From an uncultured Gammaproteobacteria bacterium (GTDB lineage: Bacteria > Patescibacteriota > Microgenomatia > UBA10105 > UBA927), in contig CAZSTG010000006.1 in the NCBI GenBank assembly GCA_964609895.1, forward strand, positions 423-62,813: a stretch of DNA of 62,391 nt. The letters are read 5' to 3'. The notes under the pieces are model-generated. The model had not been told where the DNA came from. It saw nothing but the letters and a program-made list of their open reading frames with translations, and did not search any database. The stretch's first letter is position 1. Each line of letters starts with the position of its first letter. This document shows, one piece after another, positions 1-62,391 of this stretch. The position numbers were made by a program, and so were the translations under genes.

Positions 1-80
1 CAAGGAATAATACGTCGACCCCTGTTGTAAAGCAGGGTGAAGATATAGTCCATACACCTAGTAATAGGTGATACTGTATG
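1..80 (+). other. 3' end of an intervening sequence (probable group I-type intron) interrupting the 23S rRNA gene in domain V
   Basis: Universal 23S sequence CGTGAGACAGTTCGGTC starts at 81. The normally invariant preceding segment (GCTGGGTTTAGAACGT in E. coli) is absent and replaced by unrelated AT-rich sequence that ends in G at position 80 (...gatactgtatG|cgtgagacag). A small hairpin ccctg-ttgtaaag-caggg lies at about 21-38. Confidence 0.4.
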
Positions 81-380
81 CGTGAGACAGTTCGGTCTCT
101 ATCCTGTGTGAGCGTTCGATTCTTGAGGGGAGTTCTCTCTAGTACGAGAGGACCGAGAGGAACAGATCCCTGGTTTGCCTGTTGTCACCCTGAGAGGTGG
201 CACCGCAGGGTAGCTAGATCTGGAAGGGATAAGTGCTGAAAGCATCTCAAGCACCAAGCCCACCCCAAGATGAAGAATCGTTGAAGATCCGTTGTAGATG
301 ACAACGTTGATAGGCGAGAAGTGTACGCACCGTGAGGTGTTCTAGCTTACTCGTACTAATTGATCGAATGTTGTGGAGAA
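81..380 (+). rRNA. rrl: 23S rRNA, 3'-terminal exon (domains V-VI), partial at the window edge
   Basis: Contains the sarcin-ricin loop AGTACGAGAGGACCG (about 149-163), GATAAGTGCTGAAAGCATCT, and the terminal GTTGATAGG...GTACTAAT block. It is colinear with the last ~300 nt of E. coli 23S. The 3' end is approximate. Confidence 0.9.
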
Positions 381-528
381 CAAAGGAAGATTTGTTCTAT
401 TTCCCATACGAATATGACAATCGTTTCTGGGATTAGCAGCAAAGATTATCCCTTATGTGTAATTACTCAAGGAAAGTTTGAAATTAACAATTCAATATTG
501 GTAGAATAACGAGAACCGCTCTAGAGTT

Positions 529-648
529 CTCCAGTTTTTTGAGCGACGTGGCACCACCCGATCCCATCCCGAACTCGGAAGTGAAACGCGTCAGCGCTGA
601 CAATACTTGGTTCGCGAGATCCTGGGAAGATAAGTCAAAGCTGGGGAA
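529..648 (+). rRNA. rrf: 5S rRNA
   Basis: CCCGATCCCATCCCGAACTCGGAAGTGAAACGCGTCAGCGC matches the conserved 5S loop B/C-helix III core. The ends CCAGTTTT / AAAGCTGG can form helix I. The exact ends are approximate. Confidence 0.85.
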
Positions 649-653
649 CTGTG

Positions 654-668
654 GAGCGGTTTTTTTTG
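654..668 (+). terminator. T-run closing a long stem that encloses 5S (rRNA operon end / processing stem)
   Basis: AACCGCTC (514-521) is the exact reverse complement of GAGCGGTT (654-661). AGAGTTCTCCAG (523-534) pairs imperfectly with CTGGGGAACTGT (641-652). The stem is followed by TTTTTTTT (660-667). Confidence 0.35.
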
Positions 669-788
669 ATGGCAATTTAGCGAACAAATTCATATTTGTG
701 AGTTTAATTGCCGATCAATCCCGTGCAAACGCTCTTCGAGCCGTCTACGAATAGACGGCGAAAAGGCGAGAAGGAAATTGTTGTGGGA

Positions 789-1088
789 TTATTGTGGATT
801 TTGATGGTCTGTAATGTCAATCTTTGTGTTTCCTCGGTTGACCAGTTCTTCTAAGAATTGATTCATAAAATTAAAATTTGGCGATTGATTCTCTTGAGGT
901 TTTTTGAATTCCCAAGTGCCATCTTCATGTTGAATGGAGCAAGCCCCCTTTACAACGCTATAGTTCGGAATTGGGCGACCATTGCTATCCTTTTCGACAC
1001 TGGCCGCGATTGCGGCTTCAAAGTCTTCTACACCCATAAATGAAGAAATAATTCTTGGTTCTTTTTCCATATGGGTATATAGTAACAA
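789..1088 (-). CDS. hypothetical small protein
   Basis: 99-codon ORF from the track. A more likely ATG start is at 1070 (MEKEPRII...). No motif recognised. It is divergent from the TrmB-like gene. Confidence 0.45.
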   Translation of the reverse strand: MLLYTHMEKEPRIISSFMGVEDFEAAIAASVEKDSNGRPIPNYSVVKGACSIQHEDGTWEFKKPQENQSPNFNFMNQFLEELVNRGNTKIDITDHQNPQ

Positions 1089-1129
1089 ATGGTTTGTACT
1101 CTTAACATTTGAGTGTTAAAATAGAGGTA

Positions 1130-1903
1130 ATGAAACAGCAATCGGAAGCTAATATATCGATGCAATCAGTTGAAACGCTTGTTACACTTGGGCTTACCAA
1201 AGATGAAGCGCGTTCGTACGTACTGCTTGTTTCGGAAGGGTCGCTGGCAGCTGGGGATGTCGCATTGCACCTCAATATTTTGCCGAACGCCGTTTACCGT
1301 GTGATGGGACGACTACAAACAAAAGGGTTTATTGTCATATTAGATACACACCCCGCGACATTTCAGGCAATCCCGACAGATATCGCGATTTCTTCGTATA
1401 TCAACCGCAGACAACAACAATTGGAGGAAATGAAGACTCGTTCGTTGCACCAATTTTCCCGTCAGGATCATCCGACACAGACAAATGTCGATATCCAAAC
1501 GGGGAAGCACCAGATGTTTGAAACGTATATAAAACTTGCAAAGCAAGCAAAACAGGAAATTTGTATTATCTCATTGGGCGAGCCAGTATCTGACGAGATA
1601 AAACTGACGAATCGTGACGCGCTTGAACGGGGAGTGCGGATGTTGTTTATCGCGCATCAGTATACGAAAGAAAATCAACAACTGCTCCAAAGCTGGATAC
1701 GGATGGGGATGGAAGTGCGGCATGTGCAGGGGGGAGGATTTCACCTGCAGATTTTTGACAGAAAAATCGGTGTGCTCACGGCAAATAATCCCAAAAATAC
1801 CGCAGAACGAACGAGTATGGTGATTTACAATGAAGGAATTGCTTCAGTCCTTCGGGATTACTTTGCTTCGGTCTGGGAGAAAGCTGCACATATTGGAGAA
1901 TAA
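1130..1903 (+). CDS. TrmB-family winged-helix transcriptional regulator
   Basis: The N-terminus LVTLGLTKDEARSYVLLVSEGSLAAGDVALHLNILPNAVYRVMGRLQTKGFI matches the TrmB wHTH pattern. The track ORF starts at TTG 1109, but the ATG at 1130 is preceded by GAGGT, so it is preferred. Confidence 0.7.
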   Translation: MKQQSEANISMQSVETLVTLGLTKDEARSYVLLVSEGSLAAGDVALHLNILPNAVYRVMGRLQTKGFIVILDTHPATFQAIPTDIAISSYINRRQQQLEEMKTRSLHQFSRQDHPTQTNVDIQTGKHQMFETYIKLAKQAKQEICIISLGEPVSDEIKLTNRDALERGVRMLFIAHQYTKENQQLLQSWIRMGMEVRHVQGGGFHLQIFDRKIGVLTANNPKNTAERTSMVIYNEGIASVLRDYFASVWEKAAHIGE

Positions 1904-1966
1904 TGCATTGCTGAGCGGTTTTTTCGTGGAATTGGCAAGTAAAAACTTGTAAACTTCTAAATAAAG

Positions 1967-2692
1967 GTGTATGTTCCAATTATTCTTATGGCTCGATTAA
2001 TTGGTGGGAAACATATTGACGATAGTGATCATAATGTTAGCGAAGATGTGGATATTATTCCCGATGAATGTCCCAAATGTGGTCACAAAATAACTCCTGA
2101 TTTGATGTGTGCATATAAATACACACAAAATCATGGATCACGAGAAATACTGCAAGTAATTTTTAAATGTACAAATTCAGATTGCCAACGTTTATTTAAT
2201 ACCTTTTATGAACGCAATATAACGCGTTATTATGACCATGAAATACCTATGAATTTTCGGGACGCCTTCTTACTTACTTATTATAGAAATCCTGCTTTTC
2301 CTGAAATTTTAGATAAGATTTCAGGAAAATTTCGAGAAATTTATAATCAAGCCTACATAGCAGAAAATAATGGTCTTAATGAAATAAGTGGTCCGGGTTA
2401 TCGAAGAGCTCTAGAATTTCTAATCAAAGATTATTTAATTCGATCCGATAGGGAACACGCTAAAGAAATAAAGAGAGAATTATTGGGTCAAGCTATAAAA
2501 AGAATTTCTGACGCAAGAATCCAAGCTTTAGCTGAACGTGCTGCGTGGTTAGGAAATGATGAAACACACTACGTTAAAAAATTTAAAGATAAAGATATAA
2601 CAGATCTTAAAAAATTAATTCAATTAGTTGCTGACCATATTGAAATGGAAGAAGAATCAAAGCCTTATTTAGCTTTAAAAGCTAAAAAATAG
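1967..2692 (+). CDS. zinc-ribbon + DUF4145-like protein
   Basis: Has CPKCGH...C..SDC cysteine pairs. The C-terminal GYRRALEFLIKDYL...AAWLGNDETHY matches the DUF4145 pattern. The gene is visibly more AT-rich than its neighbours. ATG at 1988 is an alternative start. Confidence 0.6.
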   Translation: MYVPIILMARLIGGKHIDDSDHNVSEDVDIIPDECPKCGHKITPDLMCAYKYTQNHGSREILQVIFKCTNSDCQRLFNTFYERNITRYYDHEIPMNFRDAFLLTYYRNPAFPEILDKISGKFREIYNQAYIAENNGLNEISGPGYRRALEFLIKDYLIRSDREHAKEIKRELLGQAIKRISDARIQALAERAAWLGNDETHYVKKFKDKDITDLKKLIQLVADHIEMEEESKPYLALKAKK

Positions 2693-2776
2693 CGAAATCG
2701 TCGGTTATCTATTTGGCAAATAGCCTCGTTTCCTGTATAATACCCTTATTCCAAAGAAAGGCGGATATAATTATTA

Positions 2777-3958
2777 ATGGCACCAAAGAAAAAGTTAGAT
2801 AAACAAACTCCAAAAGTCGCGGAGGAGATTGCGACAGCAAAACAAGAGGAAGTAAAACCTCAACCCCCGAAGAAGATCACAGCAACCACGATGGAAGAGC
2901 TCTTGTCACAGACAGGCTATTCCTTGAAAGGCCTTAAAAAAGGCGATGTCGTGGAAGGAACTGTGACACGGGTCACCCCAAAAGAAGTGACGATTGAAAT
3001 CGGTGGCAAAACCGAAGGCGTGGTCATCGACCGCGAACTTGAATCTTACCGCGATACGATTTTGGCTCTCAAAATCGGCGACCGCGTGACCGCACAGGTC
3101 ATCGTTGCAGAAAACGATCGTGGTCAGTCTGTACTTTCCCTTCGGAAAAGCATTTTCGAAAAACAATGGACAGGGCTCACGGACAAGCAAAAGAGTGGGG
3201 AAGCCATTGACGTCTTGCTCAAAGAGCTTGTGCGTGGCGGAATGCTCGTTGATTGTGGCGGACTTCGTGGGTACATCCCACAGTCTCAGTTTGACAGTGC
3301 GACTTCCAAACAGCTCGATAAAATGGTAGGTAGGCGTATTGCCGTCAAAGTGATGGAAGTGGATCAGGCATCAAATCGCCTTATCTTCTCTCAGCGCGCG
3401 ATGACGGAAGAGGCAAATCTTTCCAAGCAAAAAGAACTCTTGGAACTCATCAAGGTCGGCGACACCGTGGAAGCAAAAGTGACAGGTGTTGTGCCATTTG
3501 GTGCATTTGCCAAATTCTCCGTGGAAAAAGATGGAGAAAAGCATGATATTGAAGGTCTCATTCACATCTCTGAAATTGCATGGGAAAAAGTGGAAGATCC
3601 AGGCCAGTACATCAAAGCCAATGACACCGTGAAGGTAAAAATCATCGGCATTGACGAAAAAACAGGGAAAATGACACTGTCACTCAAACAACTGTTACCG
3701 GATCCATGGGAACACGTACTCGACATGTTCGAGAAAGACACCCAGATCAAAGGAACTGTTTCCCGTGTGTCTCCATACGGTGTGTTTGTGAACTTGTCAC
3801 CTGGAATTGACGGACTCATCCACATTTCCAAGATTTCCCCTGGGGAAGAACCGAAAGTGGGCGATGAAATCACCGTCAACATCGAAGACATTCAGCCGGA
3901 CAAACGAAAAATCAGTCTTTCGATGACACTGACCGAAAAACCAATCGGGTACCGGTAA
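2777..3958 (+). CDS. rpsA: 30S ribosomal protein S1 (four S1 domains)
   Basis: Repeated S1-fold signatures: GDVVEGTVTRV, GMLVDCGGLRGYIPQSQ, GDTVEAKVTGVVPFGAFAKF...GLIHISE, IKGTVSRVSPYGVFVNL..GIDGLIHISK. Confidence 0.85.
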   Translation: MAPKKKLDKQTPKVAEEIATAKQEEVKPQPPKKITATTMEELLSQTGYSLKGLKKGDVVEGTVTRVTPKEVTIEIGGKTEGVVIDRELESYRDTILALKIGDRVTAQVIVAENDRGQSVLSLRKSIFEKQWTGLTDKQKSGEAIDVLLKELVRGGMLVDCGGLRGYIPQSQFDSATSKQLDKMVGRRIAVKVMEVDQASNRLIFSQRAMTEEANLSKQKELLELIKVGDTVEAKVTGVVPFGAFAKFSVEKDGEKHDIEGLIHISEIAWEKVEDPGQYIKANDTVKVKIIGIDEKTGKMTLSLKQLLPDPWEHVLDMFEKDTQIKGTVSRVSPYGVFVNLSPGIDGLIHISKISPGEEPKVGDEITVNIEDIQPDKRKISLSMTLTEKPIGYR

Positions 3959-3981
3959 TACATATTTGTTATTATTGATAT

Positions 3982-6417
3982 ATGTGCGAAACACCAGTTG
4001 GTGTTGTGTTGTCTGAACTTTCTTTACGGAAGAACTATCCATTGGAAGTAAAACACCTTCCTAGCGCACTTGTTGGCATTCGTCCACTGCAACCTGACAG
4101 CCAATTTGACAGAATTGGCTTTAATCAACTGGAAACACCATTTGTGGCAAAGGGAATTGAAAATATCACTCCTGAGAAACCGGATACATATGAAGAATTG
4201 AAGAAGTATGCCTCTGGAATGCGTCTGGATTCTGCAAGTGATAGCATGCGTTACACTGTTGTTGATATTACAGGGCAACCGATGTATCCAACTGAGGAAT
4301 ATAAACGTCGATCAACTATGGTGGACACGAAGGGGAATGTACGACAGGCAATAGTCACTCCTGAAAGTCATAAACCGTGGGAAGGTGTGCCTGTTGGAAA
4401 TGTTATTGTGTTCCGAGATGAATCAGACAGAGTACGACAACTTGGATTTGATCCTGATGCACTTCGTGATCCAACACGCCCAGCGGGTCCTGATAATCCG
4501 CCGAAGAAGTTGTTTCTTGAACTGAGTTATTATCATATCGATAAACTGTATCAGCAATTTCCTCACTTACAAAAATTAACGAGCGCCGACGGGAAACAGG
4601 CGCTTACTGCATTTGAAAGTGGCATTTATACTGCAATTGTTGACGTTGTTGAGAAAGCAAAGGCTGTCGGATATGATCCAAAAGATATTGTGCTGACCGG
4701 ATATACCAATACAGATAATGAACGGTCAAAACAAGTATTGAAAACGTTCGGTTTTAAAGATTACGGTCTCGTTCAAAAATATTCAGAAGATTACCCCTTT
4801 CCACGCGATAGTTTTGTCATGACAGGAGACAGTTGGCATGATTTTCAGCACGTATATGAATCTATTCTTGTACCGAATACAGAAAAAAACGCTGTGCCAC
4901 CTCACCTTATGGTAAAGACGGTACATGAATCACCGCTTAGGATTCCCTTGGAGGCATTGCAACCACAGGGAATCGATAATACGCCGCCGGAGCAATATGT
5001 TTGCAAGCCATACGTTGAAACAGCAGAAACAATAAAATGGAATAAAGATCGGATTACACACGCGACGGAAGCATATACGAAATATGGTGTGTTGACAGAA
5101 GAGACGACTCAGGCAATCTATACGAATATTTTAAAAATAAAGCCTGGTGAGCGAGGGGTGATTGTTGCTGATAGCGCAACAGATCCAGCTGCCGTTGCTG
5201 TATTAATGCATGAAGCAGACGCGTTAGGAGCATCACTTGATATATTTGTACTTCGTGATAAGGCAGAAGATGATCTTGTTTCTGTTACCGCATTTTTACG
5301 GCAGTTTGAAAATGGAACAAACATTCATGTTCGACCATATGACATGCTTCAATCAAAAACATCGTATACTCGCGCATTGGATGCGTATTGGAATGGATAC
5401 TATGACTATGGAATAGGATTAATGAATGCCTCCTATGATATACGGATAAAAAAGATTGCACGTATGGCATATCAACAAACACCAATGATTATGATGCCTG
5501 GAGTGACAATTGAAAGTTTGACATCGCCAATGTTTCAAACAGACAGAGAAAAAATGAATGTGCTCGGAAAACACTATCAAACACTCATGAAGGATGCTGA
5601 TCATGTGACTATTCTATGTCCTGAGGATGGAACAGATTTTACGTATTACATTGACAAGAATACTCCATGGTGGATTGAATCTGAGTTGGACTTCAGCTCA
5701 CGGAGAGATCCAGATCTTTCAAACCTTGGTAATCGTCAGATGCCAGTTGATAACTGGGGTGGGGAAGTGTATACCATTTGTAATTTATCTGGCGATCGTA
5801 TGACCCATGGAACATGGAATGTCTATTGGCCAGATGCAGATCCGTATTTTGAGGCATATGCACGGGGAGAGATAACAAAACAAGAGTTCCAAACATTTGT
5901 TTCAGATCGTACTGATCCGATAAAATTGACATTGGATCATGGAAAAATTGTTCAAATTGATGGAGGTAAGCGAGCTGATATTTTGCGAGAGTATTTACAA
6001 AGAAAGAGCGCAGATGACTTTTTAGAAGATGCAAACTTGTATATAACTGAGCCTGGGGCAGGATTAAATTATAACGCTCGTTCTCCCGAGCAACATGGCG
6101 ATGAAATCATCATGACACTTGAAGCAGAAAAAATTGGACATAAGGATCCACATACTGAAGATCCTGATGGCGGGATGATCCATTTTGGCGTGGGAGAGTC
6201 GTTTATTCATCCAAAATTTTCTTCAAATACGCATTTGGATCATATTGTCGCGGTTCCTGAAGGTGCAACATTGTATCAATGCATCATAAAAAATGATGGG
6301 TCTGCACTGCTTCTTTCAGGAATAAATGGGGTGTTTAACTATTATGCTTCTCAATTTATCCCTGCATCAGCTGTTGCATCTACGTTATCGGATTTGCGTG
6401 CAGGGAAGCTTCAATAA
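3982..6417 (+). CDS. 811-aa protein with an unknown N-terminal half and a C-terminal half resembling M29 (aminopeptidase T/PepS) family
   Basis: Long clean ORF. The C-terminal part shows KPGERGVIVADSATDPAAVAVLMHEADALGA, NWGGEVYT, LDHGKIVQIDG, ITEPGAGLNYNA and MIHFGVGES, which follow the M29 motif order. The function call is tentative. Confidence 0.6.
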   Translation: MCETPVGVVLSELSLRKNYPLEVKHLPSALVGIRPLQPDSQFDRIGFNQLETPFVAKGIENITPEKPDTYEELKKYASGMRLDSASDSMRYTVVDITGQPMYPTEEYKRRSTMVDTKGNVRQAIVTPESHKPWEGVPVGNVIVFRDESDRVRQLGFDPDALRDPTRPAGPDNPPKKLFLELSYYHIDKLYQQFPHLQKLTSADGKQALTAFESGIYTAIVDVVEKAKAVGYDPKDIVLTGYTNTDNERSKQVLKTFGFKDYGLVQKYSEDYPFPRDSFVMTGDSWHDFQHVYESILVPNTEKNAVPPHLMVKTVHESPLRIPLEALQPQGIDNTPPEQYVCKPYVETAETIKWNKDRITHATEAYTKYGVLTEETTQAIYTNILKIKPGERGVIVADSATDPAAVAVLMHEADALGASLDIFVLRDKAEDDLVSVTAFLRQFENGTNIHVRPYDMLQSKTSYTRALDAYWNGYYDYGIGLMNASYDIRIKKIARMAYQQTPMIMMPGVTIESLTSPMFQTDREKMNVLGKHYQTLMKDADHVTILCPEDGTDFTYYIDKNTPWWIESELDFSSRRDPDLSNLGNRQMPVDNWGGEVYTICNLSGDRMTHGTWNVYWPDADPYFEAYARGEITKQEFQTFVSDRTDPIKLTLDHGKIVQIDGGKRADILREYLQRKSADDFLEDANLYITEPGAGLNYNARSPEQHGDEIIMTLEAEKIGHKDPHTEDPDGGMIHFGVGESFIHPKFSSNTHLDHIVAVPEGATLYQCIIKNDGSALLLSGINGVFNYYASQFIPASAVASTLSDLRAGKLQ

Positions 6418-6457
6418 TTGATATACTTTTGTATAAAATAGTGTAGAATGAGCTGTA

Positions 6458-7762
6458 ATGAAGCAACGTTCCTCATTTGTGTGCCAACAGTGCAGTGCAG
6501 AGTTTCCGCAGTGGTACGGGAAATGCCCGAACTGTGATTCATGGAACTCTCTCGTTGAAACAGTGAAAGAAAGTGAAACCTCTTCCGGAGCATTCCATAA
6601 AAAAGTGATGAGTTCGGTAGCACCCCAAAAATTGTCAGCTGTAAAACACATTGAGAAAAACCGCTTAAAAAGCGGCATCCCAGAATTTGACCGCGTGATG
6701 GGTGGAGGGATTGTTCCCGGATCCGTGACGCTTCTTGCTGGAGACCCCGGGGTAGGGAAATCAACACTCCTTCTTCATGTGCTTGCTCCAATCGGTGGTT
6801 TATATGTTTCCGGTGAAGAATCAAGTGAACAGATAAAACTCAGGGCAAAACGTATGGGAATTGATGGGGAAAATATCATGGTGTTATCTGAAACGGTCTT
6901 AGAGGGCATTACAGAGGCTCTTTCAAAAAACACTTCCGTACCACTTATTATCATTGATTCCATTCAGACAATAGCTTCAAATGAGCTTGATGGTATGGCT
7001 GGATCTGTCGGACAGATCAGATATTGTGCGGAAGAACTGGTCAATTTTGCAAAATCCAAAGGCATCCCCATGCTCATCATCGGACATGTTACGAAAGAAG
7101 GGGAGATTGCAGGACCGAAAGTGTTGGAGCATATGGTGGACACTGTCCTGTACCTTGAAGGAGAACGGTATCAGGATGCAAGAATTCTGCGGACGCTCAA
7201 AAATCGGTTCGGTGCGGTCGAAGAGGTAGGAATTTTCGAAATGAAAGAAAATGGACTAAAGGAGATAGCTAATCCTTCCGAGCTATTCTTGCAAGATCGG
7301 GTAAAGAATGTACCTGGGTCTGTGGTGACCGTTATTTTGGAAGGAACACGGCCACTTCTTGTCGAAATTCAGGCGTTGGTTGTGCCAAGTCAGATCCCAA
7401 TTCCACGGCGTGTCGCCAACGGGTTTGATTATAATAGACTCCAACTTCTCATTGCCATTTTACAGAAACGTTGTGGATTACCACTTGGGACATCAGACGT
7501 GTTTGTGAATGTGAGCGGGGGACTTAAAATAACGGAACGCGCGTGTGATCTGGCGGTTGCCGCCGCAATTATTAGTTCTTATAGGAATGTGCCGCTGGAC
7601 GGAAAAACTGCGCTATTTGGTGAGGTAGGGCTTCTTGGGGAAGTGCGTCACGTGGGACAGGAAGAACGGCGGGAAAAAGAAGCAAAGAGGCTCGGGTTTA
7701 CGACAATACTTGCGAGTAAAACAACGAAGAATCTTGGGCAACTACAGAAAATGCTGCAGTAA
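6458..7762 (+). CDS. radA: DNA repair protein RadA/Sms
   Basis: Has the CQQCSAEFPQWYGKCPNCDSWNS zinc finger, Walker A GDPGVGKST, the KNRFG motif and a Lon-like C-terminal domain. Confidence 0.95.
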   Translation: MKQRSSFVCQQCSAEFPQWYGKCPNCDSWNSLVETVKESETSSGAFHKKVMSSVAPQKLSAVKHIEKNRLKSGIPEFDRVMGGGIVPGSVTLLAGDPGVGKSTLLLHVLAPIGGLYVSGEESSEQIKLRAKRMGIDGENIMVLSETVLEGITEALSKNTSVPLIIIDSIQTIASNELDGMAGSVGQIRYCAEELVNFAKSKGIPMLIIGHVTKEGEIAGPKVLEHMVDTVLYLEGERYQDARILRTLKNRFGAVEEVGIFEMKENGLKEIANPSELFLQDRVKNVPGSVVTVILEGTRPLLVEIQALVVPSQIPIPRRVANGFDYNRLQLLIAILQKRCGLPLGTSDVFVNVSGGLKITERACDLAVAAAIISSYRNVPLDGKTALFGEVGLLGEVRHVGQEERREKEAKRLGFTTILASKTTKNLGQLQKMLQ

Positions 7763-7767
7763 GAACT

Positions 7768-8553
7768 TCAGGGGTGCGATTCATTAAATTCTGTGAGTCG
7801 TTGTAGTGCAGATTCAGACTGGAAAAACCATACCAGAGATGGGACAAATGGATCATTCCCTTTCCCGATTTGTTGAAACAACCCAGTTGTCCAGTCATTT
7901 CGAAGAAGTTTATCAGGATATTTGGCTTTCGAGTTGTAGAATATTGGAGTGATTTTTTGTAACGCTTTGACATTTTCTTCCGGCAGATGAGGAATTTTTA
8001 CATACCGAGTTACTCCAACGACACGTCCAGCAAATATATTTGGCACATATATAGCACTATGTTTTTCATAGGATCGTATTACATTCCAATTACGGTATTC
8101 AAATTGTATGGCTTCCCGCGTTGGATTTTTGCTTATTTCTGTGGAAATGTTTCTATATTGTTTGATTATCCAAGAAACAGCTTCAACATTACAAAAATCT
8201 TTCCGTTCAAGTGTATTGAGAATATTTTGTTGAAGATCAATTGGTTCATTTTGGAAATCCAGAAAAACCGAATCTGCCAGATTAGTGAGCACTGCTTGTG
8301 TTTCTTCTGGTGTTTTAACTTTTCCCAAAAGGTGGTAGAGTAAGCCGGTTTGTTCGCCGTCTTGTCTTATCATTGCGTTGAATGTGAATTCTTTTTGATA
8401 CGCATCAGCTATATTAATCATTTCGGAAAACGTTTGTGGGCTTAAAAAAAATGAAGATTGTGTAAAGAGTCCTTTCGTGAATGGGGGAGAAGTCGGTTCA
8501 TATCCGAGATGTTCAAGTGTGGATGCTTGATCCTGACTTTCAATTGGAGCCAT
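7768..8553 (-). CDS. hypothetical protein
   Basis: 261-codon ORF. It is convergent with radA (5-nt gap) and sits between radA and the PIN/TRAM gene. No motif recognised. Confidence 0.55.
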   Translation of the reverse strand: MAPIESQDQASTLEHLGYEPTSPPFTKGLFTQSSFFLSPQTFSEMINIADAYQKEFTFNAMIRQDGEQTGLLYHLLGKVKTPEETQAVLTNLADSVFLDFQNEPIDLQQNILNTLERKDFCNVEAVSWIIKQYRNISTEISKNPTREAIQFEYRNWNVIRSYEKHSAIYVPNIFAGRVVGVTRYVKIPHLPEENVKALQKITPIFYNSKAKYPDKLLRNDWTTGLFQQIGKGNDPFVPSLVWFFQSESALQRLTEFNESHP

Positions 8554-8698
8554 GTAAAAGACGAGTATACCATGAATTTCTGCAAATGCAAGCTATGAGT
8601 AATTATTCTATACAATACTTAAATATTTGCTTTCCATGATGCGTATTTTTTCCTATTTTCAGATTCATTTCATGTTTTCTGTGGTACAATGGGATGCG

Positions 8699-9490
8699 AT
8701 GAAAAAAGCAATTATTCCATCATCTGCAAAGAAACCGGTTGGAAAACACATGGCGCAATCGTCTGCGTTTACCAAGGAGCTTGCACAGGAGATTGTGCGA
8801 AATCTCACCGCGTTTGGCAAGCTGACTGTCCGGCCGTTTCAAAAAAAGACCGGTGTACAGATAAAAAAGAAGCCGACGGCACCGGTTTGTCAGTTTCCCG
8901 TACTTGTGGATACGAGCGTCTTTGTTGATGGCAGAATACTGCCGGTGGTCAACAGTGGATTTATGGCAGCAACCCTCATCATTCCGCAGTTTGTCCTTGC
9001 AGAACTCCAGCATATTGCGGACAGCGCAGATATAATCCGTAGGTCGAAAGGCAGGCGAGGACTTGCGGTAGTGAATGCCCTGAAAAGCCAGCGAGTGAAT
9101 GCGGGAGTCACAGTAAAAATCATTGCGGATGATCCGCAAGAGGTGAAGGAAGTAGATCATAAACTCGTCTATTTGTCCAAATTGTGGAAAGCGCGGCTTT
9201 TGACAGTAGATTTTAATCTTGCGCAGATGGCCAGAGCACAGGGCGTCAAAGTGTTAAACGTGAATGATTTGGCGCAGGCACTGAAAATTGCCCTTATTTC
9301 AGGGGAAGAGCTGACAGTAAAAATAACCCACGCAGGAAAAGAACGAAGCCAAGGGGTCGGCTATTTGCCCGATGGAACTATGGTGGTGGTTGAGGACACA
9401 AAAGAACGAGTAGGGCAGGATGTAGTGGTGGTGATTACCAAAGTGCATCAGACGCCCGCAGGGCAGCTTTTCTTCGCACGGCTGAAATAA
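8699..9490 (+). CDS. PIN/TRAM domain protein (YacL-like)
   Basis: PIN-like VLVDTSVFVDGRI...VDHKLVYLSK...LLTVDFNL, followed by TRAM-like GVGYLPDGTMVVVED...VVVVITKV. The radA neighbourhood is typical for this family. The track ORF begins at TTG 8627; the ATG at 8699 is preferred. Confidence 0.8.
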   Translation: MKKAIIPSSAKKPVGKHMAQSSAFTKELAQEIVRNLTAFGKLTVRPFQKKTGVQIKKKPTAPVCQFPVLVDTSVFVDGRILPVVNSGFMAATLIIPQFVLAELQHIADSADIIRRSKGRRGLAVVNALKSQRVNAGVTVKIIADDPQEVKEVDHKLVYLSKLWKARLLTVDFNLAQMARAQGVKVLNVNDLAQALKIALISGEELTVKITHAGKERSQGVGYLPDGTMVVVEDTKERVGQDVVVVITKVHQTPAGQLFFARLK

Positions 9491-9686
9491 ACCCCTCGAA
9501 AAACTACAATTTCTGTTCCTTTTACACAGGTATATTCCTCCCTCTATTGGAATAGAGAGGGGAGGGGGTTATCCTGAAGTTATCCACAAAAAGTTTGGAA
9601 AATGTAAATAGAGCGTAGTAGCGGTCTATTTATCGTTAAAATAACTATAAGACTATGGTTTTTGACAGCAATATTTCCTATGGGAC

Positions 9687-9716
9687 TTGACAAGATCTGA
9701 AAAAAGGTTTTCAATG
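9687..9716 (+). promoter_or_regulatory. putative sigma70-type promoter for the small ORF at 9722
   Basis: TTGACA (9687-9692), a 17-nt spacer, then TTCAAT. The ATG follows within a few nt, so the mRNA may be leaderless. This is a pattern match only. Confidence 0.25.
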
Positions 9717-9721
9717 AATAT

Positions 9722-9892
9722 ATGTCAGTAAAACTACTGCTCAAGCAGATGGGTTTGGGAGTTGGGGGAGATAAAGCAAAGGCGCGTGTATCTCCTATGG
9801 TTCGTGAGCGCCAATCATTTGAATCTGAGGTGCGGCGACAATTCGTCGAACTGAAGAAAAAGGGAATCAGTATTCCCGTATTTACGTTATAA
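9722..9892 (+). CDS. small basic hypothetical protein (56 aa), below the ORF-track cutoff
   Basis: Translation by eye gives MSVKLLLKQMGLGVGGDKAKARVSPMVRERQSFESEVRRQFVELKKKGISIPVFTL*. It is bracketed by a promoter-like motif and a strong intrinsic terminator. The overlapping minus-strand ORF 9580..9897 looks non-proteinaceous. Confidence 0.4.
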   Translation: MSVKLLLKQMGLGVGGDKAKARVSPMVRERQSFESEVRRQFVELKKKGISIPVFTL

Positions 9893-9921
9893 CACACAAG
9901 TACTAGCAGATTTGGGGGAAA

Positions 9922-9947
9922 AGACCACCGGTGAGGTGGTCTTTTTG
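9922..9947 (+). terminator. rho-independent terminator
   Basis: Perfect 8-bp stem AGACCACC / GGTGGTCT with a 5-nt loop, followed by TTTTT. Confidence 0.6.
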
Positions 9948-10506
9948 TTGCTGTGCCTCGCGTAGTTCTGAGTGTGTCGAAGGATGAAGAAGGGTTTATT
10001 CAGGAATAGTTCAGAAAAGAAGAGGAGAATAGTAGAGAAGTCATTTGAACTGCGGCTTGAAGAGCGATTGTTGGCGGACAATAAAGACTAAACTCGATGA
10101 CTTGTTAAGTCTTTATTGCATTAAAAAAGCATCACTACCGCTAGCAGATTTGGGTTTGGGTCGTCTTTCGACGATTGTTGCTACGAATAGTAATGCTTTT
10201 CTTTTGGATATTGCGATGAAGCAATATCTTATACCGCAGAATAACGAAAATGGATAAATGTTGTCAAATTTTTTTTTGAAGCTAAATTATTTTACGCGGA
10301 TTGTTGTGCTGCTAAAATTTCATGATGAATTTCATGTTACAAAAAAGTCGAGATACTCTGTATGGGAAATAGTTTGCCTGCCCAACAAACTATTCCCCGT
10401 ACAAAACACCTCGACAAATTTTTGTAAAAAAAAGATTGTATTATAAAAATCTTATAGTTTGCCGATTGTAACGCGGCAACGGGAAGTTGTCAATCAGGAA
10501 GATGCC

Positions 10507-11781
10507 CTATAACGATTCCTTCTGCATAATGATCTTCGCCGCGCGTTTGCCGAATTCCACTGCATAGTTCGTTCCGCGATCCCACGGATAGACGGAATCA
10601 AGATTTGCAAGGTAGATATGTCTGTATGGAGTAATAATTTGTGGTGCACGCTTTGAGTAACCCAAGGTGTGCACAGGCTGCGCGTTTGGAACAGTGAAAA
10701 GATAAGAATTGAGAATATGGAATTTGGAATTTAGATGTGGATTGATTTTTTTGAGATAAGGGAGAAACTTTTTTAACAGCTGTTCTTTTGTCATGTTCAG
10801 ATATGCGTGTCCCTCCGGAAGATAATTGCCAATGTAACACATGTGGTGCCCATCATAATGAGATGTATCAATCATATTTGTGTGATCAACAACCGCCAAA
10901 AAAGGAAACGATCGGTCGTTGATGTTGAGCCAATAGGTTTTTTCAAGCATGGGTTGTTTTGTTTCCAGAATCAGTGTCTGCGCCCAGAGGTGGGGAATGG
11001 CAAGGAGTTGTTGGGTATAGTGTTTGTCAAATCCGCCGATGGTTGCCGCAATAGGAGAGGGGACAGTAAAAAGAATTGCATCGAACGTGGAATGTTGAAT
11101 AAGGAATTTGGATTTCTGTTGTTGAATTTTATCTACAGAGGTTTTTGTTTTGATTACTCCGCCGTTTTTTTCTACGGCGAGTGCTAGCACTTCGACAAAA
11201 TGGGAAAATCCGCCGCGAAAATATCCAAGACGAGCGGTGCGTTTGTACAATCTCGCCCACAACCATGATGCAGCGATTTTGTCTGCATATGGACCGAATT
11301 TTGCGTCCAAGAGCGGCTCCCAGATACGCTGCCATACGGTTTTTCCGTTTAAGAAGAGAAACAGTTTTTTTGCGGTGATATGTTCCAGCGGTTGCCAGAA
11401 GGGATTGATTTTCATGAAGGCGGCGGCGACACCTGTGCGAATCCGGTCTACAAATGGAAGGTGGGGAAATGCTAAAATATTGGCCGGTGTATCAAACGGA
11501 TGTTGTGTGCCGTCCATGTACACCGATGTGGTCGGGGAGAGGATAAGCATGTCTTTTTTTATCCCGAGTTCTTTGGCAAGACTTATGATTGCTCGGTCAT
11601 TGGTAAAAAAATGATGATAGGTTTTTTCGAGTTTCCAGTTCCATGTGCCGCCCGAGAAGCCGTTTGCAAGTCCGCCGAGGAGTTCATCTTTTTCAAACAC
11701 AGTTGCCGTTATACCGCGTTTTGTGAGCTCATACGCGGCAGTTAATCCCGTGAGTCCGCCGCCGATAACCGCAACGTTCAT
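10507..11781 (-). CDS. FAD/NAD(P)-dependent oxidoreductase (amine oxidase / phytoene desaturase-like family)
   Basis: The N-terminus MNVAVIGGGLTGLTAAYEL..G...VFEKDELLGGL is a classic dinucleotide-binding fold. It is co-directional with three GT-C genes. Confidence 0.8.
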   Translation of the reverse strand: MNVAVIGGGLTGLTAAYELTKRGITATVFEKDELLGGLANGFSGGTWNWKLEKTYHHFFTNDRAIISLAKELGIKKDMLILSPTTSVYMDGTQHPFDTPANILAFPHLPFVDRIRTGVAAAFMKINPFWQPLEHITAKKLFLFLNGKTVWQRIWEPLLDAKFGPYADKIAASWLWARLYKRTARLGYFRGGFSHFVEVLALAVEKNGGVIKTKTSVDKIQQQKSKFLIQHSTFDAILFTVPSPIAATIGGFDKHYTQQLLAIPHLWAQTLILETKQPMLEKTYWLNINDRSFPFLAVVDHTNMIDTSHYDGHHMCYIGNYLPEGHAYLNMTKEQLLKKFLPYLKKINPHLNSKFHILNSYLFTVPNAQPVHTLGYSKRAPQIITPYRHIYLANLDSVYPWDRGTNYAVEFGKRAAKIIMQKESL

Positions 11782-11819
11782 ATGTTTTTGTATTGTACTG
11801 CATTGTCCTGTATTTGTAT

Positions 11820-13382
11820 TTATTTCAGACGATACACAGAGACAAGCGGGATACCCTGCATCTGGATGGTTTTAACTATGGGCATATGAGACCGGATATA
11901 TATTATTTCCGGATCTTGGAGAAATCCTTCGCGTTCAAGAAGTATCAGGTAACGGCATGCCGTTCTGTCCGTTCCGATATATATCTCGGGGGAAAGCAGT
12001 CCTTCTTGTACATAGACAGGAAACATATCCGTGACAGGATATGCGCAGTAGTCTTTCCGAGGGTTGGCATTGAGATAAGGCAGGAGACCGATCAATGAAC
12101 TTCCCCAGTATTCCCGTTCAAACCCATATTTTTCGGCACCCCGCAGTCCTCCAACAATACTGTTGTAATAGGCAAACGTGTTGGGATACATGGAACAGAG
12201 TGCGTATGCCGATGAAATAAGACAACAGATAGCCGCGCCGACCGTCCACCCTCGTCGCATTGTTCGTGTTTTGATGACAGACGCAATTTTTTGAATACCG
12301 ATACACACAGTCAGGACAATAAAAGGAAAAGACGGCAGAAAGAGACGGACACTGTCGTATTTGGGAGATTGCGGGAGAGCGACGACAGCCATTGGAAGAA
12401 CGGCGTTTACAAGAATAAACCGTTCAAGTGCTGTTCCGCGGATCAGTACCGCACCTGCACCAAGGCAAAAAAGAATCAGTATAGGCACCGGTGTAGTGAC
12501 AAAAAACATGACAAAAGGATAATGCCACGGTGCCTGCAAGTATGTCTGTCCGAGATAGTATATCGGGATAAAATGATGATCAAGCTGTTTGGTAATGAAT
12601 TCGGTCATATGCAGTATCGGATTGACCCAAAGATACGGCCATCCTGCAACAAACAACGTCGCTGTTTGCACAGTGAGAATCACCCCATCAGCCAGTGTTT
12701 GCAGTATCGGTTTAAGGTTGAAAGAAGACAATGTTTTCTGATGACTGGATGACAGATGTTCCCAGTACAACCAGATTCCAACGGGGATACAAAGGAATAC
12801 ACCGGAGAATTTGGTCAGTGTTGCCGCGGCAATGACCAGAGAAAGAAGCAGCAGTTTTATTCTATGGCGGATTTTTTTGGAGATGACGATGATGAAGGCA
12901 GAGAACCACCATACCGTCATCGCCATGTCGAGGGTAAAAAGATGGGTATGATAAAAAACATGAGGGAGTAAAAATACCATGAGAGTTGATAGAACAGCCA
13001 TTGTTATCCCAAACAGCCGATATGCAAAAAAAAGAAACGCTGCTATAAAGGGAATAACCAATAACACTGTCGAGAGGCGATAGCCGACAACAACAGATTG
13101 TGTTTTATGGAGCGTATGTGCAGCTATTGCATTGGTGAGCCCTCCAAGAATTTTATGGAGCGGCGGATGAATATCTTCCAACGACCAATAGTCCTGTATT
13201 GTGGAAAGCGAAGGATGCTGCATCCACGCAATATATTGACTTCCCCGACGCATATATGTGGGTTCGTCCCATACAACACCGATGTGTTGCATGGTCAGTA
13301 TGATGCACCATGGTATTGCAATAATAACAAGGAGCATGAGCCATATATGGAATGCCGGTTTTTTATTCATGATGAACGTCAT
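11820..13382 (-). CDS. polytopic GT-C glycosyltransferase (GT39/ArnT/PMT-like)
   Basis: Many hydrophobic helices. The first loop has VWDEPTY...DIHPPLHK, a DE-motif typical of ArnT/PMT-type enzymes. Confidence 0.75.
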   Translation of the reverse strand: MTFIMNKKPAFHIWLMLLVIIAIPWCIILTMQHIGVVWDEPTYMRRGSQYIAWMQHPSLSTIQDYWSLEDIHPPLHKILGGLTNAIAAHTLHKTQSVVVGYRLSTVLLVIPFIAAFLFFAYRLFGITMAVLSTLMVFLLPHVFYHTHLFTLDMAMTVWWFSAFIIVISKKIRHRIKLLLLSLVIAAATLTKFSGVFLCIPVGIWLYWEHLSSSHQKTLSSFNLKPILQTLADGVILTVQTATLFVAGWPYLWVNPILHMTEFITKQLDHHFIPIYYLGQTYLQAPWHYPFVMFFVTTPVPILILFCLGAGAVLIRGTALERFILVNAVLPMAVVALPQSPKYDSVRLFLPSFPFIVLTVCIGIQKIASVIKTRTMRRGWTVGAAICCLISSAYALCSMYPNTFAYYNSIVGGLRGAEKYGFEREYWGSSLIGLLPYLNANPRKDYCAYPVTDMFPVYVQEGLLSPEIYIGTDRTACRYLILLEREGFLQDPEIIYIRSHMPIVKTIQMQGIPLVSVYRLK

Positions 13383-14950
13383 GGTGCTGTTCCGATGTAA
13401 TATGCAGGCGTACCGTTCGGGTAGAGGATTGTCGTTTGGATCTGCAACCGGAGCGATGGTGTTTGAGCCAATGACTGCGGTGATATCGCAATGAGTTGAT
13501 TGCTAGTTGGAGTGATATCCGTTGTGCTTGCTATCCGGCACTTGTTTTGACATATGTTGGTCGGATCGTAAAATCGGATAAATATATCCGGAGCATTGAA
13601 TTCGCCTATAAAGAGATATTCATCGTATACACCCTGTTTTTCAATGAATGTTTTCATAACTTCACGCGGTCCGTATTGCCATCCCCAAAAGTTCTGTGAG
13701 TACAGCGGGTAGTGTGTGTGGTAGAGGTATAGATACCTGCCAAACAGCAATATATACCCGATCACGATACAGGTGCCGAACAGTTGTTGTAATGTTTTAC
13801 GTCTTATCTGAGTGAACAACCACAGCAGTCCGATGGATGTCATGATAGGAAAAGCAACGCTTCCGAGCACTGAACGGAACGCGAGCGGCCCACCTCCGTC
13901 AGTGGTTGTAATGCTGCTTCCTATCGGATACAGCATCAGGATAAGTAGAGGAAACAGCATTACAGGATATGTTTTGACAAGTATAACGGAAATATAGATG
14001 CCAAGAAGAACAAACACACAGTCGAGTATATACAACTGTCCCTGATTTCTGATGCCAAACCGTGTGATGAAATGACCGGGATAATCGACATCTCCTTTGG
14101 TAAACAGAAAGACAGGGGAGAAATGGCTGATGTATTGACGGGAAAACAGCTGTATTTGTGCTGAGCGCGACATTTGTTTTTCCAGTCCGACATTCTTCCA
14201 TCGTGTTTGCAATGTCTGATTCTGCCATGCATGGAGCACGGGAAGCAGTGCGATTATTCCTGTCAGCAGACCGATGACAATTGCATGTGTTGCATGTTTT
14301 GCAGAAAAGAAGGTGATGAGGAGGGCGCATAAAAAAAACAGGGGTCCGATGACAACACCCGGCAGATATGTATAGCAAATGCCGATACTTATAACCGACG
14401 CAACAACAAGCATATACCGATGCCGGATTCCTTCCAGAAAACAGCAGGATGCAAGGAGAACAAAGAAAGGAAGATAGATGTATTCCGAACCAAAACGGGA
14501 AAAATGAATATGCCAAGGGGAAATGGCAAGCAGCGCAGCACCGATTATGCCACCTGCAGAAGCGTATTTTTTCCATCCGCTGTTTTCAAACAGTTTTTTC
14601 AAAAAGAAAAAAAGTATACATATGGTAAGTGTTCCGATCATTGCTGTTGTCAGACGTACGGACCATTCGGAGAGTCCGAACGCTGCGACAAACGGTATTG
14701 CGGTATAGAAGGGGATTGGCGGGCGATAATCTCCAAATGACTGAAAAAATACCGGAACCGGCGTTCCGTGCTCGTCTTTTCCGGTGGTAAGGAGTGTATA
14801 TGCGTTATATCCGATACTAGCCTCATCACAAAAAAAACCCGCAGGGTTGGTTTCTATGCGGTAGATGCGGACAAAAAACCCGAGACATATGATGAGTCCG
14901 AGCAGCAATGGAATGTATGGACGCTTCATTGTTGACATAAAGGTATCCAA
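13379..14950 (-). CDS. polytopic GT-C glycosyltransferase (GT39/ArnT/PMT-like)
   Basis: FFCDEASIGYNAYTLLTTGKDEHG..FFQSFGDYRPP follows the first helix, and there are multiple TM helices. The stop overlaps the downstream start (ATGA). Confidence 0.75.
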   Translation of the reverse strand: MDTFMSTMKRPYIPLLLGLIICLGFFVRIYRIETNPAGFFCDEASIGYNAYTLLTTGKDEHGTPVPVFFQSFGDYRPPIPFYTAIPFVAAFGLSEWSVRLTTAMIGTLTICILFFFLKKLFENSGWKKYASAGGIIGAALLAISPWHIHFSRFGSEYIYLPFFVLLASCCFLEGIRHRYMLVVASVISIGICYTYLPGVVIGPLFFLCALLITFFSAKHATHAIVIGLLTGIIALLPVLHAWQNQTLQTRWKNVGLEKQMSRSAQIQLFSRQYISHFSPVFLFTKGDVDYPGHFITRFGIRNQGQLYILDCVFVLLGIYISVILVKTYPVMLFPLLILMLYPIGSSITTTDGGGPLAFRSVLGSVAFPIMTSIGLLWLFTQIRRKTLQQLFGTCIVIGYILLFGRYLYLYHTHYPLYSQNFWGWQYGPREVMKTFIEKQGVYDEYLFIGEFNAPDIFIRFYDPTNICQNKCRIASTTDITPTSNQLIAISPQSLAQTPSLRLQIQTTILYPNGTPAYYIGTAP

Positions 14951-16560
14951 ATACTGTATGTGCCGTCCGTATATACTTGTTGTGCATGCTGTTGTAAAAG
15001 ATCCATGGAAAAGAGTATATCCGTTCGTTCTGGCGGTTCTTGGTAGGTGATATAGGAAATGCGGTTTTTTTGTATCAGCGAACAGAATAAATCTGCATTC
15101 TGTGTTTCATAGAGGGTTTGTACATCCATCTCCCTGTTGTGGGTATTGTACCCCGCCGACCATGAAAAATATGGCCATCCCTGAAAGATTTTCCGTCCTG
15201 CGATGCTTGCAGGGTGAAATAAGTAACTGGAATTTAGGAATACTGCGTCGGGGGGTGTATTATCCCGAATCCATGTTGCAGTTTCATTTCGCGGTATGTC
15301 TTCTAAACGGCCGTGCGTGTCATTTACGATCGGGAAAAAATCAATAACGCCGGAAAAAATCAGAAAAAAACCGCATGTAAGTGCACATATGCGGGATAAG
15401 AATCTAAGCAGCGGATTTTTCCATGTATAGGTATAGATGCGTACAACCGCATATGCTGAAAGTATATTGCCGATGATGAGATAAAAGTTGAAGAATTTAT
15501 GATTCGCCGCCATTTCAATGGCAAATTGAAAAAGATTAGGAATAAGAAAAAGAAACAAGAGGGGGATTGTGATTTTTTTGATTCTTGGCGGTGCGAGCAG
15601 CCACCCCAAAGGAATCAAGAAAAAATGCAGACCGATATTTTGTATCCAATACCACAGTATGGTGTATGCGGTAATCGGTGCAGTCATCAGATATCCGGCT
15701 GCAAAATGAACGGTTTTTGTTCCGGAAAGAAGAGAAAACAGTTGAGGAATGATACATAGCATGCCAAAAGCGCCGATGAGGAATAAAGCTGTTCGGAGTT
15801 TTGGAAACAGCGCAAAATAACAAAGCATAAATAATGCAAGTATTATAAGGATCGGCTGATGAAAGTATGGAAGTATCGCAAGAATTGCAATTGCCGGAAT
15901 GAGAAGAAGTTTTTGTTTTTTCCATGGAAGCTTTTCCATAGAAAGAAGGATGCCGATAAAAAGAAGTGCCAGACTAAAGGCCGCGCCCAAGTGCCGCTGG
16001 TTGGTGTAAATATTTAAGTTCCAGAAAGCGCTGATATCTCCATCCCCCCACGGTGCAAAGGAAGGAAACGCCATGTTTGTTGTGATATCGTGCAGTGTAT
16101 GTACGGAAGGCGGATGAGTGACAAAGAACCGCATCCATGACAATGAACCGTTCAAAAGAAAAAATAAAACAGACAGTATGGTAATCTGTTTGTCTTGAAA
16201 CAGTTTATGTGCAAGTACGGCTATGCCAATCATGAGTCCTGCAAATCCTATGATACTTGGAATATTGAGCGCAAAATCAATGCGAACCCCCGCTTTTTCA
16301 AGACACCCTACAAGAAAATAGAAAAGAAAATGATATCGGATCGGCTCTCCTGGGAATAATGGATATTCCGGCGGCCAGTTGTTCCCTAGTGAAAAGGATC
16401 GGATGAGCGGAATGTGCGCCGCAAAATCGCTCCACGCTTTTGTGGCGATTTGCATGGACGTGTTTTCCGTATCGTATGAAAATGTATGGAACATCAACCA
16501 AGAAGAAAAAAACAATGAGCCGCCGATCAGAAGCGACCAAAATACAGTTTCTTTTTTCAT
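14926..16560 (-). CDS. polytopic membrane protein, probable GT-C-type glycosyltransferase
   Basis: 544 aa and highly hydrophobic. The loop after TM1 reads WSDFAAHIPLIRSFSLGNNWPPEYPLFPGEPIRYHF. There is a 25-nt overlap with the downstream gene. The function is inferred from context. Confidence 0.55.
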   Translation of the reverse strand: MKKETVFWSLLIGGSLFFSSWLMFHTFSYDTENTSMQIATKAWSDFAAHIPLIRSFSLGNNWPPEYPLFPGEPIRYHFLFYFLVGCLEKAGVRIDFALNIPSIIGFAGLMIGIAVLAHKLFQDKQITILSVLFFLLNGSLSWMRFFVTHPPSVHTLHDITTNMAFPSFAPWGDGDISAFWNLNIYTNQRHLGAAFSLALLFIGILLSMEKLPWKKQKLLLIPAIAILAILPYFHQPILIILALFMLCYFALFPKLRTALFLIGAFGMLCIIPQLFSLLSGTKTVHFAAGYLMTAPITAYTILWYWIQNIGLHFFLIPLGWLLAPPRIKKITIPLLFLFLIPNLFQFAIEMAANHKFFNFYLIIGNILSAYAVVRIYTYTWKNPLLRFLSRICALTCGFFLIFSGVIDFFPIVNDTHGRLEDIPRNETATWIRDNTPPDAVFLNSSYLFHPASIAGRKIFQGWPYFSWSAGYNTHNREMDVQTLYETQNADLFCSLIQKNRISYITYQEPPERTDILFSMDLLQQHAQQVYTDGTYSIWIPLCQQ

Positions 16561-16582
16561 AGAGTAATTGTATCATTGTGTC

Positions 16583-18838
16583 ATGCCTGTTTCCGACATC
16601 TTTATTGTTCTCCAGTGGTGGAGTGCATTGTTTCTCGTCGGCGCCGTCGCATACCCTCTTACAAAACGATTGTTTCCTTTTTGGTTTGACAGCGGATACG
16701 TATTTGCTAAAGCGGTGGGGTTTGCGGTCGTTTCGTATCTTGTGTATCTTACTGGCTCCCTCCATTTTTTGCCTTTTTCGGTTGTGACAATCTACAGCAT
16801 GATGGGTGTGTGTTTTGCGGGCGGATTTATAACAATCCTTGTTACCAAACGCCGGACTGCCGGATCGGGTAGACAACGGACGATACGGAAACCGGCATCA
16901 CTGTTTTCTTGGTGGAATGATGCGTTTTGGGACAAGGGGCTGTTGTTTTTTGTTGAAGAATGCGTTTTCTTTGCATTACTGCTATTTTGGACATGGATAA
17001 AAGCGCATGAGCCGTCGATCAATGGACTGGAAAAGTTTATGGATTACGGATTCATGCAGTCTGTTTTGAACACCCGGTATTTTCCAGCCGGCGACATGTG
17101 GTGGGCAGGGGGATCAATCAATTATTATTACTTCGGTCATCTGGTGACGGCAGTTCTTACAAAATTATCAGGGCTTTCACTCGGATATACATTTAACTTG
17201 ATGCTTGCAACGTTGTTTGCGCTTACGGCAACCATGAGTTTTTCGATCGGTTTTCAGTTGCTCACACTGGGGCAAAAAGGACGGATACGACGAATGCCAC
17301 AGATAGCAGGAGGCATATTCACTGCATTTTTGGTGACACTCGCGGGAAACATGCAGACCTTGTATGCCTTTACCAAAGGGTACACAGGGGAAGATGTCCA
17401 GCCATTCTGGAAATTGCTGTGGCCGGTGGGTGAGTTTTTCAAACAGGCGGCAAACGGTTTGGAGACATACTGGTATGCCAATGCAACACGGTTTATCCCG
17501 TTCTCTATTCACGAGTTTCCCAGTTATTCATTTGTCGTGTCTGATGTGCATGGGCATGTGCTGTCTCTGCCGTTTGTTTTGCTTGCCATTGCACTGCTTA
17601 TCGCATTGTTTAGCCCTGAAACAGAGCAGAAAGAAAAAACGTCCCCTGTTTTTCAGTGGGGGAGGTTGGTGTTTTATGGGTTTTTACTGGGCGTTCTGCT
17701 TATGACGAACGCACTGGATGGACCGATTTACGGCGGTTTGTTCGCCTGTCTCTGGTATGTGTGTGTGATACTTCCGGCACGACGAAAGTGGAAAACGGAT
17801 TGGTGGGAGCTGATCTATCCTGTATGTCTTGTTGCTATTCTGTCTTTGGTTACCGCATTGCCGTTTCTGTTCTTTTTCAGCTCTTTTGCGTCTGGAATCG
17901 GTGTGAATTGTCCTCCTGCATTTTTGGCAAATACCCGTATCGGGCCATTTCTTTTTGAAAGCGTGGACAAGTGTCAGACTTCACCACTATGGATGTTGTG
18001 GCTTCTCTGGGGTTTTTTCTGGTTTTCCGGCGCTTGGCTATTCGTCCGGAGAATGTGGAAAAAAGAAGAACAGAATGCTCCGTTTACACGAATACTAAAA
18101 GTGTTCTTTTTGTGCTCGCTTGGGTTGATTATTTTTCCTGAGGTATTGTATGTAAAAGATATTTATCCTGCACATTTCCGGAGCAATACCATGTTCAAAC
18201 TTGGGTATCAGGCGTTCATTCTATGGTCGGTGACCGCAGGATTTGTGATAACGCATATTCTGACGCAACGTGTACGGCAGCAAAAATTCCTTCGTACCAT
18301 CTGTATTATCTTATTGGTGCCGCAGGTATTTTTGATTTCCATTTATCCGATATTTTCCGTTCGGTCTTACTTTAACAGTCTTCGGACATATCAGGGGATA
18401 TGGGGATTAGGGTGGATGGAGGAGCGGTATCCAGAATATTGGCAGGCTGTACAATGGTTGCAACAGCAGCGGGAGACAGAACAACAGCATGAACTTCCTG
18501 TACTTGTCGAGGCGGCGGGAGACAGCTATACAGATTTCAATCAGGTGTCTGCATTTACAGGTTTACCCAGCATCACCGGTTGGGCTGTACACGAATGGCT
18601 GTGGCGCGGTTCGTTTGATATTGTGAGTCCGCGGCAGGAGGATGTGCAGCGGATTTATGAATCTGCCGACAGTGCGGAAACGGCGTCACTTCTTGCATAT
18701 TATCACGTGCGGTATATTATTGTCGGTCCTCAGGAGCGGGAACAATATCAAGACATACAGGAGGAGACGCTGGACACCGTTGGATCGCGCGTGTTTACCG
18801 AGGGAGATGTTACTATCTGGGACGTCATGAAGCGATAA
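16583..18838 (+). CDS. DUF2298 / 'Chlor_Arch_YYY' domain membrane protein
   Basis: MDYGFMQSVLNTRYFPAGDMWWAGGSINYYYFGH carries the family-defining YYY motif. The protein is polytopic with a soluble C-terminal domain. The track ORF starts at TTG 16568; the ATG at 16583 is preferred. Confidence 0.8.
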   Translation: MPVSDIFIVLQWWSALFLVGAVAYPLTKRLFPFWFDSGYVFAKAVGFAVVSYLVYLTGSLHFLPFSVVTIYSMMGVCFAGGFITILVTKRRTAGSGRQRTIRKPASLFSWWNDAFWDKGLLFFVEECVFFALLLFWTWIKAHEPSINGLEKFMDYGFMQSVLNTRYFPAGDMWWAGGSINYYYFGHLVTAVLTKLSGLSLGYTFNLMLATLFALTATMSFSIGFQLLTLGQKGRIRRMPQIAGGIFTAFLVTLAGNMQTLYAFTKGYTGEDVQPFWKLLWPVGEFFKQAANGLETYWYANATRFIPFSIHEFPSYSFVVSDVHGHVLSLPFVLLAIALLIALFSPETEQKEKTSPVFQWGRLVFYGFLLGVLLMTNALDGPIYGGLFACLWYVCVILPARRKWKTDWWELIYPVCLVAILSLVTALPFLFFFSSFASGIGVNCPPAFLANTRIGPFLFESVDKCQTSPLWMLWLLWGFFWFSGAWLFVRRMWKKEEQNAPFTRILKVFFLCSLGLIIFPEVLYVKDIYPAHFRSNTMFKLGYQAFILWSVTAGFVITHILTQRVRQQKFLRTICIILLVPQVFLISIYPIFSVRSYFNSLRTYQGIWGLGWMEERYPEYWQAVQWLQQQRETEQQHELPVLVEAAGDSYTDFNQVSAFTGLPSITGWAVHEWLWRGSFDIVSPRQEDVQRIYESADSAETASLLAYYHVRYIIVGPQEREQYQDIQEETLDTVGSRVFTEGDVTIWDVMKR

Positions 18839-18852
18839 AAGCAGATTCTCTC

Positions 18853-18882
18853 TTGACAGTGGGTAGCAGTATATGATTTAAT
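18853..18882 (+). promoter_or_regulatory. putative promoter upstream of rho
   Basis: TTGACA (18853-18858), an 18-nt spacer, then TTTAAT (18877-18882). The ~180-nt leader contains hairpins acccgt..acgggt and cgccc-gtt-gggcg. Confidence 0.3.
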
Positions 18883-19064
18883 ACAGGCAGTTGATGAAGA
18901 CCCGTAATCTTCACGGGTTATGTATATTGTAGAGAAATTTCCAGAACAATAACCAAAACGGTTTCCATTATGTATTAATTTTTTTCGCCCGTTGGGCGTA
19001 CGCAGAGAAGTAAAACACCGATATCATCGTTTTCACCTTTTCTACTCGCTCATACTCATTATTT

Positions 19065-20708
19065 ATGGCCTTTAAAGCCTCCACAAAAAAAGCTGCTCCG
19101 TCAGCAAAAAAAACATCCTCAGTCAAGACTTCGGAGGATACGGAACACACAAAGACTGCCGCATCTGCAGCGTTGCAGGTAGAAGTACCAGAACAGGGAT
19201 TGTCCATTGACGAGCTGATTGGCGGACCAAAAGCAAAAATGCCAAATGATACATTTCCAATAATCAATGAAGACGCAAAAAAGACGGAAGAACCGGTCAT
19301 CGATCAGTTTGTCGGCGCACCGCCAGCATCTGCACAATTTCCGGCAAATGCACCCACGCAGCAGTCTGCGTATCGTCCCGCACAGCATGGTGGATATAGA
19401 CAACCATATAATAATCGAGGACCGCGATTTGAAGGTGGTAGAGGTGGATACCGACAGGGTGGGTATCAACAGGGTGGATATAATCAACAGGGATATGGAC
19501 AGCAGGGTGGATATCGACGGATGCAGCGGGATTTTGTTCCGGCACCGGATGGAGCAGGATTTACTGCTGACATCAATGTTCCGACGGAAACAGTCAAGGG
19601 AATCCTTGATGTAACTGCAGAGGGACACGGATTTTTGCGTCCGAAGTTTACTCCATCAGAACGTGATGTATACATTTCCCAGTCACAGATTCGAAGATTT
19701 TTGCTTCGAAACGGTGATGAAGTGGAAGGACAGGCGAGACAACCAAAAGAAAACGAACGATATTGGGGACTTTTGAAAGTGGAAAAAATCAACGGTATTG
19801 CTGCAGAGGAAATGCAAAATCGTCCACGATTTGATGATTTGACCCCAATTTATCCAAATACATTTTTGAAACTCGAAACAGGACAGTATCCATTGTCTAC
19901 TCGTATGATGGATTTGTTGTCACCCATCGGATTTGGGCAGCGCGGACTCATTGTTTCTCCGCCGAAGGCAGGAAAAACAACGATTTTGAAAGAGATTGCT
20001 GCCGGAGTGACCGCAAATTATCCAAATGTGCATCTGATGGCAGCACTTATCGGTGAACGACCGGAAGAAGTGACGGATCTGACCAGAAGCATTAAAGGAG
20101 AAGTGTTGGCGAGCAATTTCGATGAATCGCCGCAGGCACAAACGAGAGTTGCTGAAATTGCACTGGATCGTGCAAAGCGCTTGGTGGAAATGGGGAAAGA
20201 TGTCGTTGTGCTTCTTGATTCCATTACAAGACTTGCTCGTGCATATAATTTGGTGGTGAATCCGTCAGGGCGCACACTTTCCGGAGGATTTGATCCTGCA
20301 GCACTCTTTCCGGCAAAGAAATTTTTGGGAGCGGCACGCTGCATCGAAGGCGATGAAGGATCCGGTAAAGCAACCAAAGGATCATTGACTGTCATCGGTA
20401 CTGCATTGGTGGAAACAGGAAGCCGTATGGATGACCTGATTTATGAAGAATTCAAAGGAACAGGGAATATGGAACTGCACTTATCACGGAAACTGCAGGA
20501 ACAGCGTGTGTTTCCCGCCATCGATATCACGTCGTCAGGTACTCGTCATGATGAACTCATGCTTGGAGAAGAAACCATGAAGCGTGTCACAACGCTTCGA
20601 CGGATGATTTCGCTCCTCGGCGACAATGAGCAGACCGCGATGATGATTGAACGGCTTTCCAAAACCAATTCCAATGCGGAATTCTTGGACAGTTTAAATC
20701 AGGGATAA
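19065..20708 (+). CDS. rho: transcription termination factor Rho with an N-terminal low-complexity (RGG/QGGY) insertion
   Basis: Has Walker A PPKAGKTTILKEIA, LIGERPEEV, VVLLDSITRLARAYN, and the C-terminal FKGTGNMELHLSRKL...VFPAID. The segment at about 19375-19535 encodes GGYRQPYNNRGPRFEGGRGGYRQGGYQQGGYNQQGYGQQGGYRR. Confidence 0.95.
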   Translation: MAFKASTKKAAPSAKKTSSVKTSEDTEHTKTAASAALQVEVPEQGLSIDELIGGPKAKMPNDTFPIINEDAKKTEEPVIDQFVGAPPASAQFPANAPTQQSAYRPAQHGGYRQPYNNRGPRFEGGRGGYRQGGYQQGGYNQQGYGQQGGYRRMQRDFVPAPDGAGFTADINVPTETVKGILDVTAEGHGFLRPKFTPSERDVYISQSQIRRFLLRNGDEVEGQARQPKENERYWGLLKVEKINGIAAEEMQNRPRFDDLTPIYPNTFLKLETGQYPLSTRMMDLLSPIGFGQRGLIVSPPKAGKTTILKEIAAGVTANYPNVHLMAALIGERPEEVTDLTRSIKGEVLASNFDESPQAQTRVAEIALDRAKRLVEMGKDVVVLLDSITRLARAYNLVVNPSGRTLSGGFDPAALFPAKKFLGAARCIEGDEGSGKATKGSLTVIGTALVETGSRMDDLIYEEFKGTGNMELHLSRKLQEQRVFPAIDITSSGTRHDELMLGEETMKRVTTLRRMISLLGDNEQTAMMIERLSKTNSNAEFLDSLNQG

Positions 20709-20720
20709 ATTCTTTTTTGT

Positions 20721-25853
<5,133 letters not shown>

Positions 25854-26416
25854 TTAGACACCGTGCGGGAATTTATTGAGGTATTTGGGTGGGTTTTTGA
25901 AGCAACATTTTTTCTCATATACTTATTACAATAGAGGTGTGTTTGAATGTCAAATAGCCTTGAAATAAAATGATGCGTCGAGGCTAAACTATAGGTTGAT
26001 TAAAGGCGTGGTGGTGTGACCTTGCTATAGGTCTAAAATGAAAAAATGAAAAGAATATTTTTATTTTAGTTTGTTATGACGCCAAAATTCATGCAAACAT
26101 AAATTGCTTTTTTCTGGTTCGACGTATGGGCTTAAAAAGAGGCTGTTTTTGTCTATTACATCCTATAAATATTCATCTGTTCATTGGATCACACATGTGT
26201 ATAGGTATCCCTATGGTATCATTACCCTCATGTTTTTTGGATAAAAGGGGAATGGTTTCGTATTGTACTTGATGTGCTTTTCTATATATAGATGTAGATA
26301 GATATTTTTATATATAGATATATCCATATGTTGTACTTTTGATAGTTTATTTGAAGATATTTTTGGTATGTGTGTATTTGCGTTCCCCGCGTTTTTTTGA
26401 TACCCTGAAACAACGC

Positions 26417-27493
26417 ATGAAGCAGGTTTTTCGACAGTTTTTTGATGACCTCAGTATTTGGGGAAAGGGGTGGCGTTTTTACATTGAACGTCATGTTGTG
26501 CACGCCGCGGGAACTTTTGAATCACGGAAGGATGTGCTGGTTGATATACTTATGGCTCGCCGCGGCACGTATCAGTGGCCGTTTCTTCATATTTCACTTG
26601 TGCTTTTGGCAATTGCAGGGGCTGCAAGCGCACCTATTCTAGCAAACTCATATCCCGGTGCCATTGCAAGCACATTGGGAGAATTTACCCCGCCATCAGC
26701 TGTTGCAGTGTCTCTTGATGCGGTGCAGGGAGTGGATACACAGAAATCCGACAAGCCGCGAGATCAGGTCATTTCTTATACAGTCAAACAGGGGGATACC
26801 CTGCAGAAAATTGCAGATCAGTTCGGTATTTCCGTGGATACCATTAAATGGGCAAATGATCTGAAACGGGACGCACTTTCTATTGACCAATCGCTGAAAA
26901 TTCCACCGGTGACCGGTATCGTCTATAAGGTAAAAGAGGGAGATACCATTTATACGATTGCAAAAAAATATCGGGTTGATGCACAGAACATCGTGAATTT
27001 TCCGTTTAACGACTTTACCGATCTTGATACTTTTGCACTCGCCATAGGACAAACTCTGATCGTTCCGGGAGGAATCCAACCGGAGGCGCCTGCGCAGATT
27101 ATTCAATTTACCCCATCCGTATTTGCAGGAGGAAATGGGCAGCTTGTCTGGCCGACGAGCGGTGCAGTGACACAGTATCCGTCGTGGTATCATATGGCGC
27201 TTGATATCGCCAATCCCAGCGGGCCTGGGGTGGCATCTGCAGGGGAGGGTGTGGTCATCCTTGTCAAATATCTGACATATGATTATGGACAGCATGTGAT
27301 GATCGATCACGGGAACGGCATTGTTACCTTATATGGACATCTGCAGGCAATTTATGTAAAACCGGGAGATCGGGTTGCCAAGGGACAGATCATCGGAAAA
27401 ATGGGATCAACAGGACGGTCAACCGGCACTCATCTGCATTTTGAGGTGCGGAAAAACGGGACATTGGTAAACCCCCAATCTTACTTAAAATAA
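26417..27493 (+). CDS. LysM-LysM-M23 peptidoglycan endopeptidase with an N-terminal membrane anchor
   Basis: LysM repeats YTVKQGDTLQKIADQFGISVDTIKWAN and YKVKEGDTIYTIAKKYRVDAQNI. M23 motifs HMALDI (HxxxD) and GSTGRSTGTHLHFEV (HxH). The track ORF begins at TTG 26339; the ATG at 26417 is preferred. Confidence 0.9.
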   Translation: MKQVFRQFFDDLSIWGKGWRFYIERHVVHAAGTFESRKDVLVDILMARRGTYQWPFLHISLVLLAIAGAASAPILANSYPGAIASTLGEFTPPSAVAVSLDAVQGVDTQKSDKPRDQVISYTVKQGDTLQKIADQFGISVDTIKWANDLKRDALSIDQSLKIPPVTGIVYKVKEGDTIYTIAKKYRVDAQNIVNFPFNDFTDLDTFALAIGQTLIVPGGIQPEAPAQIIQFTPSVFAGGNGQLVWPTSGAVTQYPSWYHMALDIANPSGPGVASAGEGVVILVKYLTYDYGQHVMIDHGNGIVTLYGHLQAIYVKPGDRVAKGQIIGKMGSTGRSTGTHLHFEVRKNGTLVNPQSYLK

Positions 27494-27852
27494 TGGTACA
27501 TGTGCGTGGTAGTTAGCAGTTTAATGATTGATATTGCTAGCAATTTGAATATAGTGAGTGATACTATTTCTTCTTCATTTTTTCTTCCAATTTTTGACAT
27601 ATATTTACTGTTGTCTTGGAAGGAAGGAATTTTTTTCTCCATATTTATTACCGCAAAATTGATTATACAATTTATATTGTTAAAATAAGATAAAATTATT
27701 ATTTAACGCATGTAGCATACAGAAAATTATGACATAAACGTGCGGTATTTCGGTAAAAAACAGGACAAAAATGTGTCTTTTCGGACCACAAAGTATGAGG
27801 CCTGAAGGAGATAGGTATGTCAGAAAAATGTCTGGCTTCAGGGGGACGTTTG

Positions 27853-27926
27853 TGGACCCGATCGGATTCGAACCGACCACCTTCTCTATGCCATAGAGAC
27901 GCTCTAGCCAAATGAGCTACGGGCCC
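27853..27926 (-). tRNA. tRNA-Ala (anticodon GGC)
   Basis: The reverse complement folds as a cloverleaf: acceptor GGGCCCG/CGGGTCC with the G3:U70 alanine identity pair, anticodon arm TCTCT-ATGGCAT-AGAGA, T-arm GTCGG-TTCGAAT-CCGAT. CCA is not encoded. Confidence 0.9.
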
Positions 27927-27930
27927 GATT

Positions 27931-28626
27931 TTAAGAATGCAGTTCATTATAGATTAAATCTGCGAGACTTTCTAGTTCAAGTTGAACCTTTGTATCAAAA
28001 TAATCAATGCGCAACACACCATGATAATTGGGATTTTTTGTCGGTTTTCCAACAGTGCGCCGGTCAATGAGTGGTTTATAAAAAAGATATGTAGGAATTT
28101 TTGTTTTTTCTTGCCAAAAATGCGTTAAAGTTGTCGCGTCTTGATCTGCTCTGCATTGCACAGTAGCCCGGATTTTTCGTATATCAAAGGGAAAACACCG
28201 TTTTAACAGTGCAAGGAAGATAAGAATGATTCTTGGATCGGAATTTCCTAATGAAAATGCCCGTCTAACCTTCGGATTATACTTAGACGCCTCTCCGAGG
28301 CAGAGCATGGCGAGGGCAATTTTACCAATCGATACATCGTGTGTCCTTTTTGCGATTGGTGTATTGATTTTTTGTAAGGAATGATAGAATTGTTCGCGTT
28401 TTATCCTGTTCATTTCTGTTCCAATCATTCGACCTTTTGCTAGAGAATCTGCGTTTATTTTTTTGATTCGATCTTGATATTCCTTGGGAAGTTTTACTGT
28501 TTTGCATTGCCAAGACAGAGAGCTTTTAGGGATCCGGAAATCAATAAAACGCTGTATTTCGCCATATGTTTTACCTTCAGAGCGGAGTTTGCGAATAGTG
28601 GAAATAAGCTGTTGGGTATACCGCAT
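27931..28626 (-). CDS. HTH-containing protein, possible free-standing LAGLIDADG-type homing endonuclease
   Basis: N-terminal IRKLRSEGKTYGEIQRFI (resolvase-type HTH). Central IALAMLCLGEASK...FSLGNSDPRIILIFLALLKRCF resembles a degenerate LAGLIDADG helix plus the following beta/alpha element. It lies between two tRNA-Ala genes. The endonuclease call is tentative. Confidence 0.5.
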   Translation of the reverse strand: MRYTQQLISTIRKLRSEGKTYGEIQRFIDFRIPKSSLSWQCKTVKLPKEYQDRIKKINADSLAKGRMIGTEMNRIKREQFYHSLQKINTPIAKRTHDVSIGKIALAMLCLGEASKYNPKVRRAFSLGNSDPRIILIFLALLKRCFPFDIRKIRATVQCRADQDATTLTHFWQEKTKIPTYLFYKPLIDRRTVGKPTKNPNYHGVLRIDYFDTKVQLELESLADLIYNELHS

Positions 28627-28701
28627 AGAGATATTGTACGCAAGAGGTATTCCATGTGCAATAGAAGTCCAAATTATGATTTGTTATAATACAGTATGTT
28701 C

Positions 28702-28774
28702 GGGCCTGTAGCACAGTTGGTAATGCGCCGCATTCGCATTGCGGAGATCACCGGTTCGACTCCGGTCAGGTCCA
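28702..28774 (+). tRNA. tRNA-Ala (anticodon CGC)
   Basis: GGGCCTG/CAGGTCC acceptor with G3:U70, anticodon arm CCGCA-TTCGCAT-TGCGG, T-arm ACCGG-TTCGACT-CCGGT. CCA is not encoded. Confidence 0.9.
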
Positions 28775-28914
28775 CTGTTTGCTTTAGAATCACAATCCTT
28801 TTGTATTTCTTTTGAGATAGAGGAGAGGAACTTCAAGTTCCGTATTTGCCACAATAAAAACAAAAGGGAGTCACCTCATAGGGGAATAGCATCAAAAAGC
28901 GTTCTTTGACACAG

Positions 28915-29127
28915 TTATTGTGCTTCGATAGAAACGCCGGCAACCTGCGGGTTGTCTGCAGCCATTTCCGTATTCAGGAAATTACCGATAATTGCACCGA
29001 TGCCAAGCATAAGGGCAACCATGACCACAAACATCCAGCTTTTGAGCATGAGAAGAAATCCTTTCTTCTCCGTCTTTTTTGCCGGTCGTGCCGCAACTTG
29101 CCTGCGGCGGACGATTTTTTTCTTCAT
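28915..29127 (-). CDS. small single-pass membrane protein (about 70 aa)
   Basis: MKKKIVRRRQVAARPAKKTEKKGFLLMLKSWMFVVMVALMLGIGAIIGNFL... is a basic N-terminus followed by one TM helix. The track ORF extends to 29217, but the upstream part looks non-coding. Confidence 0.45.
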   Translation of the reverse strand: MKKKIVRRRQVAARPAKKTEKKGFLLMLKSWMFVVMVALMLGIGAIIGNFLNTEMAADNPQVAGVSIEAQ

Positions 29128-29211
29128 ATATCTAGCGTTGCATAAACACATGAATCTTGTCAAGGTGAACATACCTTGACACAGAGAAGGGTAACTTATC
29201 ATAATGAATCT

Positions 29212-29889
29212 ATGCATAAAACCCTGCCGTCAATTTTTTCGCTTTTCCGTTTTGCGCTGCAGGCGCTTCGTGTGCGACAGTATGCAGTGTGGTTTATTGT
29301 CAGTGGACTGGTATTTACCGTCATTTCCCGACTGCTTGTTGTGTTGCCTCCATTATCATATATTGCCATGCAGGCAACCGGTCAGACGGTATTGTATGGA
29401 ATTCTGCTTGCATGCAGCATGGTATTTATATGGTATGTCATTGTCGTGTCGTTTGCCCTGTTTCTTCTTGTTTCGCGCCGTATTGCACTAGGGCAGCCTC
29501 TTGGGATAAAAGTTTCCTTTCTTGAGGCACATCGGGCTGTCGGCAGAACCACGGGCACCATTTTTCTGTTAGGTTTGTTCGTGCTTGCGGGTTGTATCGC
29601 GCTGATTATTCCCGGATTTATTGTGGGTATTCTCTGTTTTTTTGCTCCGACCATCGCCGTACTTGGGAATAACAAAAAGAAATTGTTTCTGCAAAGCAGA
29701 ATGTTATATAAAGGCAGGTTTTGGGCTGTTTTTCTCCGTTTGGCTATTGTGTATGCTCTCACGCTGATTCCGACGTATGCATTGTCGCGTATTCATCCTG
29801 TCGCCGGTCAGGTATGGGGAATTACGACATCGTTTTTCAGTTTTCTTTTTACCAAAATTTATCTGGATTTGGAACAGACAAAAGCATAG
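29212..29889 (+). CDS. hypothetical polytopic membrane protein
   Basis: About 225 aa with 5-6 hydrophobic helices. ATG at 29212 (the track ORF begins at TTG 29176). It lies immediately upstream of the giant ORF on the same strand. Confidence 0.6.
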   Translation: MHKTLPSIFSLFRFALQALRVRQYAVWFIVSGLVFTVISRLLVVLPPLSYIAMQATGQTVLYGILLACSMVFIWYVIVVSFALFLLVSRRIALGQPLGIKVSFLEAHRAVGRTTGTIFLLGLFVLAGCIALIIPGFIVGILCFFAPTIAVLGNNKKKLFLQSRMLYKGRFWAVFLRLAIVYALTLIPTYALSRIHPVAGQVWGITTSFFSFLFTKIYLDLEQTKA

Positions 29890-30155
29890 TATTTCACCTT
29901 GTTTTCTTCAGGCAAATTGCTTCTTGACGTGTAGTATTTTTCGTTTCATAGTTATTATATATAAGGATGTACGTGATGTCGTCTGCTTTGGGTTTGGAAA
30001 CGATCGCGTGTCATTTTTTACGTGCCTGCACTGATTCACAACACATACTATTTTTTTCTTCCCTCTAACACACAAACTCCTTTCATATGTTCTATTACGA
30101 TATTGTTTGTTATATATCGTGGTGTATATACAGTGCCATTTCATTCATTTTTGAC

Positions 30156-33100
30156 ATGACCACATACATACGCAATCATTCTGTGCGCCACGGGTTTATT
30201 CAGATCATTCCGATGGTGGTGCTTGCAGTGATTGCCGTGACAACATTTATTACCATTGGGAATTTAGAAAAACAACAAGATATCAGGAGTAGAGCAGCCG
30301 GCGGGACATGCACACAGAAAACATCGGCTGGTTCCTGCAGAAATGTGAAGTGTGCGTCCTATTCAGCAAGAAGCGAATGCGGTGCAAGTTGCTGTACGTG
30401 GGTTGCAGATACCAAGGCGCCGACCAAGACTCCGACAAAGACCCCGACCAAGGCACCGACGAAGACGCCGACCAAGACTCCCACAAAGACCCCGACGAAG
30501 GCGCCGACCAAGACTCCGACAAAGACCCCGACCAAGACTCCCACAAAGACCCCGACGAAGACGCCGACCAGAACGCCAACAATGTCCGCAGCATGTGCAG
30601 GTCTGAACCAGTCCTGTGCGAACAAAAGTTGTTGTTCCCCGAATGCCTGCGCAACATCCCCATATGGAAAATATTGTGTGGCACCCAAAAAAACTCCGGA
30701 TTGCACGAGCGGGCAGACAAAATGCCAGACCGAAGGATCTGTTTCCTATCAGTATACCTGTGATGCCGCTGCGGGAATCTTCGATTACGGTTCAAGAAAA
30801 CGGTGTACCAACGGTTGTAGTGGTACAAAATGCGCTGCGGAGACAACAGTGACCTGTATAGCGGGAAAAGTGCAGTGCAATCCGACACGGGTCAATGAAC
30901 TGCAGACCTGTATTAAACGAAGTGACGGCTCGTATACATGGATGACGACTTCATGCCCGAACGGATGCAAAAATGCTGCGTGTGTGACAACGACAGCAGC
31001 TACGTGTACTGCAAATGAAGATTCTACGCTGACTGCACGCGAATGTACAACTCGGGGAAGAACATATAGGACTTTACCCGACGGGAAAATCTGTTGTATG
31101 AGGGTGCCGACCAAAACACCGACAAAGACCTCGACCAAGACGCCAACAAAAAAACCGACAACAGCACAAAAATCTACAGGAGCTGTCAGTCCGAAACCAA
31201 CTGTCACGTCAAAAACAACAACGCCCGTACAATCAAACGGATCACTCGCTATCGGAGACACCTGTGTGACAGGATTTTTGGGCATAGGAAACACGTGTAA
31301 AAAATGTCCAAACGGCGTGTATCATGTTGTCGGAAGGTCAGGAGCGGGAGGGACACTTGTCTGCGGACCCGCTCCGACAGTAACCGGTACACCAAAAACC
31401 AGTCCGACGAAAAGCACTACAGCAAACGTGTCGTCTTCAACGACACCTTCTCCATTTATTGGGATCGGAGCAGGTGTTCCTGTCCTTCTTCCAACAGGAA
31501 CAGAATTCGGTTTTGGTGTGAATGTCGGTGCTCCAAAAACCTGTTCGCTTTTCAAGCCATGCGGGAAAGATGCAAGCGGCACAAAACTACATTGTGAAAA
31601 AGGTATATGTATTGTGCCGACGGCATCTCCGACAAAAGCACCGAACACAGCACCGACTCCGGCGTCGTCGAAAGCTTTATCTGTCGGTGACACCTGTACG
31701 AAAGGATTTTTAGGGATAGGGAATACCTGTAAAAATTGTCCAAACGGCACATATTACGTTTCCCAACGTTCTGGATCAGGGGGAACGCTCAAATGCGGTT
31801 CTGTTTCCACAACTCCTGTTATTTCGTCCACCGTGGCACCAACACGATCTTCGGTTACTCCAAGTCCGACTATTCTTATTGATCAGCCGACATACAGAAC
31901 ATGTGTAGCGGAATGCAATACCACATATAAGACGGAGAATACTTCTGAAGAAAAGACAGCGTGTATAGACAGCTGTAAAACACTGCAGTCTACAGCGGAT
32001 GCATCAGGAGCATCCGGTGCATCCGGCAGTACAGGAGCATCCGGTGCCACAGGACCAAAACCGTCCATTACTCCCATTCCCATTCCAACGCCGCCCAACT
32101 TTACCGGCGGAAATTTGATGTGCAGTGCGGGAGGCGGTACCACCGCAAAAGCAGGATCGTTTACTTTTGATGCGGGAGCAATTTATAAATGCGACGGCAC
32201 AACGGGAAAATGGTTTAATGTGAGTAAAATCGGCTGGGGACCGGAAGATATTCCGGAAGAAGAACGGCCGGCATGGCTTGTTCCGGGAAGTGCTGAATGG
32301 AATTCTTATACGACGATTGCGGTGACAGCGCCATCCATATATACAACAGAAGCAAAAAATTCCTGCTCCGTCAACACGACAGACGGAACAATTGCCTACA
32401 AAGACGGTTCCGTTGCCATCGGCCCGTATCATTCAGGAAGTACGACAAAAAACAGGTATCGCTGCGAGGATGGGAGATGGAATGAGTGCGAAACATGTCT
32501 TCTGACGGTAGAACCTGTGTATATGGCGAGTGATCCGGAATATATCAAAGAAAAAGAGGAACACGCAGCCACCGTTTCTGATGCCTATACCGCGTATGCT
32601 ACCGCATTGGCTGCGTGTACGTCGGCTGATGTGGCAACATGCGAGGCGGAAGCGCGGGCAAAAATCCAGTCATACGGCGCAGAATACATTCAAGAGGTAC
32701 AACAGCAGTATGTGCAGCAGGCGCAGATTCAAAACGTCTACTATCCCGCAATAGAAGCATATGCAACGTGTCTTGCAACATCCGGAAACACCACGGATAC
32801 CTGTGCGGCAGAACGGAGGGCTGCAAACGTAACCTATACGACCATAGGACTGGGCGGTGAATATTATTCCCAAGTGAATGCGAGCTTCGGGAGTGCTGTC
32901 TATAATTCATTTTTGAATGAGTATATCAACATGAATTCTCGCGCGGATACTTGTGCGGAAAACAATAACGCGGTGGATTTTGGCGACGGAACGACGTGCG
33001 AAGATAATACCAAAGCACTGGCGGCACTGAAAAATGATCCGCTGTTTCTTTATGTTGAGGCACAGTCCAACTCATGGTGTCAACAACCGCCGCAGAAATA

Positions 33101-36100
33101 TACGGATATATCGTGTATGTCTCAGGCAAAAACACTTGCAAACGCGCCGGCACTTGCAAACATTCTCGGTACTGTTGCTACGGAAAGCATTGCCACTGTG
33201 TATTCAGAATATGCAATAACGTCGGATGCATATAATGCCTCGGACACTGAGTTGATCAGCCGGTGTGAAACTACCGGCATCGGCGCACAGTATACAACCC
33301 TGTATGGTGAAAGAGTAAAAAACTGTACCGCATCAGCCGTACGTCAAGCTCTGCTTACCAACGTGGAACTGCCTGCGGGATTGGAAGAACAGATCGTCTA
33401 CGGATACAAGCAGAACCTGCTGTCCCAGTATACTCAGGCAACCAGCTATGGCGATCTTGAAGCCGCGTCCAATCTGTGTGAACAGTTTTCCACTGAAGAA
33501 GACTGCGCTGATTATGACAAGGCACTGACAATTATTGCCTCTAACTTCAAAACGACCTTTTCCACAGAGGAGCAGGCAGCAATTGGGAATGTGCAACAGG
33601 CGTTGACGGACGCGAAAACATATGCGTATCTTACTGATCCGACAAAGTGTCCGGAAGGATCTACTGATGCGCTGTGTATAAAAATAGTGGAAAACAAAAA
33701 CAAAGTCGTTGATTCATTACCGCAGTCATTGCAGGATCAATGGCTCTATCAGCAAATAACCACGCTGTCCGACACAGATCTGCAGTCTTTCTGTCAGCAA
33801 AGCCATTCCTACTACCAATGTATTTCTCCACTCAGTGCCGTCAAAACACTGAGTACAGATTTGTCGACCACAGAAATGAAAACTGCAGTTGCTGCTGACC
33901 GCGCATCATATCAGGAAATGAATGCAACCTTTACATTGGTAACCACAGGACTGGATTCTTCGCTGCAAACAGATTGTTATGAGCGGTATACATCGGAATC
34001 GGATCGACAAACACATTGTGATCCCGACAAATACCGTGAGGAATTAAAGGCGTCGCTTCCGGATGCAATACAGGAACAGGCGGAAGCCGCATTTGAGGCA
34101 AACAGCGACATGTTGACCGAGATTGAGGCACAGATAGCCGTTGTTCCAAAAGTACGGTGTGATACGCAAAAAAAATGTGAAACCGGTTATAAATGTACGC
34201 AAGGGTTTTGTGAACCAAAAAAAGGAACGATAGTTCCGACACCTACGCCTTTGTCCTCTGCAGAGCAACAACTCGTCATAGAAGATATTGCGAAAAAACA
34301 GACATATTGTTCAAATATCGGAGGGGAATCATCTACCGCACAATACGACCGGAGTACAGGATTTTGTGTTATTTTGCGGGAAGGAAATCCTGTGCCGGAG
34401 GTATATGATTTGGATGGACGTACTCCAGCGGCATCCACGTTTACAGGAGCAGGTTTTACTCCTTCATGCAATACTGCGGAAACCTACGATGTTGCAACAA
34501 ACAGATGTTATCTCAAAAAACCCCTAAATGTTGTTATTCCGGATGCGCAAGAAAGAAATGAGTTAAAAAGATATGTCAACAGAATTGCAACTTGTCGTGA
34601 TTATGCCCTTGCTATGCAATATGATGATCCGGCAACGTCTGCTTCTTATGACCACGATAAAAAGGAGTTGGCGGAATGTCAGGAAGAAATGACCACCTAT
34701 TCTTTGGTTATAAACGGCGTTGCTACTCCACAACAGGTTTCTATTAAACCGGCGCTGGATGATTTGTATGGCGATAATACAGATTTGCTACAGCAAAACT
34801 CAATGATTCAGTTAATTCGTGATAATTATGCGGAGAAAGCCGATGAATATATTACTGATGATTACGAAGTCAATATAGAGGCACTAAAAAAAGACGGCGT
34901 GTATGACACCATCACAAAAGACGCGGGTCTTCTTTTGTACCATCAGGTGAAGAATGCAAATGACCGGTGGTTGTATGAGAAGCTGAGTCCGGATGAAGCG
35001 GCGCATAATTTGTCATATGTACATGAGATGTATGGTGATGATATCGACGATACAGTTAATCCTGTGCTCAGTTTGACAATAAAAGACGGAGCGGTTGTGT
35101 CTACGGAACCAGTTACTGCAGCCAGCGGTCCTGTGTTAACGATGGGTGACGGAGGAGGTGCAGGTGAGAACTTATGGCCGTATATTTCTAAAATGATAGA
35201 TGAAGTTTCAGATCCTGATAATGAGGTATATAAATATAATTTAGTATATGGTTCTGGCTCAAACAGTATCAATTCCGCGTTTGCATTGTCAGGCAATGCA
35301 ATTGATTTTTCCATTCCGTATTCCGAGTGGAAAGAACTACAACCTTCCAATGAAGACCTTTTTGATATCGCAAAAGAGAGTGCAAACGAATATACAGAAA
35401 AAGTAGAGACAGACTGGTGGTATCGGAATGCGGTTGTCGTGCAAAATGCGGTATCCATGGGTGCAGGTTTTGTCACAGGTGTTGTGTTTGCTCCCACAGG
35501 TCCCGGCGCGTATGCAGCCTCTGTCGCAGTACAGGTCGGTGTGGATGTTGTATCACAGGCGGTGGTTGATGCGACAACGGAATCTGTGTCTGAACGCTTT
35601 GCCGAAAAAGTGAAGGAAGCAAGTACTGAGCCAAATACGACAGTGACGCAAGAGATTGCCACTGAAGTTGCGGAAAATGAAAAAGTCGCAAACGTGAAGG
35701 AATGGAGAGACTACCTTGTTCAGGATCTTGTCTTTAACGTGGTTGGAGAAGGTGTCGGACGGTTGGTGACGAATAAAGCGACCATGAAATTATTGACGGA
35801 TTCCGTATTGGTTTCTGTTTCTAAAGATACCGTCAATACAGCCCAAGAGGCAGCTGAGTTCTTCGCAAAAGATCTTTCTCAAGGTGGTGCGCAGAAGATA
35901 TTAGGTGTTGCAGCAGACGGTTCCATTCGTGAATTTACCAGTCTGTCCAGCATGGAGCTTGCCGATGACATCGTCAAGTGGGTTCCGGTAACAAAACAAC
36001 TGGAAACTGATGCAGGCGTTATTCTCAAAGATGCACTGAAACAATCCGATTTTCTGGCGGGCGCCTCGCAGAAGAAAATGATTGAGAATCTGGCAAAAAA

Positions 36101-39100
36101 TCCGGAAGTGGATGCGTCGGTGTTTAATCAGTTGAAGGAAGTTCGATCCATTGCGCAAAACGGGGATAAATCCGCCGTAAAAATGTGGGCAGATGCAGCA
36201 GCTGCCAAAAAAGCCTTAAATCAGCCATTTACCGGTGTCACCACAACAGCAATAGCTGATTTGGATGCGGCAGCCCGTGCCATAAAGCCGGATGACACGC
36301 TGATATTGAAGAGTGGCGAACAGCTGAATCTGGCTAAGGCAACGAATCAGACGGATTACGTACAGATTGTCCGGAAAAACGGTGATGCCGCAGATGTCGT
36401 GTTTGCAGGGTCGGCGGAAGAATTCGGTCAAAAGCTTGCAGCCGGTGAAATAACGATTAATCCGGGGGATATGGTGCGAAAATCACAGGCGCCGTTTTTG
36501 GTAACCTCCGGCACATTGCCCGTCGATGATTTTACCAACCTTGTGAATGCGAAGGCATTTTCCGAGATTGATGCCCTGCAGACAAAAACAACCATTTCTA
36601 AGTTTGTAAAACTTCCTGACGGTAATCGCATTCCCGTTGCCGCCAATGGTGTTCTGGAATCACTGACACAAGAGCAGCGCCAAATGACAAAAGGCGCGTT
36701 TGTCGACCTCGTGACAGACGGCAAAGTGGAGCGCGTCATGCTTGGGGCGAACGGCGAAATCAAAAAATTGCCCGCACTTTCCAAAGCATTTTCGCGAAGT
36801 ACCAAAGGACTTGCATTGATAAAAGGTATCGACATAGACACCGGGAAATTTCAAGTTGGCAGATGGATAAATGAACAAATATTGAGTGAGACACCATTGT
36901 ATAATACGTTGTTTGAACAAGCTTCTCGTCACGCGGATGTGAAGAATTTGCTTGATACGATCATTGCAGACAAAGGACCACGTCAGGTAAAAATACTTGA
37001 TGCATCAGGGAAAGAATTAAAAACACTTCTTATCAATGATTTTGATAAAACAAGTGCGGATTATCTTGATGCAGAAGTCCTGTCGCTGTTTGAAAAAAAC
37101 AACAATGTACGGATAGAAATAGCGACCATTGGCACTCCAAAAGTTCCGTCTACAACACTCGGTGTGTATGTGAGAAAAGCAGCGGACGCCCCGCTTGTGC
37201 AATCCATTTCTCTGGGTGAACGTTTTGCCCATATGACAGAACAAATCAATATCGCACGGGCAATCCGTTCACATGGGGAGCAAGTTACTGCAGGACTGCC
37301 TCTGACTGTGCCAAAAACAGGAACAACCACACTGTGGTATAACAATGCATCGGTATCACTTCCAAAAGACGGATCTGTCCGCATATTTGATGCACAAGGT
37401 ACTATTTTGTACGCAAAAGATATACAACCCGGACAGGCAATCCCCGGGGCATATTTGCAGGAGGGGAATTTTGTCCAGATTTCCGGTTCCAAGTTATCAG
37501 CCACCACAAAAACAACAGGAGTAGAAACGGCATTTCGCGATATGGCAGAGGAAATCGGTACCGGCGGCGTGCGGGTGAAATATGCTGATGCATCATGGGC
37601 AGATGTGGTAAACAAAACCGTAAATACAGTGCTTGTTCCCGGTGCGTCAACGCCGCGGAATTTTGACCAACTTGCAGAACACGTCCGGTCACTCAAGGGG
37701 GAAAGTGCCGAGAATGTGCAGGAAGTGCTGAACAAAGTGCAAACAACATCAGGGAAAATTGAATACAACGGACGGTTTGATACACTGCAAAAGAAATTTA
37801 TCTACGATTCGATTGATCCATCCCAGCCGGTCACTCCGGAAGTCTTGGCGAAACTGCAGCAGGCAGGGCAAGTGAGGATAACCGATGCGTCAGGCAACAC
37901 ACGGCTTTTCATTGCTGACGGCGGAGGATCTCTGGCGTTCCATGAACGTATTTTGCCAAAGACAGAAACAATCAAAGAATTGGTCACCGATGCCAAAGGA
38001 AATCCGGTACTGGATGCTGCAGGTCAACAAGTGACCCGAGAAAAATACCGGCTGGCGGTTCCGGACGGGAAACCGGAGCTTAAAGAACAGATTGATGCGT
38101 TCAACGGACTGCTTGACCGTTTTGAAGCGGCATATCACGGCGTGGACGGCGGGTTTTATCATGTCCGGAAAGAACAACTGGAGCTTCTGATGAGCCCGGA
38201 AAGCATTCTGCAATTGGGTGCAGGAAGCGGGAAAACGACCATCATCGGACCGATGATCGGGGCAATTGACAGAAAGACTGTGTTTGCACTTCCCAGTTCC
38301 TCTGATGCGACGGATTTCGTGAATTCCATTGCCAAAAAAACCATGCGGGAGTTTTATGACAAAGAAGGAATTGTTCCGGTATTTTATGACAACCAGCGGG
38401 GATTCTTGGAAATTTCGGAAAATTTTGACAGAACCACTGCCAAAAAAATCGATAACGCAACATTGCAGCGGCTTGTGACATTGGCAGATGATGATTCTGC
38501 AACCCATGGGTTGATGGTGATCACGGAATCATCAGATAATGCATGGGGATACATACGGGGACGAGACGGTACCGGCGATCTTGCCTCTACATTGTTGTAT
38601 AAGATGAATTTGGGCACTTCCTACACCGGCGGCAAAGGGTACACCTTGGTGAGTGATGAAATCGGCGCGGTGATCAACGGACAATTCTCTGTGACATCCG
38701 GCGATCCTGTTGCCATCAAAGATCTTATTGACCAGACAGCACTCATGGGGTTGCAAGACGGGAAACAAATACTGAAAATCAGCAACGAAGTACAAGGAGG
38801 GGCGAGTCTTGCAACATTCAGAAAACAGGTACTTGACCGCATTGAACAGGTACGTGCACAAGGGTGTCTTGCTGCGGGATGTGACATGTCAACAATTGTT
38901 GAAGACTTATTTTACTCATATACCAAAACGTCGAAAAATGGCGTTGTATACCGCTTGCCGATACCAAAAGACGAGAAAATGCTTTTGAGTTCGTATGAAG
39001 AAATTATCGGACAAGCATTGAATAATCCGGATATTCCTGCAGATGCGCCGATCCGGTTGAAATTCAAAGATCTGCAAACGCGATTTGGTGCGGGAACGGA

Positions 39101-42100
39101 AGGATATGATGTTCTGCAACAAGAACTAGATGCATTACTTCGGACGGGTGCAAATCAAATTGACGGATCATTTGACGTCAACAAAGCATTGTTGGCAGAC
39201 CTTGCATACCGGAAAAATGATTTGGAGGCACGGTGGTTTATCTTAAGTCAGGTTCCCGGAAACAGCTATGGACAGGAGGGGGCAGAAATCGTACTTCGCA
39301 GGATGGGAGGCACAACAGGAGAACAATACAGTGCAATTTCCCAGCAGATTGCACTACAGACGGAAGGGCCGGCACTTTTGACTGCGGCAGGACTTCCTAT
39401 AAATAGAACAGCGCTGAAAAGTGTTGAAAATATTACGATTACACCAAAATCCAGTCAGGTCAGCACTGTTGACATCATCAGAAAAGCTCAAAAGTCCATC
39501 GGATATGATGCCACACCGGATACTGCCGCACGAAAACTTGGCATGCTTGCAACCGGCGCATCAGAGCGCCCGCCTGATCCGACGAAATTCTACCGGAGCG
39601 CCACGCAGGATGATTTGATTTATCAGGCAGCGCAGGCGGAAAAAACTGCAGGAACATTTAATACAAAAGCACATGCCTTGGTGAATATTGATGACGGCGT
39701 CACGTTCAATACAGCAACCAACGGCTATATCAAGGCATATGAAAATGTGAACGTGGTTGCGCGGACGAAGTTTGTCACTGATCCGAACGGCGGTGTCCGT
39801 TCAGAATATTTCATTGAACAGATTGTCCGGTCTGAAGGCGGGAAATTTGAACGGATCCAGACACCACTTGCGTCACTTGAAGATTGGAACAGAGAAGTGA
39901 AACAAGCATTGGAGGGCGGCAATCCGCAGAATCTGCTCATTGTGTACGAAGGTCGTGCACGCGCGGTTGATTTGAAAGTGCTGCCTGAAAGCAAAAACAT
40001 CAAATGGTCCGTCATGGCAAATGATACGAACACCATGGAGGACATCACACAGGCATTTAAACGGAATCGTGTTCCGGCACAAAAAGCAGATCTGATTAAT
40101 AATAAAGGTTGGAATCCTGTTGATGTAGATGCCGCATCTGAATATACACTGCTTGTCCGGTCAAACAACACGAATCTTTCCCAGACAAATATCATTGATC
40201 ATTATAAAACCGTGCTTGATGACATGATCGGTAAAACGAGTGTGGAATCACGGTTGACTAAGATCGCGGAGTTTCAGACCAATGCGCTTGAAATTGCCAA
40301 AAAAGAGCTACTCAGGAATGCAAATGATACGGAGAAAAAGACCATTACTGCAAATCTGGATGCCCTTATTCAGGATGCGGAACGGGTCAAGCAATTCCAA
40401 ATTCAATCCATCTCCAGAATTCCACTTGAAGGACCTACCATCGGACTGGAAGTGTGGAAACGGGGTCAGGAATCATACGCATCGCTTGAAAAAACACTGC
40501 AACAGCTCACGGATACGTATAAGCTGGAGCCGGCACAAGTTGCCACATTAAAGAATGCATTTGGTTTGAGTGATGCAGGCTATATATCATTGGATGAATT
40601 TGCTGCAATGTGGGCAAACCCAATCAAGACAGTTGGTGAAGCACCGGTTGGACCGTTGGCTGAAGTTAAATATTTTGCGACAACCACAACGCCTGATACG
40701 ATGCCCACGGCGTTTTTCAACGGAAGCAGTGATCCGAGTGTGGTAAAGACAGCAAATGCTGCGCCGCCTGCGTCTGCAAACACGCCAGCGTCAGCGACAC
40801 GGTATCCCGTTACTCCAGCCGAAAAAATAACAACAGCACTTGCCATTGCTAAAAAACCAGCGGTAACTGCACTCACCAAAACAGAACAATTTGAACTGCT
40901 CTCCGGCTATATGCTGGTGAAAAACGCGACCAAAGCGTTGGGCGAAGCGACACGAGTGTTGGCACAAGTACAGCAACAGCAAAACCTTCTGATACAGCAT
41001 ATTCAAACGCCGAAACGCCTGACTGCGGGAGTCGACATGGTTGCTGGATTAGATCAAGCCGGTGTGATGCAGCGGATTCCAATTGCGCAGGGAACCGTGG
41101 TTCGGTGGACAGACAGTTCAGGTGTTGCAACCAGTAAAACCGTGAATCAGTTTATTCAGACAGATGCGGCAGTGGGCGCGGTGACTGTGGAAACCAACGG
41201 AGTTGCCGTGACGATATCTCCTGAGGAATTTGCACAACTTCAAACAGGTGCAGGGGATATATCACCGCTTGCGATACAGAAAGAAATCACTGCCGCAGAA
41301 CAAGCAGTAACGAATGCACAACAACAAATTGACCTTGTCGCAGGAGATACAACTGTCATTGAAACTGCCGCAACGCAAGTAGTAAAGACGGTGTTGAAAG
41401 AAGCATTGGGTGGGGTAGAGCCGACAGAGGCAGTGGTTACAGAAGCGCTTGCATATGCAGGTGCCGTTTCTCTTGGTGATGAGCGGGGAAAATCCGCATT
41501 TACCCAAACAGTGCAGACATTTATCAACAGACACAACGGACAAAGTGCGCAGAAAATAACTGTTGCCGCTGACAATGTTGTGACTGCGATGACCGACTCC
41601 TATCACGCGGAATTTGTTGCAGCCGCAACGCAGGGGCCTGCCAAAAAAGCAAAAACAGCGAAAGAACAGTGGGATGCATTTATCAAACTACTTGAACCTA
41701 AGCGTTTAGATACGGCAACACGGGCAAAATTAACAACTCGCCTTACAGGATACGCGAAAAAAGCATTGGGTGCAGCCATACCTCCTCTCGGCGTTATCGA
41801 GCAGTTAAGGACATCTAAAGCATATACTGATGCGCTGCAGGCGCTCTGGAAAGCGTCCGGAAAAGACTGGCAGGCATATGCAAAGAAATTGCAGTCGGTA
41901 TTACCGGAACTTGCTGCTGCAGAAAACGACGAAGCTGCAGTTATTGCGTTACTGCAAGCTGCAGGTTCAGCTGCAACACCTCTAAATACAGGTTCGGGTA
42001 CACCGGCGCAGAACGCCGCACCTGTTGGTCAACAAGCGCAACCTGCAGGTACAACGTCTACAGATACAGTTGCTCCTCAACTTACAGAGGTTGCCGACCG

Positions 42101-45100
42101 GTTCAGCAGGGTTACGGCGGGCAAAACTCTGGATGTGACGACAGACGCAGGGAAAAACGCAGCGCAGGCAATTATTGATTATGAGACTGCAGCCAAGAAT
42201 GCATATACAAATGCTACACCTGCGGAAAAGGAAGCGATAAAAGATATTGCGACACTCGAAGCAATACCTGCTGTTGCAGCAGCACGGAATGCGGCATATA
42301 CCGCATTGTTGACATATAAAACATCTTCCGGCGTGCTGTTTGATACACTGACCGTCTTTGATGCGCTTATCCGGCCAACCATCCAGACTCTTCTCCGTAC
42401 GGCTGCGCCGGCACCGAATACAACCAATGCTAATAACACAGGCACGGTTGTTCCGGCAACACAACCGACGCAATCCACACAACCGACAAATCGATGGAAA
42501 AATTTTGTGTCTGCGGAAAAGAGAGTAGCGGATGCCATATATACGTTCGTCAACAAGATACCTGTCATTCGTTCCATGGCCAATGTTTTACCAGTGGTCT
42601 CGCAGGAAAAACTAGCGGGTAAAAAATTACTTGGCTCTCTTCTTTCCCAAAGCTGGCAGACAGCCAAGTATATGATAAGCCGTGCGCTGTTCCCTCCATT
42701 TTTGGTGTATGATGCCATACGGATTCAACACTTTATTACTGCACATCCCGATCAGCTTGGAAAAGTTGCCTTGGCAAGTATCCCGGTTGTCATTGGTGTA
42801 ATTGCCAGTTTGCTTATTGCAGGCCTTACTCTCGGTGTGCCGATTCTGGCAGCATTTACACCGTTTATTGGCATGTTCTACCAACCATTCTTTTTTGCAC
42901 TCGGCATTTCCATTGGATTTAACCTTGTAACATTTCCATTGTTTTTCAATGTGTTTTTTGGTCTGACCAACTTTATTCCAAAGATTTTCAAGCAACCGAC
43001 GATGCAAACTATCATTGCACAACAAGATGCGTTGTCAAACGCAGCAGAACGAAAGAACGCGTCAACTGTTTTGTCTGTTCTCCGCGCAGCGAGAGACGAA
43101 GCAAAGAGTGCATATATAGCGGCGCTCAACAATACACATACAACCTCCGTTGAACGGAATGACTTGAAAGCCACGTATGAACAAGCAGAACATGCTTTCC
43201 GGACGGGCATGGCGAAAGAATCGATACCTGTTGTGATATCCACGATTGATGCTGTGACCGCTTCTGTCGACGTGACACGGAGTCAGGATTATCTGGATCT
43301 TCAAAGCGTTCTGATTTCCATGAAATCAATTGCTCAATCATCACAAAGTCAAGAAGATACATTGGCTGATGCCGGTTGGCTGCAGGAAATGATTACCGCA
43401 ATACAGCGAGTCAGGAATGAATATGGGGTATTAGGAAAGAATATGCTGACAGGCAATCTATATAACTATTTCATTTCCCTTGAAACACTCGTTGATGAGT
43501 TAATGAAGGATATGTATGGTATCAAGGTGGATCGCGGTCTTACTGTTCGTCTTGAAAAAGGTGAAACAGTAACATTTGATTCCGGAACAATGCAGGTTGT
43601 CTCCAATCTGAACGCTGCAACGACAAGCAATTCTGTTGTTGTGCAGGTGGTTCATCCGCTCACATTCACTGCGACAATTGATCGTTCTTCTGACTCAGAG
43701 AGTTGGAAAGAAACATTTACCTTGAATCCCGCGGGTGTTATTGTAAAAAACAGTACCGGAACAATCGTTGAGGAAAATCTGCACATTGATACGCAGCTTC
43801 CTGATACGGATATTGATGACACTCAACCGATTTTGGAAGTGATCAACACCATGCCGGATGTCATCTCCCGCGATATCTTGAACAATCCGCAATATGAACA
43901 GGTGATGAAAGACGTTATCCAATACGCAAAAGCACATCCAGAACAGGAATTATGGTCGCTTATCTATAAAGCGTTTTATTCCAAGGGGGAGGTATCAACG
44001 GAAACAGGGTATTTTTACGCAGGGCTGTCCGTTGAAGAGCTGCAGAAGTTGCATACCTACAACCGGAACATTGTCGGGAATGTGCCGCTCGTGAGAGGGT
44101 GGAGGATAGAAGATTTCTTCGGCGGCATCCGTACGGTGGAGAGCGATCCAAATCAGGGGCCGTCGCACGTTGGCCGTCTGTATTTGAATACGAATTATGA
44201 ATACACCGCACGGGTGTATCGGGCATTTCAAGACAAACTTGTGCTTGCAGGAATACCCGTGACCATCAAGATGATTGATGTATTAAGTGATAGTGCTGTA
44301 CAGATTGATCTGAAAAAAGCAGAACGTCCGGATAAAATGGTGCTGTATTTTGCGGCAAAGGATCAGGAAACAGTCCTGCGTATTTTAGATGAAGTCTATC
44401 AAGAGTCTGCAGCATACAACAAAGATATTCAATTAGTGCTTCCGACGATGCGTCACAATCGTGCATTCCATGTGGGCGTACCAAAACTGGCCGCAAACCT
44501 GTATACGCCAACGGCGGAACTGATGGACGGCATTTCCTTTGTCCAGAACCGTGCGTCCGTTTCCAGTTACGGCATGATGATCAGCGATGTGCTTGAGGTT
44601 ATGTCTAATGAGGGGATTGATATAACAAACCCCGCTGTTGTCCAGCAAAACATCCCTGCATATCTGTCTCGGTATCACAGGGATTCCAAATACCCGTTCG
44701 TCACAACAGAAGGAGCAACCCGTTTTGCTCCGCTCATGCAGAGAACGACGGAAAAAAGCGTACGGGTTGTCCGCCGTCCGAAGGCAAAAGACGATGCGGC
44801 AAAGGCATTTGCACAGCAGGCAGCTGCCGCGGAGCAGGCGTTTGCCGAGGTGTTGCAGTCGGTACGAGGCGGAAATGCATTTTTGCTTCCTGAGGCACTG
44901 CAGAATGCCTCAGAAGAAGTATGGAAGACGCTGCTTCTGGGGCGTGCTGTTAATGCGCTGATCGGAGATACGATTACGGCGCTTCAGGAGACAAATAACT
45001 TGGTCTGGCTCAAGGCAGTCAGTAAAACATTGCATCCTGTATCTGCCATGATGAAGTCGTTTTCCGAAACCAACGCAATTCTGGATGCAATGAAGACGCG

Positions 45101-48100
45101 GATCCGGTATTTGAAAGCGGAAGAAGCTGCAGCAGCAGCAACAGTTGTAACACCGGTTGCCGATGTCATACGGACAAACGCGAAGACAGTTGACCGACCG
45201 GCAGGTGACCCATATCCAAAAATTACCGTTATTCCGGAATCCTACGAACCGGTAGTTTCGGTAAAACTAGGGAATGTTATTTATCATCTTTCCTCTGTCC
45301 ACGCTTTTTCCGATCAATATGATTTCGCAATCGGATACGTCGAACTTGACGGCGTTGTCTATGCGCGGCCGTTTCTGCGTTCCGCTTCTCAAGGGGTATG
45401 GAGATCATACTCGCATGAAGGCGATGATAATAGTTGGTTTGGAAAAGGGTTCAATGAACAGATGCTGATGCTTCCGCTGGAGATCCAAAATACGTTAAAT
45501 GCCTTATTTTTACAGGAGACGACAAAAACGGGCGATGAACAAGCAATGTTTTATGGTCTTCTTGAACGCGGCCCCTCGAGGGCTGCACCTGCAATGACAG
45601 CTGGTGATGCAGCATATCAATACAGTAAAGAGCATGCGGCACCGAAGCAATTCCCCGGACGGTTTACCCGCTGGAAAGCAAATGTATATCTCGATAGAAA
45701 AGTTGCTGCGCCGAATTCCACAGAGGAAGAATTTAGTCACATTGTTGAACTATCGTGGGATCAAGAGACGCCGCCGACCATGCAGGATATTGCAAACGCA
45801 CCGGAACTTGCATGGCTTGGAGGAATAGGCAATTTCAAATACGGGTCAAGTACGAATTTGGATACGGAATCATTGTTATATCCGAATCCGACCAGTTGGA
45901 CATGGAATGATTCTGTTGAAGGGAAGGCTAAGCAGCCTGATGTCACAACATTGACAGATAAAGGAAATATCGATGCAAAATGCGCAGGGACAGGATGTTC
46001 TGCTAACGTGTATACAATGTTGTCACACGACAAAACAATTCAGTATATCGTTTTCGAAAACAGTAAAACAGGCGAGGTGTGGTTTGGCGGATGGGAAGAT
46101 TTGACACAACCGATTACATCGTTCGGATTGCGAAAACAGGGGTATGTCAATACATGGTACGGCATGCCGTTGTCTGAGTATTTCAAACAAATACCATGGG
46201 AATACCACGCAGACAAACAGCCGGACGCACTGCAAGGTACTCAGTATCGTAGTGCGGCGGCATTTGTATCAAAACTTCCCGATGTTGTTGCTGTTACCGA
46301 TGCGATTCATGCAGCAAAAGAGGCGGCAGGAAAGACAGGGACAAGTCTTTCAGTTCAACCTATGAGTGCAATAAAACAGCAAAAGGACGCCGCGTCAAAA
46401 CAAGCACTTGCTGATCTTCAACAAGCGTTGAAGGTAAAAAATGCATCACAAGCTATTAGTGTGATGCAGAAAGTTCCAGTTTCAATTTTGAAATTAGCGA
46501 AAGATGAAGTAGCGCCTGTTTTGCAGAAAGTTTTGAATACCAAGAGTGATACACAATTCAAAAAGTTCTATACAGCGTTGGTTACAGGAACTCATCCGTT
46601 GTTGAACACATTTGATAAAATAACCACCCTGCAGACTGTTGTCAAACAGTTGCGAGACAGAATGGAACAGTTGAATCAGGCAGAAATTGATGCGCAAACA
46701 AAACCAGAAACTCCAGTGGAAGCATACAAAAACACGCCGAAATATGCTGAAGATAAAACGTTGGGTGAGGAGGTCATTACAACGTATTTGGCATATATCC
46801 GTTTGAATAACGCTACTGCACCGAAGGATTTGGATGTGATGTATTCGAAAATTACTGCCCTCAATCTGCATGATGATCCGTATTCTCAAGAAGTGATCGA
46901 TCAAGCAAAGGCAGTAGTAGACAACTATCGTTTTGTGGTTGAAGAAGAGCGTCATTGCGAGGAAATCCGTGGGATAACGGAAAAAGACGGGAAGTTCTCA
47001 GCAGAAGTGAAACAGAGAATTAACAAAAAGGTACAGGAATACGCAGCCTGGTATCAGGTTCAGATGAAGAAGTCTGCTTCAGATAGGATGCTTGGTGATT
47101 TCGGTGAAAAATTAAAACGGTTCGCGCATCAGGGTGTATTCATCTGGACGCGGCAGCAGTTGCAGAATTCCATTGATGCCATCCGTGCAGACGGGATTAC
47201 CATAGACGATCTTCCGGCAGCACAGAAAACAGCAAAGGCAGGTTTTGCGTCACTGCAATCATATCTGACGTACCTCCAAAGTACATTCACTGCCAATCAA
47301 TTGCAGAGTTCTGAAGTCCTTGTTGCACAACTTTCCAAGATTATACAAACAGCGGTTCAGTTCGATCAGGTGTTTGCTGCAGCCAAAATTGTAAGCGCAG
47401 TGCCGGATCTGGTGAAATCCATCCAACAGGTGCAGGACGACGCAAAACAGGCAGATGCAGCGCGGAAAGAAGTACAAGAACGGGGGGCGTCGATTGACGA
47501 TTTCACCGCAAAGTTCAAAGGGGAAAAGAATAACGAAACAACCCGTATTGTTGTGGTGGTACAGGATGCACAAGGAAAAGAGATATATCGTGGTATTGTT
47601 GATCATGTTTCTCCCTCAGGAAAAGAATTGCCGGCATTTATCGCGGCAGTCAAAACTGCGATGCATGAGGTAACTGACGGTGTGGTTACCGTTCATTTGA
47701 CAGGAAAAGATGGAAAAACATATGGCATGGCAGGTACGATGGCGCCGTATGACCGCATTGTCGGACTAACGTGGTTTGCCGATTCTACGGAAATTCAACA
47801 GACTCTCTCTCCTCAAGAGCTCGATGCATTACAGGAAGTTGATGCATGGCTGGAACAAGTCATCGCGCAGGAGGATCAGCAGACAAAAGATGCAGTGGAA
47901 GCCGAGTTGTTTGCTGACGCATTGGCTCGCTGGGAAGCACGGCAGCAGCAGAAAGAACAGGAGCGTCAGGTATTTGCCCGTCAGCAGGCAAATCAACAGA
48001 AATTATTGCCTGCCGGTGATTACGCATCGCTTGAGATTCCAAATATTGATACCAATGCTGATAGTATAGCGCAGCAAACGGAGGTACAGACTGAGATTGA

Positions 48101-51100
48101 GAAATGGGAAGCAAAGAAAACACTTATGGAGCAGGGAAACACACTGGGAGAAAAAATCCATGGAGTGCTGGAAGCATTCGGAAACAGGCAGGAATGGAGG
48201 ATATTGGCAGACAACACAGCAGATAGGCAGGCATGGAACACGCTCCGCGAGGCAACAGATGCTGTTGTTGCCGCATTAACCAGTCTGCAGCAGGAGGCAA
48301 ACAATGCAAAGCTGGACGATCTGAGTACCTTTATCAGTGAATCCATCGCAAAACTCCGCGCCTTTTCCGATCAGTCAACACACGAATCGGAACAACAGGA
48401 AGCGATTAATACAGGTGTCGGTGTAGTTGCGCGGCTGTGGATGGCAATTGATGAGAGAGTTGCATGGTATGCACAGGAAGCAGTGCGAGCGGAGAATGAA
48501 GTTATATTATATCGGGAATTACTGAAAGACGATGCGGGTGAAAAGAATACAGCAGATACAGAACGCCGTTCGGAGTTCCAGAAACTGGCGGAGAGCGCGA
48601 AGCTTAAAGCATTGGAAGCGGGAGTTGCGGCATACACTGCTGAGCAGGGCATCAAAACACTTCAGACTATACAGAATGTTATCAAAGCATATCTTGAAAC
48701 GAGCATTCCTATTGATGAAGTAAATGAACAACTGCGGAATACCGTGATAGAGGAACAGACACAGAAACTTCTCCCGGCGGTACTGAGCAGTATCGCTTCA
48801 CTGCAAAAGACGAATATCAACGGTATTGATGTTGCTGTTTTTCAGGCAACGACTTTGTCAGAGCTTGTGGAAGCCGAAAGACAGCTTACAGAAGCAAAAA
48901 CTGTTGTCGCAGCACTCAATCTGACGTCGCTTGATGAGCTTCTTGCCATAGTGGAAGACGATGTGGAAACACAAAAAGCGGCAATTGAAGAAATTAGGGT
49001 GAAAAAAGAACTTGCCGCGGCGCAGGAAGAGTTGGAAACTGCATTAAAACAGCTTATTTCTCAGGGAGAAGAGGGGGATCAGACGACGGTACTTGAAGAT
49101 GTGTCCGGCGTTGTAAAAAGTATCGCACCCGTTGTTTCCGCGGTAACAGATAACGCAATTACGACCATCACACATCTTGTTGAAGATGGCATTGTTGAGA
49201 CACCAGCGGTTAAAGCGAAAAAAACAAAACGAGCTGATGCAGTGAACAAAATAAAAACAACACCGGTCGTTGTTGCTACTGCGCCAAGTGTAGAACAAAT
49301 AGCGGCAGCGCAAACAGCGCTTGGGGCTTTGTTGCCGCTGAGGGAGCAAATAAATGCCATAGCAAATCGTATTTCCAATATTTCCGTGACAGAAATGCAG
49401 GATGTATTTTTTGAGCTTACAGCAGCAATACAAGCCGCAGATCAGGCAGATATGCCGAGTGAAGAAAAACAAAAACTGTTCCCTTCGTTTGATTTGATCC
49501 GGAATGAGATAGCGGCAATACAGGATCGACTGACAACGTTGGAACAGGAACAGCAGACGATTTTGTATGAAATGAATGATGCAGATTATACGTTATTTGC
49601 TTCTTCTCTAGTAAGTATCCTTCGTCAGTTGGATGTTGTTGAAGCACAGCGGCAGGAATTGGCAATCACAACGCCGAGTGTTGCACCGGTTGTTCCTATA
49701 CCGCAAATCGCAAGTCCGCTTCTGACAGCGCCTGATGCATCAGTGAAAACTGCTGACGAGCAGCGTGCGGAGGCGCAACAGATAGCTGACGCAGCAGCAA
49801 AACAACAAGCGGATACTGCCGCCGCACGGGCGAATGAAATTGCACAAAAAGTACAGCAAATTGCGGATGTTGAACGGCAGCAGGCAGAAACTGCTGCGCG
49901 GCAGTATCAGGATGCACTGACGACCACCCGAGAAACACAGGAAACAGCAGCGGCAAGATCAGAGGAAGAAAAGGATGCGCAGGCTGCGCGCGCTCAAGCA
50001 TTACAAGAAGAACAAAATATACCTGCGGTTATACAATTGTTGCCTGCTTGGAGCAGGTCAACGGCTGTAGCTGCGCAAAAATTGGCAGACACTATCGGAA
50101 CTGCGGTTGCAGCCCGTCAGCAGAACAATACGATGATTTCCGATATTACGGCGGGGAAATGGACAAAAGCATTGCAGACTCTGCTTCCAAAACTGACTCC
50201 TGCAACCGATGCATATACGAAAGCGCAGGAACTCCTTACGACGATTGCAGACATCCAGAAACTGCAACAGGAAGCGGCAAAGAAAAAAGAAAATGTGGAT
50301 ACACTTAGTGTTACAGGCTTACCACAGCAATTAGCAAAAAGTGCTGACTACCTTGCAGCTGATCAAGCGGTGCGGAAATATGGGATTGAGGAAGCTATGC
50401 GACGGGCATTGCTTCCAAAAACACATCCGGACGCTCTTTCAATTAACATGGGGGGCATTATGCAGATGTATGGGATTCAAACCATTGAAGAACAATTCCA
50501 GAATGCGATTAAACAAATTCCAGAAGCAGATGCACAATATGGCGGACCGTTTGAAATAGTATGGGATCAACTTTCCCAGTCTCCAGACGCGCTCCAGTTA
50601 AAGTTGGGCAACGGGACGATCATCAAGCCTTTGGCATATGGGGGAAACCGTGTTGTTTTTGAGCTTCCTAATGGATACATCATCAAAATTGAGGCACTGC
50701 GTCTCATAAATGGATTTTCAATGGTACAACAATGGAAGAGCTTTCCAACGAGCGCTGAAGCCCGCGTCTCTTACTATCGACCTCAATATCAGGATGATAC
50801 ACGTGTATATGCAAATAATGTTACCAATAATGCCTCAGAAATCGCATTCTATTACTCCCTTTCAGAGGAAGATCGGATTCGGTATGCAAAGCCACATGCA
50901 TTTGGCGGTACAGAAGGACAAAATCATTTCCAATACGTTATTTACAAAAAAGCGGATTTTCCATGGAAAAATGGAAACAACGAAGGCGCATTTGATTTCG
51001 TGAATTCACCAGATCAAGCAGTTTTCAATCAGGTAGGACAGGATCCATTCGTTTGGTTATCTACCGTATATAGACAAACCGGTGCGCCGGATATCCATAC

Positions 51101-54100
51101 GGGAAACGTCGGCGTGATCGATGGTCAACCGCAGATGTTGGATTTTCTGGATTGGTCATTGGCCAACTGGTATCTCTTCAGTAATGTGGATACAGCTGTA
51201 ATGGATCAGCTCCGGCAAGCTGACTCTTTTGCATTTGTTCCGGAAAGCAACCAATCGCTCGTGCTATATACAAAGGACGGGGTGTCGTATTTGACGACGT
51301 TGAAAAAGGATGGCGTTATTGTTGTGAATGAACAACCGCAAGCGAATCCAATGGTATTGTCAAAAACGGATAATCCTGAAATTTTTGTCGCACCAGGTGT
51401 GCGGTATTTCTATACGCAAGGGGCGTTCGTGAGAGCCAAGCAAACGGGTTATTTCTTCAAAGATTTAACGGAACATGACTATGTATATAAAAATAGCGAT
51501 TCCATTGTTTTGTCTGACGGGGAAATTGTGCGTGTTTTTATGGATCGTTTTGGTCAGGTTCAGGAGTTGTCGTTGCAAGAAGGGGATCCTGCTGCCATAT
51601 GGCGGTTGTCTAATTGGAAAATCCCTCTTGCTGACGGCAGGTATTTGTTGCGCATTTCATCTTTTGAATACATATTTGATCCAACAATGAATACAATAGC
51701 TCGTGTTCCCCTTACAGATACTGCGCAGGAATTTTTGGTGAAGAATGGGAAAGAGCGAATTATTTTCAGTGATGGATTTCGGGGAGTGGTGGATGCAACT
51801 CCGATGCCTGTTTCATCCACATTGGGAGGGAATGTATATAAAGTGCTCGATAATCAGGAAAATACCACCTATGTATTTATTTCCGATGATGCTCAACATG
51901 TAGAGCATCTATACACAGGCATTCAGTATGTTGCCGGTACCGAAAAAAATAAAACAATTCTTACAGTGCAAAACAATGAACTTGTCATAGTGCAACCATA
52001 TAACACGAAAGAAGGCATGGTGCTTGAGACAGGGCCACAATACTGGGTGCTGTATAGTCTAGACAAGGTAGCCCTGTTTACTTCGTTATTTTCCAGTTCC
52101 CCTATATATAGTCCTGCGTTGTTTCATTTAACGAACGGCGAAGCGTTGGTTATCACTGATCAAAAGGCTGTTCAGGGAACATTAACGTATGAGTCCGATA
52201 AATTGTATATTATAAAAACTGAAACAGATACGCTGCAATTCATTGCAGATGCAATTTGGTATACGGTAAATGGGAAACAATTTCAGGACGGGGAAATTAT
52301 TACGGTTCATCCAGGTGATTTTATTGAAAATCGCAGAGATGCATCCAACCCGATAGGATATGTACAAGCTGATGGAACAGTAGCAAAAACAACACCATCT
52401 GCTGCGGAAACGGAATCAACAAACAACACGGAACCTGCAGGTGTTGCTTCTCCGAATGAATCTATGCCAGAAACCCTTCGTCAACCATTGGATATTCAGC
52501 AGACAATTGCCGTCGTTCAGGCAGTTGTCAATGAATACAAAACAGCACATAAGGCGATTCCAGACCTCATCGCAGCAAGAAAAATCAATGAACTTGGGAT
52601 CATTTTGGCAAAACTGCATCCTGCAGGAGAGGTGGCGACAAGTATTGGTGACCTTATTACGACGATTCAGTCTATGCAGGAGCAAACAAAACGTATTGGG
52701 GGGATTATCGCCAAAGTCGATGAGGGATTGCAATATACATCCATTACAGATCCGACACATCCTGTGACAATTCCTTCCGGACAATTCCTTATTGTTCCCG
52801 TGGGGAAAACACAGAAGATTCTGTATAACAATTTTGGTTCACTTACGGAACCAGAATTTTATATAGGTGACGAAGGTGTCCTTTTTTGGTCCGGTTATGA
52901 GTATAAGTTCGTCGCTCAGGACAAAATGCAACTCAATGCTCCTTTTGAAGCAACTGCATTGTCGACACTATCAACGATTTTACATCTTACAGGAAAACGT
53001 AATTCCGTTTTGTTGCCCATCAACAATGGTTATGTCACAGATAAAGCAACGATGACATATGAAGATATAGTGCGGAATATACAATTATATAAAATTTCTG
53101 ACGGGGAATTATGGATTGATGGCGAGGGGATACAAGTTTTACACAATACCACAATGCAAGCGATACACGGGTTGACGTTGGTTGAGGCAGATGACTTGGT
53201 TTCAATTATTGGAAGTTTGGATTCAGGAGTGATTCAACAAGACGGGACGATCGTGTGGAAGACCAGTTCAAAACCAACAAGTCCGACGTCTTCACAAGCA
53301 CCACAAAGTTCATCTGAGACAAATCAGTCGGTTACCCCCGCGGTCACAGATGTAGTTGTGACCGAAGTGACATTGACAACCGTTGATGTACGACGAGGTG
53401 AAATATTTAAACAAGTAGCGCCGCTTACCACAATCACACAGGCGCAGGCGGATACATGGGTTACTGAACTGCAGAATTTGCAAAAATCCGTTCCCGAAAC
53501 AAATATTCTATATACGCGGCTGCAGGAAGTTATTGATTTCATCGGTAAAAAACCGATAGCGGTAGAACAGAAAAAAGAACCGGTTGTCGAGGTACAGCAG
53601 GAAACGCCGGAACAACAACTTGATAAAGCGGTTGCCAATCTTAAAGAGGTTGTTGATAACGGCGGATCGTTCATGAATACCATACGGGCGATAAACAACA
53701 CATTTGATGCTGCTCTGCATGTTACTGATCCGCAGGGAATTGGGGATCGGGTGTTTGCTATTATTCAAGGTTTATCAAAAGACAGTCTTGAGTTCTTGCA
53801 ACATAGTTTACAGGGGCGGTATTTGGAATTGAATGTTCCGAAGATGATCGATCGTATTAAGGAACTTCTGTCTCAACCGGCATCTGAACCGTCACCGGTC
53901 ACAACAGAAGAACAACGTCTATCGGTGGTGGATGTAGTGAGTTCACACATCAAAACTGTTCCCGCTGTTGTCAGGACTGCGGATATTCAAGATTGGATCC
54001 CTGTATACACCACATTATCGTCTATTTTGGATGGAGTAAAGCAATATTCGAAGAATTTTGATGTATATCATCTGGATCAATTTGATCTGCATGCAAATAC

Positions 54101-57100
54101 AGTTGGTAAAGAGAAAACACCGCAAAATCAAACAGTATTTTTTGAGAAAAACAAGGAACAGCTTTTGCAGCTTCTGAAGGAACAGGGGATTACGCGGCCG
54201 GAAGTAGGAAAACCGATAGACGGGATAACGCAAGAGGAGTTTGATACGGTGTTTTTCCCAGCGTTTGCAGAAAGCGTGTATCAGGTGTTGCAGCCGGCAT
54301 GGATGAACTGGTCCTTACGAGCGGTACAGAAAGAAACGATTGCACATCCGGAAAACTATATTGTGTCAGGTAATCCATATGCATATATCTCAAATCTGTT
54401 GAAATCCCGATATGCATGGGAACAACCGCCGCGAAATCAGATAAACAATGTCGTTATTTTTACCATTGAACAAGGAATTTGGCCGGCAAGCGATACGATC
54501 GGCCAGTCGCTTGAAACGGAGCCGCTTAAAGAGCGTATTCGAAAAAATGTTGAAGAAGATGGCTACACACTCCTTCGGTATCTTGGAGATGGTACAGATG
54601 GCTATGTATATCTGATGAAAAAAGGATCTCTCCTCTACGCTTTGAAAGTATTTAAGAAAAATGCTGGTGCTCAATATGAATCATCAGTATATAAACGATT
54701 GGTAGAAGCAGAAAAAAGTGGAGTATTGGGAAATGCAGATGAAACGTATCTTACGGAACTCCGTGCGGATACAGCAAATAATTACGCCATTATGCCGTTT
54801 GTGCCCAGTGATGCTGATGGGTTGAAAGACTTCTTTACTGTTGGAGAAATAGTAAAAATATCCCATCTTTCATACCTGTACGCACAGGAAAATCTGCTTT
54901 GGATGGACACAAAAAATGAAAATTATCGTTTCGGTCCGGCAGATGATTTACATATCATTGATTATGGTGGATTCAAATCATTTTCCGAAGCTACACAGCA
55001 AGACAAAGACGCGGAACGGGGATCATGGTTGACGTTTGTGGAGAAAAGTATCCGACAGGATATTCCCGAAAGTGATCGGCAGGTATATGACGCCTTATGG
55101 AAACAGGCGCTCAGTATGGGCACTGATGCCTCCGTGTTATCTAAAGCTGAGTTTGCAGATTCATTGACGAGCCCAATCTTCTCTAAATTACCGAAAGTTG
55201 TTCAGGTATTGCTGCTTCGGCAAGCAGGACTACTCAATGCTCCATTCGAGTGGTTTTCCAGAGACGGGTACAAAGACCGGCTTTTGGATATGCTGACGAT
55301 TGCAAAAGAACAGGGAGTTCCTCAATCGCAAATCCCGACGGCACTTCAAGGTCAATACACCGAAGATCTCAGTAAACGGTTGCCAAGTGATGACGTCATC
55401 ACACAGGCAGTGAAAAATTTTACAACTTCACTGCCCTCTATAACAGATCTACGGCAAAAACAGGCGGTGCTTGCACCGGTATTTACTGCAGTAATGTATG
55501 CACTCAATGTGGAAACAGAGAGCGGAAGAGGTTTATATTTTGCGCTACAACATAAACAACCGATGTTGCAACCGATTGTGCTAACGGATTACTCAGAAGC
55601 ATCAATGCAAGATATTGTTCAAAAAACAACCCCATATAGTTACTTAGGAAGGGAAACAGATCCTGCAAAACGGGAAGCATTTTTCTATGTAATTCAGTCC
55701 CTTGTTCAGCAGCTTGCCGCGATATATCCGCTACCGAACGGGAAAAATGACTTAACGCAGGATATCGGGTATATTCCTTGGATCTCTCATCTGTTGCTGA
55801 TCAGTGACGGTCTTCAGCCTAAATATTTTGGCATTGATGGTACAAGAATAACTACGGATGATATAAATAAAATAAGTTTGCAGACTGATACATCGATTGT
55901 GACGATGAATGCGGTGATTCAGGCAATGAATCCGTCGATTACTGCATGGGTGACTAAAATTCTGAGTCAATTTGCAAAACCGTCATATAGTGAGATTGAG
56001 CAAGTTGTGCAGCCGCTTGTTGATGAAATAATCGCAGCAAAAGGCTGGAAAATTCCTGCAGATCGTAGGTTGTTGTATGGGGTTGCTGTGGAACAGGTGA
56101 TGATAAATCTCGCTCAGTCATATAACATACAGGTTCCGTTATCTCCGGCACCCGATGATAAAAAACTCGCTGCACAGCAGTATGTCGAAACGGTGCAGAA
56201 AAAATATGCTGCCGATATCGCGGTGGAATTGTATCCGAAAACGGATGAAAAGACGTTGATAAAAGAACAGCAAGCCGTTTTTATTCAGCTACAAAATGTC
56301 ATTGGTGCGACTGAAGATATCACCCCTGTCGCGCAAGAGATTTTGCGTTTGATGGATAAGAAGCTTTATGATCCCTCTTATAACTCTGTGAGTCGTGGTG
56401 GATTTATCACCGCCTTGTTTAAGCAGATTAACAAGATTCAGGATATTGACCGTTTACGGGTGATTATTGCAGCACTGCAACCGATTGTGACAGAGTGGTC
56501 GGATTTGCCAGAGGTGCGAAATGCATTACAACGGCTTCCTGATATTACTATTCCACCGCAAGCGCCGAAGGAATTGGTTATCGATCAGATCGTTGCTTCA
56601 ATGAAACAATCAAACGTGTCGAATGAGCCAGTTGTTGAGAACCAGCCGGTTGTACAGGAAGTGAAAATGCCTGTTGCAACAGTTGAAGAAGTTGTTGAAA
56701 AACCACTCAAAACCACACTCGCCGAAACAATTACTCTCATGATGGCAAAACGGCTTCCTGCAGTGTGGAAGACGCTGTCGCAGACAAAACAGCAGGAGAT
56801 TGTGAGTGAGTTGCAGCAGATAGCATACGCTGCAATAGCAGATGCAGTGAATCAGTCATACGTGAGGGACATGATTGCAGGATCTCGGTCAAAAGCATTT
56901 GTCACAAACCGGTTCTCAGCCGTTTTTGAGGATTATCTCCAACAGGCATTGGTTGAAACCGGTACTATGACCGGTGAAATTCCGATTTCACTCCGGACAG
57001 ATTTGGCAACACTGGTCATTGATGAAATTACGCCGATGGTATCGGCAACCGTAACTATCCAAAAACCCGTTACGCAGAAGACAACACAACCGAAAACAGA

Positions 57101-60100
57101 AACCTCTTCAAAGAACGACACATTCAAGCAGACTATTGTAGCCCGTGTTCGTGAACAAATCGGCAATACGCTGGCGGCAAGCATCGTTGACCGGAATGAA
57201 GCGTCGCGAGTGTATGCGCTGCTTGATGCGCTTCAGGCAGAAGGAGGGGAGACTGGTGCGTATGTAAAAAAATACAAATCCACGCTTGCAACACAGATAA
57301 TAAGAGAACTGCTTCGGACACTCACGGTGGATCCGGAGGCTGTGCTGACATTTAATGGAACAGTGTATCAAAAACAATCAAAAGGTGCTCTTTCTGTATC
57401 AAATATTGTGTGGCAGCTTGATCCGGAACAAAAGACAATCGTGACAATTCATCACACAGACGGCGTTATTGATCAGGTGAGTATGAAGCCAAATGCCATA
57501 TCGCAAAAAACATTGCTTGCATATATGCGGCCGCTTGACAGCGCAGTGTTTACCACAGCATCCGGTGAAAAAATTGTCATCACCCTGACACGACAAGGAG
57601 GAAAGACCATGGACGGTGCGCTGGAAACGCCTGCACTGTGGCAGCAATACAGCACGTCTTCCACATATACTTCCATTGTCTCCGGTGCCACAGACGATGT
57701 ATCAGTCAATCGCGTGTCAGCAATGGCAATAGAAGTCGGGGATGATGCGGCATCATTGGTTGGTCCTGTCGTCAAAACGGTTGCCAATGCAGCACAAAAC
57801 CTGATCCAGAAAACGCCGCAGACATTCATCGCGGACATCCGCGCCATGCTTCCGCAGGATATTCCTTACGTGGTAAGAAAAGGAATTGCCGATATGCTGC
57901 AGCAGGAAATTGCTGAACAAAAAATTACCACATATGCCGATGCCATGTCTCATGTTGCCGCAGGGACGCTGTCTCCCAGTTCCGAGGCAATCCTCGGAAA
58001 TCTCGGATCGCTTTCTTCTAATGCAAAAGAATGGCATGATGCACTTCGGTTGGTCATCGCCAATATGCCTGAGTCGGCATGGGATCCGAATATCACGGTC
58101 GTGATGAGAAAAACCATGACTGCCATTCTTGCCGGAAAACTGACCGATGCGAAAGAAATCCATGAACTTCTGACACGGGAAGAAACTGCAGAACGAACTG
58201 TCAGGATGGCCACACTGATTCAGGCGATATTCCGTTCGTATGCTTCTGGTGTAAACGGGGTGACGCTTTCTGCAACGATGGCCAAACAAGCAGTGAATGC
58301 ACTGACACAACCTCTGTTGTCATACATCCGTCCATTGATTCAGACAAATGTATTGGATGTTACCGATATGCAGGCACTTACCGCGTTTATGGAATCGCAT
58401 CAGATCACCAGTGCAACCAGTCCCGAAATGATTATGGCGATGCGGGAAGCACAGGTTACCGCCGGCGGGGTGACGCCGTTCGAGTATCCCGCGCCGGTAC
58501 TGCGTCAGCAGGATGTGCATACCATGCTTACTGACGGGATGAACAGTGATATTCAGGCAAGACTCGAACAGGTATTGGCTGCGTATCATCAATCCTATGA
58601 CGGATGGGATAGTATCCAAACCCAAAAAGCGGAGCTGCACGACACCATGCTGCATGCAGTCCTGCAGGCAGCGTTTACCCATTACGACCAAATCTATGAG
58701 AAGAATGCATTGGTGGAACTGAATCCGAAGAAAATCAACAATTACCTTGCTATCTTCGCTGTATTGCAGCCGTTGTTTGAAGATGAATTTGCATCCATGA
58801 TGAACGGTATGCAGCAAGTAGGAACTGCTGTGGTGCAGGTGCAGGGGGAACATCCGGAGATAACAGGAAGAGATAATTTACTGGATGTGTTGCAGCAGCA
58901 ATCGGTATTTAAAACGCAATATACTCTGTTTTCACCGAAAGATATGACGTATATTGCTGAACTGTATATTGACGATGCATTCGTTCAGGCACCGATTACC
59001 ACTCAAGAAGCGGAGAATATGGTACAACGTCTGAAAAACGACGGCACACTGCAGGATGACATCCATTGGGCATTGGAGAATCAACTGAAACAGGCAGCAC
59101 AGGCAGAAAAAACAGCAGAATCGCTGCTTCTAGCAGATGGCTTGGTACAGCAAACAGTCCGTGCAGCGATCCTTTCCACTCTCCAAGAGTCATTGAGCGA
59201 TACTGGTGTTGGAGGAGTATTTCATCCGACGACTAAAAACTATCAAACTATTCAAAGCGTTGCGGATCAGGAAACAACAAAGGCAATGCAAGAACTCCGG
59301 GATCTATTGCAGGGGAATGACAATCAATATACAGGTCTTGTCGGAACTCTTGCGGAAGCAGTCCGGCAGGGGGAAGAAGAAACTCACGCATATGTATCGT
59401 GGAATCAGGTGAAGGAGTTTTTGGATAAACAAAACGTATTGAATCAACAGACTTCGTATTTTTCTTCGAAAAGCCTTCTCTATTTTGCACAAATTCTCTT
59501 TGAACCAAGCACACTGCAGGCAGATCTTGCAACAACCATCACCACCAAGCCGCAGGAACTTCCCAAAAAACTGCAAAAACTGTTTCACACGATCAGCGCA
59601 CAGGATGTTGTTCGACAAGAGGCCAATAAAAATGTAAAAACTGTATTGAAATTTGCGGGTGCATTGAGTGCACTTCTTGTCGGATTTGTGGTAACACATA
59701 TTCCTCTTGTTTTGTCGTTTATCGGTGCAGTATCCGTTGCGTTCCAACAACCGTCTTCTTCTGTTCCTCAAACACCCTCTGCTGTGATGGAGCAATACAA
59801 CCCGACGCAGACAGATACACAGACAGCAACTCAAACGGAGACACAGCCACCATCCACAACCGCAACCAAAGAAAATAATCCGATGTATCAGGCATATCAA
59901 CAAGCTGCTTCTGTTCAGGATTTTCTGTTTCGGCCGTTATTTGAACGGATTGTGAACGAACGGGCGGCGAGGGCTGCGGAAGAAGGGGATTCGTTCTGGT
60001 TCAGAATCACCGGCAAACACGAAGCTGAATTGACGAAAGCTGAAAAAGACGCAGTCATCCAAAATCCGGTGATTTCCATGGTGTTGTTTGTTTCCGACGG

Positions 60101-62391
60101 ACAATTGGTCGATAACGAGGGTGAAAAACTGGATACGCCGGATGAACTCAGGCATGCGCTGTCAACATCCCGTAATGACGGAACATTTATCATCTATCTG
60201 AACACCCAGACCGGCCAAATCAACATAATCAACTCCACCCGTCAGGCTGTCATGGCTGACGGATCTTTGTATAACACGCTACTGCAGCGCGACAAGGAAC
60301 ATCCGATGCAGGGCGCGCAGATTGCTCTTGAGGAAATGTTCGGCACCACTATCGATGAACCAATGGTGACAGACCGGTATTTCCTGAAAACTCTGGTTGA
60401 CCAGCTATTTCCGGAAGGCATATCCGTCACTGTCTCCCATGACATGATTCGGCAGGACAACGGGGATGTTGTGTTTACCAAGGGGACACATGTTATGAAC
60501 GGGAATCAGCTCATGGATTACGTCACCGTTAGGAAAATCAATGGAGAGAGCGAGTTCAATCGACAGATCCGTGGCGCGCAAGTGATCGGGATGGTGCTGC
60601 AAGAAATGACAAAACAGGATTTGGGGACACTGATGACTACCGTTGCCCAAATTATGGAAGCCAGTGCGACAGACGGCGGACAATTTATCACCATGAATGA
60701 CTTATGCGGGGTGAACGGAACAGAAAACACCATAGAGACCATGTCTCACCGATTTCAGTTCCTGCAGGATGCGAGTGTATTTACCGACATGGAACGGTTC
60801 GAGAATCAGTTCGCGTTGAATTACAATTTTCTGCATCCGGATATGATCGTACTTGAGCCAAGCGATGCGATTAAAAACTGGCAGCTTTTGTCGTATGCCG
60901 GCGGTCTGTTTGATGTATCCATCACGCCGATGGGTGTCTACACATCCGCAACGCAAGTTCCGAATTATACCGGTCCGCATGCGGAGAATTTTTATGTTGT
61001 GACACAGAATTCCATAGAGGAAACCCAAAGTATCGGATTCAGTACATTGCCGGATCGTGCGGTTTCGTATTTTGAAAATATCCGCGCAATTGCAAATAAC
61101 CTAGTTGCCGACAGCGTCAAGACAATCAACACTTCAACCATTCCGGTTCCCATTACCAATAGTGCGGCTCAGTCGAATGCTCCTGCGGTGACGGAAACGC
61201 CCGCGGCGGTTGCTCAAGCTCAAGTATCGTCAGGAGATATCTTTATGCAGCCGGTAGTATATGTTATGAATGTAGCAACTCCATATCCCGGTGTTGCACA
61301 AAGCAGTGTTGTGCCGGACGGTCGGATATTTACTCAACCTGATGAATGGTTGCCTGTTGCGGAAGAGGATTTGCCGTCTTCAGGACTACTGCGGTCACCT
61401 GATGCCTATCTGGACACCATTGCTTGGTTTCATGTTGAAACATCCACCCGATATGCCATTACTGCAGATGGAATGACAAACTGCAATATTTACGTTTGGG
61501 ACATAACCAGAGCCATGGGTGTGGAATTGCCGAGATATTATAATGGTGACAAAACACGTGCTTCTTGGCTATTTAACTGGTTAACCGGTGAAGGCGCACA
61601 ACAGTTTGGTTGGACTGCAGGTTCCGGTCAGGATGTCGGATGGAGGGAAATAAGCGCTGAAGATGCACAAAATGAGGCAAACAAAGGCAATCCGACTATC
61701 GCCATCATGGGGCCGGAAGGATATATCGGGCATGTTGCTATGGTTATTCCCGGCACGCTGACCACTGTTGATGGGGTGCAATATCCGACCATTTCTCAAG
61801 CGGGACGGGTCAATTTTACCGGTCAGAGCGCATACGAAGGATTTAAAAATCTCATTCAATCAACCAATCAGCCTATCCGTTATTTCGTCAATGATGGAAG
61901 ATATATATTGACAGATTCTGATCAGGCGGCTGTCCCTGCGTCCAATGACGCAGCCCAACAGCAGGCGAATCAATCAACATCCAACTATACATTTAATGAA
62001 GATAAATCAGAAACATCGTTTTTGGCCTCAAATACCATGCAGGATCGGCTTTTCTGGGTAAGAAGTTCATTTGCCAAGATGTTCGACGCTGCTTCGTCAC
62101 TGCCATTATCACCCGTAGAACAGCAGGCGGAAAAAATAATTACACCTCTGGCAAAGACAATTGCAGACAGTGAAAACGACCAGTGTATTTTTGGTTCTCT
62201 TCTTATTCATCCAGTATTTGCACAAGGGGTAGGGAAGCCGTGCAGTGGAGCAACAAAGATAGTCAAAAAGATAAGCGGGCTGACAGTGAAGGCGACCGGA
62301 CGAACAGCAAGTGATGCAATGAAACTCACAGCCTACATGCCACATCGGATGATTTTTAACCAAATACGCGCATCTGATCAGGTAAATACGT
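30156..62391 (+). CDS. giant multi-domain envelope/effector protein, 5' end present, 3' end beyond the window (at least 10,745 codons)
   Basis: - Reading codons from ATG 30156 (position mod 3 = 0), I found no TAA/TAG/TGA up to the window end. That is 32,236 nt, or 10,745 codons plus 1 nt.
- The ORF track has no + strand entry in this frame anywhere in 30-62 kb. It lists only short ORFs in the other five frames, as expected if an unterminated ORF was not reported.
- Every motif I located (31251, 38217, 44163, 50670, 51081, 54561, 54891, 61482, 61731) lies in this same frame.
- There is an in-frame stop at 30066. An alternative ATG lies at 30087. Confidence 0.9.
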   Translation, partial: MTTYIRNHSVRHGFIQIIPMVVLAVIAVTTFITIGNLEKQQDIRSRAAGGTCTQKTSAGSCRNVKCASYSARSECGASCCTWVADTKAPTKTPTKTPTKAPTKTPTKTPTKTPTKAPTKTPTKTPTKTPTKTPTKTPTRTPTMSAACAGLNQSCANKSCCSPNACATSPYGKYCVAPKKTPDCTSGQTKCQTEGSVSYQYTCDAAAGIFDYGSRKRCTNGCSGTKCAAETTVTCIAGKVQCNPTRVNELQTCIKRSDGSYTWMTTSCPNGCKNAACVTTTAATCTANEDSTLTARECTTRGRTYRTLPDGKICCMRVPTKTPTKTSTKTPTKKPTTAQKSTGAVSPKPTVTSKTTTPVQSNGSLAIGDTCVTGFLGIGNTCKKCPNGVYHVVGRSGAGGTLVCGPAPTVTGTPKTSPTKSTTANVSSSTTPSPFIGIGAGVPVLLPTGTEFGFGVNVGAPKTCSLFKPCGKDASGTKLHCEKGICIVPTASPTKAPNTAPTPASSKALSVGDTCTKGFLGIGNTCKNCPNGTYYVSQRSGSGGTLKCGSVSTTPVISSTVAPTRSSVTPSPTILIDQPTYRTCVAECNTTYKTENTSEEKTACIDSCKTLQSTADASGASGASGSTGASGATGPKPSITPIPIPTPPNFTGGNLMCSAGGGTTAKAGSFTFDAGAIYKCDGTTGKWFNVSKIGWGPEDIPEEERPAWLVPGSAEWNSYTTIAVTAPSIYTTEAKNSCSVNTTDGTIAYKDGSVAIGPYHSGSTTKNRYRCEDGRWNECETCLLTVEPVYMASDPEYIKEKEEHAATVSDAYTAYATALAACTSADVATCEAEARAKIQSYGAEYIQEVQQQYVQQAQIQNVYYPAIEAYATCLATSGNTTDTCAAERRAANVTYTTIGLGGEYYSQVNASFGSAVYNSFLNEYINMNSRADTCAENNNAVDFGDGTTCEDNTKALAALKNDPLFLYVEAQSNSWCQQPPQKYTDISCMSQAKTLANAPALANILGTVATESIATVYSEYAITSDAYNASDTELISRCETTGIGAQYTTLYGERVKNCTASAVRQALLTNVELPAGLEEQIVYGYKQNLLSQYTQATSYGDLEAASNLCEQFSTEEDCADYDKALTIIASNFKTTFSTEEQAAIGNVQQALTDAKTYAYLTDPTKCPEGSTDALCIKIVENKNKVVDSLPQSLQDQWLYQQITTLSDTDLQSFCQQSHSYYQCISPLSAVKTLSTDLSTTEMKTAVAADRASYQEMNATFTLVTTGLDSSLQTDCYERYTSESDRQTHCDPDKYREELKASLPDAIQEQAEAAFEANSDMLTEIEAQIAVVPKVRCDTQKKCETGYKCTQGFCEPKKGTIVPTPTPLSSAEQQLVIEDIAKKQTYCSNIGGESSTAQYDRSTGFCVILREGNPVPEVYDLDGRTPAASTFTGAGFTPSCNTAETYDVATNRCYLKKPLNVVIPDAQERNELKRYVNRIATCRDYALAMQYDDPATSASYDHDKKELAECQEEMTTYSLVINGVATPQQVSIKPALDDLYGDNTDLLQQNSMIQLIRDNYAEKADEYITDDYEVNIEALKKDGVYDTITKDAGLLLYHQVKNANDRWLYEKLSPDEAAHNLSYVHEMYGDDIDDTVNPVLSLTIKDGAVVSTEPVTAASGPVLTMGDGGGAGENLWPYISKMIDEVSDPDNEVYKYNLVYGSGSNSINSAFALSGNAIDFSIPYSEWKELQPSNEDLFDIAKESANEYTEKVETDWWYRNAVVVQNAVSMGAGFVTGVVFAPTGPGAYAASVAVQVGVDVVSQAVVDATTESVSERFAEKVKEASTEPNTTVTQEIATEVAENEKVANVKEWRDYLVQDLVFNVVGEGVGRLVTNKATMKLLTDSVLVSVSKDTVNTAQEAAEFFAKDLSQGGAQKILGVAADGSIREFTSLSSMELADDIVKWVPVTKQLETDAGVILKDALKQSDFLAGASQKKMIENLAKNPEVDASVFNQLKEVRSIAQNGDKSAVKMWADAAAAKKALNQPFTGVTTTAIADLDAAARAIKPDDTLILKSGEQLNLAKATNQTDYVQIVRKNGDAADVVFAGSAEEFGQKLAAGEITINPGDMVRKSQAPFLVTSGTLPVDDFTNLVNAKAFSEIDALQTKTTISKFVKLPDGNRIPVAANGVLESLTQEQRQMTKGAFVDLVTDGKVERVMLGANGEIKKLPALSKAFSRSTKGLALIKGIDIDTGKFQVGRWINEQILSETPLYNTLFEQASRHADVKNLLDTIIADKGPRQVKILDASGKELKTLLINDFDKTSADYLDAEVLSLFEKNNNVRIEIATIGTPKVPSTTLGVYVRKAADAPLVQSISLGERFAHMTEQINIARAIRSHGEQVTAGLPLTVPKTGTTTLWYNNASVSLPKDGSVRIFDAQGTILYAKDIQPGQAIPGAYLQEGNFVQISGSKLSATTKTTGVETAFRDMAEEIGTGGVRVKYADASWADVVNKTVNTVLVPGASTPRNFDQLAEHVRSLKGESAENVQEVLNKVQTTSGKIEYNGRFDTLQKKFIYDSIDPSQPVTPEVLAKLQQAGQVRITDASGNTRLFIADGGGSLAFHERILPKTETIKELVTDAKGNPVLDAAGQQVTREKYRLAVPDGKPELKEQIDAFNGLLDRFEAAYHGVDGGFYHVRKEQLELLMSPESILQLGAGSGKTTIIGPMIGAIDRKTVFALPSSSDATDFVNSIAKKTMREFYDKEGIVPVFYDNQRGFLEISENFDRTTAKKIDNATLQRLVTLADDDSATHGLMVITESSDNAWGYIRGRDGTGDLASTLLYKMNLGTSYTGGKGYTLVSDEIGAVINGQFSVTSGDPVAIKDLIDQTALMGLQDGKQILKISNEVQGGASLATFRKQVLDRIEQVRAQGCLAAGCDMSTIVEDLFYSYTKTSKNGVVYRLPIPKDEKMLLSSYEEIIGQALNNPDIPADAPIRLKFKDLQTRFGAGTEGYDVLQQELDALLRTGANQIDGSFDVNKALLADLAYRKNDLEARWFILSQVPGNSYGQEGAEIVLRRMGGTTGEQYSAISQQIALQTEGPALLTAAGLPINRTALKSVENITITPKSSQVSTVDIIRKAQKSIGYDATPDTAARKLGMLATGASERPPDPTKFYRSATQDDLIYQAAQAEKTAGTFNTKAHALVNIDDGVTFNTATNGYIKAYENVNVVARTKFVTDPNGGVRSEYFIEQIVRSEGGKFERIQTPLASLEDWNREVKQALEGGNPQNLLIVYEGRARAVDLKVLPESKNIKWSVMANDTNTMEDITQAFKRNRVPAQKADLINNKGWNPVDVDAASEYTLLVRSNNTNLSQTNIIDHYKTVLDDMIGKTSVESRLTKIAEFQTNALEIAKKELLRNANDTEKKTITANLDALIQDAERVKQFQIQSISRIPLEGPTIGLEVWKRGQESYASLEKTLQQLTDTYKLEPAQVATLKNAFGLSDAGYISLDEFAAMWANPIKTVGEAPVGPLAEVKYFATTTTPDTMPTAFFNGSSDPSVVKTANAAPPASANTPASATRYPVTPAEKITTALAIAKKPAVTALTKTEQFELLSGYMLVKNATKALGEATRVLAQVQQQQNLLIQHIQTPKRLTAGVDMVAGLDQAGVMQRIPIAQGTVVRWTDSSGVATSKTVNQFIQTDAAVGAVTVETNGVAVTISPEEFAQLQTGAGDISPLAIQKEITAAEQAVTNAQQQIDLVAGDTTVIETAATQVVKTVLKEALGGVEPTEAVVTEALAYAGAVSLGDERGKSAFTQTVQTFINRHNGQSAQKITVAADNVVTAMTDSYHAEFVAAATQGPAKKAKTAKEQWDAFIKLLEPKRLDTATRAKLTTRLTGYAKKALGAAIPPLGVIEQLRTSKAYTDALQALWKASGKDWQAYAKKLQSVLPELAAAENDEAAVIALLQAAGSAATPLNTGSGTPAQNAAPVGQQAQPAGTTSTDTVAPQLTEVADRFSRVTAGKTLDVTTDAGKNAAQAIIDYETAAKNAYTNATPAEKEAIKDIATLEAIPAVAAARNAAYTALLTYKTSSGVLFDTLTVFDALIRPTIQTLLRTAAPAPNTTNANNTGTVVPATQPTQSTQPTNRWKNFVSAEKRVADAIYTFVNKIPVIRSMANVLPVVSQEKLAGKKLLGSLLSQSWQTAKYMISRALFPPFLVYDAIRIQHFITAHPDQLGKVALASIPVVIGVIASLLIAGLTLGVPILAAFTPFIGMFYQPFFFALGISIGFNLVTFPLFFNVFFGLTNFIPKIFKQPTMQTIIAQQDALSNAAERKNASTVLSVLRAARDEAKSAYIAALNNTHTTSVERNDLKATYEQAEHAFRTGMAKESIPVVISTIDAVTASVDVTRSQDYLDLQSVLISMKSIAQSSQSQEDTLADAGWLQEMITAIQRVRNEYGVLGKNMLTGNLYNYFISLETLVDELMKDMYGIKVDRGLTVRLEKGETVTFDSGTMQVVSNLNAATTSNSVVVQVVHPLTFTATIDRSSDSESWKETFTLNPAGVIVKNSTGTIVEENLHIDTQLPDTDIDDTQPILEVINTMPDVISRDILNNPQYEQVMKDVIQYAKAHPEQELWSLIYKAFYSKGEVSTETGYFYAGLSVEELQKLHTYNRNIVGNVPLVRGWRIEDFFGGIRTVESDPNQGPSHVGRLYLNTNYEYTARVYRAFQDKLVLAGIPVTIKMIDVLSDSAVQIDLKKAERPDKMVLYFAAKDQETVLRILDEVYQESAAYNKDIQLVLPTMRHNRAFHVGVPKLAANLYTPTAELMDGISFVQNRASVSSYGMMISDVLEVMSNEGIDITNPAVVQQNIPAYLSRYHRDSKYPFVTTEGATRFAPLMQRTTEKSVRVVRRPKAKDDAAKAFAQQAAAAEQAFAEVLQSVRGGNAFLLPEALQNASEEVWKTLLLGRAVNALIGDTITALQETNNLVWLKAVSKTLHPVSAMMKSFSETNAILDAMKTRIRYLKAEEAAAAATVVTPVADVIRTNAKTVDRPAGDPYPKITVIPESYEPVVSVKLGNVIYHLSSVHAFSDQYDFAIGYVELDGVVYARPFLRSASQGVWRSYSHEGDDNSWFGKGFNEQMLMLPLEIQNTLNALFLQETTKTGDEQAMFYGLLERGPSRAAPAMTAGDAAYQYSKEHAAPKQFPGRFTRWKANVYLDRKVAAPNSTEEEFSHIVELSWDQETPPTMQDIANAPELAWLGGIGNFKYGSSTNLDTESLLYPNPTSWTWNDSVEGKAKQPDVTTLTDKGNIDAKCAGTGCSANVYTMLSHDKTIQYIVFENSKTGEVWFGGWEDLTQPITSFGLRKQGYVNTWYGMPLSEYFKQIPWEYHADKQPDALQGTQYRSAAAFVSKLPDVVAVTDAIHAAKEAAGKTGTSLSVQPMSAIKQQKDAASKQALADLQQALKVKNASQAISVMQKVPVSILKLAKDEVAPVLQKVLNTKSDTQFKKFYTALVTGTHPLLNTFDKITTLQTVVKQLRDRMEQLNQAEIDAQTKPETPVEAYKNTPKYAEDKTLGEEVITTYLAYIRLNNATAPKDLDVMYSKITALNLHDDPYSQEVIDQAKAVVDNYRFVVEEERHCEEIRGITEKDGKFSAEVKQRINKKVQEYAAWYQVQMKKSASDRMLGDFGEKLKRFAHQGVFIWTRQQLQNSIDAIRADGITIDDLPAAQKTAKAGFASLQSYLTYLQSTFTANQLQSSEVLVAQLSKIIQTAVQFDQVFAAAKIVSAVPDLVKSIQQVQDDAKQADAARKEVQERGASIDDFTAKFKGEKNNETTRIVVVVQDAQGKEIYRGIVDHVSPSGKELPAFIAAVKTAMHEVTDGVVTVHLTGKDGKTYGMAGTMAPYDRIVGLTWFADSTEIQQTLSPQELDALQEVDAWLEQVIAQEDQQTKDAVEAELFADALARWEARQQQKEQERQVFARQQANQQKLLPAGDYASLEIPNIDTNADSIAQQTEVQTEIEKWEAKKTLMEQGNTLGEKIHGVLEAFGNRQEWRILADNTADRQAWNTLREATDAVVAALTSLQQEANNAKLDDLSTFISESIAKLRAFSDQSTHESEQQEAINTGVGVVARLWMAIDERVAWYAQEAVRAENEVILYRELLKDDAGEKNTADTERRSEFQKLAESAKLKALEAGVAAYTAEQGIKTLQTIQNVIKAYLETSIPIDEVNEQLRNTVIEEQTQKLLPAVLSSIASLQKTNINGIDVAVFQATTLSELVEAERQLTEAKTVVAALNLTSLDELLAIVEDDVETQKAAIEEIRVKKELAAAQEELETALKQLISQGEEGDQTTVLEDVSGVVKSIAPVVSAVTDNAITTITHLVEDGIVETPAVKAKKTKRADAVNKIKTTPVVVATAPSVEQIAAAQTALGALLPLREQINAIANRISNISVTEMQDVFFELTAAIQAADQADMPSEEKQKLFPSFDLIRNEIAAIQDRLTTLEQEQQTILYEMNDADYTLFASSLVSILRQLDVVEAQRQELAITTPSVAPVVPIPQIASPLLTAPDASVKTADEQRAEAQQIADAAAKQQADTAAARANEIAQKVQQIADVERQQAETAARQYQDALTTTRETQETAAARSEEEKDAQAARAQALQEEQNIPAVIQLLPAWSRSTAVAAQKLADTIGTAVAARQQNNTMISDITAGKWTKALQTLLPKLTPATDAYTKAQELLTTIADIQKLQQEAAKKKENVDTLSVTGLPQQLAKSADYLAADQAVRKYGIEEAMRRALLPKTHPDALSINMGGIMQMYGIQTIEEQFQNAIKQIPEADAQYGGPFEIVWDQLSQSPDALQLKLGNGTIIKPLAYGGNRVVFELPNGYIIKIEALRLINGFSMVQQWKSFPTSAEARVSYYRPQYQDDTRVYANNVTNNASEIAFYYSLSEEDRIRYAKPHAFGGTEGQNHFQYVIYKKADFPWKNGNNEGAFDFVNSPDQAVFNQVGQDPFVWLSTVYRQTGAPDIHTGNVGVIDGQPQMLDFLDWSLANWYLFSNVDTAVMDQLRQADSFAFVPESNQSLVLYTKDGVSYLTTLKKDGVIVVNEQPQANPMVLSKTDNPEIFVAPGVRYFYTQGAFVRAKQTGYFFKDLTEHDYVYKNSDSIVLSDGEIVRVFMDRFGQVQELSLQEGDPAAIWRLSNWKIPLADGRYLLRISSFEYIFDPTMNTIARVPLTDTAQEFLVKNGKERIIFSDGFRGVVDATPMPVSSTLGGNVYKVLDNQENTTYVFISDDAQHVEHLYTGIQYVAGTEKNKTILTVQNNELVIVQPYNTKEGMVLETGPQYWVLYSLDKVALFTSLFSSSPIYSPALFHLTNGEALVITDQKAVQGTLTYESDKLYIIKTETDTLQFIADAIWYTVNGKQFQDGEIITVHPGDFIENRRDASNPIGYVQADGTVAKTTPSAAETESTNNTEPAGVASPNESMPETLRQPLDIQQTIAVVQAVVNEYKTAHKAIPDLIAARKINELGIILAKLHPAGEVATSIGDLITTIQSMQEQTKRIGGIIAKVDEGLQYTSITDPTHPVTIPSGQFLIVPVGKTQKILYNNFGSLTEPEFYIGDEGVLFWSGYEYKFVAQDKMQLNAPFEATALSTLSTILHLTGKRNSVLLPINNGYVTDKATMTYEDIVRNIQLYKISDGELWIDGEGIQVLHNTTMQAIHGLTLVEADDLVSIIGSLDSGVIQQDGTIVWKTSSKPTSPTSSQAPQSSSETNQSVTPAVTDVVVTEVTLTTVDVRRGEIFKQVAPLTTITQAQADTWVTELQNLQKSVPETNILYTRLQEVIDFIGKKPIAVEQKKEPVVEVQQETPEQQLDKAVANLKEVVDNGGSFMNTIRAINNTFDAALHVTDPQGIGDRVFAIIQGLSKDSLEFLQHSLQGRYLELNVPKMIDRIKELLSQPASEPSPVTTEEQRLSVVDVVSSHIKTVPAVVRTADIQDWIPVYTTLSSILDGVKQYSKNFDVYHLDQFDLHANTVGKEKTPQNQTVFFEKNKEQLLQLLKEQGITRPEVGKPIDGITQEEFDTVFFPAFAESVYQVLQPAWMNWSLRAVQKETIAHPENYIVSGNPYAYISNLLKSRYAWEQPPRNQINNVVIFTIEQGIWPASDTIGQSLETEPLKERIRKNVEEDGYTLLRYLGDGTDGYVYLMKKGSLLYALKVFKKNAGAQYESSVYKRLVEAEKSGVLGNADETYLTELRADTANNYAIMPFVPSDADGLKDFFTVGEIVKISHLSYLYAQENLLWMDTKNENYRFGPADDLHIIDYGGFKSFSEATQQDKDAERGSWLTFVEKSIRQDIPESDRQVYDALWKQALSMGTDASVLSKAEFADSLTSPIFSKLPKVVQVLLLRQAGLLNAPFEWFSRDGYKDRLLDMLTIAKEQGVPQSQIPTALQGQYTEDLSKRLPSDDVITQAVKNFTTSLPSITDLRQKQAVLAPVFTAVMYALNVETESGRGLYFALQHKQPMLQPIVLTDYSEASMQDIVQKTTPYSYLGRETDPAKREAFFYVIQSLVQQLAAIYPLPNGKNDLTQDIGYIPWISHLLLISDGLQPKYFGIDGTRITTDDINKISLQTDTSIVTMNAVIQAMNPSITAWVTKILSQFAKPSYSEIEQVVQPLVDEIIAAKGWKIPADRRLLYGVAVEQVMINLAQSYNIQVPLSPAPDDKKLAAQQYVETVQKKYAADIAVELYPKTDEKTLIKEQQAVFIQLQNVIGATEDITPVAQEILRLMDKKLYDPSYNSVSRGGFITALFKQINKIQDIDRLRVIIAALQPIVTEWSDLPEVRNALQRLPDITIPPQAPKELVIDQIVASMKQSNVSNEPVVENQPVVQEVKMPVATVEEVVEKPLKTTLAETITLMMAKRLPAVWKTLSQTKQQEIVSELQQIAYAAIADAVNQSYVRDMIAGSRSKAFVTNRFSAVFEDYLQQALVETGTMTGEIPISLRTDLATLVIDEITPMVSATVTIQKPVTQKTTQPKTETSSKNDTFKQTIVARVREQIGNTLAASIVDRNEASRVYALLDALQAEGGETGAYVKKYKSTLATQIIRELLRTLTVDPEAVLTFNGTVYQKQSKGALSVSNIVWQLDPEQKTIVTIHHTDGVIDQVSMKPNAISQKTLLAYMRPLDSAVFTTASGEKIVITLTRQGGKTMDGALETPALWQQYSTSSTYTSIVSGATDDVSVNRVSAMAIEVGDDAASLVGPVVKTVANAAQNLIQKTPQTFIADIRAMLPQDIPYVVRKGIADMLQQEIAEQKITTYADAMSHVAAGTLSPSSEAILGNLGSLSSNAKEWHDALRLVIANMPESAWDPNITVVMRKTMTAILAGKLTDAKEIHELLTREETAERTVRMATLIQAIFRSYASGVNGVTLSATMAKQAVNALTQPLLSYIRPLIQTNVLDVTDMQALTAFMESHQITSATSPEMIMAMREAQVTAGGVTPFEYPAPVLRQQDVHTMLTDGMNSDIQARLEQVLAAYHQSYDGWDSIQTQKAELHDTMLHAVLQAAFTHYDQIYEKNALVELNPKKINNYLAIFAVLQPLFEDEFASMMNGMQQVGTAVVQVQGEHPEITGRDNLLDVLQQQSVFKTQYTLFSPKDMTYIAELYIDDAFVQAPITTQEAENMVQRLKNDGTLQDDIHWALENQLKQAAQAEKTAESLLLADGLVQQTVRAAILSTLQESLSDTGVGGVFHPTTKNYQTIQSVADQETTKAMQELRDLLQGNDNQYTGLVGTLAEAVRQGEEETHAYVSWNQVKEFLDKQNVLNQQTSYFSSKSLLYFAQILFEPSTLQADLATTITTKPQELPKKLQKLFHTISAQDVVRQEANKNVKTVLKFAGALSALLVGFVVTHIPLVLSFIGAVSVAFQQPSSSVPQTPSAVMEQYNPTQTDTQTATQTETQPPSTTATKENNPMYQAYQQAASVQDFLFRPLFERIVNERAARAAEEGDSFWFRITGKHEAELTKAEKDAVIQNPVISMVLFVSDGQLVDNEGEKLDTPDELRHALSTSRNDGTFIIYLNTQTGQINIINSTRQAVMADGSLYNTLLQRDKEHPMQGAQIALEEMFGTTIDEPMVTDRYFLKTLVDQLFPEGISVTVSHDMIRQDNGDVVFTKGTHVMNGNQLMDYVTVRKINGESEFNRQIRGAQVIGMVLQEMTKQDLGTLMTTVAQIMEASATDGGQFITMNDLCGVNGTENTIETMSHRFQFLQDASVFTDMERFENQFALNYNFLHPDMIVLEPSDAIKNWQLLSYAGGLFDVSITPMGVYTSATQVPNYTGPHAENFYVVTQNSIEETQSIGFSTLPDRAVSYFENIRAIANNLVADSVKTINTSTIPVPITNSAAQSNAPAVTETPAAVAQAQVSSGDIFMQPVVYVMNVATPYPGVAQSSVVPDGRIFTQPDEWLPVAEEDLPSSGLLRSPDAYLDTIAWFHVETSTRYAITADGMTNCNIYVWDITRAMGVELPRYYNGDKTRASWLFNWLTGEGAQQFGWTAGSGQDVGWREISAEDAQNEANKGNPTIAIMGPEGYIGHVAMVIPGTLTTVDGVQYPTISQAGRVNFTGQSAYEGFKNLIQSTNQPIRYFVNDGRYILTDSDQAAVPASNDAAQQQANQSTSNYTFNEDKSETSFLASNTMQDRLFWVRSSFAKMFDAASSLPLSPVEQQAEKIITPLAKTIADSENDQCIFGSLLIHPVFAQGVGKPCSGATKIVKKISGLTVKATGRTASDAMKLTAYMPHRMIFNQIRASDQVNT
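30411..30581 (+). repeat. tandem 12-nt (T-K-x-P) coding repeat, 14 units, Thr/Pro/Lys linker in the giant protein
   Basis: TKAPTKTPTKTPTKAPTKTPTKTPTKTPTKAPTKTPTKTPTKTPTKTPTKTPTRTPT. A shorter copy (VPTKTPTKTSTKTPTKKPTT) lies at about 31094-31153. Confidence 0.9.
31254..31799 (+). repeat. duplicated Cys-rich module (2 copies of about 38 aa, 432 nt apart) in the giant protein
   Basis: GDTCVTGFLGIGNTCKKCPNGVYHVVGRSGAGGTLVCG (31254-31367) versus GDTCTKGFLGIGNTCKNCPNGTYYVSQRSGSGGTLKCG (31686-31799). The copies are also clearly similar at the DNA level. A second pair of about 40-aa modules ending C.NGC...(A/K)C lies at about 30710-30975. Confidence 0.85.
38217..38660 (+). other. P-loop NTPase-like module (Walker A plus DE-type Walker B) in the giant protein
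   Basis: LQLGAGSGKTTIIGPMIGA (Walker A codons 38217-38240). About 140 aa downstream is GYTLVSDEIGAV, a hydrophobic strand followed by D-E (38655-38660). This matches SF2-helicase/SecA-DEAD-type motifs I and II. A possible arginine-finger region LLIVYEGRARAVD lies near 39930. Confidence 0.5.
42765..42985 (+). other. internal cluster of 2-4 predicted transmembrane helices in the giant protein
   Basis: VALASIPVVIGVIASLLIAGLTLGVPILAAFTPFIGMFYQPFFFALGISIGFNLVTFPLFFNVFFGLTNFI is about 70 nearly uncharged residues, inside an otherwise hydrophilic protein. Confidence 0.7.
44090..44620 (+). other. HopA1-effector-family-like segment in the giant protein
   Basis: HVGRLYLNTNYEYTARVYRAFQDKLVLAGIPVTIKMIDVL...KKAERPDKMVLYFAAKDQETVLRILDEV follows the G-R-x-Y/T-[IL]-N ... 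K ... R/x-x-D-x-x-[VI]-L-Y pattern I associate with HopA1-family proteins. This is recalled from memory, not searched. Confidence 0.35.
50598..51185 (+). other. protein-kinase-like domain 1 (APH/ABC1/RIO-style catalytic loop) in the giant protein
   Basis: LGNGTIIKPLAYGGNRVVFELPNGYIIKIE gives a Gly-rich strand plus a Lys (codon 50685). ...GAPDIHTGNVGVIDGQPQMLDFLDW gives a D-x-H-x-x-N catalytic loop (D 51090, N 51105) and a DF(G)-like metal-binding Asp (51141). Confidence 0.55.
54561..54990 (+). other. protein-kinase-like domain 2 (Hanks-type motif order) in the giant protein
   Basis: YLGDGTDGYVYLMKKGSLLYALKVFKK gives a GxGxxGxV loop (54582-54611) and the VAIK-type Lys (54645). ...LLWMDTKNENYRF gives D-x-K-x-x-N (D 54906, N 54921). 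...LHIIDYGGF gives D-[FY]-G (54960-54968). Confidence 0.6.
59650..59745 (+). other. second transmembrane segment(s) in the giant protein
   Basis: LKFAGALSALLVGFVVTHIPLVLSFIGAVSVAF forms one long or two short hydrophobic helices, followed by a Q/T/P-rich linker. Confidence 0.6.
60070..60700 (+). other. LCP (LytR-CpsA-Psr)-like domain in the giant protein
   Basis: The motif order matches LCP: SMVLFVSDG, TFIIYLNTQTGQINIINSTRQ, ALEEMFGTTIDEPMVTDRYFLKTLVDQL..GISVTV, VVFTKGTHVMNGNQLMDYVTVRKINGESEFNRQIRGAQVIGMVLQEM (compare f.kG...L.G.qAL.YvR.R....gDf.R..RQ..v). The canonical PRD arginine appears to be substituted (STRQ). Confidence 0.5.
61400..61860 (+). other. papain-fold Cys/His amidase/peptidase-like module (CHAP / NlpC-P60-like) in the giant protein
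   Basis: ADGMTNCNIYVWDITRAMG holds the candidate nucleophile Cys (codon 61482). ...NKGNPTIAIMGPEGYIGHVAMVIPG holds the candidate His (codon 61731). ...ISQAG follows. The spacing and the hydrophobic context match cell-wall amidase folds. Confidence 0.5.

Follow-up and report, generated by a model that had tools for sequence, protein, structure and literature searches.

A single Gottesmanbacteria gene of at least 10,745 codons that may encode a membrane-spanning envelope and host-contact protein

This analysis asks whether the final 32 kb of the window (the whole stretch of 62,391 nucleotides) hold one gene and, if so, what its product might do. Retranslation with table 11 from the ATG at 30156 gave 10,745 codons with no stop, as an earlier note on this DNA had claimed; the nearest in-frame stop on the 5' side lies at position 30066 and the remaining five frames of the window hold 592-968 stops apiece. 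The ORF runs past the window end and was therefore omitted from the ORF list. The source contig (62,813 bp) and the window finish at about the same point, and the 3' end of the gene is missing because the contig stops inside it, rather than through an effect of the window. We scored codon usage as log-odds, with the upstream housekeeping genes as the training set, in 21 consecutive 1.5-kb tiles, and in every tile frame 0 was positive and both shifted frames were negative, so the stretch is native coding sequence throughout. The same region is overlapped by just 13 further ORFs (151-239 aa), all but one on the minus strand; the minus-strand ORFs are best seen as shadows, as the note had suggested. 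The GC1/GC2/GC3 values of the giant ORF are near those of the host genes, at 0.54/0.39/0.43, the exception being the first 1,000-1,500 codons, which are compositionally biased. Self-BLAST of the protein returned two internal similarities only (aa 327-437 with 489-575 and, weakly, 5630-5775 with 7366-7523), and TRF found only short Thr-Pro-Thr-Lys linker repeats (30411-30582 and 31107-31159), which makes a collapsed-repeat artefact unlikely. The order of conserved blocks is the same in proteins assembled independently from other samples (P0132, L019, L020 and L014), which speaks against chimeric assembly, for aa 1-4870 and 8857-10312 at the least. These data confirm that the terminal 32 kb are occupied by one real gene, whose product measures at least 10,745 aa (Table 1); some 70% of this protein holds no recognisable domain.

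Table 1. Positions in the window of the giant gene, its recognisable parts and its two small upstream neighbours.
Feature	Window position	Residues of giant protein	Strand	Basis or remark
70-aa single-span membrane protein	28915..29127		-	divergently oriented, conserved beside giant gene
225-aa multi-span membrane protein (weak UPF0259)	29212..29889		+	directly upstream, same strand
Giant ORF, at least 10,745 codons, 3' end missing	30156..62390		+	no stops, coding-like codon usage, contig end
Signal anchor, prepilin-like shape	30156..30269	1-38	+	short basic leader, Gly13, hydrophobic anchor
QQDIRSRA motif just after anchor	30273..30296	40-47	+	read from sequences
Cys/Thr/Pro-rich ectodomain	30297..34685	48-1510	+	composition, Cys positions, TRF
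Conserved hydrophobic Gly/Ala-rich segment, candidate second membrane span	35430..35531	1759-1792	+	hydropathy
Conserved P-loop NTPase-like module	37953..40055	2600-3300	+	motifs, alignments
Cluster of 3-4 hydrophobic spans	42750..42980	4199-4275	+	Kyte-Doolittle up to 2.62
Conserved block with HopA1-family (PF17914) match	43797..44759	4548-4868	+	Pfam, match at aa 4660-4754
Ala/Gln/Glu-rich, Pro/Gly-poor tract	47766..50186	5871-6677	+	composition scan
Hanks-type Ser/Thr kinase-like catalytic core	54552..55028	8133-8291	+	PDB phmmer, motifs
Two blocks conserved with 7,512-aa P0132	56724..59501	8857-9782	+	BLASTP
Membrane span right before LCP module	59634..59747	9827-9864	+	Kyte-Doolittle 2.19
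LCP (LytR-CpsA-Psr) domain block	59922..61091	9923-10312	+	Pfam match at aa 10006-10152
NlpC/P60-type peptidoglycan amidase domain, Tse1/Tae1-like fold	61248..61940	10365-10595	+	AF2, Foldseek
C-terminal tail, cut by contig end	61941..62390	10596-10745	+	weak match to L013 2763-2846

The gene belongs to a tiny-genome member of Candidatus Gottesmanbacteria (CPR/Patescibacteria). For the neighbouring M23 protein, the closest homologues that carry a name come from Gottesmanbacteria, and the gene order DUF2298, Rho, collagen-like gene, LysM-M23, 70-aa membrane protein, giant gene recurs on at least nine related contigs. Giant genes occupy this locus in L004-L006, L010/L020, L011/L012, L014, L016 and L017; the complete ones among the syntenic relatives encode 5,270, 5,900 and 9,234 aa, and several others are broken by contig ends. 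The earlier note must be amended in one respect: the giant does not stand alone, given that syntenic homologues of 5.3-9.5 thousand aa occur in related Gottesmanbacteria and Microgenomates and that giant, poorly conserved ORFs have already been described in ultra-small symbionts. True homologues include JAZDOQ010000019.1 (5,900 aa) and JGI Ga0236239_1000054 (9,234 aa) at the same locus, as well as P0132 (7,512 aa) and P0282 (7,908 aa; OGV90455.1) from Microgenomates/Gottesmanbacteria, which share collinear blocks with the window copy at 25-43% identity. The blocks in common are the Cys-rich region, the P-loop module, the HopA1-like block and the LCP and Tae1-like domains. All of these public entries are hypothetical proteins, none characterised or named, and each has a C-terminal module set and order of its own. 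The window copy is the longest found and the only one among the giants examined to unite kinase core, LCP and Tae1-like domains.

A conserved core is followed by a variable tail. The N-terminal ~3,840 aa, P-loop module included, are collinear with relatives at 37-42% identity, and it is the C-terminal half that varies between them. The giant protein is 37-42% identical to those of L010, L014 and L019, and its similarity to those of L004-L006 is detectable over the first 85-150 aa only, whereas identity to the closer relatives is 63-94% for Rho, M23 and DUF2298. The giant has therefore diverged far more than the genes that flank it and appears to be fast-evolving. Modules also turn over: the Tae1-like domain of L019 lies at aa 5619, an Amidase_2-like insert has been swapped into L013 despite ~80% nucleotide identity, and the C-termini of P0132 and P0184/P0282 are formed by another, Cys-rich domain with a HEFFH motif. 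An FHA domain is present in the 5,270-aa syntenic relative; FHA domains bind phospho-Thr, which fits internal phospho-signalling.

Our preferred reading, to which we give a probability of about 0.5, is that this single Gottesmanbacteria gene encodes a membrane-spanning megaprotein with its ends outward and a cytoplasmic body, which would serve as an envelope and host-contact machine. Hydropathy, composition and Cys positions agree on the signal anchor, Cys/Thr/Pro-rich region and internal transmembrane clusters that the earlier note had described. Class III signal peptides have a basic leader ending in Gly, a hydrophobic residue at +1, Glu at +5 and a hydrophobic helix of ~20 aa; of these type IV pilin features, the N-terminus has a conserved basic leader, Gly13-Phe14 junction and hydrophobic stretch (after Gly13, FIQIIPMVVLAVIAVTTFITIG; Kyte-Doolittle 2.51) and no Glu at +5, and NCBIfam pilin_ComGC matched it at E 0.043 only. 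The anchor is kept in L004, L007, L010, L012 and L017. The motif that follows it may be a processing site, and the pattern QQ[DE][IVM]RS[RKNQ]A is present in the syntenic relatives, P0159 having a looser version only. Beyond lie the Thr-Pro-Thr-Lys linkers and most of the cysteines (77 of the 87 in the giant protein fall within aa 48-1510), and from ~aa 572 the ectodomain is 37-39% identical to L010/L020, L014 and L019. The candidate second span is moderately hydrophobic (Kyte-Doolittle 1.62) with an uncharged stretch of 28 aa and many invariant positions in a three-way alignment, the internal cluster includes an uncharged stretch of 39 aa, and P0132 has a matching pre-LCP span arrangement (aa 5871-5893). 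By hydropathy alone there are four such sites and perhaps 6-7 spans overall.

On this preferred reading, the N-terminal anchor would export the fast-evolving Cys-rich ectodomain (aa 48 to ~1758), which could bind or recognise the surface of a partner, and the second hydrophobic segment would bring the chain back into the cytoplasm. A cytoplasmic body of ~8,000 aa would then contain the P-loop NTPase, the span cluster as a hairpin, the HopA1 block, the helical tracts and the kinase core, before the last span exports the LCP phosphotransferase domain and the Tse1/Tae1-like peptidoglycan amidase. LCP and peptidoglycan-amidase domains require an extracytoplasmic site, and kinase and NTPase modules require ATP; the hydrophobic segments give odd, even and odd numbers of crossings, so that, judged by hydropathy alone, each module would lie in the compartment it requires. 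We also take the Cys distribution as support for this topology, with the cysteines concentrated at the N-terminal end of the window copy and P0132 being Cys-rich at both ends and near Cys-free between. If this is the case, then the giant may tie an episymbiont to its host or to a neighbouring cell and remodel or cut peptidoglycan where the two touch, and this action may be governed by its own ATP-dependent and phospho-signalling modules. We infer that a cell-surface or host-interaction role, as proposed before, is plausible.

Within the presumed cytoplasmic body, the P-loop NTPase of the earlier note is supported by its motifs, with Walker A GAGSGKTT (aa 2688-2695; 38217-38240) and Walker B (D2834-E2835) invariant in four aligned homologues and EGRARAVD following later. 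This region is ~42% identical to L019 and L020 over roughly 1,500 aa and homologous to P0282 aa 1542-2097; the window copy matched no known family in Pfam or PDB sequence searches, and the P0132 module gave weak ResIII/DEAD matches (E 0.002-0.02, below cut-offs). The HopA1-like segment noted previously does reach the Pfam cut-off, though marginally (23.3-26.7 bits against 22.7, E 6e-6 to 6.5e-5) and over part of the profile (positions 13-98 of 170). The block that contains it is 43% identical to P0132 and 39.5% to L020, had no PDB sequence match, and its AF2 model, built from a two-sequence alignment, reached a pLDDT of 39.6. HopA1-family proteins of RiPP pathways are pSer/pThr lyases (PMC9486802). 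Several coiled-coil tracts had been proposed, and composition supports one tract of ~800 aa that is rich in helix formers, poor in Pro and Gly and probably made up of long helices. Similarly, one of two proposed kinase-like domains stands, with complete Hanks motifs: GDGTDG (8144-8149), YALK (K8164), MDTKNEN (D8251, K8253 and N8256) and DYG (8269-8271), the catalytic loop reading W-M-D instead of H-R-D. These motifs aligned in phmmer searches of the PDB with AKT1 (E 7.7e-4) and YabT (E 3.5e-3), and the matches to Pfam Pkinase PF00069 (15.2 bits against a cut-off of 31.7, E 0.015, profile positions 1-153 of 263) and NCBIfam PrkT (E 3.5e-4) fell below their cut-offs; a second kinase was not found. 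The two blocks shared with P0132 that follow are 27.6% identical over 558 aa (E 3e-43) and 28.8% over 163 aa.

The C-terminal modules point to the cell wall. The LCP-like domain, also recognised before, matches PF03816 over nearly its full length (E 2.1e-13, 51.2 bits against a cut-off of 24.6, profile positions 1-149 of 150); its block is 37% identical to P0132 and resembles MsrR (E 1e-6) and TagT (E 3e-4) in the PDB. As in TagT/U/V and MsrR, a single span precedes the domain, here ending ~60 aa before the LCP block, which would place it on the extracytoplasmic side, but canonical LCP proteins stand alone at ~300-400 aa, whereas here the module forms the C-terminal portion of a chain at least 10,745 aa long. 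LCP phosphotransferases ligate glycopolymers to peptidoglycan. The amidase domain has homologues in 427 representative proteins at E<1e-10 and no Pfam family; an alignment of 54 sequences has invariant C, N, D and H residues, including Cys10443 and His10526. Its small homologues have no Pfam match either, and the domain is thus an uncurated branch of the NlpC/P60-CHAP superfamily. In other proteins it adjoins Amidase_2 and, by motif reading, GH108- and SLT-like lysozyme domains. The earlier CHAP/NlpC-like assignment is weak by sequence, with Pfam CHAP PF05257 at 12.7-15.3 bits (cut-off 26; E 0.03-0.18), and gains its support from the AF2 model (pLDDT 83.5, pTM 0.81), for which the best 17 Foldseek matches were all Tse1/Tae1 (E 2e-5, probability 1.0, TM-score on target 0.60-0.71). 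In the model, residue 104 (Cys10443) opens helix 104-114 and residue 187 (His10526) opens strand 187-191, a predicted arrangement of Cys at a helix N-terminus and His on a strand that is shared with Pseudomonas aeruginosa Tse1/Tae1 (PDB 4FGD, 4EOB and 7TVH), whose NlpC/P60 papain-like fold is the best structural match. Unlike Tse1/Tae1, to which it is only 18-22% identical, the domain spans ~230 rather than ~150 aa and is fused into a membrane protein rather than carried as T6SS cargo; neither T6SS genes nor an immunity gene were found in the window.

LCP and NlpC/P60 proteins are also ordinary enzymes of a cell's own wall, so these domains do not require host attack. The giant could instead be a self-directed envelope-biogenesis scaffold for growth and division of its own wall, without direct host action, in which LCP would add glycopolymers to the wall, the amidase would trim peptidoglycan of the bacterium itself and the kinase would be of the wall-sensing type. 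Both enzyme classes are classic housekeeping wall enzymes, the PDB matches to TagT and MsrR are in line with this, and the locus is syntenic on the chromosome throughout the clade among housekeeping neighbours (Rho, LysM-M23 peptidase, PMT-type glycosyltransferases and DUF2298). Housekeeping wall machinery is usually well conserved, however, whereas the giant diverges far faster than its neighbours, gains and loses C-terminal modules among relatives of 5,270 to at least 10,745 aa, and has as its nearest solved amidase fold an interbacterial toxin, so that we consider a scaffold of this kind rather unlikely. The same toxin fold, the conserved N-terminal core with its variable C-terminal part, the swap in L013 and the differing HEFFH-motif ends of P0132 and P0184/P0282 would suit a polymorphic-toxin-like delivery protein, in which an N-terminal presentation core carries swappable C-terminal effectors against competitors (the Tae1-like amidase and, in relatives, Amidase_2 and metalloprotease-like ends), and which predicts a cognate immunity gene directly downstream. 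This we regard as improbable, as the variable part runs to thousands of residues with cytoplasm-type kinase and NTPase modules, unlike Rhs, CdiA and MafB, and no Rhs/YD, haemagglutinin repeats, PT-VENN or LXG were detected in the protein with Pfam and NCBIfam. We consider it very improbable that the region was mis-assembled, is chimeric, or is non-coding or decayed sequence free of stops by chance: the contig does end within the gene, and several relatives' contigs likewise break within theirs, but with out-of-frame stops at ~3-5% per codon chance cannot produce 10,745 open codons in a row, each tile has coding-like codon usage, repeats are nearly absent, and the block order recurs in independent assemblies, including the complete 5,900- and 9,234-aa genes.

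The preferred envelope and host-contact reading can be set against known giant and surface proteins. West-Roberts et al. (bioRxiv 10.1101/2023.11.21.568195) define 'large' ORFs as those of at least 30,000 bp or at least 10,000 aa, and at 10,745 codons, still open at the contig end, the giant ORF falls within this class. Giant, poorly conserved ORFs have been described in ultra-small symbionts, namely in Omnitrophota (10.1101/2023.11.21.568195; PMC10066038), with smaller ones in CPR, and such transmembrane-rich ORFs have been suggested to mediate attachment and the breakdown of cell walls (10.1101/2023.11.21.568195; PMC10066038; PMC8080830). Like the Omnitrophota giants ('Archaeovorin'- and dockerin-type; Seymour et al. 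2023, PMC10066038), ours comes from an ultra-small bacterium with a reduced genome, has a gene of >30 kb with few annotated domains and poor conservation, combines several candidate transmembrane regions with cell-wall-acting enzyme domains (LCP and the Tse1/Tae1-like amidase fold), and is proposed to attach to, or break down, the envelope of a partner. Its internal divergent P-loop module sits where the Omnitrophota giants carry divergent SecA_DEAD domains; a SecA_DEAD HMM had no match in the protein. Unlike them, it belongs to another phylum, is three to eight times shorter than their 30,000-85,804 aa, has perhaps 6-7 spans by hydropathy compared with 42 transmembrane regions reported for V. 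archaeovorus, and carries kinase, HopA1, LCP and Tae1-like domains; no glycoside hydrolase, dockerin or discoidin domains were found in the protein, nor type II secretion genes in the window.

Closer in lineage are the surface proteins of Vampirococcus lugosii (PMC8080830) and Absconditicoccaceae (PMC13059738), which are likewise from CPR bacteria with tiny genomes, membrane-anchored, among the longest genes and proposed to act in host recognition and attachment. These CPR episymbiont proteins have 1,392-4,163 aa and adhesion repeats (fibronectin, integrin, PKD and DUF11), whereas the giant, with at least 10,745 aa, has almost no repeats and combines enzyme-like modules with a body that is large and presumably cytoplasmic. 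It far exceeds the proteins found described for the CPR group, and we see it as a new variant among the giant proteins of ultra-small symbionts. As in LanK/LanY and LanKC/LanL (PMC9486802), a protein-kinase-fold domain and a HopA1-family block, the latter here a marginal match, occur in one polypeptide, but in the giant ~3,400 residues separate them, and the window holds no genes for a precursor peptide, cyclase or RiPP pathway. A bolder proposal, which we hold at long odds, is that these proteins are two-ended transmembrane machines, each a single polypeptide, peculiar to Gottesmanbacteria/Microgenomates, with a hypervariable Cys-rich receptor end and a wall-cutting and ligating end (LCP and the Tae1-like amidase), in which the cytoplasmic NTPase/kinase/lyase body of ~8,000 aa would couple contact with the host to breaching of the envelope; within it, the kinase-lyase pair might form a protein Ser/Thr dehydration system acting on the giant itself or on its partners. 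Were this true, CPR bacteria would have a contact-dependent host-interaction apparatus of a new kind, and the giants would be the largest protein class reported for the CPR radiation.

Two other classes of very large protein were considered and rejected. A repetitive giant adhesin (Ebh, Bap or RTX/LapA-type) does not fit two internal similarities and short TPTK linkers only; adhesin repeat families are absent from the protein by Pfam, as are long tandem-domain arrays by self-BLAST and TRF. An NRPS/PKS megasynthase does not fit either, with no condensation, adenylation, KS, AT or carrier domains in any tile (Pfam, NCBIfam).

Finally, the two small membrane proteins upstream had been suggested to belong to one unit with the giant, of which the co-location is borne out, in all relatives examined for the 70-aa protein and in some only for the 225-aa protein. 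The latter is found in L001, L010 (51% identity) and L014/L015 and is absent from L004-L006, L012, L016 and L017 by locus comparison. The 70-aa protein keeps its synteny in every relative examined at 43-86% identity (81-86% in L004, L006, L007 and L010, and 43% in L012), and was called at the same site in L014 and L017.

Retranslation in table 11 from the ATG at 30156 gave 10,745 codons without a single stop, running to 62390 on the forward strand, as the earlier note had claimed of a single unterminated ORF. The closest in-frame stop 5' of this ATG lies at position 30066, and each of the other five frames of the window holds between 592 and 968 stops. The ORF listing of the region contains 13 ORFs of 151-239 aa, all but one of them on the minus strand; the giant frame is missing from it because it runs off the window end. 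When codon log-odds were scored using nine upstream housekeeping genes as the training set, frame 0 was positive and both shifted frames negative in 21 of 21 consecutive 1.5-kb tiles, and GC1/GC2/GC3 (0.54/0.39/0.43) agree with host genes, with the exception of the first 1,000-1,500 codons, which are compositionally biased. Self-BLAST found a single short internal duplication (aa 327-437 against 489-575) and one weak pair, and Tandem Repeats Finder reported just Thr-Pro-Thr-Lys (TPTK) linker repeats at 30411-30582 and 31107-31159. Codon usage and the near-absence of repeats therefore identify a real, non-repetitive coding frame rather than a chance frame or a collapsed repeat. The absence of repeats in both analyses also rules out a repetitive adhesin; an NRPS/PKS is ruled out as no such domains occur, and an alternative genetic code because the frame lacks stops of any kind and its neighbours are normal in table 11. 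Upstream of the ATG there is no clear Shine-Dalgarno sequence and no significant promoter, and at its other end the frame is truncated, as the source NCBI contig, 62,813 bp in length, stops inside the gene.

The 5' 30 kb of the window encode TrmB, ribosomal protein S1, RadA, a PIN-TRAM protein, an amine oxidase, PMT-type glycosyltransferases, DUF2298, Rho, a 1,696-aa collagen-repeat/Peptidase_S74 protein, a LysM-M23 peptidase (M23) and two tRNA-Ala genes. Among homologues that carry a taxon name, those nearest to the M23 protein belong to Candidatus Gottesmanbacteria or the 'Patescibacteria group', and M23 homologues served as anchors for locating syntenic relatives. The order that recurs begins with DUF2298, Rho, the collagen-like gene and M23; these are followed by a divergent 70-aa membrane protein, in some loci by a 225-aa membrane protein (whose real start is later than in the 237-aa ORF call), and then by a giant plus-strand gene. 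Syntenic homologues of the giant gene thus exist, which softens an initial view of it as unique, and the homologues found are unannotated or 'hypothetical'. Of the related contigs examined, five end within the giant gene and two more reach no further than a few hundred bases into it, suggesting a recurrent assembly break point; with so many contigs ending inside it, MAG annotation systematically misses the gene or records it in truncated form. Such apparently systematic breakage of short-read assemblies at this locus would be consistent with strain heterogeneity. The contigs that stop in the gene or shortly after its start come from many independent assemblies; they are those of the window and of related loci L001, L004, L005, L007, L011, L016 and L017, with L001 and L007 stopping in or just 5' of the TPTK linker repeat.

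Features of the giant protein (window aa, numbered from ATG 30156) and extent of the giant gene in related contigs
Feature	Position or length	Observations
Leader and anchor	aa 1-38	basic leader to Gly13, then FIQIIP and ~20 hydrophobic residues; QQDIRSRA follows
Cys/Thr/Pro-rich region	aa 48-1510	77 of 87 Cys
Gly/Ala-rich segment	aa 1759-1792	moderately hydrophobic; strongly conserved among homologues
P-loop module	aa 2600-3300	Walker A GAGSGKTT 2688-2695; Walker B D2834-E2835; later EGRARAVD
Hydrophobic cluster	aa 4199-4275	3-4 spans
HopA1-containing block	aa 4548-4868	most conserved block; HopA1 (PF17914) match marginal, above threshold
Helix-former-rich tract	aa 5871-6677	Pro/Gly-poor; from composition
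Hanks-type kinase core	aa 8133-8291	Gly-loop, Lys8164, D8251-x-K-x-x-N8256, D8269-Y-G
Membrane span	aa 9827-9864	
LCP domain	aa 9923-10312	PF03816, E 2e-13
Amidase domain	aa 10365-10595	427 representative proteins at E<1e-10; no Pfam model
End of window protein	last 150 aa	no assigned domain
ENA contigs L004 and L005	at least 3,562 aa	cut by contig end
L006		frame open to locus end
NCBI JAZDOQ010000019.1 (L010/L020)	5,900 aa	complete
L011	at least 4,451 aa	
NCBI JBFOMS010000048.1 (L012)	5,270 aa	complete; FHA domain
JGI Ga0236239_1000054 (L014)	9,234 aa	complete; ~270 aa more lost via linker-repeat frameshift
NCBI CAYMYO010000005.1 (L016)	at least 6,255 aa	
JGI L017	at least 5,184 aa	

Flanking proteins of the window are 63-94% identical to those of the closer relatives L004, L006, L007 and L010 (Rho 78-85%, M23 81-94%, DUF2298 63-75%) and 51-65% identical to those of the more distant L012. 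The giant protein itself is 37-42% identical to its counterparts in L010/L020, L014 and L019, collinearly over window aa 572-3595 and 3695-3837, with L020 additionally aligning to aa 4536-4870. In L004-L006 the M23 protein is 87% identical, yet the giant can be aligned to that of the window over its first 85-150 aa only, the remainder being closer in type to L011/L012. Five blocks, at window aa 675-799, 4548-4868, 8857-9391, 9630-9782 and 9837-10312, recur collinearly in P0132, an unlinked homologue of 7,512 aa. A 7,908-aa Microgenomates homologue (P0282, which includes OGV90455.1) has the P-loop module and amidase domain in common with the window protein, and in L019 the amidase domain is located at residue 5619 of the homologue. 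In these alignments the N-terminal ~3,840 aa form a conserved core and the C-terminal extension that follows is modular and variable; the window copy is the longest found. Homologue queries with aa 4401-5900 and 4530-4900 returned no matches, though P0132 and L020 are homologous there, so that these empty results reflect the word prefilter or database content and are not evidence of orphan status; a related-locus search with the last 600 aa found nothing in genome or metagenome contigs. L019 (CAYUUX010000005.1) is labelled 'uncultured Gammaproteobacteria bacterium'; over ~3,300 aa its homologue, which has at least 5,672 aa, shares 39-43% identity with the Gottesmanbacteria giant. Probably either this bin has the wrong label or a CPR contig has contaminated it. 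The groundwater locus L018 (positions 1-21137; contig ERZ1292633.36 Hain-H41, 190,592 bp) is one open frame of more than 7,045 aa across its entire 21 kb, with both ends outside; it has the LCP block alone in common with the window protein and is otherwise an unrelated giant.

Most of the domains proposed from the sequence alone in the earlier note were borne out, namely the anchor, Cys-rich region, P-loop motifs, HopA1, LCP and amidase fold. The N-terminus (30156-30296) has a class III prepilin-like shape which, together with the motif QQ[DE][IVM]RS[RKNQ]A, is conserved in L004, L007, L010, L012 and L017. It has no Glu at +5 and scores only E 0.043 against pilin_ComGC, and could be a lineage-specific sorting or processing signal. 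The P-loop motifs are invariant or nearly so in four homologues. The window copy of this module matched nothing in Pfam, NCBIfam or PDB sequences; searches of PDB with a single sequence and with two- and four-sequence profiles gave no significant match to SecA/DEAD or any other solved structure, nor did the copies from the window, P0132 and P0282 receive a significant Pfam assignment, the P0132 counterpart scoring weakly against ResIII and DEAD. In RiPP pathways, HopA1-family proteins (CaoY/LanY) act together with kinases as phosphoSer/Thr lyases (PMC9486802); a two-sequence AF2 model of the HopA1-like block was unusable (pLDDT 39.6). Two kinase-like domains had been expected. One core with Hanks motifs was recovered, aligning to AKT1 and YabT (E 7.7e-4) with a Pfam score under the cut-off, and the sole addition from NCBIfam was a weak kinase match; the second was not found and is rejected.

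Towards the C-terminus, Cys10443 and His10526 of the amidase domain are invariant, and its AF2 model (pLDDT 83.5, pTM 0.81) has as its top 17 structure matches only Tse1/Tae1 type VI peptidoglycan amidases (probability 1.0, TM-score on target 0.60-0.71). L013, a noisy, error-rich 6.8-kb JGI contig from a relative, aligns to window 59871-61930 at 79.5% nucleotide identity and extends past the window end, with plus-strand coding signal to ~position 5,850 and then a convergent gene. From this the giant gene may, with low confidence, be placed as ending ~0.2-1 thousand aa past the contig end, for a total of ~11,000-11,700 aa. At ~2050-2760 of L013 an Amidase_2-like segment (NAHFGVGRDGTIVQFLP...) is inserted directly after the Tae1-like domain and is lacking in the window copy; at 79.5% nucleotide identity, even close strains therefore differ in modules that have been gained or lost.

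The wall, on which LCP and peptidoglycan-amidase domains act, lies outside the membrane, and the ATP that kinase and P-loop modules require is inside the cell. A topology in which the N-terminal anchor exports the Cys-rich region would be self-consistent with the observed hydrophobic segments: aa 39 to ~1758 would lie outside; aa 1793-4198, including the NTPase, and aa 4276-9826, including the kinase, the helical tracts and the lyase-like block, would lie inside on either side of a hairpin cluster of spans; and the chain from aa 9865 onwards, which carries LCP and amidase, would be outside again. The Cys distribution, dense at the N-terminus and nearly nil over ~8,300 residues in the window protein and rich at both ends in P0132, fits such a topology, as does the FHA domain of the syntenic relative L012. 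An adhesin or receptor end and wall-remodelling or wall-cutting enzymes could then be regulated from within the cell at contact with another cell. The cell-surface or host-interaction role initially proposed is plausible, and we put the probability that the protein acts at an interface with another cell at about 0.5, favouring this role because of the rapid divergence, the modular C-terminal variation, the toxin-type amidase fold and the inferred episymbiotic biology of CPR. The wall-acting domains might instead be turned on the cell's own envelope, as parts of a self-directed wall-biogenesis scaffold; this is a possibility that we hold to be appreciably less probable. Fast divergence at a syntenic locus combined with C-terminal module swapping is a signature that a determinant facing a host or competitor would be expected to leave. 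That signature and the Tse1/Tae1-like fold could also belong to a polymorphic-toxin-like system, which we think unlikely. An artefact is highly improbable, a chance open frame or misassembly being rejected on the strength of the zero stops, codon usage and collinear homologues.

Giant, poorly conserved, TM-bearing ORFs of up to 85,804 aa are known from Omnitrophota, and proteins of at least 10,000 aa are reported mainly from PVC phyla, Actinobacteriota, Myxococcota and Margulisbacteria (bioRxiv 10.1101/2023.11.21.568195). Similar ORFs, 'albeit smaller', have been noted in Patescibacteria (PMC10066038), the cited example reaching 4,163 aa (PMC8080830), and a 2026 study of Absconditicoccaceae discusses proteins above 1,500 aa (PMC13059738). 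In the literature searched, no paper joined Gottesmanbacteria and 'giant'. Giant ORFs in ultra-small symbionts are therefore already known, and the window protein adds a different domain set and a CPR lineage; we do not place it in the Omnitrophota families because it has no demonstrated homology to them, no findable SecA_DEAD match and a domain set that differs from theirs. At more than 32 kb, the gene would occupy ~3% of a genome of ~1 Mb (the size assumed for CPR), a heavy investment. A large share of bacterial diversity is thought to belong to CPR/Patescibacteria, whose presumed way of life is attachment to other cells. If the interface model is right, the link between giant proteins and tiny symbionts would extend from Omnitrophota to CPR and the protein would be a concrete, testable candidate for host specificity. 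It would also define uncurated domain families: the conserved P-loop module, several conserved blocks of no assigned function and the Tae1-like amidase domain, which is widespread (>400 representative clusters) and lacks a Pfam model.

The collagen-like/Peptidase_S74 protein (20721-25811, minus strand, 1,696 aa) has N-terminal HTH_17/MerR domains, a membrane span, ~650 aa of G-x-x triplets and Peptidase_S74 (endosialidase chaperone), a make-up by which it resembles a phage tail fibre; its gene is syntenic and varies in length among relatives (898-1,680 aa), and it may be a second variable surface fibre of the same locus. At 27852-28775, tRNA-Ala GGC (minus strand) and tRNA-Ala CGC (plus strand) lie on either side of a 231-aa ORF (27931-28626, minus strand) that has no Pfam match, forms a singleton cluster and has no counterpart called in the relatives examined. 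The M23-to-giant interval is 2.7 kb in the window against ~0.7-2.8 kb in relatives (1.1 kb in L004-L006), and this ORF may be a homing-endonuclease-like insertion. L007 (4601-5719) and L016 (5597-6712) carry an APH-family phosphotransferase gene inserted after Rho and before the collagen-like gene, L016 having in addition a MazE/Fic pair, all absent from the window. Upstream of S1 in a 472-kb relative contig, beyond the range of the window, are LAGLIDADG endonuclease genes (L002 7197-9197 and L003 223-708), possibly rRNA-intron endonucleases, which are typical of CPR.

Follow-up and report, generated by a model that had tools for sequence, protein, structure and literature searches.

The kinase-like systems closest to the domain described here differ in catalytic loop, size and genomic setting. 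The loop consensus is D-L-K-P-E-N in Hanks-type kinases and D-l-H-x-G-N in the APH family. SteC is a minimal kinase of Salmonella, an animal pathogen that delivers it as an effector by type III secretion. Family phrog_4301 consists of phage proteins of about 200–225 aa that are annotated as "unknown function," such as ORF170 of Xanthomonas phage XacN1. Kinase domains minus the C-terminal subdomain have a precedent within very large multidomain proteins, as PMC5512222 describes for Kinase-PolyVal (PF18762), a truncated core found in phage and plasmid polyvalent proteins.

The window, i.e., the whole stretch of 62,391 nucleotides analyzed here, belongs to a bacterium with a tiny genome and is largely occupied at its 3′ side by an open frame for a giant membrane protein (positions 30087..62390, plus strand). 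This frame encodes 10,768 aa in the window with no stop and is open at the contig end; on the contig (C6) it amounts to 10,774 aa. We favor, with moderate confidence, the explanation that the stretch at 50598..51185 (plus strand; residues 6838–7033 of the giant protein, 196 residues of stop-free translation) is the core of a new, very divergent and C-lobe-poor ("minimal") protein-kinase-like domain. Judged by sequence comparison, this domain probably shares one deep group with the small phage proteins of phrog_4301 and the SteC-type minimal kinases of Salmonella. Four further public runs, from four studies, contain short contigs that agree with the stretch letter for letter (0 differences), and the stretch is therefore not an assembly artefact.

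Motif order and conservation of the domain

The four motifs that the initial annotation had listed for this stretch, AYGGNRVVFEL, YIIKIE, APDIHTGNVGV and MLDFLDW, are all present in that order, on the plus strand. The first (50634..50666) is a Gly-rich strand–loop–strand, putatively beta1, G-loop and beta2, and the second contains K6867 (50685..50687), the putative ATP-anchoring lysine of beta3. DIHTGN (51090..51107) is the putative catalytic loop, with D7002 as base and N7007 as metal ligand, and DFLDW (51141..51155) contains D7019, the putative DFG-equivalent metal-binding Asp. A regular expression for these motifs in order (Gly pair .. [ILV][ILV]K[ILV] .. D.[HK]..N .. D[FY][GL]) had one match in the giant protein, at residues 6852–7021, and matched none of 2000 composition-preserving shuffles, a test that is not blind, as the pattern was devised after the finding was known.

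Among 1.84 billion representative proteins, a single homologue was found, P0003 (phmmer E 3.9e-15, 32% identity). The conserved module is wider than the kinase-like core and covers 50169..51323 on the plus strand (giant residues 6695–7079 versus P0003 residues 2616–2964, blastp E 3.6e-27). A locus colinear with that of the window occurs in another genome (G025), and the presence of the module with the kinase-like domain is variable. Overall identity between the two domains is about 30–33% (30% across 281 residues). Within this pair of sequences, on which conservation was measured, all motif residues are invariant, namely, G, K, D-x-H-x-G-N and D-[FY]-L-D-W, and the G, NRV and F of the Gly-rich hairpin are unchanged.

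The best-conserved blocks are ASEIAFYYSLSEEDR and FGGTEGQNHFQYVIYKKAD (50832..50957, plus strand), which share 60% and 73% identity with P0003 compared to 20% in the remainder. From spacing alone, they may be assigned to alphaC and to the beta4–beta5/hinge region. Two conserved Glu residues, E6918 and E6927, are candidates for the alphaC Glu and are placed 51–60 residues past the Lys; the Glu of AEAR, which is nearer to the Lys, is a Thr in P0003.

These observations bear on the alternative that the domain does not have a kinase fold at all. According to this explanation, which we regard as rather unlikely while giving it real weight, the domain is lineage-specific, its motif likeness is due to chance, and the similarity of P0003 to phrog_4301 described below is spurious or reflects a strand–loop–strand only. 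The fact that neither of the best-conserved blocks corresponds to a classical kinase motif speaks for it. The invariance of five catalytic-type residues in spite of 30% identity, and the absence of the ordered motif set from all shuffled sequences, speak against it.

Direct searches and the bridge through phrog_4301

The initial annotation placed the domain in the protein-kinase-like superfamily, for which it looked to a profile or structure match and counted the absence of one as refuting. No direct match was found. At E up to 10, a Pfam search of the domain returned no kinase, APH, ABC1, RIO or Fam20 family, and hmmscan gave no row for PF00069 (Pkinase). NCBIfam yielded no kinase family, PADLOC no kinase model and the PDB no kinase, the latter searched both with the domain sequence and with a profile of the domain and P0003. 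HRD and APE were not found in the domain sequence. In hhalign, the two-sequence profile aligned to five Hanks domains with a probability of 0.2%. Two AlphaFold2 models of the domain were unusable (mean pLDDT 43.8 and 43.7), and Foldseek with the first of these low-confidence models found nothing at E up to 0.001, and its top rows included no kinase. The negative direct searches and the low hhalign probabilities favor a fold unrelated to kinases; the two failed models are in keeping with such a fold, but models this weak are not evidence in either direction.

Other observations pointed toward kinases. The second of the two AlphaFold2 models, made from a merged alignment, locally shows a strand, a G-loop, a strand and a further strand with the Lys (strands at 21–24, 28–32 and 38–42, pLDDT 76–82); the input alignment included putative kinase relatives, and the model is biased toward them. 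In the ESM Atlas, the window domain and P0003 both fall beside small phage kinases, and both adjoin one viral cluster that bears the name "Protein kinase domain-containing protein" (score 0.96, 185/256 features), with "recognition" values of 2199 and 2084 that lie below the tool's mark of 2300, so that the scores are weak evidence by the tool's own text. In other near clusters, Phage_T7_kinase occurs in 11% of members and Kinase-PolyVal in 80% (score 0.95). That two independent language-model look-ups led to the same kinase-named cluster argues against the absence of a kinase fold.

Indirect evidence for a kinase-like fold comes from a bridge through phrog_4301. Residues 49–210 of the P0003 domain (162 residues) match positions 38–166 of the phrog_4301 profile with E 2e-4 and 21.9 bits; the match of the window domain is weak (E 0.21, 12.1 bits; 27 residues, 45–71 versus profile 37–65), and when phrog_4301 was run in six frames against the genome of the window (E up to 10), the genome's Hanks kinase came up alone and the domain did not. 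This Hanks kinase, a Pkinase protein with a Pfam E of 3.3e-51, matches profile positions 145–172 (E 2.4e-4), a range that covers its catalytic loop and DFG. The P0003 match stops at profile position 166, on the DY of DYLDW, and the DYG of the Hanks kinase occupies the same position. It follows that the DFG Asp is in one register in both and, via spacing, D-x-x-x-x-N as well. A match of this length that ends in register at the DFG-like Asp argues against a spurious or strand–loop–strand similarity.

The phrog_4301 members themselves match the family with E values from 4e-28 to 1.5e-6. Profiles built on members match the G-loop and Lys region of "Secreted effector kinase SteC" (PDB 8jbi) with E values of 1.8e-6 and 4e-6, and one phage member matches the kinase region of PglW (E 0.0023). 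In an unsupervised MAFFT alignment of 18 rows (the window domain, P0003 and 16 phrog_4301-type proteins), G, R, K and the DFG-like Asp are the only invariant columns, K6867 and D7019 are each matched in 18/18 rows, and the Gly-rich hairpin aligns with the GSxRVVF of phrog_4301 members.

With a sub-profile for the G-loop and Lys, the domain site was the only match in the 10,768-aa giant protein and in P0003, with E about 6e-4 in each. A sub-profile for the catalytic loop and DFG, built on five sequences, had its best place in the giant protein at 7008–7019 and failed to locate the expected site in P0003. In hhalign, the profile of the domain and P0003 aligned to the phrog_4301-type alignment with 26–36% probability in the N-lobe alone, and significant alignment from locally built profiles was confined to about 20–25 N-lobe residues, which is a further point in favor of a non-kinase fold. 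Collectively, the superfamily assignment stands by an indirect route, from P0003 to phrog_4301 and from there to the Hanks core, SteC and PglW, along with the language-model neighbors, and lacks a direct profile match. The placement of Lys, Asp, Asn and Asp at catalytic positions was borne out at the motif level for Asp–Asn and the DFG Asp, whose registers agree via phrog_4301 positions, and the Gly-rich hairpin with the beta3 Lys was borne out by its conservation in P0003 and its alignment with the phrog_4301-type proteins.

Proposed mechanism, topology and alternative functions

If the domain is a kinase, ATP-Mg would be bound under the Gly-rich hairpin AYGGNRVVF with K6867 as the anchor, and the metal ions would be held by N7007 and by D7019 of DFLDW. 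D7002 of the D-x-H-x-G-N loop could then act as the base when the gamma-phosphate is passed to a hydroxyl group on a protein or a small molecule. An insert of about 45 residues would follow the lysine strand. Since the chain appears to leave the kinase core soon past the DFG-like Asp, no activation segment or APE is recognizable after DFLDW, and alphaF–alphaI were not detectable. The data directly show the motifs, their conservation in P0003, the statistical links to other families and the variable presence of the module; the fold, the catalytic roles, the activity and the location of the domain are what we infer.

By hydropathy, the domain is placed between a hydrophobic cluster at residues 4226–4297 and the last membrane segment at 9852–9886, which carries a K/R-rich stretch on its N-terminal flank and precedes a LytR_cpsA_psr domain of extracytoplasmic type. 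The domain likely lies in a membrane-bounded cytoplasmic segment of roughly 5,500 residues, as the K/R-rich flank is on its side and LytR_cpsA_psr is beyond the last membrane segment. Two other regions of the giant protein resemble known families: a second, more canonical (Hanks-like) kinase-like domain is found 1,300 residues downstream at 8156–8300, and residues 4683–4777 match the HopA1 effector family (PF17914; E 6.6e-5, 23.3 bits versus a cut-off of 22.7).

Another explanation, to which we give only a small chance, retains the kinase-like fold and assigns it to a small-molecule phosphotransferase of the APH/ChoK/RIO type, or to an enzyme with a different chemistry (AMPylation or glutamylation, for instance), in an exported effector. 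The loop D-I-H-T-G-N, which we take to be nearer to the APH consensus than to the Hanks loop, is consistent with this explanation, as is the HopA1 family match in the same protein. However, the APH model (PF01636), run in six frames at E up to 10, did not match the domain; in the genome of the window (G000) its sole match was the Hanks kinase, on contig C2, and in G025 it matched nothing; ABC1, RIO and Fam20 were likewise missing from the Pfam results. Furthermore, the relatives that could be detected derive from protein kinases and are of the phage and SteC types, and the preference of the initial annotation for an APH/ABC1/RIO/Fam20 flavor over the Hanks type was thus not upheld. Its suggestion of a secreted effector is also disfavored: hydropathy puts the domain on the K/R-flank side of the last membrane segment, i.e., in the cytoplasm, so that an enzymatic module working inside the cell, as part of a giant protein that spans the envelope, is likelier than a secreted effector domain.

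Pseudokinases do not usually retain the Lys, the catalytic Asp, the Asn and the metal-binding Asp. A catalytically dead domain that serves the giant protein as a nucleotide-binding or scaffolding module is very improbable in view of the retention of these four residues in both known members, even though no alphaC Glu can be assigned (SteC functions without a validated one, according to PMC13395416), no activation segment is recognizable past DFLDW, and the more canonical domain at 8156–8300 could be the active one.

Returning to the protein-kinase-like reading, a broader and distinctly speculative extension, which we hold to be improbable, is that the domain and P0003 are the founders of a new protein-kinase-like family, defined by D-x-H-x-G-N, a large post-beta3 insert and no C-lobe past the DFG-like Asp. 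This family would be confined to the giant envelope-spanning proteins of small-genome (CPR-like) bacteria, where it would form a movable cassette in the cytoplasm, and together with the second, Hanks-like domain it would couple a huge extracellular N-terminal part for host contact to an extracellular LytR_cpsA_psr/CHAP-like cell-wall part. Such coupling would amount to a transmembrane signaling or self-modifying system of unprecedented size.

The significance of the domain depends on which explanation is correct. If it is a working kinase, it represents a new and extremely rare kinase-like branch with two members among the 1.84 billion representative proteins, and stripped-down kinases of phages and injected effectors would also be built into giant membrane proteins of ultra-small bacteria. 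These bacteria are probably host-dependent and their giant proteins are almost wholly unannotated; an expressible fragment with four point-mutable residues would provide a handle on the role of such proteins. If it is not a kinase, it cautions that an unrelated fold can conserve kinase-type motifs in order.

Comparison with known kinase-like systems

Compared to Hanks-type kinases (PF00069), the domain has the same motif order as the genome's own Hanks kinase and nearly the same spacing (Asp to Asn, 5 versus 5; Asn to Asp, 12 versus 13), but its loop carries a His at +2 where Hanks kinases have a Lys. Compared to SteC (8jbi), the setting is different, since SteC is secreted, whereas the domain comes from an environmental bacterium with a small genome and lies in a segment that is probably cytoplasmic; the profile of the domain and P0003 matches neither SteC nor other PDB kinases. 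Kinase-PolyVal is linked to the domain as an ESM cluster neighbor, and its model matched nothing in the genome (E up to 10) and was absent from hmmscan of the domain. Unlike Kinase-PolyVal carriers, the giant protein is chromosomal and membrane-spanning, and no phage or plasmid hallmarks were seen.

Compared to phrog_4301, the domain exhibits several differences. First, it has about 45 additional residues past the Lys strand. Second, it lacks KG-x-AQN-x-x-E, which is invariant in phrog_4301 members, and its Asp-to-Asn spacing is one residue less than that of the phage members. Third, it is located within a protein of >10,000 aa, whereas phrog_4301 proteins stand alone. The two nevertheless have in common a G-x-x-R-[VI]-[VA]-F hairpin followed by [VI][VI]K[VI], a short C-lobe, and a C-terminal N-[WV]-G-x-x-x-G-x-P-x-[IM]-[IL]-D, which reads NVGVIDGQPQMLDFL in the window and NWGFYDGRPVILDVG in Xoo-sp13.

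The kinase-like domain and its homologue

The giant open frame (window 30087..62390, + strand) encodes 10,768 amino acids without a stop and continues past the end of the window, being open for 10,774 amino acids on the contig. In frame with it, window positions 50598-51185 (+) translate without a stop into residues 6838-7033 of the giant protein (LKLGNGTIIKPLAYGGNRVVFELPNGYIIKIE ... APDIHTGNVGVIDGQPQMLDFLDW ...), and this translation confirmed the ordered kinase-like motifs that the initial annotation had read from the segment. A regular expression for the ordered motifs, devised after the motifs had been seen, matched the giant protein once, at residues 6852-7021, and none of 2000 shuffled sequences. 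Conservation in a homologue was judged to be more telling than this test.

That homologue is P0003, a protein of 3158 amino acids from G025, a related genome that a genome search assigns to the family of the window's own genome. In an exhaustive phmmer search its residues 2698-2962 matched the domain at E 3.9e-15 with 32% identity, and it was the sole match at E up to 0.001 among 1.84 billion representative proteins. The same G025 locus was recovered independently from whole genomes and from genome contigs; in the latter search, it was the one relative among 102 pattern matches. Metagenome contigs yielded no relative among 299 pattern matches, and viral contigs none among 70. Word-indexed searches gave no further homologue at E up to 0.01 (8000 candidates scored, proteins of 493-2000 amino acids) and, in the near mode, none at E up to 10 (5463 candidates). 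The domain is thus matched in two of 61 related genomes, the window's own genome included. Four public sequencing runs yielded only short contigs identical to the stretch, with no variants, and no RNA run was listed among those that carry it.

In pairwise alignment, the window domain and P0003 share G, N-R-V, F, I-K, D-x-H-x-G-N-x-G and D-x-L-D-W without exception, at an identity of 30% overall and 20% outside the four conserved blocks. The best-conserved blocks are ASEIAFYYSLSEEDR (60%) and FGGTEGQNHFQYVIY (73%), neither of which is a classical kinase motif; judged by spacing, they would correspond to alphaC and to beta4-beta5/hinge. About 47 residues separate the hinge from the catalytic Asp, 5 separate this Asp from the Asn, and 12 separate the Asn from the second Asp, the corresponding spacings in PKA being about 45, 5 and 13. 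Since the Lys, Asp, Asn and Asp (K6867, D7002, N7007 and D7019) are all kept, the domain would be expected to bind ATP-Mg and to carry out phosphotransfer.

Direct searches and the link through phrog_4301

Direct searches for a kinase family or structure were empty. No kinase family in Pfam matched the domain at E up to 10, no NCBIfam kinase was found for it, and PADLOC profiles gave no match. The sole Pfam matches, DUF7585 (E 0.013) and DUF5722 (E 0.071), were below the cut-off, neither being common to P0003, and were set aside; the NCBIfam match YehD (E 0.013) was taken as chance. Searches of the PDB returned no kinase either by sequence (utrophin at E 0.53) or with the profile of the two-sequence alignment of the window domain and P0003 (antibody chains at E 0.7-1.8). 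The Kinase-PolyVal model gave no match. The initial annotation had favored an APH/RIO flavor, for which no support was found: across six frames of the window's genome and G025, the APH model missed the domain, its sole match being to a Hanks kinase encoded on a different contig. Of 50,697 phage records, two matched the window domain in tblastn at E 3, whereas P0003 matched none, and weak tblastn matches of the protein at locus L006 to phage proteins of about 125 amino acids (E 0.2-0.8) were dropped. A PHROG scan of the whole giant protein reported one family, unrelated, at E 8e-4. The domain is therefore one without demonstrable membership in curated families, with Pfam Pkinase, APH and Kinase-PolyVal all leaving it unmatched.

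Structure models were of little help. AlphaFold2 on the two-sequence alignment gave a mean pLDDT of 43.8, and Foldseek with this model had no match at E up to 0.001, the rows that it listed including no kinase. On an 18-row alignment that merged the window domain and P0003 with 16 phrog_4301-type proteins, the mean pLDDT was 43.7, and only a strand/Gly-loop/strand/strand(Lys) piece reached 76-82. Because the family, PDB and structure-model tests were all empty, the fold is not established. These results would fit a fold that is not a kinase at all, a reading that we consider unlikely in view of the chain of matches through phrog_4301.

phrog_4301 is a PHROG family of small phage proteins annotated as "unknown function". 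For the P0003 domain, the match to its profile had an E-value of 2e-4 and took in 162 residues (49-210, aligned with profile positions 38-166 of 225), and the window domain matched at E 0.21 (45-71 against 37-65), with the same profile start as P0003; a phrog_4301 scan of the window's genome did not report the domain. The same scan model matched a 29-residue stretch (profile positions 145-172, E 2.4e-4) of this genome's own Pkinase protein, a bona fide kinase by Pfam (E 3.3e-51). Profiles built from alignments of phrog_4301-matching proteins (E 4e-28 to 1.5e-6) matched PDB 8jbi, "Secreted effector kinase SteC", at E 1.8e-6 and 4e-6, the matches covering the Gly-loop and the lysine. In addition, the XacN1 member of phrog_4301 weakly matched the kinase part of PglW (E 0.0023). 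The Pkinase, SteC and PglW matches point to a kinase-like family, and we regard phrog_4301 as very likely kinase-like.

Several observations bear on the step from phrog_4301 to the window domain. At profile position 166, where the Hanks D-Y-G lies, the P0003 match comes to its end on the D-Y of DYLDW, so the two registers agree. In the 18-row alignment, made unsupervised with MAFFT, the only invariant columns were the G, the R, the K and the DFG-like Asp. With a Gly-loop/Lys sub-profile, the domain site was the only match, at E about 6e-4, both in the 10,768-residue giant protein and in P0003. A catalytic-loop/DFG sub-profile from five sequences placed best in the giant protein at residues 7008-7019, as expected, and in P0003 missed the position where a match would be expected. 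By eye, NVGVIDGQPQMLDFL of the window resembles NWGFYDGRPVILDVG of phage Xoo-sp13. Counting against the link are the phrog_4301 scan of the window's genome and the comparison of the two-sequence alignment by hhalign, which gave probabilities of 26% for the phrog_4301-type alignment and 35.5% for 28 family members, in the N-lobe only, together with 8.6% for three phage members and 0.2% for five Hanks domains; a local HMM of the phrog_4301 family likewise aligned the Gly-loop/Lys stretch only. We hold homology among the window domain, P0003 and phrog_4301 to be highly probable.

In the ESM Atlas, the window domain and P0003 adjoin the same viral cluster, whose name, "Protein kinase domain-containing protein", was assigned automatically (0.96, 185 of 256 features). 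Clusters in which 11% of members carry Phage_T7_kinase are also close to both, and the window domain lies near a cluster with Kinase-PolyVal (80%). This evidence is weak, as both "recognition" values fall below the tool's mark of 2300. Other kinase-fold readings of the domain are improbable.

The kinase-like reading of the initial annotation thus stood in part: the phrog_4301 chain argues for it, and the direct family and PDB searches argue against it. After a discount for the unsuccessful fold predictions and for a basis of only two sequences, an active, minimal kinase-like domain is the reading that we favor, with restrained confidence. That the domain represents a new family of the kinase-like superfamily, one with very few members and a putative fold, is plausible but unconfirmed. 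No description of the domain was found in literature on the SteC structure, on giant genes, CPR and kinases, and on polyvalent proteins, which was sampled short of a full survey. What makes the domain notable is how rare it is and that it sits in a giant envelope protein; it is not surprising in kind.

Setting in the giant protein and in related genomes

A Kyte-Doolittle scan of the giant protein marked an N-terminal anchor (window 30195-30251, +; residues 37-55) and a 72-residue hydrophobic cluster of about three helices (42762-42977, +; residues 4226-4297). After the anchor, PTKT-type repeat runs (about 30400-30570 and 31080-31130, +; residues about 105-160 and 330-350) lie between Cys-rich stretches, and this part looks like an extracellular linker region. 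Farther downstream, a 35-residue hydrophobic stretch (59640-59744, +; residues 9852-9886) is bordered by K/R-rich sequence on its N-terminal side and by T/Q/P-rich sequence on its C-terminal side, and this last hydrophobic segment is followed by a LytR_cpsA_psr domain (60171-60611, +; E 1.4e-13). LCP proteins usually have a hydrophobic stretch followed by LytR_cpsA_psr. A weak CHAP match (about 61480-61770, +; E 0.071) lies near the open 3' end of the frame.

On the basis of hydropathy, the K/R-rich flank and the LCP-type layout, residues 4298-9851 would be cytoplasmic. The hydrophobic segments, for which the only source is a crude Kyte-Doolittle scan, point to an out-in-out layout whose middle part would be about 5,500 cytoplasmic residues. 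Membrane-helix predictions are described as unreliable in giant proteins in a passage of the giant-gene preprint (10.1101/2023.11.21.568195). The segment contains the kinase-like domain, a match to the HopA1 effector family PF17914 (window 44133-44417, +; residues 4683-4777; E 6.6e-5; 23.3 bits, just above the cut-off of 22.7; covering positions 13-98 of a 170-position profile) and a second, more canonical kinase-like domain (54552-54986, +; residues 8156-8300) with GDGTDGYVY, YALKVF, MDTKNEN and IDYGG. The latter gave weak but consistent matches to Pkinase (E 1.1e-3), FTA2 (E 1e-3), Akt1 structures (E 3.6e-4), NCBIfam PrkT (E 7.9e-5) and PADLOC ST_Kinase (E 7.4e-6), and blastp found no similarity between it and the first domain. 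A location within a probably cytoplasmic segment speaks against the secreted-effector context that had been proposed for the first domain.

The window's genome comprises 982 kb in 14 contigs and is about 98% complete; related genomes measure 0.7-1.8 Mb. Sizes of this order suggest that the organism is CPR/Patescibacteria-like. The genes adjoining the giant are ordinary housekeeping and envelope genes (S1, RadA-like, Rho, DUF2298, PMT_2 and M23/LysM). Elsewhere in the window, at 20721-25811 (-), a protein of 1696 amino acids has HTH_17/MerR-type DNA-binding motifs at its N-terminus together with collagen triple-helix repeats (E 7e-54) and an intramolecular-chaperone domain, Peptidase_S74, of the phage tail-fiber/endosialidase type.

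The G025 locus (L018/L019, G025:C3:14000-53999) is colinear with the giant, with an anchor, a part like residues 2630-3531, the kinase-like module, and a transmembrane plus LCP-like part. Its coding sequence is divided among at least four open frames (1026, 3156, 3158 and >3581 amino acids) that follow one another on the same strand, a division that could reflect real gene fission or assembly frameshifts; the second and third frames overlap in different reading frames. Five of 61 related genomes, the window's own included, have a conserved upstream part of the giant (residues 2630-3531). In G001, a genome of the same genus, a homologous frame (L020, G001:C5:36000-43374) spans the equivalents of residues ~3860 to ~10389 within about 1,500 residues, with 63% identity at the ~10389 equivalent. 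Its contig holds no counterpart of the central ~6,500 residues (the transmembrane cluster, the HopA1-like part, both kinase-like domains and LCP), and the kinase-like domain was found nowhere in that genome. The complete genome G023 has a frame of 7186 amino acids with the upstream and LCP-like parts only. Given its colinear presence in G025 and its absence from G001 and G023, the kinase-like module is a cassette that varies among the members of a modular family of giant proteins. Few of the relatives have a Hanks kinase (four of 41 genomes with a cut-off of E 1e-20), and two of these four matches fall within long open frames, of 2442 and 5378 amino acids (L015, G051:C2; L016, G022:C16). Very large proteins with kinase domains are a recurrent feature of the lineage.

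Comparison with known kinases

Compared to its phage relatives, the window domain has several distinct features. First, it carries an insert of about 45 residues after the lysine strand. Second, it lacks KG-x-AQN-x-x-E, which is invariant in the phage members. Third, its Asp-to-Asn spacing is 5, as in Hanks kinases, whereas that of the phage members is 6. Fourth, it exits the kinase core soon after DFLDW into a beta-rich region. This region (window 51190-52600, residues about 7035-7500) has recurring x-x-D-G-x hairpin-like motifs and no Pfam match, and is partly conserved in P0003 (for example, SDGFRGVVDA versus SDGFKVAAAA). Kinases of phage and plasmid polyvalent proteins are described in PMC5512222 as having lost the C-terminal subdomain and retained the active-site residues. 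Among known systems, the domain would act most like the minimal kinases of the phage phrog_4301 and SteC type.
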